A stretch of DNA of 64,000 nt from a virus (IMGVR_UViG_3300025659_000002:64001-128000), one strand, 5' to 3'. Positions 1-64,000 are shown, numbered from the stretch's first letter. Numbers and translations: made by a program. Notes: generated by a model not told the origin, from the sequence alone.

Positions 1-2
1 AA

Positions 3-1052
3 GCAGCAGCGCTTCACTACAAACGAAACCCACATCATGCCCACAAACTTGGTTTGGTCTCTGAAAGAAAAAATAAATTAGAAGCAGTAACTGATTGGTA
101 TGCGACCTCAAAAGCTAACCAAGCTAATACAAAGGATTTTCCTAGTTTCGGCACCTGGGTGAGAACTCAAAGCCCAGCAGCTAGAAAGAACTTAATAGAT
201 TTAGGAATAAACACGGAGAAATTAGCAATGCAAGATAAAGTAACATTAATATTTAAGAAATATGCAGAAGTTCAGGATTTAAAAGCTAAAATCAGGAGCG
301 GAGTAACAAATATAAAAAATAATGAAGGAGTGGCAAAAGCTACCGCTACCGTAAAAGCTATAGATAAGAAAATTAATTGAAGTAAAGTAGATAACGTGGC
401 TACAGGGTTAGCCGTAGGAGCGAAAGGTTACCATCTTAAAACCGTACATTCACAGGTGAAGGCGGGTAAGGCCGCTCAAAAGGAAATGGCAAAACAACCA
501 TTTATGAAGGACGTTCCCGGGTATGTAAACTCTAAAATGGGAGACAGTGTAAGCGTTATTCACGATAAAGCCAGTTCTAAAAAATGAGTTAAGAAAAATG
601 TAGGTAGAGGACCAGGAGGTTTTATATCTCATCAAATGAATAAAATTATATTAAAGCAACCTAACGCGGCAGCTACTATGGGTAAACACGGCCCCGCAGT
701 TATAATTGGATCAAAAGGGTCTTCTCAAAAAATTATAGATCACGAACTAGGACATATCGCGGATTTTAAGAATAAGGGTCTTACTTCTCCAAAAAAATTA
801 GGAAAACATTCAAGAGGAAAAGCAACAGATGTTTTTCATAATCTTGTGGGCAAGCCTGAAAAAACAAATAGATTTAAAATGGAAATCGATGCTTGGGATA
901 ACGCTGGAGTACCTGCAGACGACGCTCTTAGAGTTAAGGCGTTAAAAACTTATAGGCAACAAGCAGTAGGGGGAACTAGATCTGGGATAGCTAATTTAGC
1001 TACAACTGCTTTTAAAGCGTTCACCACTGCAAAAAAGAATAAGATAATATAA
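3..1052 (+). CDS. Lys-rich protein, 5' end outside window, with zincin-like HExxH motif (HELGH...E); putative virion internal protein
   Basis: Track ORFs 54-380, 396-587 and 636-1052 share one frame, separated only by TGA (378, 585). The frame is open from base 3 and ends at TAA 1050-1052, overlapping the next ATG. Confidence 0.6.
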
Positions 1053-1786
1053 TGGATAAAGCACAGTATATATTTGAAAAATTAGGAAAAGACTCTTCAG
1101 CTACCAGAGATTTTTTCGCAGGAGTAGAGCCTACCGGACGTTGGACATTTGAAAGCGCTATTAATAATAAAGAAAATCATAAAAGGCATATGGGTACAGC
1201 GGTTGCAGGAGGTTTTATAGGGAGCTCTGTAATTACTCCAGCAGTGTTGTCTACTATGGTAAAAGGGCCAAGCGCCTCTAGACAGGCCGGACCCGGCATA
1301 AAGGCTAAAGCCCATGCAGTAGCTTCTGAAGCTTTTAAACCATATAAAGTATTAGGGCAGTCTCTTCATGCGCGTAGTAAAATTAATAAAGCATTAAAAA
1401 CTAAATCTAAAGTATCTAAAAAAGATTTTTCTGTTATTCTGGATACATTAAAAAACCTGTCTATAAAGGATTTAGAGAAAACAAAAGGTCCTTCAGAAAA
1501 AGGCAAGGTATTATGAAAAAATAAACGAGGGGATACTATAAAATCAAAAACTAACTTTAAGGATGTAATTAAGGAAACATTTACTAGCGCAAGAGCTAAT
1601 CCAAAGATACTGAAATCAGTAAGACACGGGTTAAACCGAGGTATAACTTTAATATCTTCTGGAATATTAGCGGCAGGAGCTATAGGAGGGGTAGCAGCAG
1701 GAGCTCAATATAATTCTGGATTAAGAGCGCGCAAGATGCTTGTTCCAGGGACTACAAAAAAATCTAAAATTTTGGAGACAAATTAA
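1052..1786 (+). CDS. Basic protein (244 aa) with MDKAQYIFEKLG leader and two Gly/Ala-rich hydrophobic segments; putative head/ejection protein
   Basis: Reads through TGA 1514 to TAA 1784-1786; TAATG coupling at both ends; leader shared with the next three genes. Confidence 0.65.
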
Positions 1787-2514
1787 TGAAAGATAAAGCA
1801 ACTTACATATTTGAAAAAATAGCTAAAACAGCGTTAGTAAGGGCCTTTAATCGTGGAACATTGTCGCTTAACAACGTAAAACGTATTTCACAGAGCTTAC
1901 AGTTGAAACCAAGAACTTTAAGAAAGGCTGGTCGAGGCAATGAGGCGCTCGTACAACTAAGAACCTCTCCGAAACATGGAGTAGAAGTGGCCAAAATTCA
2001 TGACACGACTAGTCCAATGTTTAGCCGTAAAGCCTTTAATACTAAAATACAAGTTTCAAAAAAACTGAATAAATCACCACATTTTGCTAAGTTTCACAGA
2101 GCCGATAAAAAAAAGAAAATAACATACCAACAATATAGTGTTCCGAGTGAAAAAACATTTGACGAGCACGTAAAACTTATAAGAAGTGCACGTAAAGATT
2201 CTAGAAAAATAATTGGTAAAACCGTGCAAGATCTTCACTCTTCAAATGTTGCTGGAAATAAAGTAATTGATTTTTTATCTCCAGATATAGCAAAAAACAG
2301 ATCCACTGAACTTGGCAAGATATTTAGTAAGGGAAGTAAAAAAAAGTATAGAGCTAGAAAGCATATGAAAACCTTATCAGGACAGGCTAAACATGATTTT
2401 TTTAATAGACCCTCTTCAGAAAAGTCTACATATGATAAATGAACAGTTCGCATGTCTAAGTACAAAAAAAATAAAATAACAGATAGTAACTTACTTAAAA
2501 AGGTATATGGATAA
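1786..2514 (+). CDS. Basic protein (242 aa) with MKDKATYIFEKIA leader and protein-kinase/APH-like motifs
   Basis: Motifs GRGNEALV, VAK, DLHSSNV and IDF occur in kinase order; reads through TGA 2440 to TAA 2512-2514. Confidence 0.55.
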
Positions 2515-2518
2515 AAAT

Positions 2519-3127
2519 ATGAAAGATAAAGCAACAATAGTATTTGAAAAATTAGCGGGTAGATCCGTAGAAAGTTTAGGACTGATTCCTGAAGGTATGA
2601 CTGTTAAACAATGGAACGACGACTATAATGCTGGCTATGAAAAATACAAAAAAATTCATGGTAAAAAGCTACACGCATATGATAAGCAATATAGATCGAC
2701 CCATACATATCCTAAAGTTAGTAAGCAGCAGTTCAAAAAGAATAGGCGAAGAGCAGTATTAAACGCTGTTGGAGTGGTGGTGGCGGGGGCTCTTACAGGC
2801 GCAGCAATACTTCGTAAGTATGCAGGATCAAGAGGGTTAAAACGCCTTAATAGAGTATATAAGAGTGTTGACAATTCTCGTAGCTTAGCATTTAGACAAT
2901 CAGAAAAAAATTGAAGAAACTACGATAACCATACTACTAAGAATACTGAAAAAATTCTAAGACTTGGTAGAGTATGAGACCGTTCTGCTACAAAAACAAA
3001 CATACTTGATAAGAAGACAGAGCTTGCAGGAAATAAATTATATAGAAAAAAACAAGAAGGGAAACTTAGACATGTAAAAGGCATGATGAAAACTATTAAG
3101 AATGGTGATGAAGTGGGATTAGCCTAA
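2519..3127 (+). CDS. Basic protein (202 aa) with MKDKATIVFEKLA leader and one hydrophobic segment
   Basis: ATG 2519 begins the shared leader; two in-frame TGA; TAA 3125-3127 overlaps the next ATG. Confidence 0.65.
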
Positions 3128-3729
3128 TGGATAAAGCAACAATAGTATTTGAGAAACTAGCAATCTCTACAAGACATATAAACAAGGCTCTAACAAAGTC
3201 CAAATTACAAAATACTAAAAATTTGTGAAACGTACTTGATCCTAAAAGGCAGAAATACAGAAACCCAACACGACTAGAATTAAAGGCTGACTCTCTAATT
3301 CACAAAAATAATACTAATCTACGAAAAAGAAAAGCTGGAAGATTTGACCGAACACAAGATCTTGAACTTATGAATAGTATAAAAACTGCTGAAGGCCTAA
3401 CTAAATCTCAATTACAATTTTCAGGGGTAACTGCGGCTACTCAAAATAAAAGACTTCTTCCAGGAAATATAGCTACAAAGGCACAAAAGGCAGATATTAC
3501 CACTATTAAATTACAGAATAAGGCAGCAGTTAAAGCGTCACAACCTTTTTTACTTAAGAAAACAGCAAAGTTTATACCAAAAAATCTTAAGGCTTATAAA
3601 CTGAAGAATAGTATAAGTAAAGCTAAAATTTCAGATAAGAAAAATACTATACTCCTACAGAAAGAAAAAAATAGTGCAGCAGCAAATCGCATAGAGATGG
3701 CGAAGAATTGAGCTAAACGATACAAGTAG
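3127..3729 (+). CDS. Very Lys-rich protein (200 aa) with MDKATIVFEKLA leader
   Basis: ATG 3127 is in frame with track ORF 3370-3711; two TGA; ends TAG 3727-3729. Confidence 0.65.
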
Positions 3730-3736
3730 TAAAAAC

Positions 3737-3765
3737 TTGACTAATTTAAATAAATAACTTATAAT
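3737..3765 (+). promoter_or_regulatory. Sigma-70-type promoter TTGACT-N17-TATAAT, 5 nt before ATG 3771
   Basis: Near-consensus hexamers with 17-nt spacer, in a short intergenic gap. Confidence 0.75.
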
Positions 3766-3770
3766 AAAGT

Positions 3771-4022
3771 ATGTACATATTAATAGAACACTCTGGAAGT
3801 GACAAACATATTGAAATGGCAGAGTTTATTAAACAAGCTGCGGAAGACTTAGGATTTACCTACGAAGAAGCTGCAACTTTAGCGGATGAACCTTTGACTA
3901 TATACGACGAAGATTTAACTAAGATAGCGGAACTAAAATCAATTCCAGATAGTTTTACGTTACATTACTATTTATCCACCATGGAGGAAAAAGATAATGA
4001 CCCAAATAATTCTATATGATAG
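3771..4022 (+). CDS. Small acidic hypothetical protein
   Basis: Track ORF 3771-4019; its TGA is followed immediately by TAG 4020-4022. Confidence 0.6.
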
Positions 4023-4290
4023 AAACCCAGAAAAAGATGCATTAGCTGCAGAGTTTTTTGATAAAATAGAAAAAATGGACCTTTTTGAAAAGAAAGCAGA
4101 TATACCTATGGACACAGATAGCGATTTTGAAAAAATATTTATTAAGTGTGCAGAGGAATGGAAACCAGAAACATTTGCAGAATTTAAAGAAAAAGTTGCA
4201 GAAGTATTTGATAATAAATTAGATGCGCGCCTGGAAAGATGGGAAGCAAAGCTTGCTATAGATAGACATCTTTTATCAAAATTGTTTTAA
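3997..4290 (+). CDS. Small acidic hypothetical protein (97 aa)
   Basis: Track ORF with GGAGG upstream; TAA stop; EKKA/EKVA motifs. Confidence 0.65.
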   Translation: MTQIILYDRNPEKDALAAEFFDKIEKMDLFEKKADIPMDTDSDFEKIFIKCAEEWKPETFAEFKEKVAEVFDNKLDARLERWEAKLAIDRHLLSKLF

Positions 4291-4356
4291 CCATAGGATG
4301 ACATTAAACAGAAAATAAAGTACTATGAAAAAGGGTACTCTCATATTTTGAAGAGT

Positions 4357-4713
4357 ATGGACTATAAAGACTGGGACTATTCCTATTCTGTTCATAAAAA
4401 TAAAAAAGGTACTCATTTCGATATGAGATTGTTTTGTCCCTCCGGAGCCGAGCTAGTGTATTCGTGAAGTTCTAAACATAACTTTTGAAAAGAGCGATAT
4501 CCAGTACCAATTATTCGCACTAAAGATCACGCTCTTTCAAGTATAAATTACGAGGAAGATAGTGAAGAAAACATAGTTAAAATAGTCTCTAAAGGAACCG
4601 CCCTTTTGCTTGATGCTGAAAAGGGATTTTTGTTATTTAAAACAGAATTAGGCGATATTTTTAGTTTAAAGAATTTAAGAGGCAAACGCTATATCTTCAC
4701 GTCAATAAAATAA
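4357..4713 (+). CDS. Stand-alone LigD 3'-phosphoesterase-like domain protein (start uncertain, may extend to about 4300)
   Basis: Absent from track because of two TGA. Reads ...VHKNKKGTHFDMRL...VYSW...RTKDH..., resembling the LigD PE H..H-x-D-x-R / SW / DH pattern; TAA 4711-4713. Confidence 0.5.
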
Positions 4714-4714
4714 T

Positions 4715-5545
4715 ATGAAATACCCATTTATAAAATATGTAGAAACGCTAGTTATGCGTAAATTACCCCCAGAGGATGTAAAGGCGGGCTTAGATATCTA
4801 TAATCTTGAAATGCCTTTGTCAGATATCATGGTTATTAGAGAAGGACTAGAGAAGGCTTTTCCTGAATATTTTAAATCTCCTGAGATTGTGCCTCCTTCT
4901 GAAGTATTAGAACAAATAAACATAGAAACAATGTTTGCATATTTATATAAAGTATATACTCCTAAAAGCGTTAAGGGAGTTAAAGGTTCTTTTGAAGTAG
5001 TAAATGATATGCTTATGTATAGATTAATTACATCACTAGCGCTTGCGAAGATAACAGAAGAAGATATTGAGCTTATAGTTAATGGGAAATTTAATATCGA
5101 CTATGAGCATGAAGATATAGAATCTTTCTTACACTACTTCTTTGATGTACAAGGTTGAACAATTGCTGATAAAAAAGCATTAGTGCGAAAAACCAAAGAA
5201 CATTTTTTACAACACGCATATAGAACTGCTCTAGAACATGATAAAAATTACTTAATTTGAAAACTTGGAGCATCTCCTGATAAATCTTTTGACTCCATGT
5301 TAAAGGATATGATGAATGATGCGTATTATAATTTTACCGAGAGATCAACAATTGACCCAGAACTTGCACAAAAATGAGGAGCGTTAGCTGTTAAGCTGGC
5401 AGACAAATTAGAAAAATTAGATAAAGATAAAAAGAAAAAAGAAGACTTCTTTGCCGAAGTAACGTTTGAAGTAAAACAGCACAGAGCTGGACATGTAAAA
5501 GATTCTGACGAACCCAAACATATCCTGGATTTGATGAATGAGTAA
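4715..5545 (+). CDS. Hypothetical protein (276 aa)
   Basis: Track ORF 4715-5158 continues through three TGA to TAA 5543-5545. Confidence 0.6.
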
Positions 5546-6329
5546 TCAATACATTAAAAAACAAGCAGGCATCTTAGATGTGCCACAAGATACTTTAGCT
5601 AGCGATATATGGACTACTGAGGGAAAACTATATCCCCACATTAGGGATCAAATTTTAAATAGGTTATATGCTTTTGTGCCTAAGAAAGTGGTACGAAGTG
5701 TGGTTATTTTAGGATCCATTACAGGATACAAATATACTGAAACGTCGGACATAGATATAAACGTTACGATTGAGCCTTATGGTGACTATTTTCATCAAGC
5801 TAAGAAAGAAGTTAATGGCTATCTTGCACAGGGTACCCGACATCCTGTAAATTATTTTGTTATGCCCCATACTTCAAAATTATCTAATTGAGAAAATTCT
5901 ACGTTTGGAGTATTTGATGTAATTTCAAATGTTTGAGCAAACAACCCACCCGCTAGAGCTACAGTTAGAGACCCGCATAAGCAATTTAATCAAGAATTTA
6001 TTATAGCAAAAATGGTTGCTGGACATTATAAAAGACTTGTTTTAGCTTTCCATAAAGACAAAAAAGATTTAGAGACTCTTATAGCATTACCAGATTCTTG
6101 ACATAAGTGATGGTGGATTAGAAATAAAAAAAAGGAAATAAATGAAGATAGACAAGATCTCATTAATTTTTCTCAAAATCTAGATAAATCTAGAAAATTA
6201 GAGTATTCTTTAGGGTGAGGAACCCCGAGGAATAATTATAGAAACGTAGTATATAAATTTATCGAACACGGACCTCATGGCGAGTTATTCGAAAAATTTA
6301 AAGAAATCAAGCTAAACAATGGCAAATAA
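5538..6329 (+). CDS. Pol-beta-superfamily nucleotidyltransferase (263 aa)
   Basis: GSITGYKYTETSDIDINV is the GS...DxD signature; five TGA read through to TAA 6327-6329. Confidence 0.65.
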
Positions 6330-6546
6330 GATACAGAAGAAAAGTGGACCTAAAGATTTTGGGTTAAAGGTATACGTACACAACCAAGATCAAAGAGGAA
6401 TTAGTGATGCACTAAGACGCTTAAGAAGCAGATTAGATACAGAAAATATCATGGAAGAAGTGAGATGAAGACAGCATTATGTTAAGCCTAGCCAAAGAAC
6501 CAAACATAAAAAGAAAAAATCTAATCCAAGATGTCTCAAAAGATAG
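6319..6546 (+). CDS. rpsU: Ribosomal protein bS21 homologue (75 aa)
   Basis: VYVHNQDQRGISDALRRLRSRLDTENIMEEVR[TGA]RQHYVKPSQRTKHKK matches the bS21 pattern (ALRR...E.R.R.HY.KPS); missing from track because of TGA 6466; TAG 6544-6546. Confidence 0.75.
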
Positions 6547-8069
6547 CAATATCACGTAGCGAATTTGCAGAATCATTTTTCTGGCTAAATGGCGCCCCCT
6601 TCTCTTTAGATGATTACCCCCATATGCGACGTGTGTGGGATACTTCGCCTAAAAAGAAAGTTATGCAATTTAGCAGACAGACGGCTAAATCCACTACAAT
6701 GGCGGGAATGGTAACAGCTAATTCTGGTATGATTCCTTTCTTTAAAACTTTATACGTAGCTCCTACGATTACTCAAGCTAAGATATTCAGTCATGATAGG
6801 GTGAAACCTTTTTTAGAAGGTAGCCCTTTTATGAAAGATCACTATATGAATACTTCTCTAGTAGATAATGTTCACCATAAAGAATTAGCTAATGGATCTT
6901 TAATGCATATAAGATATGCGCTGCTTTCTGCTGATAAATTACGTGGATTTTCTGCGGATATGAATATTTTCGATGAGTGTCAGGACATGCTTAGTGAAAT
7001 TATTCCTGTGGTACAGGAAACTATGACACACTCTGATTATAAATGGATAGTATATTCTGGTACCCCAAAACGTTCTAGAGGAACTTTAGCTGATTTATGG
7101 CATAAATCTACTATGTGCGAATATATAGTTAAGTGCCAAAGTTGTAATCATTGAAATATTTTAGATGAAGAAAACATTGGGGATTTCGGAGTTATATGTA
7201 AGAAGTGTGGTAGACCTTTAGATATTAGTGTAGGAGGAGAATGAGTTTCTACATATTCTTTAAAAAATCCTACAGCTATGGAAGGGTATAGAGTTTGCGC
7301 TTTACACTTTGCAAAAGCACCCTGGGTTAATTGGCAGGAAGATATATTAGATAAACAAAGGCATTGGTCTAAAGCTTTTTTTCACAATGAAGTATTAGCG
7401 TTAGAATATGATGCTGGAGTATCACCTGTTACAGAATTTGAAATAGATAGAGCCAGTACCGGCCCGTTAATGGAAGAGGATCCTAACGAGGAACAGCGTA
7501 ATTATCCTAGTGTATTAGCTATCGATTATGGCCCAGTTAATTCAGAAAAATCTTATACCGTAGCAGTAGTAATGCAACTTCGCTCTAATAAATTACGAGT
7601 AGTTTATGCTAAAAAGTTTATTGGAAAAGAAGCCGATTATAGTTTTATCGTTCCAGAAATTCCTAAAATAATGGCTAAGTGAAATTGCGTTAGTGTAGCT
7701 TCAGATTATGGAATGGGCGAAGCGCCAAATTCAGAACTCAGAGCTAGAATAGGTTATGAAAAAGTAGTAGCATTTCAACATTCCGGTACCCAGAAAAATA
7801 AAATTCAATGGAATGACAAGATGCCCGCCTACACTTTAAATAGAACTAAAGTAATGACTGAATTCTTTGAAAACATTAAAAATTTACGAATAGAATTTCC
7901 ACATACAGTATCAATGGATTCTTTTAAAGAAGACATTATGAATATACAAATTGACTATGACGAAGAGCGAGGATTTATGAAATATATTAATATAGGTCCA
8001 GATGATTTTGCCCATGCTTGTATTTTTGGAACTATAGCTTGCGAACTAATGTTTGGGGCAGTAAAATAA
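6531..8069 (+). CDS. terL: Terminase large subunit, GpA-like (512 aa)
   Basis: Walker A-like FSRQTAKST, Walker B IFDECQD, coupling motif YSGTP, CxxC...CxxC ribbon, nuclease IDYG and C-terminal PDDFAHA. Track ORFs 6531, 7278 and 7713 are one frame joined by three TGA. Confidence 0.9.
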
Positions 8070-8087
8070 AAAAAAATAAAAAATTAC

Positions 8088-8116
8088 TTGACAATTAAAG
8101 GATAAGGAGCCATATT
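8088..8116 (+). promoter_or_regulatory. Sigma-70-type promoter TTGACA-N17-CATATT, 5 nt before ATG 8122
   Basis: Consensus -35, 17-nt spacer, A-rich upstream tract; same geometry as four other sites. Confidence 0.65.
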
Positions 8117-8121
8117 TAGTT

Positions 8122-9084
8122 ATGTTCACAGCATCCGACTTAGAAATTTTCGGTAAGTCTATTTCCGAAAAGTATATCAAAAACTCTATCCCTCTTACAG
8201 AAGGTTTAGCTAAAACAGCTGAAGCCCAGGGATTTACTACATACCAAATTGACCGAGTTGCAGAATTTGCTAATACGGCCACGTATCTTAACATGATGAA
8301 AACAGCTTCGGATAAATATATACGTTTTGAAGTTGCGGATTCAAAGGAAGCTAAAAAGAATATGAAATCTATCAAAGTAGCTGTGGATTTAAGCGATTAT
8401 GACGATGAGCCTTCTATTTTTTCTATGCAAAAAGTAGCAAGCGCTGAGAAACGTGAGGCAACGGAATCAGAATTACGGAAAATGGCCCAACGTCATTTAG
8501 GTAGTATACAAAGAGAAAGTAATATAATTGCAGAGCATGTAACGAGTTGGGATACTACATATGGACAGTTAAAGTCTCTAATAAAACAAGCAGTATTAGG
8601 CGGATGCTCTTATGGAAACGTTTCTGAAATTATAAAAGTCGCTGCACCACAAACCCATGAACATTTTATTTCCTCAATAAGAGAGGAACTACAACCAAAT
8701 ATGCCTTTTGTTAAATTAGATACAGAAGGTGACAATTCCTTAACCCCTAACCCTAACTCAGATATTTATAAAATCGCTGAAAGATTGGAAACATATACTG
8801 ATGAAATCTGCCAAGCAGATAAAAATTTAGAACAGGAAACAGAGGATTATACTAAATTTACTAAAGAAGCCTCTCTTCCTAATATTAGTGGACTATTACA
8901 AGAAAAATCAGCGGCCTTAAAAGTAATTAAAGGTATTGGAAAAACAATTATAAATCATCCCAAAACTACTGCAGCATTAGCTGTGGGGGCAATGGTACAT
9001 AAGTCTGGCAAAAATAAAGGTAAGTTTGAACAAGGTTTGATATTACAAAAGAAATTAGTTCAGCATAAAATGGGGAGAAGATAA
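8122..9084 (+). CDS. Putative head morphogenesis protein (320 aa) with many K-x-A motifs
   Basis: Intact track ORF; first gene of the head operon; function unknown. Confidence 0.6.
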   Translation: MFTASDLEIFGKSISEKYIKNSIPLTEGLAKTAEAQGFTTYQIDRVAEFANTATYLNMMKTASDKYIRFEVADSKEAKKNMKSIKVAVDLSDYDDEPSIFSMQKVASAEKREATESELRKMAQRHLGSIQRESNIIAEHVTSWDTTYGQLKSLIKQAVLGGCSYGNVSEIIKVAAPQTHEHFISSIREELQPNMPFVKLDTEGDNSLTPNPNSDIYKIAERLETYTDEICQADKNLEQETEDYTKFTKEASLPNISGLLQEKSAALKVIKGIGKTIINHPKTTAALAVGAMVHKSGKNKGKFEQGLILQKKLVQHKMGRR

Positions 9085-9647
9085 TGCCTAAGATAAAAGG
9101 TTCACAAGTATTTAGTGGTTTGATAAGAGGCGCAATCGGGGAAAAGGATCCGGCAAAAATAATACAGTATTTTAAAGCTGGTGCTGGAATGATGATTGCT
9201 ACTTTAGCACTTGACGCTGTTGTAGATACAGTTACGGAAGTATTTAAATCTAAAAATAAAAAGTTTGTGGCTAAAAAAGCATTTAAGAAAATGATGGCAG
9301 TGCATCCTAAGTTACATAAGGTAGACCCTAATATACTTTCATTATACTGGGAATCATTATACCATTTTGCACCGCACATGGCTAGAGATCCGTTAGCTTC
9401 TGGAGCCTATATTAGGCAGTCTATTGAAAGGGGTCATTATGATTCCTTTGGAGGACCCCCTCCTGATACGTTTTCTACATTAGTAGGTGTTGGTAGAGCT
9501 CCTATGAAACCCGGAAAGGGTCCTGGATTATCAGATATGGTATCAAAAGAGTTAGTGCAAGGAGCATTTGACGGCTTAGCAGAATTTGGGAAAGCACAAA
9601 CATCTCCTACAAAATATAATTCACCTTTCGATAGCGACATTACATAA
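9084..9647 (+). CDS. Hypothetical head-operon protein (187 aa)
   Basis: Intact ORF, TAATG-coupled to the upstream gene. Confidence 0.65.
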   Translation: MPKIKGSQVFSGLIRGAIGEKDPAKIIQYFKAGAGMMIATLALDAVVDTVTEVFKSKNKKFVAKKAFKKMMAVHPKLHKVDPNILSLYWESLYHFAPHMARDPLASGAYIRQSIERGHYDSFGGPPPDTFSTLVGVGRAPMKPGKGPGLSDMVSKELVQGAFDGLAEFGKAQTSPTKYNSPFDSDIT

Positions 9648-9654
9648 AAATTAA

Positions 9655-11376
9655 ATGATAGAAAAACGCGCAGAATACTTTTACGGAGACAATAACTCTG
9701 AGGTGTTTACCCTTATCGGTAAGGGAACCATGGAGAAAACTGCGTCGTATTCAGAAGAGTTAGTAGATTATATTAATTCTTTAAAAAAGCGTGTTGACAA
9801 AGTATATGCTTTAGTAAATGCTTTATCTGCTGGAGAATTTTATAGCTCTAATAGAAATGGTGATCATTTTCCAGAAAAGGCCTTAAAACAATATCATAAA
9901 ACATTTGAAGCTTTAGGTCATGTGTACAGACACCATGTAAATAAGGATCCAAGAAAATCGTTAGGTAAGGTTTTATTTTCACATTATAATCCTACAATGC
10001 ATCGAGTAGAATTAATATTAGAATTAGATTCTAAAAAAGGTGCAGACGTTATTACAAAAATGCAAAAAGGAGAATTACCATTTTGTTCTATGGGAACTAA
10101 AGTTCCTTTTGACATATGCTCCATTTGCGGAAACAAAGCTCAAACGAGAGCTCAATATTGTGACCACTTAAAGTATCGTATGAATAATATTTTATCCGAC
10201 GGTAGAAAAGTTTACGCAATAAATACAATGCCGAAATTTTTTGATATCAGTGTTGTAACTATCCCTGCCGACAGGACTGCTAGTTTTATTAGGCTTCTTG
10301 AAGCAAAATCATCTAGTAGACCTCGTGTTATAAAAATTGCAGAGGAATTACCAAAAGAAACAAAACAGCTTTTTAAAGCTGCCGGGTTTGAACCAAGAGC
10401 AGAAATTAGAAAAAAAGTAGACGTTAAAATAGAGATTGCGGACCAAGATCCAAAAAATATCCTATTACATACTCAGAAAAGACTTTCAGATGAAACAATC
10501 GAAAAGCTTTCTAAGTATAATATCGACGAGATACTTTCTACAATGATGGCTTTACGAATTGCACCAGTTAGAGAAGATTTTCAAAAATTGGCTGCGTACG
10601 TTTTTGGACAAAAAGAAGCGGCAGATAAATGGGCTGAAAATGGAGTTTGTTTTATTGTAGATAAGGACACAGTCCCTACAGAATTACCCAATGTAACTTT
10701 TGATAATTTTAATAGCAAGATCGCAGGGGTGCTTTTGAAGTCAGTCCCAGATATGTCTCTTACTAAACAATGAGTATTAGCAAGAGGAATACATAAAGTA
10801 GGATATGAGTCTCAAGCAACAACCTATCCAAGTAATGTTTCTAGAGAACGTAGCGGAATAAAACGTTTCTTATTTACGCAGAAAGAGGAACCACCTGTTT
10901 CAGCACATAGAAATCCAGTAGTTCCATTAGGACTTCTAGGAAGCTTATATTACGGGTATGCGAAGGTATTTAATAATCCATCGATTAATAAATTTAGATC
11001 GTTTGTAGTTAAATATCCTTGGTTACTTCCAGTATTAGTGGGAGCGGGAACGGCCGGTTCTTTAGCCAGCCAAAGTGTAGCATTTAATAAAGAAGCCTCT
11101 TTAGGAGCTGTGGACAAATTCCTAATGTCTTCTTTAATAACAGTACCAACCGCCTACTATTACGCAGGTAAACAGGAGAATAAAGCTAGAAAAGGTGTAC
11201 CTTTAAAACCAACAGAGAACTTTGCCAGAAAACATCCATTACTCGCAGGACTAGTGGGGGCCACTGTAGCAACAGCTATTAAGAGACCTAAGTTTTTTAA
11301 AACAGCAGAGTTATTATCAGAAATAAGTCCGGAAGATTTGGATTTATTGTATAAAGATATCATAGGAGGGCAATAA
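9655..11376 (+). CDS. Prohead (capsid maturation) protease with C-terminal extension (573 aa)
   Basis: NRNGDHF, H.NKD, candidate nucleophile SMG, CSICGN...YCDH, FFDISVV.IPAD; lies before scaffold and capsid. Track ORFs 9655 and 11038 are joined through one TGA (10771). Confidence 0.7.
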
Positions 11377-11377
11377 A

Positions 11378-11965
11378 ATGTCACTTAATATAGACAATAT
11401 TTTAGCAAAACTAAAAGCTGAACACGAAAAAACAGCTGAAGAATCTTTTAATGACGCAATGCTTGAAGGTTCTACGGAAGTTAAAGAAGAAGTTAAAGAA
11501 GCAGAAAAGACTGAAGAAGTAGCTGAAGAAGTGAAAGAAGAAGTTAAAGAAGCTGAAAAGACTGAAGAAGTAGCTGAAGTAGTTAAAGAAGAAGTTAAAG
11601 AAGCAGAAAAGACTGAAGAAGTAGCTGAAGAAGTGAAAGAAGAAGTTAAAGAAGCTGAAAAGACTGAAGAAGTAGCTGAAGAAGTAGCTGAAGAAGACTT
11701 ACAGAAAGAAGCTGAAAAATATGAAGATGCGGGTAGAATTATGGCTCAAGGTTTCTGGAAGGAATTGCAGAAACAGGCGTCTGAAGAAGTAGCTGAAGAA
11801 ATAGCTGAAGTAGTTAAAGAAGAAGTGAAAGAAGAAGTTAAAGAAGCTGAAAAGACTGAAGAAGTAGCTGAAGAAATGAAAGAAGAAGTTAAAGAAGCTG
11901 AAAAAACAACTGCTGCGGATAGAATTATCGGAGCATTAACCTCACAGTATTTAGGAGATAACTAA
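11378..11965 (+). CDS. Acidic repeat protein, probable capsid scaffold (195 aa)
   Basis: Glu/Lys/Ala/Val coiled-coil-like repeats; lies between protease and capsid; AGGAGG SD. Confidence 0.65.
   Translation: MSLNIDNILAKLKAEHEKTAEESFNDAMLEGSTEVKEEVKEAEKTEEVAEEVKEEVKEAEKTEEVAEVVKEEVKEAEKTEEVAEEVKEEVKEAEKTEEVAEEVAEEDLQKEAEKYEDAGRIMAQGFWKELQKQASEEVAEEIAEVVKEEVKEEVKEAEKTEEVAEEMKEEVKEAEKTTAADRIIGALTSQYLGDN
11482..11910 (+). repeat. Imperfect coding tandem repeat, about 51-nt unit (EEVKEEVKEAEKTEEVA)
   Basis: About six copies of gaagaagttaaagaagcwgaaaaract within the scaffold gene. Confidence 0.8.
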
Positions 11966-11967
11966 AG

Positions 11968-12273
11968 ATGGGAACACTATTAGACACATATAAAGCTATT
12001 CAGGAAACTGAAGCTGAAAAAGTGGCCGAAGAAGTTACTGAAGAAGTAGTTGACGAGGGTCAAGAAACTTTACGTAAGTACGCTGAGGGCGCTGAAGGCT
12101 TATTAGCTGCAGAATATGGTGAAGATTACGACGAAAATGACGTAATAAAATTAGCTGGAATGATGATTGATTACGATGTGGAACAAGAAACAATGCTTGA
12201 AAAAGTAGCTGAATTGGAAGACATGGGTACAATTATAGGACAAGCTATTAAAGCTGAGTTAGCTAAAGACTAA
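11968..12273 (+). CDS. Small acidic head-operon protein (101 aa)
   Basis: Intact ORF; EKVAE occurs twice. Confidence 0.7.
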   Translation: MGTLLDTYKAIQETEAEKVAEEVTEEVVDEGQETLRKYAEGAEGLLAAEYGEDYDENDVIKLAGMMIDYDVEQETMLEKVAELEDMGTIIGQAIKAELAKD

Positions 12274-12281
12274 CAAAAAAA

Positions 12282-12602
12282 ATGGATCCCAAGTTAATTA
12301 GCGAAACTATGGCTCTTGTTGAATCTCTTAGAGATGATAATGAGAAATTAGCATCTGATCTGGCGCATGTGCAAAACGCGTATGCAATAGTATTTCAGAT
12401 GTTTAAAGCCGGACATGTAGCTGCAGAAAATTTGGAGTCCACAATCAAGAAATTCGTCCAAAAGGACGACTCGGAACTTGAAGTTATTGAAAAAGCTGCT
12501 AGCTTCGGAGGCGCTGTCGCGTCTCTAGGGGAAGTTAGTGACCGACTTCAGGATGACGGGACCATGGATCCTTTGACAAGAATGCTTGTCGAAGATCTTT
12601 AA
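12282..12602 (+). CDS. Small acidic head-operon protein (106 aa)
   Basis: Intact ORF; EKLAS and EKAAS motifs. Confidence 0.7.
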   Translation: MDPKLISETMALVESLRDDNEKLASDLAHVQNAYAIVFQMFKAGHVAAENLESTIKKFVQKDDSELEVIEKAASFGGAVASLGEVSDRLQDDGTMDPLTRMLVEDL

Positions 12603-12625
12603 AGATAATCGGAGGATATAATAGA

Positions 12626-13078
12626 ATGTTAGAAATTCTTTCTACCTTAAATAACCTTACTAGAATCGACTTGACGTTAGACGCGGCAGGCTGGGTTTTA
12701 GCATCGGGCGTAATAGGCTCATGGGTTAGTCCTACCGGAACTGATCAATGTATAAAAGTTGCGGCCGCTGGAAACTTCGGATTTCCAATCTGGTCTGAAT
12801 CTAACCGTTCAAGCTCTTTAGCAGGGTTCTCCCCTGACATAGCAGCTACCGGAAAAATTACTGTTTTATATGGTAAAATCCGTGCAAGAACTGACCAATA
12901 TGATGGTACGCCAGCTATTGGGTCTAAACTATACTTATCTGTTACAGGAACACTGTCTACAACAGCTGGGAGCTCGGCTCACCAGGTAGCGGTTTGTACT
13001 AAAGCGCAGTATAGTCATGATGTTAAATTCCAAGGCGCCATAACTGCAACAAACGTAATTGAATACGTAACCATATAA
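12626..13078 (+). CDS. Putative capsid decoration/cement protein (150 aa)
   Basis: Gly/Ser/Thr-rich, beta-type composition; immediately upstream of the major capsid gene; GGAGG SD. Confidence 0.55.
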   Translation: MLEILSTLNNLTRIDLTLDAAGWVLASGVIGSWVSPTGTDQCIKVAAAGNFGFPIWSESNRSSSLAGFSPDIAATGKITVLYGKIRARTDQYDGTPAIGSKLYLSVTGTLSTTAGSSAHQVAVCTKAQYSHDVKFQGAITATNVIEYVTI

Positions 13079-13093
13079 AGGAGGATTAAGAAA

Positions 13094-14017
13094 ATGGAAT
13101 ATTCAGCTAGTACGCTAAATGAGTTATTTGTAGAAAAGCTTAATTCCCCTGCGGGACTTGAGAAAGTCGCTATGGAAGGATCAGCTTTCGTTAGACAAAA
13201 ACTACGTGAAGTTTCTTTTGCAAGAAAAATAATAAATCCACAATATGTAACTAAAGCTGACTTGACAAGATCTGTCAATCACGACGGCCTAGTTAAAATC
13301 GTGGACATCGAGCCTGACTCAGAAGCCATGGCACTGAACATGCGCGGACAGCCAAACCTTAGATACGTAATGGGCGATCGATTCGAGATACCCCTGTATC
13401 AGGTTAGTTCTGAAGACTTTCAGAAGACTGAAGAAGAGCTGTTGGCCTATGAAATGCCACTGACTGACATAATTGAGAAGAACTCAGTACTCGATTTACA
13501 ACGCATTGAAGATGAAAAATTCTTAGAAGGTGTAGACGCGCTAATGCCCGTTGCAAACGCTAAGACCGGTTCTTATAGAGCATCCGGCAGTGAAACAGGT
13601 GTGATTGAAAAATCAAGCCTAAAAGAACTGTTTGACGTTTTAGACGGAGCGGAATTACGTTGCGATACCCTATTAATGGATTCTACAATGTATAACAGAT
13701 TATTCTTGTATGATGCATCAACTATTGGTGACTCAGCAGGAAGCGAAATCTACATTAATGGTTTCACTTACAATACGCTCTTCGGACGTAAAGTAGTTGT
13801 TTCCAATAAAGTGTTCAAACAGGACGGGTCAACTGCACTGTTACAGAACAAGATCTACGCTTTTGCACCACAAGAATTCTTAGGACAATTCTTAGTATTA
13901 AACGATACTAAATTCTGGATCGAAAAGAAAAAGAATATTATCACATGGGCCGTGTACGAACACATTGGCATCGGATTTGGTAACTCCAAAGCGCTTGCTA
14001 AACTTACACTGTCGTAG
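13094..14017 (+). CDS. Major capsid protein, HK97-like fold (307 aa)
   Basis: Last gene of the head operon, strongest SD (AAGGAGG), followed by a terminator; FVRQKLREVSFARKII...VKIVDIEPDS pattern seen in large-phage capsid proteins. Confidence 0.75.
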   Translation: MEYSASTLNELFVEKLNSPAGLEKVAMEGSAFVRQKLREVSFARKIINPQYVTKADLTRSVNHDGLVKIVDIEPDSEAMALNMRGQPNLRYVMGDRFEIPLYQVSSEDFQKTEEELLAYEMPLTDIIEKNSVLDLQRIEDEKFLEGVDALMPVANAKTGSYRASGSETGVIEKSSLKELFDVLDGAELRCDTLLMDSTMYNRLFLYDASTIGDSAGSEIYINGFTYNTLFGRKVVVSNKVFKQDGSTALLQNKIYAFAPQEFLGQFLVLNDTKFWIEKKKNIITWAVYEHIGIGFGNSKALAKLTLS

Positions 14018-14039
14018 TATTAATACATACGCTAAAATT

Positions 14040-14068
14040 AGGGTCGGCTTTGCTGGCCCTTTTTTTTA
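14040..14068 (+). terminator. Rho-independent terminator after the capsid gene
   Basis: AGGGTCGGC-TTT-GCTGGCCCT hairpin followed by a T tract. Confidence 0.8.
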
Positions 14069-14071
14069 CCC

Positions 14072-14100
14072 TTGACATTTTCCTCCACAAAATCTATATT
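14072..14100 (+). promoter_or_regulatory. Sigma-70-type promoter TTGACA-N17-TATATT, 5 nt before ATG 14106
   Basis: Directly after the terminator; consensus -35. Confidence 0.75.
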
Positions 14101-14105
14101 TAGAT

Positions 14106-14453
14106 ATGATACATCCCACAACTAATTATAAACGTGAAATAAAGGCTTTAGTAGGAGATCCAGATGTATTTCCAGTAACTCTTCCAGGAGCTTGAGGTAC
14201 TGAGGCTGTAGACTTTACATCCGACTTAGCGGCATTATTGTTTCGAGATTTACAATTAGGGATGACAGACACAACTTTACAAGACGACAGAGCCTACGCA
14301 GTGAGTAGTGTCCTAGGGCATTCCTTAGTTACAGACGTTGTATCAACTGAAGCTACGAGTTTAATAACAAATTCTCAAATACAGATGATTGATACCAGTA
14401 TGGATACAGTAGTAATAGTTACTACGAAGGGAAACACCTTAACTATAATATAG
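14106..14453 (+). CDS. Hypothetical virion protein (115 aa)
   Basis: ATG 14106 is in frame with track ORF 14238 through one TGA. Confidence 0.6.
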
Positions 14454-14462
14454 GAGATTCAA

Positions 14463-14834
14463 ATGGCTACTAGTGTAGTATACATGAAAAGACACGATAC
14501 CAGGCCCTTCTTAGATGTTCAACTTCAGGACGTAGACGCTAATAACATTAATGTAACAGCGGCTATTGCCACTGAAGTGAAATTTACTATGAAGGAAATA
14601 AATAGCACTACTATAATTGCTACAGGGGCTTGTACCATTTTACCGGCAACAGACCTAACTAAAGACAACGGATACGATGGTCGAGTTAGGTATATTTGGC
14701 TAGCAGCAGACACCGTTACTGCGGGAGAATACTTAGGAGAATTTCAGATCACTTATACTAATGGTGATAAAATGACAGTACCTACAAGTGGTACCTTAGC
14801 TATAGTAATTTTGGAGGACTACGATAATGCCTAA
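14463..14834 (+). CDS. BppU-N-like beta-sandwich structural protein (123 aa)
   Basis: KRHDTRP.L...GRVRYIW...DT..AGEYLGEFQITY..G...T.P pattern. Confidence 0.6.
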   Translation: MATSVVYMKRHDTRPFLDVQLQDVDANNINVTAAIATEVKFTMKEINSTTIIATGACTILPATDLTKDNGYDGRVRYIWLAADTVTAGEYLGEFQITYTNGDKMTVPTSGTLAIVILEDYDNA

Positions 14835-15315
14835 TACTCAGGAATTATTAACCAATTTAATACCCTTTGCAGATCAGCTATATGTAGATAGATTTAGAAC
14901 CTTTCTTAATGATACAGTTGCAGAAAATGAATTAGATTTAACAGAAGAAAGTTCAGATACTCTTTTATGACATTGTCTAAAAGATACCCTAGACGAAATT
15001 AATTATGAAATACCCCCAATAAGAAGTAGTGTGTATACTACAATATCCGAGGTACCAAGTTGGTCGGTAATGAAATTTGGGGCTACCCTCCATATTTTAG
15101 TTTCAAAAGGAATTCTTTCAGCAAGAAATCAATTAACATGAAATGATGCCGGAGGGATTACAGTTAGGGATCAGGATAAGTATGGGCGATATGTAAATTG
15201 ATTTAACGTGTTATCAACTAGATATGCTAGAATGGCTAGATCTATGAAAATGTCTGCCAACATAGACGACTGTTATGGCGGCGTACACTCTGAATATTTT
15301 GATATAGGATACTAA
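14827..15315 (+). CDS. Putative head-tail adaptor (neck) protein (162 aa)
   Basis: Absent from track (three TGA). RNQLT[W]NDAGGITVRDQDKYGRY; position after the capsid operon; TAA 15313-15315. Confidence 0.5.
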
Positions 15316-16097
15316 TGCTTACTTTAACTTCTTTAGATATAACGTCTTATGATATAGACGCTCTGACTTTAACTTGAGCTTTTTCAGACGTAAGTGCTTC
15401 TGGATTTAGCATTAGTGTTTATAGAAGCGAAGCGCCCAGTAGTGACATTACTGAGTATGATTTAATAGCTTCAGGAGTAACAGCTTCTGGTTTTTCTTAT
15501 TCAGATACTTCTGTAGAAAAATTATATGATCCACAACGTACCTGGTATTATAAATTAAAGATAATAGATTTATCAGATTTATCTTCGTCTATAGCACCAG
15601 CTACCCCAGCTTATTTAGATGACACTTCAACTCATAAAGTTTTTAGACGAGTAAAAGCTCTAAAAGAAAAGGCTTTAAGAGTAGGTGGGGGCAGAACTAT
15701 ATACATATTAAAAAGAAGAACTTGAGGGACACATTGTCCGGATTGTTACAATAGTACGTTAGGAAGACAAACTGAAAACGAATGTTTAACCTGCTTTAAT
15801 ACAGGATGAACAGGTGGATATTATGACCCAATAACTATAACGGGTATGATAAATCCAGCACCACAATTTAATCAAATAACAATGTTTGGAGAGTTTATGC
15901 CGAGTGACTGTGTTTTAAACATGCTAAATTATCCCCCATTGAGACCTAAAGATGTTGTAGTCGAAACTACTAATCAAAGATGAATAGTTAGACAAGTACG
16001 ACCTTTAGAATTTCAAGGAACTTTATTAGAGCAAACAGTACATCTTAGCAGAATACTTCCAGACGACACCATTTACGATAAAATATGAGCTTGGTAG
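15315..16097 (+). CDS. Putative neck/head-closure protein with FN3-like N-terminus and two CxxC motifs (260 aa)
   Basis: Absent from track. ...RT[W]GTHCPDC...CLTCFNTG[W]TGGYYDPI...; ends TAG 16095-16097 (or TGA 16086-16088 if that is a stop). Confidence 0.5.
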
Positions 16098-16480
16098 AAG
16101 AAGTAGCCTTATTAGACGATTTTAATACAGGCAGATTAAAATGAAATAGAAGCCTAGTAGCTTTAGAAGGCGGTATTGATTCGATAAGTACAGCTAATGC
16201 GTGGTCTCAAAATTTAGATACGGTCTCAGGACAGTATGTATCTGGAGACTCATATTTGCTGATTAGCGGCTCTTTTATGCATTCTGAGTTCCACACTAGC
16301 GGTATTGTTAATGATACCGGAGAATGAGCTTTATACGTTAACTCTCTACGAGTTCCTCCAACCGATATAACTTCAATGATAAATAATGCATTAGGAATAT
16401 TAATTCAACTAAACACCACAGCGCTAGGATATAGCATCGATGCGACTGATGAATTTCTACTATGAGGACCGGTAATATAA
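16085..16480 (+). CDS. Hypothetical protein (131 aa)
   Basis: Absent from track (three TGA); fills the gap exactly between flanking genes; TAA 16478-16480. Confidence 0.55.
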
Positions 16481-16486
16481 TACTAA

Positions 16487-19400
16487 ATGAATATATATGG
16501 TCACACTTCCTTTGTCGGGCAAACTGGCTATGCCGCTCATGCTCGTGGATTTTTTAGAGCTTTAAATAACTACTTACCAGTTAAATTAAGAAATTTTTCT
16601 GTAGGGCCTTCCTGAGATGGAGTATCTGATCGTCCTCATGAAAAGGAAACATATCTAACAGACATTGATAAAGAAATGTTCATTAGGCAGACTTGTGACG
16701 AAGGTATGGATAGTGGGGTGTACAAAGGTATAGATTTTGAGATGTATAACGGAGTCGGAACTCTTCCTCCAGAAAATCCTGTTAACATAATTTTATCAGA
16801 AACAAACCACCATTACTGATTCGAAAATAGTTATCCCGGCTACAACATAGGCTATAATGTCTGAGAAAGCACTTTATATCCAAATGAGTTTTTTGAAGCA
16901 CTATTACGAAATGAAATGTTATGAGTACCCACTAAATGGCAACGCGACTGTAGTATCGCCCAAGGATACCCTGCTGATAGAGTATTTGTAGTTCCGGAGG
17001 CTGTGGACACCTCAATCTTTAACGTTAGTTCTGGAAAAAGACCAGACGAGTTTAAAGACGACCGATATAAGTTTGTATTATTTGGCAGATGGGATCATAG
17101 AAAATCTACAACAGAAATTTTAAGAGCTTTTAGTGAAGAATTTGGTGCAAATGAACCTATCGATCTGGTGTGTTCTATCGAGAATCCCCACTCGGTGGAT
17201 GGAATGAATTCTACTAAAGAACGTTTAGCTTTTCATAAAATAGAACATCCAAATATTAAAATTATACCTTTTTTACCTAGAAAAGATTACATTAATTATC
17301 TTAAATATGGAGATTGTTTTGTATCTTGCGCTAGATCGGAAGGGTGGAACTTACCCTTAATAGAAGCTATTGCTTCTGGAATTCCCACCATATGCTCAAG
17401 CCATCCGGCACAATTAGATTTTGCGGGAGGAATCTCCCAACAAGTAAGGACTATAGATCAAAGACCTATGAAGCCTTTTATGTTTGCTACAGAAGGAGTA
17501 GGATTATGAGATGAGCCTGACTTCGACCACTTAAAGGAAATAATGAGAAGCACTTATGAAAATAGAAATATAAATAAGGGCCAGGCACTTCTTAAAGCTC
17601 CTAGAGTCAATAAATTTAGTTGACAGAATGCGGCATTAACTGCTGTTGATATATTAAATAATAATGTAAATGAAAATTATTATAAAGATTTTGGAAATTA
17701 TATTACAGCTATAAAAAGTAATAATACTCCATTAATAAAAATAAATGGACCTATAAAAAAGCAATATACTGTTGAATTTCTTGAAGATAATAAAGAAGTA
17801 TATAAAGCAGAATTATCAAATGAAGATTCTTGGGCGTCTAGTTTTCCTATTTCAAAAGATACAAAAATTAGGATAAATGGCGAAGATCAATTTTTGCTTG
17901 ATAAGGTATCAAATAAAATACAAAGTACTGCTGCAAAATTAGGAGCGTATGTAGTAGGCGGTGATCTCAAATATATGCCTTATGTAGAGGCGTGTGTAAA
18001 AAGTTTATTAGAATTTTCAAAACTCCCAATAATTGTTTATGGATTTAATTGTGAAGTACCCTTTTCATATTCGAGAGTAATAAATAAAAAAATAGAATAT
18101 TCTGGAGGCAAAGTAAACCAGGTAGGTCATGTAGATAGCCAAAACTATTTTGCTAGAATAGCGGCTGCATTAGAAACTACAAAAAATGATGAATTTGATT
18201 ATTATATTTTTTTAGATGGAGATATGGTAGTGTCGGAAAATATAGACCATCTTAATACTTATGTAGATAAACTAAAACATTATCCACTATGTATGAGATA
18301 TAGATACCCCTCTTTATTACATTTTAGAGAGGATGGGGATGGGCGAAGAGAAAAGAAGCATGGAGAAGAGCTTTGCGAACTATACGGGTGAGATACCGGT
18401 AATTTACCATATAGCGGTCACACAGTGGCCACAGGTATATTTATGTATGATAAAAGATCTCAACGTTTTTTTGAAGAAGTTCTCCGAGAAGAGGCTTATA
18501 TAAGGAACATTAGTAATACAGATTCAGATGGTAAAATTTTTGTAGATGACACGGCATGCTCTGAAGAACGAATTATTAACATGTTATTTTGAAAATATAA
18601 ATATGACGAGTTTCTTCCTATAACTTGAATTTCTCCACATGACAATGTTATGGGCTTTAGCCAGGGGCATATAGCCTCCTTAAATTATTCTTCTATGTTT
18701 TTTATGGAGAATTGGCCCAAAGAAATGGATGAGATTTACCCAAAAAGCGAAGCTAATATACTAGCGTATCATCCAGAAATCGATAACAAAAATCCTAATA
18801 CTGCTTCAAAAGTATTGAGGTTTCTTAAAAAAATTAAGAAAGAGATTGTAGTTATAAGCTCTTATACTGATACCGCTAGTAAAGAAAAATTATTAAAAGA
18901 ACGCATAGCGCAAATTAAGGGGTTTGGATACGATATATTATTATCAACCCACTATGATGTTCCTCAGGAGATAAAAGATGAAGTAGATCACTATGTGTAT
19001 GATCCAAATAATGAAATATTTGAAACTCCTGAATTTTTTTGAGGAGATCTTTCTGGAGTTTATTTTGAAACTTTTTATAGTAAAAATAAAAATCATTCTT
19101 ATGCAGCGTTTACATTATTTAAAAATGCCTTTAATTACTGTAAAAACTTAGAGGTTGATACTATACATTTTTTAAATTATGATGTTTTGTTAAAATACAA
19201 TCCTTTCATTAAATTTAGAACTCTATTAAAGACCACTAATAGTTCAGGATGTTTTATTACAAGTCAATCAAACGAAGACAATATAACTTTTGAAAATGTT
19301 AGAGTTCTTATGTTTTCAGTTACCACTAAATTTAAAGGATTTGAGGGAATAGATTCTTTACAAGAATACTTAGAGCTTTCAGAAAGACAATTGGAGAAGT

Positions 19401-22399
19401 GACTTTATGAGCGTTTTAGAATGCAAAATATCTGAGATGATATTATAAAATTAGATGAAAAAACAGAAGCTTCTCAATATACAATAAAGGATTCCATAAG
19501 CTTGACAACTTATAAAGTTAATTTATTTGAAAAAAATAAAAATTTATTGGCCCTAATTTTTAGAGAAAGATTAGATGATAATGAAGTATTATTTAAATAC
19601 ACTTGCTATGAGGATACTAGAGATGTATTGGAGAGAGAGGCGCATATTAAATTTGAAACAGATAGTAAAGTGGTGGTGATTAATTTAGGAAATTTAAAAG
19701 ATGTTAAGAATATTAGTCTTTTAGATTCTCATAATGGTGTGGAAATAACTAAGGAACTAGACGAAAAAACTTTATCTGAAATAGAAAATAATATAATTAG
19801 GTTAGAAAAAGAAGTAGAAATGGTGGATCTAACAAGAAATGATATATTACAAGCTATAGAAGATAATAAACCTTTAAAAGAAGTAGTGGCTATTTTAGCC
19901 TATACTAACACCAAAGAAAAAATAGATGTTTTAAAAAAATGTATAAAGCGAATTAAGGAATTCGGATATGATATTTTGTTAGTAACACACTACCCAGTTA
20001 GTTTAGAAATACAAAAATCTGTAGAACATTATGTATATGATAGTAACAATGAAATTATAGAAATCCCGGTTACTTTTTGATTTGATAACGAAGATTATTT
20101 TGTTAAATCTGTAAATCATGAAACTCCAAATCATTCTTATGCAGTATTTTCATTATTTAAAAATGCAGAAGTATACTGTAAATCACGAGATATAGACATA
20201 ATTCATTTTTTAAACTACGATATGATTCCGCAAAAGGATTTATTTAAAATTCATAAAGAAGATTTAGGTAAAGGCGCTCATGGCTCATTTTACTACTATG
20301 ATACAGATGAGGATTCTTTTGCTATGACATTTTTTTCAATTTCTAAAAATTTTACGGCGTTCAATAATATAAATAATTCCCAGCAATATTTTAAGGCTTC
20401 TTCTTCAAGAGATGGGGATTCTAGACTGTATCTAGAGCCTTGGATTTATGATCTTATTATTAAAACAGAGGGAGAGTCTAATCTAAAAATAAGAAAATAT
20501 ATAGATGTAGAAAAGGATTATGGAGTTAAGAATTTAATTACTGATGGAGCTCTTAATATATATGGATTTGTATATAAGAAAGAATTTAGGTTAGTATTAG
20601 GTAAACCAAATATTACTGATGATTCTAAATATTTGTTAAAATATAATGGTAAGGAAATTAATTTAGATTTTTCAGGTTCTAAATTTTTTCATCATAATTT
20701 GGGATTAAGTTCTAAACTAAATAAATATCAAATATATAAAGATGGTAAATTATTCAAGAATGAGCTAGTTACAAAAGATTACAAAAAAAGAATAGAAAAA
20801 TATAACACATTTGTCGTGAAGGCTGATACTAAACTTCCTAATAAGTTGATGATAGTAGCTCACCCGGACGACGAACTTATTTTTGGAGGATACGACTTAT
20901 TAAAAGACCCTGAAGATTGAAAAGTTATATCAGTAACGGGAAAAAGTAATCCAATTAGAGCGTATGAGTTTAGCAAAGCTATGGAAACTTTAGGAGTAGG
21001 AGAATATGCTTTATGAGATTTTCCTGACTCTTTATATGATAAATTTGATGAAAAATATTTAAGAAAATTTATATTAGGTGAAACTTCTAGAAGATATTAT
21101 AAAAAAATAGTAACTCATAATTCTAACGGAGAGTACGGGCATGTACAGCATAAATCTCTTCATGATGCTATGATAGAAATTAGTCCTAGAAATTTATATA
21201 CTTTCTCGATAGGAGATAAAACTAAAATATATCCTTTAGAAGAAAAAAGAAAATTACTTGAAGTTTATGAGAGTGAGGAAACAGAATTGCCTGGTTATTT
21301 AGATTATCTTTATTACGGGGAATCAACTTCTATATTAAATGGAAATATATCAGTTGACCATAATTTTGTAGATGGACCATTTGTAGAATTGTGAGGATCA
21401 GAATCTGACCATACTTATGATATAAAATTTATTGATCAAGATTTAGAAGAGGTTGTATATGAGAAAATTGGAGTATCTGCTAATAGCTGAATTAAAGCAA
21501 GTAGAGTATATTTTACCAATTATATGATTACGGTACATAAAGGTGAAGAATTAGTGAACCAATACGCTTTTAATTGTGATAATAAACGAGTATTAATTGC
21601 GTTAGATAGCAGCTCTCTAGGAGATACTTTGGCTTGAATACCCTATGTTCAAAAGTTTAAAGAAAAACATAATTGCGAAGTAATAGTGTCTACATTCCAT
21701 AATCATTTGCTTGATTATCCAGAATTAAAGTTTATTAGTCCGGGAACTACTGTTGACAATTTATACGCAAGCTATGTAGTAGGTATTAGAGAAGATGATG
21801 ATTTCCTTCATAAAAGAAATCCATTTTCAATTCCTTTACAAGAGGTTGCTTGTGATATTTTAGGTCTCGAGTATGAAGAACTATTACCGCAAATGGCTAA
21901 GATTAAAGGACATACTGATATTGACGGTCCTTATGTATGTCTAGCGGCCCACTCCACAGCTCAGTGTAAATATTGAAATTATCCTGGAGGATGGCAAACT
22001 GTGGTAGACTATTTAAATTCAAAAGGTTATAAAGTAGTAGTTATAAGTAAAGAAGAAAGTGAATTAAATGGCATAATCGACAAAACTAACTTGAATCTTA
22101 CTGAAACAATGCGTATATTGAAACATGCTACATTCTTTATGGGATTGAGTTCAGGATTAGCTTGGCTAGCTTGAGCGTTAAAGGTGCCAGTATTAATGAT
22201 TTCCGGCTTTACAGCGCCTTGGTATGAATTTAAATGTGTTAGAATGCATAAAGACACAGTATGTCATAATTGTTTTAATGAGGAAAAATTTGATAGAGGC
22301 GATTGAAATTGATGTCCTAGAGGAAAGAATTTCGAGTGCTCTTCAAGTATTTTACCAGAGGAGGTAATTAATACTATTTATGAAAATTGAAATATCTAA
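16487..22399 (+). CDS. Multi-domain glycosyltransferase (1970 aa): GT4 + GT-A (GT8-like) + two repeated GT-A-like domains + PIG-L/LmbE deacetylase + Aah/TibC-like O-heptosyltransferase
   Basis: Eight track ORFs (17003-21976) lie in one frame with only TGA (23 counted) between ATG 16487 and TAA 22397-22399. Motifs: YNV[W]EST, RSEGWNLPLIEA, FLDGD, AHPDDE...GEYGH..H, SLGDTLA[W], STAQCKY[W], CHNC...D[W]N[W]CP...FEC. Confidence 0.85.
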
Positions 22400-22760
22400 T
22401 GGAGAATTAATAGATAAGCTATCTATTCTTCAATTAAAAACTGAGAATTTTACTGACCCAGAAAAGATTAAAAATGTACAAACAGAATTTGAGGCTTTAC
22501 AACATAGCGTTGTAGAGCTATTGAATTTCTCATTGGATTCTGAAAGTTATATGAATCTTTATAATTGTAATGCAGAGCTATGGGATATAGAGGACCAACT
22601 GCGTAGAAAAGAACAATTAAAAGAGTTTGATGAGGAATTTATAAAATTAGCGCGAGCAGTGTATTACACTAATGACACTAGAGCTAATTTAAAAAAAATA
22701 ATTAACAACGAAACCAACTCTATGTTTATTGAGGAAAAAGAATACGTAAACTATAACTAG
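22380..22760 (+). CDS. DUF6165-like small protein (126 aa)
   Basis: EISNGELIDKLSILQLK...LWDIEDQLR...FIKLARAVYYTND.R...K..IN...EEK.Y pattern, typical next to phage glycosyltransferases. Confidence 0.65.
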   Translation: MKIEISNGELIDKLSILQLKTENFTDPEKIKNVQTEFEALQHSVVELLNFSLDSESYMNLYNCNAELWDIEDQLRRKEQLKEFDEEFIKLARAVYYTNDTRANLKKIINNETNSMFIEEKEYVNYN

Positions 22761-22774
22761 TTTGGAGACCCCGC

Positions 22775-25700
22775 ATGTCAGGACAAATAAAAGCCAAACA
22801 AATATCGGATGTATATAGCCAATCACAGGCTAATGCAACATTTTCAGCAAAATCCCACAACGCATCCGCCGCACCACCAGCGTCCCCAATAACTGGACAG
22901 ACTTGGTGAGATTCATCTAATGAAGTATTAAAAACATGAACAGGTAGTACATGAGTAGCCTCTGAAGGTACCTCAGGTACTTCTGGCTCAAGCGGAGCTA
23001 GCGGTGCTAGCGGTACTTCCGGATCAAGCGGAGCTAGCGGTGCTAGCGGTACTTCCGGAACTAGCGGTACTTCTGGATCAAGCGGATCAGCAGGTTCAAG
23101 CGGATCTTCGGGGACTTCCGGAACTTCTGGAACTTCAGGATCAAGCGGAACTTCAGGATCAAGCGGTACGAGTGGTACAAGTGGTACGAGTGGTACTTCA
23201 GGTTCAAGCGGTTCAGCAGGTTCAAGCGGTTCAAGCGGTACGAGTGGTACTTCTGGATCAAGCGGGACTTCAGGAACTTCAGGATCAAGCGGATCATCAG
23301 GATCAAGCGGAACTTCGGGAACTTCTGGTTCAAGCGGGACTTCAGGAACTTCTGGTTCAAGCGGGTCAGCAGGATCAAGCGGTTCTTCCGGAACTTCCGG
23401 ATCAAGCGGTACGAGTGGAACTTCAGGATCTTCTGGAGAGAAAGGAGTTACTGGAGATTCAGGATCAAGTGGATCAAGCGGAACCTCAGGCTCTTCTGGA
23501 GCTAAAGGAGACGCTGGAACGAGTGGTTCAAGCGGAACTTCTGGTTCAAGCGGAACTTCAGGATCAAGCGGTACTGGCGGTACTTCTGGGTCTTCTGGAG
23601 GAGTTGGAACGAGCGGTACTTCAGGATCAAGCGGAGCAGCAGGAACTTCAGGTTCAAGTGGAGATACGGGGGTGCCCGGAGCTTCAGGGTCAAGTGGTTC
23701 TTCCGGAACCTCAGGATCAAGCGGTACGAGTGGTACTTCGGGGTCAAGTGGAACTAGCGGTACTAGTGGTACTTCGGGTTCGAGTGGATCAAGCGGTTCA
23801 AGCGGTTCAAGCGGTACGAGTGGTACTTCAGGTTCAAGCGGTACGAGTGGTACTTCAGGTTCAAGCGGATCAAGCGGTTCAAGTGGATCAAGCGGTACGA
23901 GTGGTACTTCCGGAACTAGCGGAACTTCGGGATCGAGTGGAGCAGCTGGAACTTCAGGAACAAGCGGTTCAAGCGGAATAGACGGAACTTCCGGGTCAAG
24001 TGGTACGAGCGGTATAGGCGGAACTTCCGGATCTTCAGGAGGTGCAGGTACAAGTGGTACTTCTGGATTAAGCGGTACGAGTGGTACGAGCGGTTCTTCT
24101 GGGACTTCCGGATCAAGCGGGACTTCTGGATCAAGCGGTTCAAGCGGTTCAAGCGGCACAAGCGGTACTTCCGGTTTAAGCGGAACGTCAGGTTCAAGCG
24201 GTACAAGTGGAACTTCAGGATCAAGCGGAACTTCAGGATTAAGCGGAACTTCAGGATCAAGCGGTACAAGTGGAACTTCAGGTTCAAGCGGATCAGCAGG
24301 ATCAAGCGGTTCAAGCGGATCAAGCGGATCAAGCGGTACGAGTGGTACTTCGGGGTCAAGTGGAACTAGCGGTACGAGCGGTACTTCGGGCTCAAGCGGG
24401 GATAGTGGTACGAGTGGTACTTCAGGGTCAAGTGGGACTTCAGGAATTAGCGGTACTTCAGGGTCAAGTGGGACTTCAGGAATTAGCGGTACTTCAGGAT
24501 CAAGCGGAACTAGCGGTACTAGCGGTACTTCTGGGTCAAGCGGGACTAGCGGTACTAGCGGTACTTCTGGGTCAAGCGGGACTGCGGGTACAAGCGGTAC
24601 TTCTGGATCAAGTGGAACTAGCGGTACAAGTGGAACCTCAGGGTCAAGCGGTTCAAGCGGTTCAAGTGGAACTAGCGGTTCAAGCGGAACTTCAGGAACT
24701 TCTGGAACTTCAGGTTCAAGCGGAACTAGCGGTACGAGTGGTACCTCTGGATCAAGCGGTTCAAGCGGTTCAAGCGGTGTAAGCGGCACTTCCGGATCAA
24801 GCGGTACGAGTGGTACTTCAGGTTCAAGCGGTTCAGCAGGTTCAAGCGGTTCAAGTGGAACTTCAGGAACTAGCGGAACTTCAGGATCAAGCGGAACCTC
24901 AGGAACTTCAGGATCAAGCGGTACGAGTGGAACTTCGGGATCTTCTGGAGAAAAAGGAGTTATTGGGGATTCAGGATCTAGCGGGTCAAGTGGGACCTCG
25001 GGCTCTTCTGGAGCGAAAGGAGACGCTGGAACAAGCGGTTCAAGCGGAACTTCCGGAACTAGCGGAACTTCAGGTTCAAGCGGTACTGGCGGTACCTCTG
25101 GGTCTTCTGGAGGAGTTGGAACTAGCGGAACTTCAGGATCAAGCGGAGCTGCAGGAACTTCCGGTTCAAGCGGTACTTCCGGTTCAAGCGGAACTTCCGG
25201 AACTAGCGGAACTTCGGGTTCAAGTGGAACTTCCGGAACTAGCGGAACCTCAGGATCAAGCGGTATAAGTGGAACTTCAGGATCAAGCGGTTCAAGCGGT
25301 TCAAGCGGATCAAGCGGAACCTCAGGATCAAGCGGTACAAGTGGTACGAGTGGTACTTCAGGTTCAAGCGGTACGAGTGGTACAAGTGGTACTAGCGGGT
25401 CGTCTGGAACTAGCGGGTCAAGTGGAACTTCCGGTTCAAGTGGTACGAGCGGAACCTCAGGATCTTCTGGAGAAAAAGGGGTTACGGGGGATTCAGGTAC
25501 AAGCGGCTCAAGTGGAACTAGCGGTACAAGTGGAACTTCAGGATCAAGCGGAACTAGCGGTACGAGTGGTACTAGCGGGTCATCTGGAACAAGCGGATCA
25601 AGCGGAACTTCAGGAACTTCTGGAACTTCAGGATCAAGCGGAACTTCAGGAACTTCTGGAACTTCCGGGTCAAGCGGAACTTCAGGAACTTCAGGAACTT

Positions 25701-28459
25701 CAGGTTCAAGTGGATCTGCAGGATCAAGTGGTTCTTCCGGAACTTCAGGATCAAGCGGTACAAGCGGTACTAGTGGTACTTCGGGGTCAAGCGGTACAAG
25801 TGGTACGAGTGGTACTTCAGGTTCAAGCGGAACTAGTGGTACTTCTGGGTCAAGCGGTTCAGCAGGTTCAAGCGGTTCAAGCGGAACCTCTGGTTCAAGT
25901 GGTACTTCAGGCTCAAGTGGAACTTCAGGTACAAGCGGAACTTCAGGTTCAAGCGGAACTTCAGGTACAAGCGGAACTTCTGGGTCAAGCGGTTCAGCAG
26001 GTTCAAGCGGTTCTTCCGGAACCTCAGGTTCAAGCGGTACGAGTGGTACTTCAGGATCAAGCGGTACAAGTGGAACTTCAGGATCAAGCGGAACTTCAGG
26101 ATCAAGCGGAACTTCAGGAACTTCAGGATCAAGCGGAACTTCAGGAACTTCAGGTTCTAGCGGAACCTCCGGGTCAAGTGGAACTTCAGGAACTTCAGGT
26201 TCAAGTGGATCGGCAGGTTCAAGCGGTTCAAGCGGAACTTCGGGATCAAGCGGAACTTCAGGAACTTCAGGTTCAAGCGGTTCAAGCGGATCATCAGGAT
26301 CAAGCGGAACTTCCGGGTCAAGCGGAACTTCAGGAACTTCAGGTTCAAGCGGATCAGCAGGATCAAGTGGCTCTTCCGGAACCTCCGGGTCAAGCGGTAC
26401 GAGTGGAACTTCCGGGTCAAGCGGTACGAGCGGAACCTCCGGATCAAGTGGTTCAAGCGGTTCAAGCGGTTCAAGCGGTTCAAGCGGTTCAAGCGGAACG
26501 TCTGGATCATCTGGTAACACCGGAAATGCAGCCGGACATGTCCAGTACAACTTTGACAGCTCAACAACTGTAGCAGATCCGGGATCTGGAGACTTACGAT
26601 TAAACAATGGGACTCAAAACGCGGCTACCGTTATAATCTGTTCCGATGAGGACATTTTAGCGGTAGATGTACAGGGGTTACTGGCAACCTTCGACGACTC
26701 TACTAGCGCGGTTAAAGGTCACATCGTGCTCAGCGAGACTTATGTACCTGAAAACTGATTAATATTCCAAGTGAATTCTATAACCGAGGGACCAGGATAC
26801 TGGCAGATCGGAGTAACTAACGTAGATTCTTCCGCAGCATCACCTTTCTCAAATCTAGATCGTCTAGTTTTAAATTATTTCCGTACAGGAGATGCAGGGA
26901 CTAGTGGTTCAAGCGGTACGAGTGGTTCAAGCGGTTCAGCAGGTTCAAGCGGATCTTCAGGGACTTCCGGATCAAGCGGTACGAGTGGTACTTCAGGATC
27001 AAGCGGTACGAGTGGTACTTCAGGTTCAAGCGGTTCGGCAGGTTCAAGCGGTTCTTCAGGAACTTCAGGTTCAAGCGGAACTTCAGGTTCAAGCGGTACA
27101 AGCGGAACTTCTGGGTCAAGCGGTTCAGCAGGATCAAGTGGCTCTTCCGGAACCTCCGGGTCAAGCGGTACGAGTGGAACTTCCGGGTCAAGCGGTACAA
27201 GCGGAACCTCCGGATCAAGTGGTTCAAGCGGGTCAAGCGGTTCAAGTGGAACTTCAGGATCAAGCGGTTCAAGCGGTTCAAGCGGTTCAAGCGGAACGTC
27301 TGGATCATCTGGTAACACCGGAAATGCAGCCGGACATGTCCAGTACAACTTTGACAGCTCAACAACTGTAGCAGATCCGGGATCTGGAGACTTACGATTA
27401 AACAATGGGACTCAAAACGCGGCTACCGTTATAATCTGTTCCGATGAGGACATTTTAGCGGTAGATGTACAGGGGTTACTGGCAACCTTCGACGACTCTA
27501 CTAGCGCGGTTAAAGGTCACATCGTGCTCAGCGAGACTTATGTACCTGAAAACTGATTAATATTCCAAGTGAATTCTATAACCGAGGGACCAGGATACTG
27601 GCAGATCGGAGTAACTAACGTAGATTCTTCCGCAGCATCACCTTTCTCAAATCTAGATCGTCTAGTTTTAAATTATTTCCGTACAGGAGATGCAGGGACT
27701 AGTGGTTCAAGCGGTACGAGTGGTTCAAGCGGTTCAGCAGGTTCAAGCGGATCTTCAGGGACTTCCGGATCAAGCGGTACGAGTGGTACTTCAGGATCAA
27801 GCGGTACGAGTGGTACTTCAGGTTCAAGCGGTTCGGCAGGTTCAAGCGGTTCTTCAGGAACTTCAGGTTCAAGCGGAACTTCAGGTTCAAGCGGATCATC
27901 AGGATCAAGTGGGTCCTCTGGGACTTCCGGTTCAAGCGGGTCAAGCGGCTCCTCAGGTTCAAGCGGAACTAGCGGCTCTTCAGGAAGCTCCTTCACCTAT
28001 TCCCCTTCTAACGATAATAGAGTATTAAGAAGTGATACCGTAGGATCGGACGGAGTGCAGGAAACAGGTATAACCGTCGATGATTCTGACAACATGAGCG
28101 GAATAGCAGAACTATCAGCTACTGTAAAAAAATTCGTAATAATACATCCTACTAAAAAAGATTATAAATTACAGCACAGTGCTCTTGAAGGGCCTGAGCA
28201 TGGAGTCTATATTAGAGGTAAACTCAATATTGAGGATTCAATAATTCTACCTAATTATTGGGAACAATTGGTGGATACATCAACTATTTCAGTACACTTA
28301 ACTCCTATAAGATACTATCAAAAACTTTACGTGGATACTATTCAGGACAAAATAATTCTAATTAAAGAAGCAGACTCTAAACCTATATACTGTTTCTATG
28401 AGGTTAGAGCCGAACGTAAAGACGTTGATAAACTAGAGGTCGAGGTACCATGTCAGTAG
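22775..28459 (+). CDS. Giant collagen-like fibre protein 1 (1894 aa): N-terminal anchor, G-[ST]-S repeats, duplicated globular domain, C-terminal chaperone-like domain
   Basis: GGAG SD and ATG 22775; P..GQTW[W]D...LKT[W]TGST[W]V; in frame with track ORFs 23672, 26771 and 27569 via TGA; C-terminus KKFVIIHP...LQHSALEGPEHGVYIRGKL; TAG 28457-28459. Confidence 0.8.
22967..26530 (+). repeat. Uninterrupted Gly-X-Y coding repeat, 396 triplets, mostly GSS/GTS
   Basis: 9-nt units such as ggttcaagc and ggaacttca; Gly register is kept across the 3564 nt. Confidence 0.9.
26462..27894 (+). repeat. Direct repeat in fibre 1: 26462-27096 = 27260-27894 (798-nt period)
   Basis: Apparently identical 635-nt copies including the globular domain; compared by eye. 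Confidence 0.85.
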
Positions 28460-29127
28460 GTTACGGAACATCATTAGTTAACGACAGCTTAGTTTTTTGT
28501 CTAGATGCTGCAAACCCCAAGAGCTATATCGGTGATGGGGATTGGTATGATTTAATCAAGGACAACAATGGAACTAACTATGGACCAACTTATAGTTCAG
28601 ACTATGGTGGGATTTTCTTATTTGATAGAGCTTCTTCTCATTATTTTTATATAGGAAATCCAGCAGAGCTCTCTTTAGGTTCTAATTTTACAGTAGAAGC
28701 CTGAGTACGAGCTGACGCAGATGCTTGGATGTATTTTCTATACAACGGCTATAATCAAAATAACAGCTTCTGAATGGGAACACACCCCACCGCCAATGCT
28801 TGGTGACACGGTACTTATTATAACACTTCTTATAATTATTTGAGTAATGGTACTGACTCTGTAGAAATAGGAGTATGAACTCGCTGTGCTCTAACTTTTG
28901 ATGGTGCCAAATTTAATTGTTATATTAACAAAGAACACACAGTTACTGACGATCTATGATCTAATGATGCTTTTTCAAACCCAAGTACTGGAATTCAAAT
29001 AGGCAGTTCTTCGGGAAGTCGCGCTTGAGAAGGAGCTATAGCTGTTATTAAAGTATATAATACTGTTCTATCTGAAATTGAATTAGATAGAAACTATGAC
29101 GCTTTAAAAGGCAGGTTCGGCTTATAA
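28450..29127 (+). CDS. LamG/concanavalin-A-like protein 1 (225 aa)
   Basis: LVFCLDAANPKSY...RNYDALKGRFGL; six TGA read through. Confidence 0.75.
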
Positions 29128-29834
29128 TGGCACTTCAACACTCACCAAGAATAGTTACTGATGGGCTCATCTTCATGATAGATGCTGCCAATCCTAAGTG
29201 TATGCAAGCAGGCGATACCACTTGTACAGATTTAATAGGAGCTAAAACTTGTACAGGCGCTAGCGGTACTCCTGCGGCAGGGGCGCACACTCCGAACCCA
29301 GCTTACTTTCCAGAGTACAATGATCTCTATGGTGGGGGTGTGTTTGATTGTGCTGGTGGAAGAGGGATGAACGTAGAAGAAAGTTTAGGCTCTCATACAG
29401 AAGTGAGTGTTTGTACGTGACTTTATAAAAATTCCTCAAGCGCACAATACATAACTGACGGAAGAAATAACGGCGGCACTTGGTATATATTTAACTATAC
29501 CTCACCACAAACTAACTTGTCTTGGGCAAACCAACTTACACATACTTTCAGTGATCCTAAAGAAGCTGACGATGAAGCTTTTATGAATAAATGAATTTAC
29601 TTGGTTATCGCAGCAGATGCCTCTGCTGGTACTTTCTTTGTTAACGATGAATCAGTTGCTACCGGTGGCCCTATAACTGATAGTTTGGGAGTAAATTTTA
29701 GAATAGGTACTAGGTATACTACATCGGCCCCTTGAACAGGTTATATGGGTCCTATACAAATCTATGATAGAAAAATAACACTTGCAGAAGTGCAACAAAA
29801 CTTTAACGCACATAGATCGAGGTTCGGGGTATAA
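29127..29834 (+). CDS. LamG/concanavalin-A-like protein 2 (235 aa)
   Basis: SPRIVTDGLIFMIDAANPK...QNFNAHRSRFGV; TAATG coupling. Confidence 0.75.
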
Positions 29835-30538
29835 TGGGTTGTCATGAGGGGCCGCGATGAGAAACCGATGGTTTAAAATGATGCGTAGATCCCGCTAGTT
29901 CTAAAAGCTATAGCGGGTCAGGCTCGGATGTTTATGATTTAAGTTCTGGTAACTATAGTAGTACTATAACGTCCGCGACTCACAACGGCACTGGTCCAAA
30001 ATCTTTTGTGTTTGCCGCTAACCCGGATAGAATAGAAACGTCTTCCTCAACTTGATGAACTACTCCTACAAGTATGAGCGTATCTACATGATTTAAAATG
30101 ACAGGCGGGGGCGGTACCTATAGAACTGTTATTCACAAAAGTAATACAGGTGCAACCTCTGTAGGCTCGAGTCAATTCTGAACAGGTATAACTGCAGCGG
30201 GTACTTTGTGTGCTACTATTGGAGCAGCTACTGGTGGAATAGGTTGGGCTGCAGGGAATACTACCACCACAGGTACTTTAGATATTTGATGGAATTTAGC
30301 CGCAGTTTGGAATGGTGCCAATGTGCGAGTCTTTATAAATGGAGTCTATAACAAGCAATATGATTTAGGAGAATACCCTGTTGGCGATTACGCAGTACGA
30401 GTAGGGGCTTCTGGTGATGCTGGTACCTACCAAGTTATAGGTAAAATTCCCATGGTTACAGCAAATCACAATGTCGCACTAAGTGACGAACAAGTTGCAC
30501 AAAACTTTGATACACACAAATCGAGGTTCGGACTCTAA
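29834..30538 (+). CDS. LamG/concanavalin-A-like protein 3 (234 aa)
   Basis: GPR[W]ETDGLK[W]CVDPASSKSY...QNFDTHKSRFGL; the track shows only its last 71 aa. Confidence 0.75.
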
Positions 30539-31227
30539 TGGCTTTTTATCACTCACCACGAATAGTTACTGACGGATTGATAGCATATTTTGATGCGCTT
30601 AACCCAAAATCCTATCCCGGAAGTGGAACATTATTATATGATTTGACTGATCTCACTAATATTGCCGATGTAAAAAATTCCCCAACATATAATGCTGATG
30701 GAAGTTTTAGTATGAATGGCACTGATCAATATATTAATATGGGCACCTGCGAACAGTATTATCCAGCTACAGGAAGCTTAAGTTTGTGTGCAAGTATATG
30801 AGTAAAAGATACTGCAAGTGAAAATAGTGTTGTACTTGGGCAGCAAAACGTAGCCAACGAAAGACTATATATTGGTAGATACTCAGGTAATTGAAACATG
30901 GCTTGAGGAGAACAACATTGGGGCGATTCATATACTGGAGATTTAGTAGCAACTAGTGCTGGATTTGATAATGTGGTATTAAACGTGATAAAAGGAGTAC
31001 CAACTTTATATGTTAATGCTGTAGAAACTATCAGTAGAACGGGGGACACTAATGTATCCTTAACTGGCCCATTTCCGCTTGGTGCGTATTTTGGAGCACC
31101 TGGTGTGTATATTGACGCTTCCTCAGGTCCAAACGATAGTGCTATATGTCAATTATATAGTAGAAATCTATCAGTAGCAGAACTTACTCAAAACTTTAAT
31201 GCACTAAAAGGAAGGTTCGGAATATAA
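30538..31227 (+). CDS. LamG/concanavalin-A-like protein 4 (229 aa)
   Basis: SPRIVTDGLIAYFDALNPKSYPGSG...QNFNALKGRFGI; track ORFs 30538 and 30973 joined. Confidence 0.75.
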
Positions 31228-31931
31228 TGACTGTAGTAGGCGGGCCAAATATAATAAGGGATAACTTATCGTTTTATGTAGATGCAGCTAATATAGACTC
31301 ATATCCAGGTAGCGGGTCTACTTGAACGGATTTAAGTGGCAATGGTTTTGGAAATGCATTATTCGGAGCTACAACATATTCAACGAGCCCAGATAAGTTT
31401 GATACCAATGCGACTGATCATTTAACAGCTGACCATTTATCATTAAATGCAACTATTACATACGCTGACGCTTCTGCGTATACCTTTGAATTTGTAGTCA
31501 AGTTAAGAGCGTCCGCTACAGCGACTTATCAAGGATTAGTTGGATATGGGTCTACAAATCCTTGACTAACGTTATATGCAAATAACACTTCTGGAAGTTC
31601 GTGAGATTTGCGGTTTAGAGATAATGCCGCAGCTTATAATACTTTTTCTGATATTACTGATTATAATATACAAAATAATTGGGCTCATATAGCTATCGTA
31701 GTAGGGACAGATAGGAATATGTTATTTTATTTAAACGGAGCATGAAAACAAACTAAAGCTCTAACTACTTCTCTTTGTAGAGTACAAAGAATATGTGGGG
31801 GATATTCTTCTGGAGGAAATTATTACTCTTTACAAGGGTCAATGGCGTTATCTAGAGGATATACTTCAGATTTAAGCGCTACCGAAATATTACAAAACTT
31901 TAATGCTACTAAGGATAGGTTTAGTATTTAA
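31227..31931 (+). CDS. LamG/concanavalin-A-like protein 5 (234 aa)
   Basis: Absent from track. GPNIIRDNLSFYVDAANIDSYPGSGST[W]TDLSGN...QNFNATKDRFSI; TAA 31929-31931. Confidence 0.75.
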
Positions 31932-31939
31932 AAATATTA

Positions 31940-31968
31940 TTGCAAATACACTTAAAAGGAGATATATT
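31940..31968 (+). promoter_or_regulatory. Sigma-70-type promoter TTGCAA-N17-TATATT, 5 nt before ATG 31974
   Basis: Same geometry as the other sites; AGGAG lies inside the spacer. Confidence 0.6.
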
Positions 31969-31973
31969 TAGTC

Positions 31974-34900
31974 ATGGCTAAAGATATTACAATCACTCCC
32001 GGAAGTGGAACTATTGAGTTTCACGATTTAGCTGGGGCAGTACAAATTACTCTTGAAGTACTAGATGACGGTACATTACAATGATCTGGTAGTTCAGGAG
32101 CTTTATTTTCTTTAGTAGATAGTTTAACAGGGGTAGTGCTGTCTGCAAATGATATATCTGGCTTACCTATTTTTGAAGTAGATGCCGATAGTGACAAAGT
32201 AACTATGGGCTCTTATGGCAATAATACTTTTACAGTATCCGGCCTTCTAGCCGGATTTCAAACAGCCAATCCAACTGAAGCACTACATCTTGCCGATGGG
32301 TATGCGCTATTACCAAATGGCACAAGAATTAATGAATTCTCAACAGACGGCACATTAGGCGACGATAGTGATGACGCAGTACCTACTGAAAAAGCAGTAA
32401 AAACAGCCATTGATGCTGCAACCCTGGCCGGAACTTCCGGAACCTCCGGATCAAGCGGTTCAAGCGGTTCAAGCGGTTCAAGCGGTTCAAGCGGAACCTC
32501 TGGTTCAAGCGGTACGAGTGGTACTTCAGGATCAAGTGGTTCAGCAGGTTCAAGCGGCTCAAGCGGTACGAGCGGAACTTCAGGTTCAAGCGGATCAGCA
32601 GGTTCAAGCGGATCTTCAGGGACTTCCGGATCAAGCGGTACGAGTGGGTCTTCTGGTGGGGCTGGTACAAGTGGAACTTCAGGATCAAGCGGAACTTCCG
32701 GTTCAAGTGGTACGAGCGGAACCTCAGGATCGAGTGGTTCAGCAGGGTCAAGCGGTTCAAGCGGCTCAAGCGGTTCAAGTGGAACTTCAGGAACTTCAGG
32801 TTCAAGCGGTTCAGCAGGTTCAAGCGGTACGAGTGGTACTTCAGGATCAAGCGGTGCGAGCGGATCTTCCGGTTCATCCGGATCAAGTGGAGCTACTGGA
32901 AACGCAGGAACAAGCGGGTCAAGCGGTACGAGCGGTACGAGCGGTACTTCAGGTTCAAGCGGTGCGAGCGGATCTTCCGGTTCATCCGGATCAAGTGGAG
33001 CTACTGGAAACGCAGGGACAAGTGGTTCAAGCGGTACGAGCGGATCTTCCGGTTCATCCGGATCAAGTGGAGCTACTGGAAACGCAGGAACAAGTGGTTC
33101 AAGTGGAACTAGCGGTACTTCAGGATCAAGCGGTTCAGCAGGCTCAAGCGGATCTTCCGGTTCATCCGGATCAAGTGGAGCTACTGGAAACGCAGGAACA
33201 AGCGGGTCTTCAGGAAACTCAGGAAATCATGCCGGGTATATTGAGTACACATTCGATTCATCTACCTCTATGGCTGACCCAGGTGACGGGGATTTTAGAC
33301 TAAATCACGCCACGCAGTCTAGTGCTACAATTATAGCTTGTGATCATTTAGATGTAAATGGTACAGGTGTTGAGTATTTAATGGATACTTTCGATGATTC
33401 CTCAAGCACAATGGTAGGAAATCTTTATCTAGCTGGTAAGTATTCACCAGAAAATTGGTCTTATTGGCAAGTTAGTTCTCTTTCAAAAGAAACAGGTTAC
33501 ACTGAAATTACTATAAGCATTAGAGATGCTTCAGAAGCTAACCCATTTACTAATGGAGACGCGGTAGTATTAAGTTTTTTCCGTACAGGAGATAAAGGAG
33601 ATACAGGAGCAGGAGGAACTTCTGGGTCAAGCGGAGCAAGCGGATCTTCCGGTTCATCCGGATCAAGTGGAGCTACTGGAAACGCAGGGACAAGTGGTTC
33701 AAGCGGAACTTCCGGAACCTCAGGATCGAGTGGTTCAGCAGGGTCAAGCGGTTCAAGCGGCTCAAGCGGTTCAAGTGGAACTTCAGGAACTTCAGGTTCA
33801 AGCGGTTCAGCAGGTTCAAGCGGTACGAGTGGTACTTCAGGATCAAGCGGTGCGAGCGGATCTTCCGGTTCATCCGGATCAAGTGGAGCTACTGGAAACG
33901 CAGGAACAAGCGGGTCAAGCGGTACGAGCGGTACGAGCGGTACTTCAGGTTCAAGCGGTGCGAGCGGATCTTCCGGTTCATCCGGATCAAGTGGAGCTAC
34001 TGGAAACGCAGGGACAAGTGGTTCAAGCGGTACGAGCGGATCTTCCGGTTCATCCGGATCAAGTGGAGCTACTGGAAACGCAGGAACAAGTGGTTCAAGT
34101 GGAACTAGCGGTACTTCAGGATCAAGCGGTTCAGCAGGCTCAAGCGGATCTTCCGGTTCATCCGGATCAAGTGGAGCTACTGGAAACGCAGGAACAAGCG
34201 GGTCTTCAGGAAACTCAGGAAATCATGCCGGGTATATTGAGTACACATTCGATTCATCTACCTCTATGGCTGACCCAGGTGACGGGGATTTTAGACTAAA
34301 TCACGCCACGCAGTCTAGTGCTACAATTATAGCTTGTGATCATTTAGATGTAAATGGTACAGGTGTTGAGTATTTAATGGATACTTTCGATGATTCCTCA
34401 AGCACAATGGTAGGAAATCTTTATCTAGCTGGTAAGTATTCACCAGAAAATTGGTCTTATTGGCAAGTTAGTTCTCTTTCAAAAGAAACAGGTTACACTG
34501 AAATTACTATAAGCATTAGAGATGCTTCAGAAGCTAACCCATTTACTAATGGAGACGCGGTAGTATTAAGTTTTTTCCGTACAGGAGATAAAGGAGATAC
34601 AGGAGCAGGAGGAACTTCTGGGTCAAGCGGAGCAAGCGGATCTTCCGGTTCATCCGGATCAAGTGGAGCTACTGGAAACGCAGGGACAAGTGGTTCAAGC
34701 GGAACTTCCGGAACCTCAGGCTCAAGCGGAGCAAAGGGGGCAACCGGAACTTCCGGGTCAAGCGGAGCAAGCGGATCTTCCGGTTCATCCGGAACCTCAG
34801 GCTCAAGCGGAGCAAAAGGAGATGCGGGTACTTCAGGATCAAGCGGAGCAGCAGGAACTTCAGGTTCAAGCGGAGCTAGCGGTGCTAGCGGTACTTCAGG

Positions 34901-35843
34901 TTCAAGCGGAGCAAGCGGATATTGAACAGAATCTGGTGGTGAAATATACTATGCTAATAATGTAGGAATTGGAAATACTAATCCAGCAAAACGTTTTCAT
35001 ATAACTGGATCGGGTACAGGGGCATTAGCTCCAGCTTTTAGATTGGAAAACACTGACTCATCAGTTGCAGATTGGCAAATGGTAGCACATAGTTCTAATT
35101 ACTTTTCTTTTAATGAAGTAGGATTATCTGGAAGATTTTATATAAATAACGGCGGTGATTGTGGAATTACAGTAGTACCAACTACTTATAGATTTGAGGT
35201 TAATGGTGGCTCATCGGGCGGAGATATTCTTTGTTTCGATTTATATACACATGATGGAGGAGTACATACTTCTGATGCTAGGTTAAAAGAAAATATTGTA
35301 CCCGCTACACTGGGTCTTAATTTTATCGATACATTAAATCCTGTTAGCTATAAATGAAAAACAGTTCCAGAAAGAGATCAAATGGAAACTGGTAATAATG
35401 TAGCCCTAACAACTATAAATAAAGAAGTAACTTCAGAAGAAATAGTATTTGAAAACGGCAAGTATGTAAAAAAAGTTACAACATCATTACAAGACGTAGA
35501 AGTGCCGGTAATAGATGTACATGATTTATATAATGATGCTGGGGAAATTATAGGCCAACATGAAATACCTCGAATGGAGCCTTATGAAACAGTTCATCAT
35601 ACGTTTCCTGAAGAAACATTTAGCCGAACCCATTATGGATTGGTAGCACAAGAGGTAGAAACCGCTCTTACTAATGCTGGACTAACCACTACAGATTTTG
35701 CAGGATTTATTTATGAAGATAAAAGAGATACATATGGACTTAGATATACTGAGTTTATAGCTCCAATGATAAAAGCTATTCAAGAACTGTCAGCCAAAGT
35801 AACACAGTTAGAAGCTGATTCACATACTCATGGCAATAATTAA
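31974..35843 (+). CDS. Collagen-like fibre protein 2 (1289 aa) with duplicated globular domain and C-terminal peptidase S74-type intramolecular chaperone
   Basis: ATG 31974 is in frame with track ORFs 32136, 35043 and 35382 via TGA; SDARLKENI...PVSYK[W]K...HYGLVAQEV...LRYTEFIAPMIKAIQEL. Confidence 0.85.
32717..34720 (+). repeat. Tandem duplication in fibre 2: 32717-33724 = 33713-34720 (996-nt period)
   Basis: Apparently identical copies covering collagen repeats plus the globular domain; compared by eye. Confidence 0.85.
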
Positions 35844-35850
35844 ATAAAAC

Positions 35851-35879
35851 TTGACTATTTTCATCCCCTTAACTATATT
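35851..35879 (+). promoter_or_regulatory. Sigma-70-type promoter TTGACT-N17-TATATT, 5 nt before GTG 35885
   Basis: In the 41-nt gap after fibre 2; same geometry. Confidence 0.7.
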
Positions 35880-35884
35880 AAAAA

Positions 35885-36064
35885 GTGAAACTAATTAGAG
35901 AAGAAACAATAAATAAGGATTACCTCATTATAGAGCAAATAAAAAGAGATGTGGAGAAACTTGATCAAGAAAAACGTCAAAACCCATTTTCTAAAGTTTC
36001 TACCTTGATTAATTCTAAAGTAAAATCTCTAAAAAGTTTGCTTTTTGAAACAGTAACAATTTAG
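35885..36064 (+). CDS. Small hypothetical protein (59 aa)
   Basis: GTG 35885 to TAG 36062-36064; fills the gap between promoter and next gene. Confidence 0.5.
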   Translation: MKLIREETINKDYLIIEQIKRDVEKLDQEKRQNPFSKVSTLINSKVKSLKSLLFETVTI

Positions 36065-36065
36065 T

Positions 36066-37001
36066 ATGAGCCTAGTATCGACAGGGAACATAAGTTTAGA
36101 CATTAAGTATATATTTTTAAGCTTTGCTCAAGAGTTATTCTTGAACGATGCTAAATATATTTGATCGGCAAATGTATTAACTACCGGCATAATTATAGCG
36201 GATAAATACGCAATTGATTTAGGAGTAGTAGCACATAGACCGTCTATTGTATTGTCAAGAGGAAGTATGTCTTGATTAAAGCTAGGACTTGATCAAAGAA
36301 TTAATACTTCGTCATTAGCTTACGGTAGCCAAATAGGAACTATGGGAGGTCCTCAGGGATCAGCAAATCTTGCTAAGAATGCTAAATTTACTGACTTATT
36401 GAGAACCTCAATAACTTTTCATGTACTAGCAGCAAATGGGGTTGCCGCAGATGATATAGCTAATACACTTCATATAGCTTTACTCGCTAATAAACAGGCA
36501 CTTAAAGCTAAAGGGGTTCATAGAATTTTAGGAATTACCGTTAGTGAAGAACAATTAGTTAATGCGACAAGTGATATAGAAGTAGCTAGTATTTCAATAA
36601 GAGTTGACTTTACTACCCAAAGAACCGTACAATTAGGAGAGAGACAATTTAATTGTAGAGTTTATGTTGCAGGTACAGAAGTAGATGAAGGAATTAATTT
36701 TAGAGTAGATACTAATGGGACACAAGTTGTATTTGGCACAGCCCCAGCAAGCGGTACTCTTTTAACTTTAACATATGTAGATGCTGTTACCTTAGATACT
36801 ATTACTTTAGCGGCTTTAGGAACGGGAGACGGAAATACTGTTATTTTTACAGTACCAGCTTCAGGAACAATTTATGGATACTATACGCTTTTGAGTGAAA
36901 TATTAATAACAGGACCAAATGTAACTTCTCAGATAATAACTAGCGGAGTAACTACAAGCGGCTTAACAACTATATCGGGATTATGAGCAAGTGTTAACTA
37001 A
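36066..37001 (+). CDS. Putative tail completion/terminator-like protein with C-terminal extension (311 aa)
   Basis: ATG 36066 is in frame with track ORF 36342 via two TGA; ends TAA 36999-37001; upstream of sheath. Confidence 0.5.
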
Positions 37002-37767
37002 AGAAGCACAAGAACAAATAATAAAAGAAGCGTTTTATAGTGAACTTGAAAAACTAGGAGTACTTGCCTGGCTTCCAAGATTAATGAGTTTAATAGGGAA
37101 AAAGGGACTAGCTTCAGGATTAAAGGCTACTAATACTGGTAAGTTTTTTGCAGGAGCATCGAAACATAAAGGATTTCAAGCTAAATTAAATTATTTTTCT
37201 AGATACGCGAGCCCAACTAATATGATGAAGGGAAAATGGGGTAAGGTAACACAGACTGATTTTAAGAGTCTTAAAATGCAAACAGGAAAAGGGAATATAC
37301 CAAGAGGGATTAGAACCTCTATAGGTAATACCGCTCAAAACATAAAAGAATTGACAAAAGGATTAAAAGGGAAAAATGTTTGGGAAGGAATGAGCCAAGC
37401 TGGAAAAAATATAAAGGATTGGGGCGGAAATCAGCTGCGAGGATCTTTATATAAAGAAGTCAATGTAGGAAATAAAGGCGTTGATTTAGGAAATAAAATA
37501 TTTAAAAGAAAGGGAATATTACCTAATAGTAAAATTTTAGGGGTAACCAATAGAGGAACAGCTTTAGTGAGAAAAAAAATACCATTAAATGCGGCATATA
37601 CGGGGCCAGGAATGATGGTAAGCACTCCTCTTATGATTTCAAAAGATAGTAAAGGTAATAAACTTTCGGTTACAAAAAGAGTAGGCCAAGGCGCCAAAGA
37701 TGCCTTATTGTGGGGGATAGCCCCTCCAATAGGAGCAGCGGATATGCTAAGGTCATTTACAAAATAG
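36991..37767 (+). CDS. Lys/Gly-rich protein (258 aa) with acidic N-terminal leader ending AFYSELEKLG; putative internal virion protein
   Basis: Intact track ORF; acidic leader followed by strongly basic body, as in the 1052-3729 family. Confidence 0.6.
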   Translation: MLTKEAQEQIIKEAFYSELEKLGVLAWLPRLMSLIGKKGLASGLKATNTGKFFAGASKHKGFQAKLNYFSRYASPTNMMKGKWGKVTQTDFKSLKMQTGKGNIPRGIRTSIGNTAQNIKELTKGLKGKNVWEGMSQAGKNIKDWGGNQLRGSLYKEVNVGNKGVDLGNKIFKRKGILPNSKILGVTNRGTALVRKKIPLNAAYTGPGMMVSTPLMISKDSKGNKLSVTKRVGQGAKDALLWGIAPPIGAADMLRSFTK

Positions 37768-37786
37768 TTAAATGGAGGATATCTAA

Positions 37787-39418
37787 ATGGCTTATACTAA
37801 ACCAGGTGTGTCGGTAGAGCAGGTCAATAATAACACTACACCAATTCTTCAAGCGCCAAACCTAACAGCATGCATGATTGGAAGATCATACTGGTGACAG
37901 GATCCAGCGTTAGATGAATCTACGTATAGTACAAAATATACTGATGCAGGCGGACTGACCATCGCATTGTCTGGAATAAATTCTAGTTACAATGAACTTA
38001 CTAGTGTAAGTGGCTTAACAACGGTAGATTTAATAATTACTAAAGGTAACGGAACAAGTAATACAATACATGTACCAATAGCTAATATTACTAGAAGTGG
38101 ACTTAATCACTTAGTAATAGATGCTGGATTACTGGTAAGTAACGGCGGAGAGGCTACCGGAGAAGCGGATGCCAAAGTAGGGTATTTAGCTACAAATTCC
38201 GGCTCACAAGGATTTAATACACACGCAAGTGTTGCCGATATAAGAGATGTCTTAGGCCCTATTGTATCTTGGAACCCATTAGCTTTTGGGGTATACCTAG
38301 CTATGTCAAATTCAGGATCTGAAATTCAGTCTTATGGAGTATCGGCAGATAGTCCTACGGCTGTAGGTGGGTATTCTGATGCATACGATGCTTTAGAAAC
38401 TAAAGAATCTTATGCCTTAGTACCTTTAACTGAAAAAGATTTAGCGGTTGGTACAATTAGTACTCACTGTAATACTATGTCAGCAGCAGCTGGTAAGAAA
38501 GAGAGAATAGCTTTCGTAGCTCCTCAGGTGTTATGGGACCCACTGGGAACTGCCCACGCAGAAACTAGTTCACAAAAATTAGTTACTGCGGGCTTAGTAG
38601 GTGACGCAAACTCAGCTTATGAATCTAAACGTATATTCTCAGTACACCCTGATGCAGGATATCTACAAGAAACTAGACATATTAGTACAATTCATCCAGA
38701 TTGGATAGCTAGTAGTTTTAGCCTTTTTACTAATGTGAGTTTTTCTATATATGAGTTATATGCTAAATTTGCAGCGGATGTACGAATTAATAGTGTACTA
38801 TACAAGAAAGGTAGTAAGATTACAAGTACAATTTGGAGTGCCTTAGTGGCAGCTGAATGGGGTACTGCAGGAATGGTTACGGTATTAGTACCTGTACCAG
38901 GATTTTATTATGGAGCAGAGGCCGCGGGGTTAGTAGCTGGAGAATCTCCAGAACAACCACTTACTAGGCTTCCGATTTCAATAATGAAACAAACATATGG
39001 ATCTCAAGATTATTTTTCTGAAGCTCAATTAAATAGAATGGCCCAAGGTGGTACATATATTATGACTCAGAATTCTGATTTTAGTTCAGTATATTGTAGA
39101 CATCACTCGAGCACAAATGTAACGAGTGTGGCAAAACGAGAGCTTAGTGTAACTAAGGCTGTGGATTATACTTCTAAATTTATTAGAGATGGGTTAGATC
39201 CGTATATCGGACGAAATACTATTAGTCCTAGTTTTTTAAAATTTGTAAATTCAGTATTAGTGAGTATAGGACTATTTTTAACTCGAAAAAACTATATTGA
39301 TGATTTACAAGTGGTATCAATTGTACAAAATAGCGTTAATGCGGATACAATAGATGTAGAAATTAATTTACTACCTTTATATCCAGCCAATTATATCACA
39401 ATCAAGTTAGTATTCTAG
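37787..39418 (+). CDS. Contractile tail sheath protein (543 aa)
   Basis: GGAGG SD; MAYTKPGVSVEQV N-terminus; one TGA joins it to track ORF 37967; C-terminus ELSVTKAVDY...YIGR...P.NYI.IKLVF. Confidence 0.85.
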
Positions 39419-39430
39419 GAGGAATAAATA

Positions 39431-40066
39431 ATGGCAACACGAACTTTAAATGATTGGGATTTTGACGTAGAGCACGTACAAGATATTACTAGCGGAAGTG
39501 ATTTTTTATCTTCCGAATCGGTAGTTATTTGTGCGGGACCGCCTTCAGTAACTAAGGCAGCCGCTTTTAATGAATCTCATTTAATACCAATAGGAGTGGT
39601 GCAAAATGCACAAGTTAGTCAAAGTAAACAACTTCAACAATTTTTTGAAGTAGGTTCAAGAGAGCCGTTCTTTATCCCAGGTAGAACATTTGTTAATGCC
39701 TCATTAGGCAGAGTAATGTTTGACGGGCCATCAGTAATGAAGGCTCTGTATATGCAGGGAACTGCAGCTGACGTGCCGACGGATTTGGAAGGATTAACTA
39801 CAGCCGATTTTGCAAATGCACCATCTAACCCTCAAGGGGGGTCTGGAAATTTTTATATAAATTTATCGGCTAAATTCTTTAATAACCCTTTAGGTTTAGC
39901 ATTTTTATTAAATGATATGGACGACAATAGATATGGCGGTTTTTATTTAGAAAATTGTTTTATCCAGCAACATACACTTAACGTGGCAAGTCAACAAACT
40001 GTATTGTTTGAAAATGTATCTATAAGATGTTCTCGATTAGTCCCTCTTAATTGGAAAGAAGCATAA
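39431..40066 (+). CDS. Tail tube protein (211 aa)
   Basis: Follows sheath; IGVVQNAQVSQSKQLQQFFEVGS..PFFIPGRT; AGGAGG SD. Confidence 0.75.
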   Translation: MATRTLNDWDFDVEHVQDITSGSDFLSSESVVICAGPPSVTKAAAFNESHLIPIGVVQNAQVSQSKQLQQFFEVGSREPFFIPGRTFVNASLGRVMFDGPSVMKALYMQGTAADVPTDLEGLTTADFANAPSNPQGGSGNFYINLSAKFFNNPLGLAFLLNDMDDNRYGGFYLENCFIQQHTLNVASQQTVLFENVSIRCSRLVPLNWKEA

Positions 40067-40081
40067 TTATAAATTTAAGAT

Positions 40082-40115
40082 AAAAAAAAGGAAGGGGGCA
40101 ATGCGCCCCTTTCCT
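40082..40115. terminator. Terminator hairpin where the + and - gene blocks converge
   Basis: AGGAAGGGGGC-AATGC-GCCCCTTTCCT with a 5' A tract (the U tract for the - strand). Confidence 0.75.
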
Positions 40116-40136
40116 AATATTTCTATAAAAAATGGA

Positions 40137-40484
40137 CTATTTAGCCCACTTTCCTTTATTTACAATCCTAGAAATTATACTATAAACTCCTAAATCTAAA
40201 AAAGCATCTTCTACAGATTCGTTTTGTGGAGACCTTCCGGTCTTTACCACAAGATTCAATAATCGTTGCATTTTATCATTCATACGAATAATTATTCCAG
40301 TAGTAGACAACCTTTTATCTTCGTCTGTTTTTAAGTTGGTTCCCATACTGATATTGTTTGGACCATAATCCATTTGTTTCCTACAAAAGATAGCAAAATC
40401 TTCAGCCTGTATAGCTTCAAATTCTTTCATCATTTCTGGATATTCTTTTTTACAGAACTCAATTGGATTTATAATGTCTGTCAT
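40137..40484 (-). CDS. DUF1599 / nucleotide-modification-associated domain 1-like protein
   Basis: RKQMDYG...GIIIRMNDKMQRL...ESVEDAFLDL.VY; likely start ATG 40484. Confidence 0.65.
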   Translation of the reverse strand: MTDIINPIEFCKKEYPEMMKEFEAIQAEDFAIFCRKQMDYGPNNISMGTNLKTDEDKRLSTTGIIIRMNDKMQRLLNLVVKTGRSPQNESVEDAFLDLGVYSIISRIVNKGKWAK

Positions 40485-40497
40485 TTTTATATATTGA

Positions 40498-42324
40498 TTA
40501 GTGCTTCCAATGGCCACTAACGTGAGAGTCTACTTCCATAGACACGTCGGGGGCATAATAGTTAAAGGCTAGTATCATTAATTTTTCTACCATCTTTGCT
40601 ACATCGTCTGCATCATCTTCGTGTACTTCTAATAAGATTTCATCGTGTACTACGTTTACTAGTCTAGCATCGTAGTCTTTTTTGTCTATTTCTGCTTTGA
40701 GTAAACAAAGAGCTTTTTTTGTAGTACTAGCTCCTGCTCCCTGAAAAGGGAGATTTTTTGCTTCATTCATAGCGTGAGCAACTTCACCTTTATTATCCCA
40801 ATCTACATGAGACAAGTCTACACGGCGCTTATCTAATGGCGAATAATTATATTTATTTTTTGTGGCGTCAGCTACTAAATTATCAAGTGTATATTTTATC
40901 TTTGGAAATGTTTTAAAATATAATTTGATAAGTTTTTTTGCGCCATCTAGGTCTAATCCTAAATTTTTCCCTAGTTTAGTAGGGCCAATTCCGTAAATTA
41001 AACCGAAGTTGATGGCCTTAGTGTTCCCACGTAGTGCCAACATTTCTTTTCCTTTATCACATAAAAAATCAGTTTCCGGATCTTTCTTCCACACCTTTCC
41101 AGTATCTGGATCTAGAAAATCATCATAAGGTCTATTATATATAAGACTTGCTGAATAACTATGTAGGTCCATGCCCTGCTCAAGTGCATAAGTAAATTTA
41201 GGTTCTTTGCTTAACTGCGTTAATAATCTCAATTCTTGCCCAGAAAAGTCAGCGGCAATTATTTTATAATCAGAGTGTTGAGATGTAAATGCCGCTCTAT
41301 AAACAGCCTCTTTAGGAATATTCATTAAGTTCGGCTCTTTCCCAGCCATTCTTCCTGTTTTTGCTCCAAGTTGAACAAACCTCGCATGAATACGTTTATC
41401 TAATTTATGTACGTTTTCATTTAAGAAGGCTTCTCCATAAGTGGTTACCCTTTTAGTAGCCTGTCTATACTCTAGAAGCGCGTCGATGACTTCATGTCTT
41501 ACACTTTTAAGAGTATTTACATTCGTGTTTTCTAAGGGTTTTCCTATAATTTTTTCTAATATAGGTTTTATTTGTTGATGGGAATTATAATTGATAATGG
41601 GTTCTCTAAATAAATCTACAGAACAATGTGGTATGAAGAAATTATCTAAATCTTTTTTAGCTTTGGCGGCTGTATCAGCTGCTAAGGTTTTAAGAGCTAA
41701 CCATTTAGGTTTGTCTACATAAATTCCATTTAGTTCCATATCTCCCAACACTCTTGCAGTATCATATTCTAAAGTACCCAATTCTTTCATACCACGTTGC
41801 GCTAATAAATGTTGAATTTTAGCATATAATGGTATCAAATACTTAACGTCTAATCCAGCATACTCTATTTGGTCGTCGTCAAATTTATCCCCAAATTCCA
41901 TTTCTGAAAAACTTTTTTGAGAACTTTTATCTAAATCGACGCCGAGAAACTTTTTAGCCACTTTAGCTAAACCGCTTCCAATATTTCGCCCTTGGACTAA
42001 TAGTTGGTGTCCTAACATAGTACAATGTATATTTTCTATTTCTATCTTAAAATTAGATTTTGTAAATTGATATTCAAATTTGCTATTATGAGCTATCTTT
42101 CTTGTATCCGGTAATTTTAACCAATCTAATAATTTGAAAATATGTGTTCTAAGTTTATAAACATCATAAACATACTGTCTATATTCATTACCTACTTGTA
42201 TAAGTAGTACTTTATCAGTAAGTGGATCTAATCCTGTAGTTTCAAGATCATAGCCTACTCCTTGTAAGGATTTTAAGTATTCAAGAGATTTATCTAGCTG
42301 TTTGCTAGTAGTTATGTATGTCAT
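40498..42324 (-). CDS. polA: Family A DNA polymerase with 3'-5' exonuclease (608 aa)
   Basis: Exo I DLETTG; TGRMAGKEPNLMNIP; motif A DFSGQELR; motif B KAINFGLIYG; motif C VHDEI. Confidence 0.95.
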   Translation of the reverse strand: MTYITTSKQLDKSLEYLKSLQGVGYDLETTGLDPLTDKVLLIQVGNEYRQYVYDVYKLRTHIFKLLDWLKLPDTRKIAHNSKFEYQFTKSNFKIEIENIHCTMLGHQLLVQGRNIGSGLAKVAKKFLGVDLDKSSQKSFSEMEFGDKFDDDQIEYAGLDVKYLIPLYAKIQHLLAQRGMKELGTLEYDTARVLGDMELNGIYVDKPKWLALKTLAADTAAKAKKDLDNFFIPHCSVDLFREPIINYNSHQQIKPILEKIIGKPLENTNVNTLKSVRHEVIDALLEYRQATKRVTTYGEAFLNENVHKLDKRIHARFVQLGAKTGRMAGKEPNLMNIPKEAVYRAAFTSQHSDYKIIAADFSGQELRLLTQLSKEPKFTYALEQGMDLHSYSASLIYNRPYDDFLDPDTGKVWKKDPETDFLCDKGKEMLALRGNTKAINFGLIYGIGPTKLGKNLGLDLDGAKKLIKLYFKTFPKIKYTLDNLVADATKNKYNYSPLDKRRVDLSHVDWDNKGEVAHAMNEAKNLPFQGAGASTTKKALCLLKAEIDKKDYDARLVNVVHDEILLEVHEDDADDVAKMVEKLMILAFNYYAPDVSMEVDSHVSGHWKH

Positions 42325-43120
42325 CCATAAAATACCTGAGTTTATCAGCTCTCCAAGTTCGTCTTAATTTGTTGAGAGCTTGTTCTTTAATTTGACGAAT
42401 ACGTTCCCTAGTTAAGCCTAAATCAATACCAATATCTCTAAGAGTATAAGGTCTAATATGCCCAATACCAAAATACATTTTCAATATTTGTTTTTCTCTA
42501 GCAGGAAAACTGCTTATAACGTCATCGAATTCCTCTCTGAATTCATCAATAAGATGTTCTAATTCTACTGAAGAGGCTATTGCTGGAATTACGTTTGTAA
42601 GCGTATCGTCGTTATCTGTGTGGGGTTCGTCAAGATGAATAACTGTATAGCTATATTTTAAATCCTGTAAAGCGTTAGGATTATCGACTAATTCTGCTAT
42701 TTCATCATAACTAGGAACACGCTGTAATTTCGTTTCAAGGTATTCTCTAGCTTTTGTTATCTTTGTAACATTTGTTATTTTGTTTAAAGGTAGACGAATC
42801 ATTTTTGCATGCTCATGAATGGAAGCCATAATAGCTTGACGAATCCACCATACAGCGTAAGTAATAAATTTGAAATTACGAGAAGTATCAAATTTAGAAA
42901 AAGCTTTAACTAATCCTAAGTTTCCTTCTGCAATTAAGTCTTCTAAACTAATACCTTGATTCTGATATTCTTTTGCAACTTTTACAACAAATCTTAGATT
43001 TGAGGTTATTACTGTATCATAAGCTTTTCTATCACCAGCCTTTGCTAAGCGCAAGAGTTCTGCTTCTTCTCCCTTTAATAAGGGGTTGTGATTTTGGATT
43101 TCTTTTAAGTAACGTTTCAT
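42305..43120 (-). CDS. Sigma-70 family RNA polymerase sigma factor, RpoD/SigA-like, lacking region 1.1 (271 aa)
   Basis: NLRFVVKVAKEY, DLIAEGNLGL, FKFITYAVWWIRQAI, MIRLP, TRERIRQI. Confidence 0.92.
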   Translation of the reverse strand: MKRYLKEIQNHNPLLKGEEAELLRLAKAGDRKAYDTVITSNLRFVVKVAKEYQNQGISLEDLIAEGNLGLVKAFSKFDTSRNFKFITYAVWWIRQAIMASIHEHAKMIRLPLNKITNVTKITKAREYLETKLQRVPSYDEIAELVDNPNALQDLKYSYTVIHLDEPHTDNDDTLTNVIPAIASSVELEHLIDEFREEFDDVISSFPAREKQILKMYFGIGHIRPYTLRDIGIDLGLTRERIRQIKEQALNKLRRTWRADKLRYFMDDIHNY

Positions 43121-43827
43121 ATATCTAGTATCACATAAGACTGATTATTTTTTGAAAAGTTCCCCACACCGTGTACCTTTGTAGTATTTATACTTCCTTC
43201 ATATTTTTTATGATGGTGTGCGAAAACATAATGTTTTGGTTTTAAAACTTCGACTAATTGTCTTAAATGTTTACTACCTTCATCATGATTAGTTTTTTTA
43301 GAAAAAATTAAATCTGAAGCAGCTTGGTGAGTTACTAAGACGTCAATAGAAGTATCGTCAGTGGTGGCTCGTATACTTAATTCCTTAATTTGTAAAGAAG
43401 TATAAAAGCGTTTATTTCGATCGACTAATTTTTTCTCCGGCCAGTGAAATTTAATAGGAGACCATATTCCTCCTAAAACACCAATCCGTACATCACAAAT
43501 GGTATGAACTCTAGCTTGAGGTAAATAGTGTATATTTAGAGAGTCTAAATACCAATGAGTTAGATTATTAAAATCTTCATGGTTACCCATAATAAAATAT
43601 ATAGGTATATCAAATCTCTTTAAATTTTGAGCAGTTAAATCTTGTATTATTTTTTTTACATTCCAAAAATTATGACGTACTTCTTTAGAACAGGCAGCCT
43701 CTTCCGATCGATATAACCCAAAATCTCCGCCCTGCACTATTGCATCTACTTTATGTTTTTTTACAAAAGAATATACATTATCAATGTTAGAGTGTACATC
43801 TCCTATAAAAGCTATTCTTGCGGCCAT
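43117..43827 (-). CDS. Calcineurin-like metallophosphoesterase (236 aa; ends at 43105 if the terminal TGA is read through)
   Basis: GDVH, GGDFG, GNHE, VTHQ and FAHHH motifs. Confidence 0.85.
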   Translation of the reverse strand: MAARIAFIGDVHSNIDNVYSFVKKHKVDAIVQGGDFGLYRSEEAACSKEVRHNFWNVKKIIQDLTAQNLKRFDIPIYFIMGNHEDFNNLTHWYLDSLNIHYLPQARVHTICDVRIGVLGGIWSPIKFHWPEKKLVDRNKRFYTSLQIKELSIRATTDDTSIDVLVTHQAASDLIFSKKTNHDEGSKHLRQLVEVLKPKHYVFAHHHKKYEGSINTTKVHGVGNFSKNNQSYVILDI

Positions 43828-44099
43828 GGTTCACTATCTCCTTGAAAAATTACTGTTTGCCCTTTTAAACTTACTTCCACTGTTTGCCCATTTTTTAGGG
43901 CATTACATACCCAACATAGGGGAACTATACATTTCTTAGAGTTATCCCAATTATGAAACACTCTATCATATTTTTCTTTTTCAATGTCTCCTATCTGGTT
44001 TTGGGTATTCCAAATTTCTCCCAAGTCTTTACTCTGCCTACGTTGCTGTCTAAGATGTTGATCGCCGTGCGGTGCGGTAGTGTTTATATTATGACTCAT
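43812..44099 (-). CDS. Hypothetical protein (95 aa)
   Basis: Intact ORF, TAATG-coupled to the ThiF gene; C-x4-C-x2-C motif. Confidence 0.55.
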   Translation of the reverse strand: MSHNINTTAPHGDQHLRQQRRQSKDLGEIWNTQNQIGDIEKEKYDRVFHNWDNSKKCIVPLCWVCNALKNGQTVEVSLKGQTVIFQGDSEPWPQE

Positions 44100-44686
44100 T
44101 AGAATATATAAATAAACCTAGCAGAATTTACTACGTCACGGGTCCAATTTAAAATAAATTGAGCACCAATTTGACCAATAATTCTATTTCCACCTTGGAC
44201 TATGCCTGCCTCTAATTCATAGGCTAATTGACAACTTCCATTTTCTACTTTTTCTGGCAAAGTTTTTAGCATATCATCTAATGTATTAGTTGGATGCTTA
44301 GTAAAAGCAGCTATGGAGCGGCCCTCACTTCTTAAATCTATCCAATATACTTCTGGGTTTTTCTCTGCAAAGCGAAACAATAGTTCTCTAAAAGCAGTAT
44401 TATCTACAGCGCTTACTATGCAATCGTATCCTGTTAGCTGTTCTTCTGTAAGTATGTTTTCAGTAATGGCTGAAAACCCGTATTTTACTTCAAGACATTC
44501 TGCTTTATTATCCATTATATCTTCAGTTTCATAAGTAGTATACGGTAAATTTTTACTTTCAACAGTATCTTCATCTGCAAAGTAAAATAAAGTCTTATGA
44601 AATTGATTGTGTTTATTATAGTGATCTATATCTGGGGCTATCCAAGAGCCTATCCCACCACCACCTACTATTAATATTTTTTTCAT
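44099..44686 (-). CDS. ThiF/MoeB/E1-like adenylyltransferase (195 aa)
   Basis: IVGGGGIGS, ADEDTVESKNL, SAVDN..FR, and GSCQ candidate catalytic Cys. Confidence 0.85.
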   Translation of the reverse strand: MKKILIVGGGGIGSWIAPDIDHYNKHNQFHKTLFYFADEDTVESKNLPYTTYETEDIMDNKAECLEVKYGFSAITENILTEEQLTGYDCIVSAVDNTAFRELLFRFAEKNPEVYWIDLRSEGRSIAAFTKHPTNTLDDMLKTLPEKVENGSCQLAYELEAGIVQGGNRIIGQIGAQFILNWTRDVVNSARFIYIF

Positions 44687-45120
44687 TAGTTTTGTATAAT
44701 TATTTGTGCTTCGTTAAATTCTCTGATTACACCATCAAAATACCAAGCTGTCATACTCCTATACATGGGAGAGAAGATAATATATACTCCTTCATAACCT
44801 GCATAATTTAAATCAGTGGTAGAAGGTATTGGGTGGTGTCTTGGGTGTGTATGTGCTATACCTACAAGATCATAATCTGCATCATCATGCATATGAGTAG
44901 TTTTGCTCAACACATTGAATAAATCTTCAGGTTTTGGAGTATAATACACTTCGGCTTTAGAAGATATTTCTGTGTTTCGCATTCTCATATATTCCATACA
45001 ATGCCAATAGGTATCGCTGGATTTACTACCCAAGAGAGCCCCACAGATTTCTACTGTGGGGTCCTCTAAGGCGTGATTGTAAATATCAGCAATAACACTA
45101 AAATTACAAACTAAAATCAT
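44686..45120 (-). CDS. JAB/MPN+ (M67) metalloprotease (144 aa)
   Basis: EICGALLG and HTHP...PSTTD, the complete JAMM motif. Confidence 0.88.
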   Translation of the reverse strand: MILVCNFSVIADIYNHALEDPTVEICGALLGSKSSDTYWHCMEYMRMRNTEISSKAEVYYTPKPEDLFNVLSKTTHMHDDADYDLVGIAHTHPRHHPIPSTTDLNYAGYEGVYIIFSPMYRSMTAWYFDGVIREFNEAQIIIQN

Positions 45121-45899
45121 TATATGAACTCGATTAAGCAGCGTTTAGGAATTCTTGCTTTTTTACAAATCTGCTCTAGAGGAGCAGGAGCTTTTCCAAA
45201 ACGTTTCCAAAAATTAGCCTTAATGAAATTATAATCTTTAAATGTAATCCAGTTTTTTCCTGGAGGGCCATATAAAGCCCATATTAAACCATTAGGCATA
45301 TCTAGTTCTCTGGAAATTGTGTCAAGATTGAGGTTAACCCAATGCATGGCATATATACCAGGGCTGCCAGTTCTTACAGGCACTGCTTTAGAGCTATCTG
45401 AAGGGCGATGACATGGGTGTATTCTGTCTAGAAGACCTCTACCTCTTACAATGTCGTTTGCAACCTTTGAAAATCTTCCTAGATATTTATTCATTTCAGT
45501 TCGAACAGTATTAGGAGTTATATTCAAATTCATATCTCTTAAATTTTGCATAATATGTTCAAAATGTACTCCGTTAGCGAACTGCTGGTGAACATAATCT
45601 TTTGCCCATAATTGGCCATTTACCGGAAGTCCCCAACGCTTGTGTTCTATCCATTGTATCCCTGCGGCTTTAAAAAGTCCTCGCAAAGTTTCTGAAGTAG
45701 TGTTTAACCTTTCGGCTAAATCAGATTGAGTAGTTCCTATCTGTACAATAAAAGGAGCAGAACCCTCAGGAAATGAAGGTTCCGCTGCTTTAGTAAGTTC
45801 TAATCTTTTACCAGCTCGTCTTAAAGTTGGAATGAAATTATCAGCAGTAGTAATGTTTACTCCGCTACCTCGGCTTGTTGTCGTATTCTGTTTTCTCAT
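45120..45899 (-). CDS. Hypothetical protein (259 aa), possible HTH segment
   Basis: Intact ORF between Ubl and JAB; TQSDLAERLNTTSETLRGLF looks HTH-like. Confidence 0.55.
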   Translation of the reverse strand: MRKQNTTTSRGSGVNITTADNFIPTLRRAGKRLELTKAAEPSFPEGSAPFIVQIGTTQSDLAERLNTTSETLRGLFKAAGIQWIEHKRWGLPVNGQLWAKDYVHQQFANGVHFEHIMQNLRDMNLNITPNTVRTEMNKYLGRFSKVANDIVRGRGLLDRIHPCHRPSDSSKAVPVRTGSPGIYAMHWVNLNLDTISRELDMPNGLIWALYGPPGKNWITFKDYNFIKANFWKRFGKAPAPLEQICKKARIPKRCLIEFI

Positions 45900-45915
45900 T
45901 TGTCTTATTCCTAAG

Positions 45916-46146
45916 TTATCCGCCAGCTAAAGCGTTTGTTAGTACAATATCAGTTCCGATTACATCTGCAACACTAAGCCCATTAGGACTACGAAATTGT
46001 TGATCGATAAATAACCATTTTGATTCATTGTTTGTTTTTTCTTTTATCATGTCGATTGCGTCGAGAGGAGTCCCATACCAATCATCGTGACCACTTTCAG
46101 ATATAATCTGTACGTGAACCTGAAGGTTGTCTTCTTTTTTATTCAT
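45916..46146 (-). CDS. Ubiquitin-like/ThiS-MoaD-like beta-grasp protein ending in Gly-Gly (76 aa)
   Basis: C-terminus IVLTNALAGG-stop; size and beta-beta-alpha-beta pattern; near E1 and JAB genes. Confidence 0.75.
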   Translation of the reverse strand: MNKKEDNLQVHVQIISESGHDDWYGTPLDAIDMIKEKTNNESKWLFIDQQFRSPNGLSVADVIGTDIVLTNALAGG

Positions 46147-46162
46147 TATAATTTTGTGATTA

Positions 46163-48214
46163 TTATAGAGTTGTTATTTGCTGAGCGACAAGATTGTCGT
46201 TATGTAATGCAAATAGTCTATTTACTAATTTGTCTTTTCCTACTTGTGCTGTGGACTTATCCACAATACAAACATAATTTCCAGACGGGTATCTATATAC
46301 CTGAGAACCGTCTGCACTAACTACATAAGTATCTAATTTACCTTTAACAAGATATCCGGTAATAGTTTTTCCGCTTATATTATAAGCATCGATTTTGATA
46401 TTAAAACGTTTTTCTGTGTCAGCTAATAATTTTTTACTTTTTTCAACTGCCTCATTAAATTCTCGTTTTGCACCATCCAGTAAGCCTTTTATATCAGAGC
46501 TACTTACATTTTGAACAATGGTACCATCTAAGAGAGCGCTAACAATTTGTAGAACATTCACATAATTTTTAAATCTTATAAGTCTCTGAGTGTCAGATAC
46601 TCTAAATTCTTGTTTATTTAAAACTAAATAGTTTATATTTTTTTGTCGTCTAATTGGAAATTTAAAGGAAAGCATGCCGCCATCTAAGGGGTCTTTTGCT
46701 TTTACATCAACACCATTTTGAAGATACCCATGTATTTCTAAAGAGCAGCTGCTAACTGAGTGTAAAAAATAATCATAGTCTTCTTGTGAAGTAAAGCAAA
46801 GCGCCCTCTGAAGGCATTCTGCAACTTCGCTAGCATTTACTCTATGTTCATTTATATATAAACGTTTGCTTACTACCCCATTCGCATTAGTAGTGTATTG
46901 TGCGTCAAGATTAAAGGAAACTTCTCCAATTATACCAGAAGAAGCGTCTGACTGAGCTTCATCCTCTACGAATCTATCTAAAATTCTTTCAAAATTTAAA
47001 TCTTGAATGTCGGACCAATACCATCTTAATTCACTTATTAAAGTTTTAGTCCAGCCTTCATTTGGCTTAAATATTCGTTGGTTTTCATAGGTTATTTCTG
47101 TAGAGGAAATTGTCATTCCGTTTAAAGAGATTGGTTTAGTATCTAATTTATCTAAACGAGCAGTAAATTTTTTACTCAGATTGGTTTTAGCTACTTCTTC
47201 ATTTTCTTCTCTTAATTTAAGTTTATCAGCTTTTTTTACAACTTGTTGTATGTCTCTACTTTCTAAAAGCATAGGAAGTTCCCCAGCTTTTGAAGCGGAC
47301 GCCCACAAGCTTTTTAAAATTGTTTCAGTAGGGAGCACGGGGTGATCATCAGTAAATACTAATGTTTGAACACGACCCGCAGCGTCTCCATCCCTAAACA
47401 ATATTCTACCGATGTCCATGTAATTGTATAATTCGTGATCGGGAGTCAGCATACTTATATAAACTCTATTATTGTATTGATTCCAAGAATTATTATAACT
47501 ATAAGAATTTTTATTACTTTGTTCTACTGTAAATACAACTCGTCTGTTAACGGATTCTAATACAGCGATAACTGCTGCAAATTTCTTTGAAGGGCTACCA
47601 TTATAGAATAAATGTTCAGGATTTACTTCTTTTACAAAAGTAGAGGTTCCTTTGCTATTTAATTCTGATAGAAGCTTAGAGGCTCTTGGCCACAAGTCAA
47701 CTATTGAATTATCGATTACTCCTAGTTCCATATAATTTCCAGAAATCTCAGTATTTATAAAAATATGAGTATATAATTCTTCCCAGAGATTACTAATATT
47801 TTCAAAAACTATATCTGTAAAATTTACAGATAGGCTTCTGAAGAAATTAGAAAGGGCCCCAAAAGAACGTACGGTAGTAAGATCTTCTGGAGCTATTTCT
47901 TTTATTTTAAAGTTATATACGACAAAAAAGTTTTTGTCATTATCTTCTATTTCTGCACCATAGGTTTCTAACGTAAAATTAAGGTCGTCAGAAGTTCGCG
48001 TTGAGTTGTTAAAGTTTCTACCTTCTAAATGACACATAGCTTTGCTAGTTGTCAATTGAAAGGTGATACCTGATAAGGTACCGCTGTGCATTTGAAACTC
48101 TTCACTATTAAACAAGGCGAAGGGTTTGGTACGTAATGTTTCCTGTTGTTCTTCACCAATTCCTAACTCATAAAGTGAGTTTAGAGCTGGTATTATTTTC
48201 AGTTTTACTTGCAT
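46163..48214 (-). CDS. Large hypothetical protein (683 aa) in the Ubl cluster
   Basis: Intact ORF; central coiled coil; C-terminal SGNYVCIVD. Confidence 0.7.
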   Translation of the reverse strand: MQVKLKIIPALNSLYELGIGEEQQETLRTKPFALFNSEEFQMHSGTLSGITFQLTTSKAMCHLEGRNFNNSTRTSDDLNFTLETYGAEIEDNDKNFFVVYNFKIKEIAPEDLTTVRSFGALSNFFRSLSVNFTDIVFENISNLWEELYTHIFINTEISGNYMELGVIDNSIVDLWPRASKLLSELNSKGTSTFVKEVNPEHLFYNGSPSKKFAAVIAVLESVNRRVVFTVEQSNKNSYSYNNSWNQYNNRVYISMLTPDHELYNYMDIGRILFRDGDAAGRVQTLVFTDDHPVLPTETILKSLWASASKAGELPMLLESRDIQQVVKKADKLKLREENEEVAKTNLSKKFTARLDKLDTKPISLNGMTISSTEITYENQRIFKPNEGWTKTLISELRWYWSDIQDLNFERILDRFVEDEAQSDASSGIIGEVSFNLDAQYTTNANGVVSKRLYINEHRVNASEVAECLQRALCFTSQEDYDYFLHSVSSCSLEIHGYLQNGVDVKAKDPLDGGMLSFKFPIRRQKNINYLVLNKQEFRVSDTQRLIRFKNYVNVLQIVSALLDGTIVQNVSSSDIKGLLDGAKREFNEAVEKSKKLLADTEKRFNIKIDAYNISGKTITGYLVKGKLDTYVVSADGSQVYRYPSGNYVCIVDKSTAQVGKDKLVNRLFALHNDNLVAQQITTL

Positions 48215-48219
48215 GTGTT

Positions 48220-48636
48220 TTAATCAAAAAGTCCGGTTTTTTCTGTTAATTCATTGGATTCGGAAGTACTCTCCTTCATGTCACATATAGTTAACACTAG
48301 GAAGTCTTTTGGGTCTGGATATAAATTTACTTCTTTACCTTGTAAGCCTTTCAGCGTACCGGCGTCGTAATAATCTAAAACTTTTGCTAAAGTGCTACCT
48401 GACGATAGCTCACCTTTCGAGTCGAGTGTAAACCATAATCCCTTTATCCCTTGGGACTGTTTATGGTCTTCTACCCAACAATCAGATACTTGAAAAGTCC
48501 TACGACCATCATTAACTGAAAGTATAATTTTATCCGCAGTTTCCCCATCTCTGGTGGATACTGTTGTTTTTTTCACTTCTTCTACTGTTCCCTGTCGTAA
48601 CTTGCTTCCGACTCCTAAATCTAAAAAGTCATTCAT
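48220..48636 (-). CDS. Possible single-stranded DNA-binding protein (138 aa)
   Basis: Beta-rich body and acidic tail ending TGLFD; function call is weak. Confidence 0.4.
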   Translation of the reverse strand: MNDFLDLGVGSKLRQGTVEEVKKTTVSTRDGETADKIILSVNDGRRTFQVSDCWVEDHKQSQGIKGLWFTLDSKGELSSGSTLAKVLDYYDAGTLKGLQGKEVNLYPDPKDFLVLTICDMKESTSESNELTEKTGLFD

Positions 48637-48671
48637 TGTTTTCTTATTTGGTTGATATTCTTTAATGTCTT

Positions 48672-48700
48672 AATCTAGTAACTTGCTTCCGTTGTGTGAA
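48672..48700 (-). promoter_or_regulatory. Possible sigma-70 promoter TTCACA-N17-TAGATT for the 48636-40137 block
   Basis: In the intergenic gap, downstream of the RNR terminator; one mismatch in the -35 hexamer, two in the -10. Confidence 0.45.
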
Positions 48701-48722
48701 GACTGAATACCATCTTCTACAT

Positions 48723-48750
48723 AAAAAAAAGGTTAGGATGGCCCTAACCT
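48723..48750 (-). terminator. Rho-independent terminator after the RNR gene
   Basis: GGTTAGG-ATGGC-CCTAACC hairpin with A8 on the + strand (U8 on -). Confidence 0.8.
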
Positions 48751-48775
48751 CTTCTTAATTCTTATACCAAAAAAT

Positions 48776-50764
48776 CTAAATTTCGCAGCTGTCGTTACTA
48801 CAAAATTTTTCTACTTCGGCATTGTTTCCCTTAACTTTCTTGAAAGATAAGGATTTTATGTTTTTAATTAATTTATTATAAGCATCTTCCGTTATTTTTT
48901 CGTAAGGCATTTGCGGGTAAGCACCTCCTTCTAATTTTGGAAGAAATGAAACAGATTTTAATTTGTATTGAAATATATCTAAGGCCTGCTCTATGTATGG
49001 GCCTTCCGTTTCCGGGTCAAATGTGATAGTAACAGAGACAGAGTTATCTGCCCAGTACTTTTGCATAAATGCAGCCATCTCTAACTGTTCCCACATTGAT
49101 ACATCTTCTAAGGTTCTTATGTGCTCTCCAACGTCGACTGGAACTTCTACTACTGACGTAGTTGCTTCTTGCCCAAAGGCTTTTTCTACAACATATCCTG
49201 CCTTTCGTAAAGGTTCTAATAAAGGACTATCATTAGCTAAGCGTACACGTCTAATATAAAAACGGCTTTCTGGGTAATGCTGTCCAGGGGTAGCGCCTAC
49301 TAGTATAGAAATGGAACCACTAGGTTTCATTGTACTTAGGCGTATAGACCTAGGAATAGCAAACCAGTCTGAGTATGATTCATCATAGTTTTTTAGGGCT
49401 GCGTATCCCTCATTTAGCCAATGCTTTAAAGTATCTATAGAATTGTTTGCTAAGAATTGAGCTACGGCACCTACGCCTGTACCTACTCTTCTATTTCTTA
49501 ACATAATTTGATTGGTTTCAGGCCAATGGGTATCAAGTAATGTTATTGTTTTAGAGTATAAATAGGCATATTTTAGAGAGCGTATAAAGTCTTCAAGAGT
49601 GTCATGTTTGCTTAAGAACACCTCACATAAATTGCATTTTTCTCCGCTTTCTAAAAATATTTCACCACAAGGGTTAGTGCCCTTAGTTTTCGTATCAGCT
49701 CTTAAACCACTGTTGGTTTCACCAAAACGTCCATTTGCATGGGCATTCTCTGGCCATAATAATCCGGGTTCTCCATTTATTCTTATTCTTTCAGCAATCT
49801 CTTTGTAGTTCATACCTACTGTGCCTATCACGGAATTGTTACTTGCCCAGCCATATTCTATACGATCTGGATTTTTCTCATAATTTTTTAAATCCAAAAA
49901 TTCGTCTATAGGTAAGCCTGCAAGTAAAATAGCGGATCTTCTTACGTTTCCAGCTACTACAGTTTTGCCAATAAAATTAAATATATCAGCGATAGTTCTA
50001 ATAGTAATAAGGGATCCAGCATTATGTGATAAAGTTTTCTCTATCATAATATGCATCTCTTTTAGAGGGCCTGATCCAGAGGATACCCCTCCAAAGGTTT
50101 TTATAGGTAAGCCTTCTGCTCTAATTTCAGTATAATCAAAGATAGGTTTAGGTATTTTATAAAAGAAAGATTTTATTAATATGTCTAAACTTTCTACCCA
50201 ACCTTCCCTAGAATCAGGAATAACAAAAACTTCAGTACCTTCTAATTGTCCCTTTACTTCAACAGTGCCCGCACCTAATAAGTCGGCCCCAATACCAACA
50301 CCGCACATAAGCATATCCATAGCAAATGTAAAAGGTTTACTGGGATCTTGTTTCATAGTTTCAGTACTAATAAAACTACAATTAAATAATGCAGGTGTTA
50401 ATTTTTTCTTTTCAATTATATCGGTACCTTGCGCATACAACCCTCTTCCTGGTGCTAAAATTTTCATAGACCACATTCTGTAGTACATTTCCTGTGCAGA
50501 AAATTGAGCTTTTTGAGGAACCCAAGCTAGTCTAAGTGATTCTATCCATCTTTTTTGAATGTTATAGGTACCTTCAACAACTCTTCTGATGGTTTCCCAC
50601 CATTCCTCGTTTTTGCCATTCTCCTTAATTCTAGAGTATGTACGTTTGTAAACTAACTCACCTAAACCGTTAAATCCAAATGGAGGTTTTTTTCTTTTGT
50701 ATTTGTCTATAAATGTTTCAGTTAGTCTAAAAGGTACATAATCTTCCATTTGTTTTTTCTCCAT
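48776..50764 (-). CDS. nrdJ: Class II (B12-dependent) ribonucleotide reductase, monomeric RTPR type (662 aa)
   Basis: PGRGL, NCSF, GVGIG, VAGNVRRSA, TNPCGE...CNL.E, KPSGSIS and C-terminal FCSNDSC. Confidence 0.93.
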   Translation of the reverse strand: MEKKQMEDYVPFRLTETFIDKYKRKKPPFGFNGLGELVYKRTYSRIKENGKNEEWWETIRRVVEGTYNIQKRWIESLRLAWVPQKAQFSAQEMYYRMWSMKILAPGRGLYAQGTDIIEKKKLTPALFNCSFISTETMKQDPSKPFTFAMDMLMCGVGIGADLLGAGTVEVKGQLEGTEVFVIPDSREGWVESLDILIKSFFYKIPKPIFDYTEIRAEGLPIKTFGGVSSGSGPLKEMHIMIEKTLSHNAGSLITIRTIADIFNFIGKTVVAGNVRRSAILLAGLPIDEFLDLKNYEKNPDRIEYGWASNNSVIGTVGMNYKEIAERIRINGEPGLLWPENAHANGRFGETNSGLRADTKTKGTNPCGEIFLESGEKCNLCEVFLSKHDTLEDFIRSLKYAYLYSKTITLLDTHWPETNQIMLRNRRVGTGVGAVAQFLANNSIDTLKHWLNEGYAALKNYDESYSDWFAIPRSIRLSTMKPSGSISILVGATPGQHYPESRFYIRRVRLANDSPLLEPLRKAGYVVEKAFGQEATTSVVEVPVDVGEHIRTLEDVSMWEQLEMAAFMQKYWADNSVSVTITFDPETEGPYIEQALDIFQYKLKSVSFLPKLEGGAYPQMPYEKITEDAYNKLIKNIKSLSFKKVKGNNAEVEKFCSNDSCEI

Positions 50765-51207
50765 TAAGAAGGTTGTTCAGAATCCGAAGAACCGAAACCT
50801 TTATCCCCACGAGCGGTTTCAGTAAGTTCTTCTTCCTCTCCTAACTCTTCTAGCTGTATAAGCTGTCGTCTTAAAATAACCATTTGAGCAATTTTGTCAC
50901 CAGGCTCTATGGTGTAAGGGCGATATCCAGTGTTTTTAAACATGACAGCTATCTCGCCTCGATAGTCAGAGTCTATGACTCCGGCAGTCACTTTTAAAGC
51001 ATTTTGTAGGCTAAAGCCGCTTCTGTCCCAAATTTTACCAAAGTAAGAGGTGGGTATTTCAAAGGATAGTCCGGTGTGAACCGCTTTTGTTGTATTTGCT
51101 GGAATAACAATTTTATGATCGGCATATAAGTCCATGCCAGCTGCGCCATCATAGGCCATTGTAGGGGACTTAGCTGATTTAGTCAGCTTTTTAAATCTAA
51201 TATTCAT
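50764..51207 (-). CDS. dut: Trimeric dUTPase (147 aa)
   Basis: AGMDL, RSG, GVIDSDYRGE, IAQ and RGDKGFGSS motifs. Confidence 0.95.
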   Translation of the reverse strand: MNIRFKKLTKSAKSPTMAYDGAAGMDLYADHKIVIPANTTKAVHTGLSFEIPTSYFGKIWDRSGFSLQNALKVTAGVIDSDYRGEIAVMFKNTGYRPYTIEPGDKIAQMVILRRQLIQLEELGEEEELTETARGDKGFGSSDSEQPS

Positions 51208-51546
51208 TTAGTTTGTAGTGGTTTCTGGTGTAATTTTATTTTCAATAATCTGTATATTATTAATAAGTGTTATGGAGTCTATAGAAAGCATAGTAGGGGT
51301 TTTAAAATCGGCAGTAAGAGCCGTTATATCTATATTTTGGAAATCGGTTTCACCGAAAGGGCGAAGTACAATAGCATCATCTATCCCCTTCACTAGTTCA
51401 ATAATTCCTACATAAGATTCTCTATGTAAACCTTCTCGAACAATAAAGCATTTTGGGCCATAAATATTTATAAAGGCGCTTATACTATCTTTTGAGAACA
51501 TAATTTTTTTACCTTGGTTAAGTAATGTTCCGGCTCTGTAAGCCAT
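51208..51546 (-). CDS. Hypothetical protein (start uncertain)
   Basis: Track ORF between recU and dut; overlaps the recU 3' end, so the true start may be downstream. Confidence 0.5.
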   Translation of the reverse strand: MAYRAGTLLNQGKKIMFSKDSISAFINIYGPKCFIVREGLHRESYVGIIELVKGIDDAIVLRPFGETDFQNIDITALTADFKTPTMLSIDSITLINNIQIIENKITPETTTN

Positions 51547-51956
51547 TCATTTTTAAAATCTTTAAAGGGTATGGAACGTCTACCTTCATCATCATACCAG
51601 TATTTAGTAATAATGCTTAAAGGCGTAATATATACCTTAGTTGGATGTATTTTTTTGAAATGAATTAAGAAAAAAGCTATTCCACCTAATTCCTTAACCA
51701 TCTCTAAATACAATAATTGGTGTTGGTGTATATTAGCTAAAGGAAATCTAGTTTTTATTTCAGTTTCCTTCGCATCATAAGCAATAAATTTACCACCACC
51801 AATTAGTCCGGCATAATCTACAGTTGAGGTTTGTGCAATTAATCCTCGTTGTGTATAAACAATAGGCACTGGTATCTTTAAAATCAAGGCTTTTCTATCT
51901 CGCCTTAAATTTAAATTAATAGCATTTGCTGTCTTTTCTAATTGATTAACTTTCAT
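51480..51956 (-). CDS. recU: Holliday junction resolvase RecU (158 aa)
   Basis: STVDYAG...FIAYDAKET...IHQHQL.YL...GGIAFFLIHF. Confidence 0.88.
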   Translation of the reverse strand: MKVNQLEKTANAINLNLRRDRKALILKIPVPIVYTQRGLIAQTSTVDYAGLIGGGKFIAYDAKETEIKTRFPLANIHQHQLLYLEMVKELGGIAFFLIHFKKIHPTKVYITPLSIITKYWYDDEGRRSIPFKDFKNEWLTEPEHYLTKVKKLCSQKIV

Positions 51957-52632
51957 TATGAGAACCGCCTAAATATTTAGAATATCCTATTTGTTCTTCT
52001 AACTTCCAATTTAAATTAGCAGTTATATACTCAATTATATGTTGAGGAATTTTTTTAAAGAATTCTTCTTTTAAATAAAAATCTTTTTTATTAAAAGTTT
52101 CAATACTTATAGCACTTTCTAAACAATATTTTTCTAAAATTATTGTAGAATCCCAAATAGCTAGATTGTATTTTATAGCTAAAAAATCTAATTCAATTTT
52201 TGGATTCTCCAACAACTCTTCATATTTTATAAATTCTATATTTTTTACCACTTTCCTTAATAATAAAAATAAAGCTATTTTTTCTTCTCTGCATTTAAAA
52301 ATATTGTCAAATGTCTCTACTATCTTTTGTTCCGTAATTATATCATAAGACCTAAAATCATTAGATAAAAAATCTTCCCAGCTAACCATAGCTAATTCAG
52401 GTAAATGGTGAGGGTGTTCAAACATACCTAATAGCCAGGAATAAGGATTCTTGTGTATTATTAAAAATAAAGTGTCTTCAGGAATTGGTATTAAAGAGTT
52501 ATAATTTGGCAATCCATGTTTCCAGCCGTGATTAAAAACTATTTCAACCTCTCTGATATTATCACGTATAAGATACTCTAACCAGGTAGTTCCTGAATGC
52601 CTTTCCCCAAATAGCTGTATTTTAGAAATCAT
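51946..52632 (-). CDS. Sulfotransferase-like P-loop protein (228 aa)
   Basis: GERHSGTTWL, GWKH and KNPYSWL resemble PAPS-binding motifs. Confidence 0.55.
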   Translation of the reverse strand: MISKIQLFGERHSGTTWLEYLIRDNIREVEIVFNHGWKHGLPNYNSLIPIPEDTLFLIIHKNPYSWLLGMFEHPHHLPELAMVSWEDFLSNDFRSYDIITEQKIVETFDNIFKCREEKIALFLLLRKVVKNIEFIKYEELLENPKIELDFLAIKYNLAIWDSTIILEKYCLESAISIETFNKKDFYLKEEFFKKIPQHIIEYITANLNWKLEEQIGYSKYLGGSHNES

Positions 52633-53456
52633 TAGGATTCAAATGGATTGCAACTAATCATTTCTTTAATTTGATCTTGTATAGAAGGTATTTCATCTAT
52701 TATAGGTTTTTGAATATCTTTACTATTTACCAAAGATCTATCACAACCTGGGGTTGCTTCAAAGAGATCCACTTTTATATCTAAGTTATACTCGGCGATT
52801 AGCAACGTTAGTAACTGGTATTTGGAAATGATTTCAGGAGAAAATATATGTCTAACTCCTTTCCAGTAAGTTTCCTTAACAATAATATCCCTAATAATTT
52901 TAGCTAGTTGCCAACAAGTAACTCCGTTCCAAAAATGATTTGTGTATCCAAATACTTTAGAACCCTCTTGAGTTTTTAACCACTCTATTAGGGAACGTTG
53001 GTTTCCTTCTCGCTCTTCACCAATTAAAGAAGTTCTGATTACAGTAATATTTTCAGGCTCTCCTAAAGCCTTTGTTTTTCCATAATCATCGATAGCGTCT
53101 TTAACATCTACCTCTGAGTACTTACCTTTTTTTCCTGAAAATACGCCATCGGTAGTAATATGTATTACATTGACTTCAGTAGTTTCTGCTAAATCACTTA
53201 ATAGATGTGGAAATATACTATTAACCTGTATAGTCTCATATAAGCCCCTAACTTGCATTCTTGGCCCAATGACCCCGGCACAGTTTATTATGACGTCCTC
53301 GGGGCCAATTTGCTCCAATTCTAGCCATTTAAGAACTGTAGCAGGCCTACATAAATCGAATTCTTCGGAACCCAAGGGTACTAGGCCTTTAATTCCTATT
53401 AACGCGGAGCTTACATAACGGCCTAACATGCCATTAGCTCCGAATAGATACATCAT
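52632..53456 (-). CDS. RmlD-like NDP-4-keto-sugar reductase (274 aa)
   Basis: FGANGMLG, INCAG, HITTDGVFSG, YGKTKALGE, RTS.IG. Confidence 0.85.
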   Translation of the reverse strand: MMYLFGANGMLGRYVSSALIGIKGLVPLGSEEFDLCRPATVLKWLELEQIGPEDVIINCAGVIGPRMQVRGLYETIQVNSIFPHLLSDLAETTEVNVIHITTDGVFSGKKGKYSEVDVKDAIDDYGKTKALGEPENITVIRTSLIGEEREGNQRSLIEWLKTQEGSKVFGYTNHFWNGVTCWQLAKIIRDIIVKETYWKGVRHIFSPEIISKYQLLTLLIAEYNLDIKVDLFEATPGCDRSLVNSKDIQKPIIDEIPSIQDQIKEMISCNPFES

Positions 53457-54397
53457 TATATTGTCTCCTTTAAAATTGTTTCTAAGTCTTTTTTTGACAC
53501 GGCAAAATCCTTACTGTTATATTCATTATTTTTTAATAAAACTTCATCGTTATAAGTATTTTTATAATGCATTAAATAATATTTGCCAGGATCAGCCACT
53601 CTCCCTAATTCTTCTTTAGCAATCATAACCTCATGAATTTTTTCTGAAATACGAGGTTTTCCTATTTTGTATTTTAAACCAAAATTTTCTTTAAAATAAT
53701 CAAACATATCCTTAACTAAAAAACTTTTTAATTTAGGAATAATATTAAACCCAGTTAATGAAAAACCTATAGGACGGCTAAGCGCGTAATCTATTAAATT
53801 TACAGCTTCAGCTACTGAAATCATAAATCTAGTCATGTCCGCACTATACAATGTAAGTGTATATTCGTTAGAAATGGCGTTCTTTATTAAAGGAATAAGA
53901 CTTCCTGTAGAACCTAACACATTGCCATAGATGGCCGTGTTTAAAACACAGTCTCCAAGAGAGTTTTCAGAATTTACTATGAACAATTCTCCTGCTACAA
54001 ATTTCATAGAACCATATAAGGTGGTTGCTGCTCTACTTTTGTCTGTAGAAATAAAGCAAGAATCTATATGATTAGTTTCTGCAGCGGCTCTACTGTTAAG
54101 AGCTCCATTAATAATTGTTTTGACGGCTTCACTTGGATTTTGGTCAACGGCTTCTATTTGCTTCATACTAGCCGCAAAGATAGCTTTGGAATGACCCATA
54201 GAGGCTTCTATCAGCCTTTCCTTATCATTTACGTCACCTATGACACATTTAATATTTGGGAATTGTTTTTTTAAATAATAGTGCTTTGCCTCATCACGGC
54301 TATATACGGTAATCCTATTAGTTCCATAATATTCTTTAACTAACGCAGTTCCTAAAAACCCCGCTCCTCCAGTAATAAAAATACGTTCATCAAACAT
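53456..54397 (-). CDS. PseB/CapD-like UDP-GlcNAc 4,6-dehydratase (313 aa)
   Basis: ITGGAGFLG, SRDEAKH, AASMKQI, STDK, YGSMK, YGNVLGSTGS, MTRF; start ATG 54397. Confidence 0.85.
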   Translation of the reverse strand: MFDERIFITGGAGFLGTALVKEYYGTNRITVYSRDEAKHYYLKKQFPNIKCVIGDVNDKERLIEASMGHSKAIFAASMKQIEAVDQNPSEAVKTIINGALNSRAAAETNHIDSCFISTDKSRAATTLYGSMKFVAGELFIVNSENSLGDCVLNTAIYGNVLGSTGSLIPLIKNAISNEYTLTLYSADMTRFMISVAEAVNLIDYALSRPIGFSLTGFNIIPKLKSFLVKDMFDYFKENFGLKYKIGKPRISEKIHEVMIAKEELGRVADPGKYYLMHYKNTYNDEVLLKNNEYNSKDFAVSKKDLETILKETI

Positions 54398-55581
54398 TAG
54401 GAAGACCTCTCTCGTATTGACAATCGAGGTAAAGGTTTTAACCATTTACCTAAAAACCACGAGTTCTTATATACAATTTCATCTATAAAATTATAGGCAA
54501 GTACTAGAATATGATCTGGATTATACCCACGTAGAAAATCATTATCTAAGATTGGTATATGAGTTCCAGGTGTGAGTTTATTTTGTCGTAATGGAGAGTC
54601 ATCTATAATAAATGGAATCTCATCTTCTGTAATACCCATAGTGGATAAGTATATATTAGCTTGACCACTAGCTCCATAAGCTACTATTGTTTCATTTTTC
54701 TCTTTAATATTATGCAATGTTTGCTTTATATCTGTTTTAAGATTTACTAACTTCTTTTTAAAAACTTTAATTTTATACTCAGTCAAAGCTGGAGGAAAAA
54801 AGTAAAGGGGGGTTGCCGGCTTAGTTCTACTAAATATAGCATGTAAAGATGTTCCATGTATACTAATATACTCATAAGAGTCTAAGTATAATCCATGTTT
54901 ATCCATTAGAGCAGTTAAAGACTCTATTGTATAATAAAATAAATGCTCATGATAGAAAAATGGAAAGCACATCTCATCTAGTAAATAATGAAAATCCTGC
55001 ACTTCTATAATTAGTTTGCCGTCAGGACTTAATAAGGTATCTATACCATCTATAACACTTTCCAAATCTTCCATATGGGCAAAATTGTTAGCGGAAAATA
55101 TAACATCCATAAGCCCAAAATCATTTTTTATTTTAGTAGCTACTTCGTTATCAAAATAGTTATTAACTAGTGTAACTCCTTTAGGAACAGAGTCTAAAGC
55201 AACATTTGATGGGTCTACATTTATTACTAAATGATTCCCTAATTCCATTAGTCTTTCTCCTAGTGGGCAAGAGTTTCCTCCTATTTCTAATATACTAGAG
55301 GACGAAGCTAATTCGTTATGTAAACTTTCGGCTTCCGCATAAAAGTGATCTTTTAAAGTTTTAGTAGCGTGTGTATTATAAAAATAGTTATCGAATAGCT
55401 CATGTTTTGGTATCCTATCTTCTTTTAAAACTTGAGCTAATCCACAATCTTTACAATATAAGATTCTAAGAGGTTTTAAAACGTCGTCTTTAATATCTTC
55501 TAAGAAATTGCCTGCTATAGGTGCATGATCCATAGAAAATATAATATCGATGTTAGTTGAGTTGCATATAGCGCATTTCAT
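54397..55581 (-). CDS. NDP-hexose C-methyltransferase-like protein (394 aa)
   Basis: N-terminal CxxC and CKDCGL zinc motif, LEIG.N, NNFAH, YHEHLFYY, YGA and ILVLAYNF.DEI. Confidence 0.85.
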   Translation of the reverse strand: MKCAICNSTNIDIIFSMDHAPIAGNFLEDIKDDVLKPLRILYCKDCGLAQVLKEDRIPKHELFDNYFYNTHATKTLKDHFYAEAESLHNELASSSSILEIGGNSCPLGERLMELGNHLVINVDPSNVALDSVPKGVTLVNNYFDNEVATKIKNDFGLMDVIFSANNFAHMEDLESVIDGIDTLLSPDGKLIIEVQDFHYLLDEMCFPFFYHEHLFYYTIESLTALMDKHGLYLDSYEYISIHGTSLHAIFSRTKPATPLYFFPPALTEYKIKVFKKKLVNLKTDIKQTLHNIKEKNETIVAYGASGQANIYLSTMGITEDEIPFIIDDSPLRQNKLTPGTHIPILDNDFLRGYNPDHILVLAYNFIDEIVYKNSWFLGKWLKPLPRLSIRERSS

Positions 55582-55583
55582 CT

Positions 55584-57718
<2,135 letters not shown>

Positions 57719-57734
57719 TAGTATTTATTGATTT

Positions 57735-58640
57735 TTATTTAAGCTGTTCATACACTTTCTTTATGCCCTCTTCCAGAGGTGTAAATTCGAATTCTGGAAA
57801 TAAGGACATTAATTTAGAAGAGTCTATATCTTTTCTGTGCTGTCCATTAGGCATTGAAGTATCATATCTAACTTCTAAATGTTCGGCATTAAGAGCTTTT
57901 AAAGCTATAACTACCATTTCATTTATACTTAAATTTTGATTTGGTGGGGCTATGTTTACATTTTCATATGTATCAGTATAGATCATTAGTTTTATAAGTC
58001 TTGCTAAATCTCCGGCATACATAAATTGTCTAAGAGGAGTACCATCACCCATTAAGATTATAGTAGAATCTCCATTATCAAGAGCTTTCCTAATTTTAGT
58101 TAATAAAGCAGTTAAGAAATGACTTTTAGTTGGATCAGTTTTATCCCCATCTCCGTATAAATTACATGGAATAATATAATTATAATTAGTATTATATTGA
58201 GTATTATAGGCATCAATTTGTACCGCCATAGCTCTTTTAGCATACGCGTAAGAGAAGTTAGTGGGTGTGGGAGGGCCATCATGTAGTTGTTCCTCAGCCA
58301 TCGGATATACAGTAGCCTTGCCTGGAAAAATACAAGAACTTAGGATTCCAACAAATCTTGGTGTTTTAGTTAGCATGGCATATCTAAGTAAATTAGTATT
58401 CATCAGAATATTGTCCGTATAGTATTCTGCAGGATGCTCAATGTTATCTAAGATACCTCCAACTCTCGCGGCCAGGTGTATTATACATGCGGGTTTTAGA
58501 TGATAAAACAACTTTCCTACATCATCTTCGCTTCGCAAGTCATAGTCATCGGACGACAGATACACAGCATTGGGCATAATTTCTTGCAAACAACTGCCCA
58601 CTAGACCACTTCCACCGGTTACTACTGTTAGAGTTGACAT
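57735..58640 (-). CDS. fcl: GDP-L-fucose synthase / ColC-like epimerase-reductase
   Basis: TGGSGLVG, HLAARVGGI, SSCIFP, YAYAKR, PCNLYG, GDGTPLRQF; likely start ATG 58640. Confidence 0.9.
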   Translation of the reverse strand: MSTLTVVTGGSGLVGSCLQEIMPNAVYLSSDDYDLRSEDDVGKLFYHLKPACIIHLAARVGGILDNIEHPAEYYTDNILMNTNLLRYAMLTKTPRFVGILSSCIFPGKATVYPMAEEQLHDGPPTPTNFSYAYAKRAMAVQIDAYNTQYNTNYNYIIPCNLYGDGDKTDPTKSHFLTALLTKIRKALDNGDSTIILMGDGTPLRQFMYAGDLARLIKLMIYTDTYENVNIAPPNQNLSINEMVVIALKALNAEHLEVRYDTSMPNGQHRKDIDSSKLMSLFPEFEFTPLEEGIKKVYEQLK

Positions 58641-58664
58641 ATTACTGTTAACCACACTCATAAA

Positions 58665-59426
58665 TTATAGGCCAAATATTTTATACATAAACTTATCTTT
58701 TTCATAAATCTCCATTTTTAAAGCTGCAGGTATTTCATAGCAATCCACAGGCTTTCTATTACTTTTCTGAGGTTTTTCAGAAGCTTCGACTTTTTTCACA
58801 CTTTTAGGGCCGTTAAAAGGGACGCCGTGTTGCACACATAAAGCCTTTAATTCCTCAGAAATATTTTTTTGATGTAAGATGTGGTAGTTGTTTTTTATCC
58901 ACTCCAACTCTTCACATACTTCGTCATTAGATTTTAAATCAGTTATTTTTTTAGACCCAAATTGATCTAGGAAACCAAAAGTATAATACCCTATTTTTAA
59001 ACGTGTTAGCTCTTTAAAAACATGATAGTCATAAGTATGATGCTGTCTAGATAAAACATTTGCGTGTTGCAATAAGAATTTATTGTCAAACATATTCCCC
59101 AATATTTTAACTAATCCCAAATCTCCGCTTAAACTATGTTTTTCAGAAATATAACGATTAATATGCCCTTCATTTGGATCTAAGGGCTTTGCATGACTTT
59201 CCTTAATTTGGGCATACTTAGGATCTAAACATCAAAAGGTAATTAAAGAGATATAGTAGTCTAAAGGTTCTCTGACAATACAAACTTTTTGTTCATTAGA
59301 AATTAAGCCATTATTTTTACAAAAATGATAGTTTCTATGGTGTCCCAGAGTGTACCCTTTGGGTAAAACTCTATGCGCATAAGTTCCAGCTGTCTTTGGC
59401 TGATGAAATATTATGAATTCTGGCAT
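58665..59426 (-). CDS. Sulfotransferase family 2-like protein (253 aa)
   Basis: FHQPKTAGT and VREPLDYYISL; track ORFs 59232-59441 and 58665-59120 joined via one TGA. Confidence 0.65.
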
Positions 59427-60067
59427 AGTATTGTTAACCATTCCTTAGAGTAAACTTTGAATTGTGGATATTTTTTTCTGATAGTCTTTACTACTGTGTT
59501 GTTATCTTCAAGAAAACATACAAAAGTGTCAGATAAAAATGGAATAGCATCCTCTAGTGTCTGTAAAATAGTTTCATCAGTGTGGTAGGCATCATCAACA
59601 AATATGTCTATAGTCCTACCCTTTAATATTTTTTCTAAATAATTAGAGTTAGATACAAACTGATCAAACTCAAATACTTCCGGTAATTTATTTGGAAAAG
59701 CTCCTAAATCTAACAAGGTTTGTAGATTATCTTCAAAGTAAGTTAAACTGATGTCTAAACCTATTACAGAGCCATTGGGGAATAAATCCCCCCAAAGAGC
59801 TAAACCGGAACCTTTTAAAATTCCAACCTCTACTATTGTAGGAGCCATGCTGGAATTAACAAAGGGTAGTAAATGTTGGGCATATTCCGAATTGTAGGCA
59901 GTTGGCAGCATTCTGTCGCCACCCTGCATACCTATTGTCGATAGGTATCGTTCCGATCTGGGGTCCCTTTCACTAACATGTTTTATGGGCACGTTTGTTA
60001 TAAGGCCCCCATATTTTTTTTCAGTTGTTTCTAGAAATTCTTCTAGTTGTGGTATAGTGTAGCTCAT
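59411..60067 (-). CDS. Class I SAM-dependent methyltransferase (218 aa)
   Basis: EVGILKGSGL, GLDI, DQ, DIFVDDAYH. Confidence 0.75.
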   Translation of the reverse strand: MSYTIPQLEEFLETTEKKYGGLITNVPIKHVSERDPRSERYLSTIGMQGGDRMLPTAYNSEYAQHLLPFVNSSMAPTIVEVGILKGSGLALWGDLFPNGSVIGLDISLTYFEDNLQTLLDLGAFPNKLPEVFEFDQFVSNSNYLEKILKGRTIDIFVDDAYHTDETILQTLEDAIPFLSDTFVCFLEDNNTVVKTIRKKYPQFKVYSKEWLTILCQNS

Positions 60068-60075
60068 GTAACTCC

Positions 60076-60855
60076 TTATAATTTAATACTTGTTTCTCAG
60101 TATAGATCTGATATGTTTCTATCCCGATTCGCAGGACCAAACCAGGTTGCTGGAAACACTACTTTCTTATCTTTATTTTTATTTAAGTAAGCCCCTCACC
60201 AGGAAAAACTCGAGTTAGCAATGATGTTATGACTACACCTAGATAAAATATTCATATCTATAAAGTCTTTCTCTCCTTCGATGTATACTGCGCTATCCCC
60301 GAACACAGATTTACACCAAGGAACGTCATCGCTCACAATGATTTTTTTAGTATTCTTAGGAAATAAATCTAAACCTTTAAAATAGTATTCAGGTGTTAAA
60401 GGTAAATGAAACTGTGGGGTTTCTAAATAATCCCCCCTTCTAACATGAATTCCGATAGTTTCTTCTGTAAATAGATTTCCATACTTAGAAGTGATATATT
60501 CATTAGTTTCAGATGGCAATTCAAATAGATTTTTAATAAAAAGCTCGTTATGTTTAAAATACTTATCTGATTGAAAATAACCCGTTAGTATAGAATTGTT
60601 AGAACAATTTATTTTTTTAAAATGAAAATAAGGCTCCTTGTACTCATTCACACAGGCACTTACATTGGCATGCGGTACTTTCCAAAAAATGGTATCTTTA
60701 TACACATTTACACGATCATAGTAGTGAGTTCTACACTGTATAGGCTGATCTAAGTTAAATCCGTATTCTCAGTCATTGTCGATAGCTAAAGAAACTACAT
60801 TTGCTATTTGAAATAGTAAGTTCCCCAAACCACCCATTAAGTTAGCTGTTAGCAT
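60076..60855 (-). CDS. GT11 alpha-1,2-fucosyl/colitosyltransferase (259 aa)
   Basis: GGLGNLLFQ, GYFQS, HVRRGDY, SDD..WC, ANSSFSW[TGA]GAYL. Confidence 0.92.
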
Positions 60856-61546
60856 TGGCTGCTTTCCTTCTTTTGAAATTTTGTATCGCTCGGTTGGCAT
60901 TGACAGCTGCTTGCAGAAAAGTGGCACCGTTTGAAGCAGACTCTGGCAAAATTCTATAGTTATATAAAATTGCGTCTACAAAGTAAGGAGTAGTAACTTC
61001 GCTAAGTTTATATACCAAATCCTTGTCTCCTCCAGGACTGAGTGTTAGGTCATATCCTAGACTTTCGTTATAAGTAGTTCTTCTAAATGTTTTTAAATGG
61101 CTAGGCGGACAATCGTAAATTGCCTCATGTTCCCCTAATTTTCGACACCACCCCTCTTTAAGAGGTAGTAGGGTTTCATCACACAGCATAAAATTTGAAT
61201 ATACGAATCCACGCGCTCCTTTATCATACTCTTCTAGAATTTTTGCCGTAGCTTGCGGAAGCAGTGCATCGTCCGAGTCTAAAATACCGATAATGTCAGT
61301 TGGGGAGTTAGCAATCATATTTATCATAGTCTGCAAACTTCCTAGATTTTTAGAATTTTGTACACAAATAAATTTATCATTATTAGCTACTAGGTTTTTT
61401 ATAAATTCTGCGGAGCCATCAGTACTAGCATCGTCTGTTATAAAAGCGCATCACCGGTCACAGTCTTGTGCCATTAGCGACTCATATCAGTCTTCTAAAT
61501 ACTTTTCTTTATTATAATTTGGTGTTATGTAAGTTATATATTCCAT
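60842..61546 (-). CDS. GT2 glycosyltransferase (234 aa)
   Basis: TPNYNKEKYL, DDASTDGS, LDSDD; two TGA. Confidence 0.85.
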
Positions 61547-61560
61547 GTAAAGATATGTCC

Positions 61561-62211
61561 TTATATTTCTGAGGGCTTTAATCCTCATTTTTCTGTAAAG
61601 TATTTGGTATTGTGTCCTATTATGTTCACAGAACGATCGCCGTTTGCATATAAATTGTTTCCGTGAGATGCTTGGGTCCCTACTTCTCCATTTTTTAATA
61701 CATAGCTAGCATCTTGCAGCCTCTTCCCAAAGTCTATGTCTTCGTGTCCGTAATTTCCATCAAAATTTATGTCGAAAAGACCTATAGCATCTAACACTGT
61801 TTTTCTAATTCCTAAATTAGCGGTACTGAATCAACCATCGGCGGTCTGACCATTTCAAAATTTTATAATTCCTCTAGAAACATCGGCTGTTTTTAAAGTG
61901 TCTAAATGAGCTTGTATGAAGTTATTCGAAGTGGGTATACAATCATCATCTAGCAAGATGATATAAGGAGAAACACACAAAGCAACAGACTCATTGAATC
62001 TAGCAACTCTGTGGTAGCCAGCATCCTCATTTCATATAAATTTTGTAATTATTGAGTAAGTTGCGGCATTGATAGGGTCACAGCTTCCGTCATCATTGAT
62101 GATGAGATTAAAATTAGTGTTAGTTTGTTTCCCTAACATTTTTAAGGTTTTTAACAGTTCAACTGGCCTGTTATAAGTTGTGATGCAAATATCTATATCT
62201 TTCTTTTCCAT
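61561..62211 (-). CDS. GT2 glycosyltransferase (216 aa)
   Basis: ITTYNRP, NDDGS, LDDDC, GHEDIDFG; four TGA. Confidence 0.85.
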
Positions 62212-62212
62212 A

Positions 62213-63535
62213 TTAAAAACCTATTTTCTCTTCAACTTCGAAGGGAAATTTATTAATTGTTAAGTAGTGATGCAGTACGCTTTTGTAATGCCTATTTTTC
62301 AATTCTTGAGAAATTCATAAAAATTCTTGAACCACTTTTTTATCTAAAAACGGGTATCTACTTTCAATACCATACGCACCTCCTACATACTCCTCTTTGG
62401 CCAAGTAAGACTCCATAGACGAGCCGTAAAAAGACGCTCAAGGAAACACAGTATTCAAGTCTTTTGGAAACAGTCCTCCAAAATTGGAATGTGGGTATTT
62501 CGATTTCCCACCAAACCCGTAATCTGAAAACAATTCATCAGCACCAGCTCCGCTTATGTGAATTTTTAATCCAACGCTCTTTGCTTTTGCGCACAAATAC
62601 GAGAATTGATTAGAACCGTTATCGTCTACAAGTTTTAAGTTGAATTCGTTATAGCTGGATGAATCTGAGCGTATGGTGTACACGAAGCTGTCTGTATTAC
62701 GTACTATAAATTGATGTGCCAAATCCAAATCCTCGGGACGCACTGTGTACTGATCGATGCGAGTTGTGTTTTTTAAAACATCATATCTTTCCGCTAAAAT
62801 CTTTTTATTCTCGTGGCCAACGTGAGTATAGGCTTGAAAAGGTACTTTTAGTTTGTGCATTTCACAAGCAATGGCACCGCTGTCATACCCACTAGATAGC
62901 CCTATAAAGATTTTTTCTCTGATGTTAGTTTTAGCACGTTTTTTAATGCTTTCAGAAAAAGCGATCGCTCAATCGTCAAAATCAGTTTTATATTGGTCTA
63001 AATTAAACTCGAAATTAGCGAAGGATCTTAATAGTTGCTTCGTTTTTAAATCAAAAACAAAGGTTGTGTTTGCTGCACATTTTTTTATATCAGTAAATCC
63101 AAGCTTGTATAAAGGATCGGCGTAACTTGCTATTCCGATATCCTGCGAGTTAATTGAAAAAAATAGAGGTTTTGTTTTAAAGGTATCGGTACTAATAAGT
63201 AAGATTCTTTTATTAAAGTCTACTAACGCCAAAGCAAACTCCCCATCTAGCAATTTTGTAAATTGCTCCCCATACTCCTTGTATAGTGGAATAAGACATT
63301 TTGTATCATTATCAAAGCCATCGAAATTATAAATTTCGCCGTTAAACAATACAACGACGTCGTCTTCTAACAAAGGCTGCGAAGTTCAAGCCCCTGTTAT
63401 ACTGAGCAAATTGTGCAAAAAAGTTATGCCATTAATATTTTTAATGTTTGTACTATCGGGCCCACGCAACTGGAGAAGTCTATTGATCTGTGGTAGATTT
63501 TCTACATCTTTTGTAGTTAGTAAAAAAGAACACAT
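62213..63535 (-). CDS. Asparagine synthetase-like glutamine amidotransferase (440 aa)
   Basis: N-terminal Met-Cys, RGPD, NGEIYN, DGEFA, SSGYDSG, SGAGADELF, RYPFLD; four TGA. Confidence 0.88.
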
Positions 63536-63536
63536 G

Positions 63537-63998
63537 CTATGACTTAGTCCTTATTTGTGGTATCAATTTGTTTTTGTGTAGCCCGCCATTGGCATATCCA
63601 GGCAAAGTACATATAGATACAGCTGTTTTTCACGCTACAAAGGGCAAACTTAGTTGGTCTCTGGAAGAATACTTACAAATTTGCTCTCACCAACGTAAAT
63701 TCAATACTTTGATTTTATCAGTATTTTTGCGTATGAATGTTGGAAGTTCATACAGTCCATTATTCTTTGGGTAGCATTGGCTACGATAGTAGTCCATTTG
63801 TCTATGAATGTTTTCAGGTAAGTCATATTTTAATTTCAATAACTCAGAAGCTTCTTCATAAATACAAGTTCTATGGGTATGTTTAAATACTCCTAAATCT
63901 TTGTTATGTAAATACTGCTCACAAAATTCTAAAGGATTTTCAATTACCTCATGGGTGGGATCGTGCCATATTCAATAATTATAATCTGGGAAAAATAA
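63537..63998 (-). CDS. DUF616 / TOD1-MUCI70-like glycosyltransferase, 5' end outside window
   Basis: FKH..RTCIYEEA and W[TGA]EQI...SSRDQLSLPFVA[TGA]K; TAG 63537-63539. Confidence 0.7.
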
Positions 63999-64000
63999 AT

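Follow-up and report, generated by a model that had tools for sequence, protein, structure and literature searches.

A marine tailed phage with gene blocks in which TGA appears to be read as tryptophan, and a phage-borne tRNA with the anticodon UCA

The replication genes between positions 40137 and 55581 of a phage genome segment use only TGG for tryptophan, and the genes on both sides contain in-frame TGA codons. This locus raises the question if TGA is read in two ways within one phage, and which molecule would decode it as tryptophan. The segment (the window, 64,000 nucleotides) is part of the genome of a tailed marine phage of about 214 kb, which is AT-rich (36% GC) and present in marine metagenomes of seven studies. 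According to the original prediction, early genes are readable in a standard-code host and a switch, a suppressor tRNA-Trp(UCA) and/or inhibition of RF2, licenses the late genes. Our analysis supports the testable parts of this two-phase decoding; the proposed split, with replication genes on one side and virion and glycan genes on the other, is too simple.

The 164-kb record of the phage is incomplete and lacks 23% of the genome (46 kb). The absent part was recovered by walking through assemblies, using only overlaps with 100% identity, and the left end of the walked sequence matched the record at 99.99%. A comparison of RNR and TerL homologues revealed no cultured relatives above 30% identity. 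In relatives with a 55-59% identical TerL the gene order is conserved, and their TerL translates by table 11, the standard code.

Distribution of TGA and TGG codons

For the recount of the replication block the gene starts were picked without regard to TGA. All Trp codons of the block are TGG, as originally stated, but the recount yielded 18 genes and 67 codons instead of 19 and 69. Measured against the TGA share of the plus strand (0.56), the lack of TGA has a probability of P = 2.5e-24. Pfam analysis confirmed the functions PolA, sigma-70, metallophosphatase, ThiF, JAB, class II RNR, dUTPase, RecU and three sugar-modifying enzymes. The Trp codons of the replication block of a closer relative are also exclusively TGG, with zero TGA. 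The longest code-4 ORFs of the block contain five TGAs, and none of the five is a sense codon. Three precede the likely start of 46163-48214, and another precedes the start of 51946-52632. Only the fifth is in frame within a gene of the block: it is codon 237 of the metallophosphatase and a stop, since the ATG of the sigma gene overlaps with it. The sigma-70 family factor is a candidate transcriptional switch for plus-strand units. The promoter-like motif GGTATAAG(AA), of which one copy is listed in Table 1, occurs 19 times outside collagen-like repeats. All 19 copies are on the minus strand, 18 of them in early-type regions and the remaining one opposite the TerL coding region.

A comparison of TGA with TGG over the whole genome, proposed together with the original prediction, confirmed the partition: interior codons comprise 7 TGA and 292 TGG in early-type blocks and 164 TGA and 141 TGG in late-type blocks (Fisher p = 1e-51). 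The density of out-of-frame TGA is equal in all blocks (22-29 per 1000). Over half of the genome consists of TGA-free blocks, which include core syntenic genes also present in the relatives. These blocks cover replication, nucleotide metabolism, NAD salvage, tRNA arrays, many small minus-strand genes and a plus-strand lysis module.

Table 1. Positions of the features analyzed (window coordinates, except for the tRNA)
Feature	Position	Strand	Content
TGA-free block, 18 genes	40137..55581	-	5059 codons, 67 TGG, 0 sense TGA; order as transcribed: C-methyltransferase, Polysacc_synt_2, RmlD-like, unknown, RecU, unknown, dUTPase, class II RNR, Ubl/JAB/ThiF cluster, metallophosphatase, sigma-70 factor, PolA, 126-aa ORF
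Phage sigma-70 family factor	42305..43120	-	regions 2, 3, 4; no TGA
ATGA overlap	43117..43120	-	metallophosphatase TGA stop 43117-43119, sigma ATG 43118-43120
Promoter-like motif GGTATAAG(AA), one copy	48761..48768	-	
Virion/late block, 39 ORFs	3..40066	+	95 TGA, 76 TGG
Large terminase TerL	6531..8069	+	three TGA codons (208, 238, 384)
Head-morphogenesis sub-block, incl. protease and major head protein	8122..14017	+	1 TGA, 10 TGG
1970-aa multidomain glycosyltransferase (GT1, PIG-L, GT9)	16487..22399	+	23 TGA, 9 TGG
258-aa protein, tail sheath, putative tube protein	36991..40066	+	1 TGA, 13 TGG
Glycan block part using TGA for Trp	55584..63535	-	total 17 TGA, 18 TGG; GDP-mannose 4,6-dehydratase (3 TGA), DegT (0), epimerase (0), unknown, methyltransferase-like, GT11, two GT2, asparagine-synthase-like gene
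tRNA with UCA anticodon	L028:5471-5567	- (assembly L028)	same phage, outside the 164-kb record

Most packaging, neck and tail-fibre genes depend on TGA, in line with the original claim for virion genes. Sense TGA codons were recounted in the genes for TerL (3), protease (1), bS21 (1), a LamG protein (6) and the sheath (1), all of which had been named, and the recount for the 1970-aa glycosyltransferase was identical. The claim does not hold for the head sub-block and for the sheath-tube sub-block, which are depleted of TGA compared with the late share (P = 0.002 and P = 0.0002, respectively). Likewise, the dependence of glycan genes on TGA applies to the glycosyltransferase, but neither the sugar genes 52632-55581 nor the DegT gene 56567-57718 contain a TGA. 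The lysis module, consisting of holin, endolysin and 10 neighbours, contains 23 TGG and no sense TGA (P = 8e-9). Thus, the split is not simply one of early versus virion genes; head, sheath, tube and lysis genes are TGA-free or nearly so. The recoded glycan block extends beyond the end of the window to about 66239 (window coordinates). On both flanks it is separated from TGA-free genes of the same strand by gaps of only 0-2 bp, which indicates that the partition does not track obvious transcription units.

We propose that TGA has two readings in this phage, with a tRNA(UCA) of its own as decoder, and that TGA is tolerated only in genes needed once this tRNA is abundant. We assign this explanation a probability of roughly 0.7. 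TGA-free modules would be translatable by an unmodified standard-code host, and most packaging, neck, tail-fibre and glycan genes would need the decoding of TGA as Trp to give a full-length protein. The decoder supplied by the phage would be a single tRNA(UCA), presumably charged by the host TrpRS and presumably in competition with host RF2. AT pressure would favour the change from TGG to TGA. TGA would be purged from genes needed before the tRNA is abundant, and also from capsid, sheath and tube, the virion proteins of highest abundance, for which an inefficient suppression would be costly. A standard code of the host has indirect support from the TGA stops in ATGA overlaps, the code-11 relatives and the marine habitat; like this code, the role of TrpRS in charging, the sequence in which the genes are expressed and a regulatory purpose are what we infer.

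The split could also be a by-product instead of a regulatory licence, an explanation that we regard as possible but rather doubtful. The pattern would then record tolerance of read-through (expression level, dosage, protein length): with the suppressor present, TGG would drift to TGA under AT pressure wherever partial read-through is affordable. The avoidance of TGA in the most abundant late proteins (head 1/11, sheath-tube 1/14) is consistent with such a drift, and so is the absence of TGA from the lysis genes, for which timing is most critical. The highest TGA numbers are found in long low-copy proteins (23 in the glycosyltransferase, 15 in a fibre of 1301 aa, and the LamG paralogues), and code-4 and TGA-free genes abut without gaps on one strand. 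However, PolA, primase and helicase are low-copy proteins and show no TGA among dozens of TGG codons, so that abundance alone is insufficient; a need for these proteins before the suppressor is present explains their codon usage. The sharpness of the blocks in the genome-wide codon counts also argues against a mere drift.

TGA as stop codon and as tryptophan codon

The 191 genes in the TGA-free blocks end in TAA (136), TAG (38) or TGA (17). TAG is still a stop in the phage despite its own tRNA(CUA), and TGA stops are rare throughout the phage family. ATGA overlaps of stop and start account for 14 of the 17 TGA stops (P = 4e-5), and 11 of the 17 lead into a downstream ORF with a length of at least 50 aa. 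These stops are sensible only if TGA terminates when the corresponding genes are translated. The predicted readability of the early genes in the standard code was borne out, and some of these genes even end in TGA.

In the late-type genes several alignments indicate that TGA stands for Trp. The three TGA codons of TerL are all located at invariant or near-invariant Trp positions in an alignment with 20 relatives, and TGA codon 242 of the GDP-mannose dehydratase corresponds to the invariant W of the DYVEAMW motif in three solved structures. Alignment of 48 TGA positions with three code-11 relatives revealed W at 30 and F, L or Y at 10 positions. Since the late genes of the relatives contain TGG where the phage has TGA, the TGA codons are the derived state.

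A host that itself uses code 4, with TGA-free genes that came recently from standard-code donors or are not yet ameliorated, would account for the AT-rich genome and the rarity of TGA stops in the phage family. We consider such a host very improbable. Nearly all of the genes in TGA-free blocks that end in TGA do so at start/stop overlaps, the TGA-free blocks with their core syntenic genes are too large a part of the genome to fit this explanation, and TGA is derived. In addition, the phage brings a tRNA(UCA) that would already be available in a code-4 host, and the avoidance of TGA in abundant late genes suggests competition with RF2. We know of no abundant free-living marine bacterium with code 4.

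A tRNA with UCA anticodon and an additional arm

The original prediction noted that neither a suppressor tRNA nor a release factor lies in the window, and this is also true for the whole 164-kb record: a tRNA reading TGA was not found there, and neither were RF1/RF2 or TrpRS (no match to the domains RF-1, PCRF or class Ib synthetase). Pfam families of the RF1/TrpRS type do not occur in the gene tables of the missing 46 kb either. The predicted suppressor tRNA(UCA) was found in the 23% of the genome outside the record, which is connected through the 100% identical overlaps (Table 1). Its sequence is identical in five assemblies. The gene is located between the holin and endolysin genes within the TGA-free lysis module, and it is the only plus-strand tRNA; the 28 others detected by ARAGORN are all on the minus strand. 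The promoter of the module is sigma-70-like, as are those of other plus-strand units, so that the tRNA may arise together with the TGA-bearing mRNAs and not before them.

The tRNA(UCA) shares 59 of 73 positions with the tRNA-Trp(CCA) of the phage, and the core of its anticodon arm, CGGTCTNCAAAACCG, is equal to that of tRNA-Trp(CCA) except for C34U. It has G73, an encoded CCA and the characteristics of bacterial tRNA-Trp (1-72 pair A-U or G-U, C35, A36). In a family of 32 members column 103 is G in 31, and the pair 1-72 is A-U in 20 and G-U in 10. These similarities argue for a derivation from tRNA-Trp. The long variable arm contains an extra hairpin of about 22 nt, and the loop of this hairpin is a copy of the Trp anticodon loop. 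In IMG/VR the strict form of this design is shown by at least 37 unique tRNAs. The loop reads N-U-C-C-A-A-A in 34 of 37 unique examples, which carry 27 different closing stem sequences. The tRNA(UCA), which standard tools label tRNA-Sec, belongs to a widespread group with an extra arm copying the Trp anticodon loop.

We rejected an identity as tRNA-Sec for three reasons: the fold is 7/5 and not 8/5 (or 9/4), the match to the Rfam model of tRNA-Sec (48.5 bits) is at the level of the threshold (47), and TGA is located at Trp sites. Furthermore, the tRNA-Ser of the phage reaches 50.3 bits with the same model, which demonstrates that the match is not specific. In bacteria a long variable arm together with G73 favours SerRS. 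The tRNA(UCA) combines both, and its Trp identity is thus deduced from the alignments.

It is highly unlikely that the late-gene TGAs are rescued in another way, by editing of UGA to UGG, by selenocysteine, or by serine via the long-variable-arm tRNA: although the arm and G73 are used by SerRS and the Sec pathway and the Sec model matches just over its threshold, RNA-library contigs keep 17 in-frame TGA codons exactly as in the DNA, so that editing is not seen there, more than 170 TGA codons are at Trp/aromatic and not Ser/Cys positions, the acceptor has 7 bp and the T stem 5 bp, and the acceptor, anticodon and T arms are tRNA-Trp-like.

For the additional hairpin we tentatively suggest a function as a copy of the tRNA-Trp anticodon stem-loop. 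It might show the CCA identity element to the TrpRS of a standard-code host, or block SerRS, and the UCA anticodon would then be charged with Trp without a phage synthetase. This would answer the open question how host enzymes charge the suppressors of recoded phages, and would define a new class of five-arm tRNA marking TGA-recoded phages. If the arm directs charging, one RNA gene would be enough for a phage to change the code of its host, and the decoding of UGA could be engineered with a compact natural element.

Relation to known systems

Mollicutes and some insect symbionts, as cellular organisms with code 4, use TGA in all genes, lack RF2 and have a tRNA-Trp(UCA) of normal length. The phage resembles them in that TGA stands for Trp and is read by a UCA anticodon. 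In contrast to these organisms, TGA is here also a stop, and its use for Trp is confined to certain blocks.

The two-code model itself is that published by Borges et al. (bioRxiv 10.1101/2021.08.26.457843), who described code-4 phages of standard-code hosts, e.g. the Agate and Jade clades, and proposed a change of code, from standard to alternative, in mid-infection. The partition reported here is a clean, fully mapped marine case of this phenomenon, which is known mainly from gut phages. Common features are in-frame TGA at Trp positions, recoding concentrated in structural genes with replication in standard code, low GC, rare TGA stops, close relatives with standard code and a phage-encoded TGA suppressor tRNA. 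The differences are that capsid, sheath and tube genes avoid TGA here, that the recoded glycan block is on the early strand, and that the suppressor tRNA carries the extra hairpin. The lysis genes, TGA-free here, are biased to the recoded codon in the crAss-like and Agate phages of Borges et al., and in contrast to the Jade type no RF1/TrpRS code-change operon is located beside the suppressor tRNA.

The present case refines the model in four points: TGA is still a working stop in other blocks, its stops survive there almost only if locked by an overlapping start, the most abundant virion proteins avoid it, and so do the lysis genes. Taken together, these points speak for a costly suppression in competition with the RF2 of the host. 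TGA suppressors were detected by Borges et al. in no more than 35% of the code-4 phages, and the authors suspected that tRNAs of non-canonical form had escaped detection. CrAss-like and other gut phages likewise contain blocks that differ in code, with TAG read as Gln or TGA read as Trp. Code 15 was validated by metaproteomics (Peters et al. 2022, PMC9523058). Our phage shares with them the combination of standard and recoded blocks in one genome and the suppressor tRNAs; they mostly recode TAG to Gln, whereas TAG is a stop here. Gene finders for mixed codes exist, e.g. Mgcod.

The architecture of the tRNA(UCA) is possibly new. A single exchange, C34U, converts E. coli tRNA-Trp to an opal suppressor that reads TGA and is still charged with Trp by TrpRS (cited in Borges et al.). 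Such laboratory suppressors have an ordinary short variable loop, to which the phage tRNA adds its hairpin. With type II tRNAs, tRNA-Sec and allo-tRNAs (Mukai et al. 2017, PMC5389517) it shares the long variable arm, UCA and G73. It differs from this group in the 7/5 fold, the Trp-like acceptor, anticodon and T arms and the loop N-U-C-C-A-A-A, a design of which we found no description in the available part of Mukai et al. The same paper mentions phage tRNA clusters with unusual long tRNA-Ser and tRNA-His. The phage analyzed here also has a long tRNA-His and a long tRNA-Thr.

Partition of TGA and TGG codons

The record is linear (163,945 bp, 36% GC; CheckV completeness 77%), and the window corresponds to its bases 64001-128000. 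The original prediction, counted by hand, held that the replication block comprises 19 genes with 69 Trp codons, all of them TGG. Our recount, in which gene starts in the window were picked without reference to TGA, yielded 18 genes with 67 TGG and no sense TGA, so that the absence of TGA-Trp stands and the two numbers do not. The longest ORFs of this block under code 4 (TGA read as Trp) include five TGAs. Four of them precede the obvious start codons of two genes. The fifth, codon 237 of the metallophosphatase, overlaps the ATG of the sigma gene. The plus-strand genes of the window contain 95 TGA and 76 TGG; at this share, 0 of 67 has a probability of P = 2.5e-24. The count of 23 TGA versus 9 TGG in the 1970-aa glycosyltransferase was reproduced exactly. 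The observation is therefore real and highly significant.

Coordinates of the features (L numbers are handles of retrieved sequence stretches)
Feature	Location	Strand	Content
Virion and related genes	window 3-40066	+	bS21, large terminase, prohead protease, major head protein, 1970-aa multidomain glycosyltransferase, collagen-like fibres, LamG paralogues, tail sheath
Head block	window 8122-14017	+	
Sheath-tube block	window 36991-40066	+	
Replication/metabolism genes	first part of window 40137-64000	-	PolA, sigma-70 factor, metallophosphatase, ThiF/JAB ubiquitin-like cluster, class II RNR, dUTPase, RecU
Replication block of the recount	window 40137-55581	-	PolA to sugar genes
Sugar-nucleotide and glycosyltransferase genes	after the preceding set, within window 40137-64000	-	long run
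GDP-mannose 4,6-dehydratase	window 55584-56594	-	
Recoded glycan block	record 119584-130239	-	
Missing 46 kb			16 further ordinary tRNAs, tRNA(CUA), tmRNA, RNA polymerase beta and beta-prime homologues, reverse transcriptase, more glycosyltransferases, lysis module, tRNA(UCA)
tRNA(UCA)	L028:5471-5567; same sequence at L020:19426-19522	- in both	outside the window, about 41 kb past its right end in the completed genome
RNA polymerase beta-like and beta-prime-like ORFs	L018:13910-19876 (completed genome 185595-191654)	- (+ in completed genome)	598 aa and 1026 aa
tRNA(CUA)	L017:11220-11296	+	well formed, A73
tmRNA	L017:19421-19792	+	Rfam 85 bits, tag peptide GRPAVKLAA
Reverse transcriptase	L019:7836-8726	-	RVT_1, 296 aa, in the missing part
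Intein-bearing gene	L019:2652-4991	-	779 aa, in the missing part
Infernal tRNA	L006:13590-13661 (record 33590-33661)	-	58.7 bits
Odd-loop and long tRNAs	L005:3602-3749; L011:12398-12571	-; +	
Block of a relative	L145:1-21983		28 genes, replication and glycan

A count over the 164-kb record, with 25 codons trimmed from the start and 12 from the end of every ORF, confirmed the split: early-type blocks (the modules for replication and similar functions) contain 7 TGA and 292 TGG, whereas late-type blocks, which use TGA as Trp, contain 164 and 141 (Fisher p = 1e-51). Out of frame, the blocks of the record do not differ in how often TGA occurs, so the depletion concerns the reading frame alone and does not reflect composition.

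A plain division into early and virion genes does not capture the partition fully. The head block has 1 TGA and 10 TGG (P = 0.002), the sheath-tube block 1 and 13 (P = 0.0002). Within the glycan region TGA occurs in the GDP-mannose dehydratase and the glycosyltransferases but not in DegT or the three sugar genes of the replication block. Two TGA-free replication blocks flank the recoded glycan block on the early strand, with only 0-2 bp between neighbours. A dependence of virion and glycan genes on TGA had been proposed, and it holds for many of them but not in general for the head and sheath-tube genes, which are nearly TGA-free, nor for DegT and the three sugar genes. That TGA is shunned by the most abundant virion proteins is consistent with a costly, incomplete suppression that competes with RF2.

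TGA as tryptophan codon and as stop

Codon 242 of the GDP-mannose dehydratase, a TGA, aligns with the invariant W of the DYVEAMW motif in three solved structures, and all three TGAs of TerL align with an invariant or nearly invariant W among 20 relatives. In a comparison with three relatives read by table 11, aligned TGA positions carry W in 30 of 48 cases and F, L or Y in 10. These alignments show that TGA means Trp and not Gly, and that the TGA codons are derived from TGG.

Other explanations found no support. Of Hirsh-type suppression by the phage tRNA-Trp(CCA) there is no sign: the anticodon stem has 5 bp and the D stem keeps U11-G24, which by comparison with E. coli we take to be the wild-type state. 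RNA editing would appear as A-to-G changes, none of which occur at the 17 in-frame TGA codons covered by RNA-library contigs; the identity of RNA and DNA at these codons argues against it. Code 25, in which TGA is Gly, is ruled out by the alignments of the dehydratase, TerL and the 48 positions. Recoding of TAG is rejected as well, as read-through lengths beyond TAG stops match the control.

Within early-type blocks of the minus strand, TGAs inside code-4 ORFs are few and concentrate either ahead of the likely start or among the final few codons. A stop census with genes called by table 11 on the completed genome gave 136 TAA, 38 TAG and 17 TGA in the TGA-free blocks. Fourteen of the 17 TGA stops form an ATGA overlap (P = 4e-5 given the base composition), and 11 of these ATGs open an ORF of 50 aa or more; another two of the 17 have the form GTGA or TTGA. 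TGA stops therefore persist nearly exclusively at overlaps with a start codon that fixes them, a signature of early genes that are read with TGA as stop.

A closer relative, with an RNR 75% identical to that of the phage, carries a syntenic replication and glycan block (L145), in which a LAGLIDADG endonuclease splits PolA and the glycan genes are unlike those found here. Its replication block has 75 TGG, and TGA is absent from all 28 genes of the stretch both as sense codon and as stop. The lack of TGA there agrees with a published route whereby the loss of TGA stops comes ahead of recoding.

A tRNA(UCA) from the missing part of the genome

The original prediction stated that no TGA-reading tRNA or release factor lies in the window, which was borne out for the window and for the 164-kb record alike. 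The record encodes 12 clear tRNAs, tRNA-Trp(CCA) among them; ARAGORN at low thresholds returned nothing but noise for a TGA-reading tRNA, and neither RF-1 or PCRF domains nor a class Ib synthetase domain were detected in the 164 kb. Because the tRNA array reaches the left end of the record, proteins encoded near its ends were looked up in public assemblies. The same phage was found there, with a 99.99% match over 11.5 kb at the left end and 100% over 5.3 kb at the right end. The circle closed at 213,557 bp in five steps, every walking overlap being 100% identical. Of the candidate switch components, the suppressor tRNA was thus recovered, in the missing 46 kb, and RF1/RF2 and TrpRS were not found in the 164-kb record. 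The phage is present in marine metagenomes of seven studies. Close relatives were not detected in IMG/VR by exact peptide words. Cultured phages match only below 30% identity, so that no host can be inferred; the Pacearchaeota label of one TerL match is probably a binning error.

The sequence of the tRNA(UCA) is identical across five assemblies. It is the only plus-strand tRNA of the genome and is placed between a 76-aa gene downstream of the holin and an Amidase_2 endolysin. This lysis/tRNA module of 12 genes has no sense TGA and 23 TGG (P = 8e-9), and its last gene stops with TGA; directly upstream are TGA-rich fibre genes, one of which (1301 aa) contains 15 TGA.

The tRNA(UCA) is 97 nt long and has a 7/5 cloverleaf, G73 and an encoded CCA end. 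Rfam labels it tRNA-Sec (48.5 bits, threshold 47), but the phage tRNA-Ser reaches 50.3 bits on the same model, and the label hence reflects only the long variable arm. The phage tRNA-Trp(CCA) is its nearest relative in the genome and agrees with it at 59 of 73 positions; C34U is the sole difference in the anticodon-arm core, and the acceptor and T arms also resemble each other. The additional 22 nt or so form a hairpin at the variable position with UCCAA in its loop, a copy of the Trp anticodon loop. This comparison suggests descent from tRNA-Trp; we infer charging by TrpRS, and likewise any role of the extra arm.

Pattern scans of IMG/VR revealed a family of such tRNAs. Searching for a UCA arm together with a long variable region yielded 90 unique loci. 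The loop of the variable arm contains CCA in 52 of them, and in 37 of these a 7-nt loop is closed by at least 3 bp, so the strict form of the design is represented by 37 or more unique tRNAs. The loop reads N-U-C-C-A-A-A in 34 of the 37, on 27 different stem sequences; one scan demanded TCCAA, so the motif was partly selected there, whereas the broader scan and the first scan made no such demand, and in the first all four long forms carry it. For 32 members RNAalifold predicted five arms with covarying pairs in the variable arm (one such pair reads CG in 10 members, GC in 9, UA in 6 and AU in 4). G73 is shared by 31 of the 32; position 1 pairs with 72 as A-U or G-U. At many family loci long ORFs appear only on read-through of TGA, the locus coverage rising, for example, from 0.19 to 0.79 or from 0.37 to 0.80. 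Many family tRNAs lie beside TGA-recoded genes. No published account of a tRNA bearing a second, anticodon-like arm turned up in literature searches, which does not by itself prove novelty. Borges et al. (bioRxiv 10.1101/2021.08.26.457843) state that many suppressors may go undetected for being non-canonical, and they leave open by what means host synthetases charge them.

The partition, the TGA stops and the tRNA(UCA) together support the proposal that early genes are readable in the standard code and that late genes need a switch to reading TGA. This interpretation is essentially right, with host code and expression order as parts that we infer. The model is one already published for gut phages. 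Added here are a full map of the partition, in which head, sheath, tube and lysis genes also count as TGA-free, the continued termination at TGA in the remaining blocks, and a UCA decoder derived from tRNA-Trp whose extra arm copies the Trp anticodon loop.

Promoters, RNA polymerase and further RNA genes

The motif GGTATAAGAA resembles a promoter element and in many cases follows a T-run and ACCTTAAA; it has 19 copies outside the collagen repeats, all on the minus strand. Eighteen are located in early-type regions (one at window 48761-48768) and one opposite the TerL coding region. Sites resembling TTGACT-N17-TATATT are found on plus-strand units including the lysis/tRNA module and the RNA polymerase gene. 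The two gene sets seem to have different promoters, the firing order of which is not readable from sequence. The two promoter classes occur alongside the phage's own sigma factor and RNA polymerase genes. The beta-like and beta-prime-like ORFs and two ORFs upstream share a single reading frame interrupted only by TGA codons, with no Shine-Dalgarno-like sequence ahead of the next start; under code 4 the run is one 2019-aa protein with 5 TGA and 9 TGG.

In contigs from two marine RNA libraries the plus-strand stretch from protease to major head protein (window 9800-14030) had a word depth of 24-73 against 0-15 over most of the rest, and DNA-run depth was flat at about 13-18; contig depth cannot rank genes, and these values were not taken as evidence.

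The missing part also contains the reverse transcriptase and the intein-bearing gene of the table, and inteins occur in TerL and RNR of several relatives. Despite the amber tRNA(CUA), TAG ends about 20% of the genes, and read-through after TAG matches the control. As a speculation, the tmRNA could rescue ribosomes that, with the suppressor active, run past the TGA stops of early genes and host genes. The tRNA detected by Infernal is missed by ARAGORN; its acceptor stem is bulged and its anticodon loop is AUAUUAA (AUU). Anticodon loops of 6 or 8 nt occur in two adjacent tRNA-like genes, and tRNA-Thr (85 nt) and tRNA-His (88 nt) are unusually long and have extra variable arms; these odd-loop and long tRNAs recall the irregular phage tRNA clusters of Mukai et al. 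2017 (PMC5389517).
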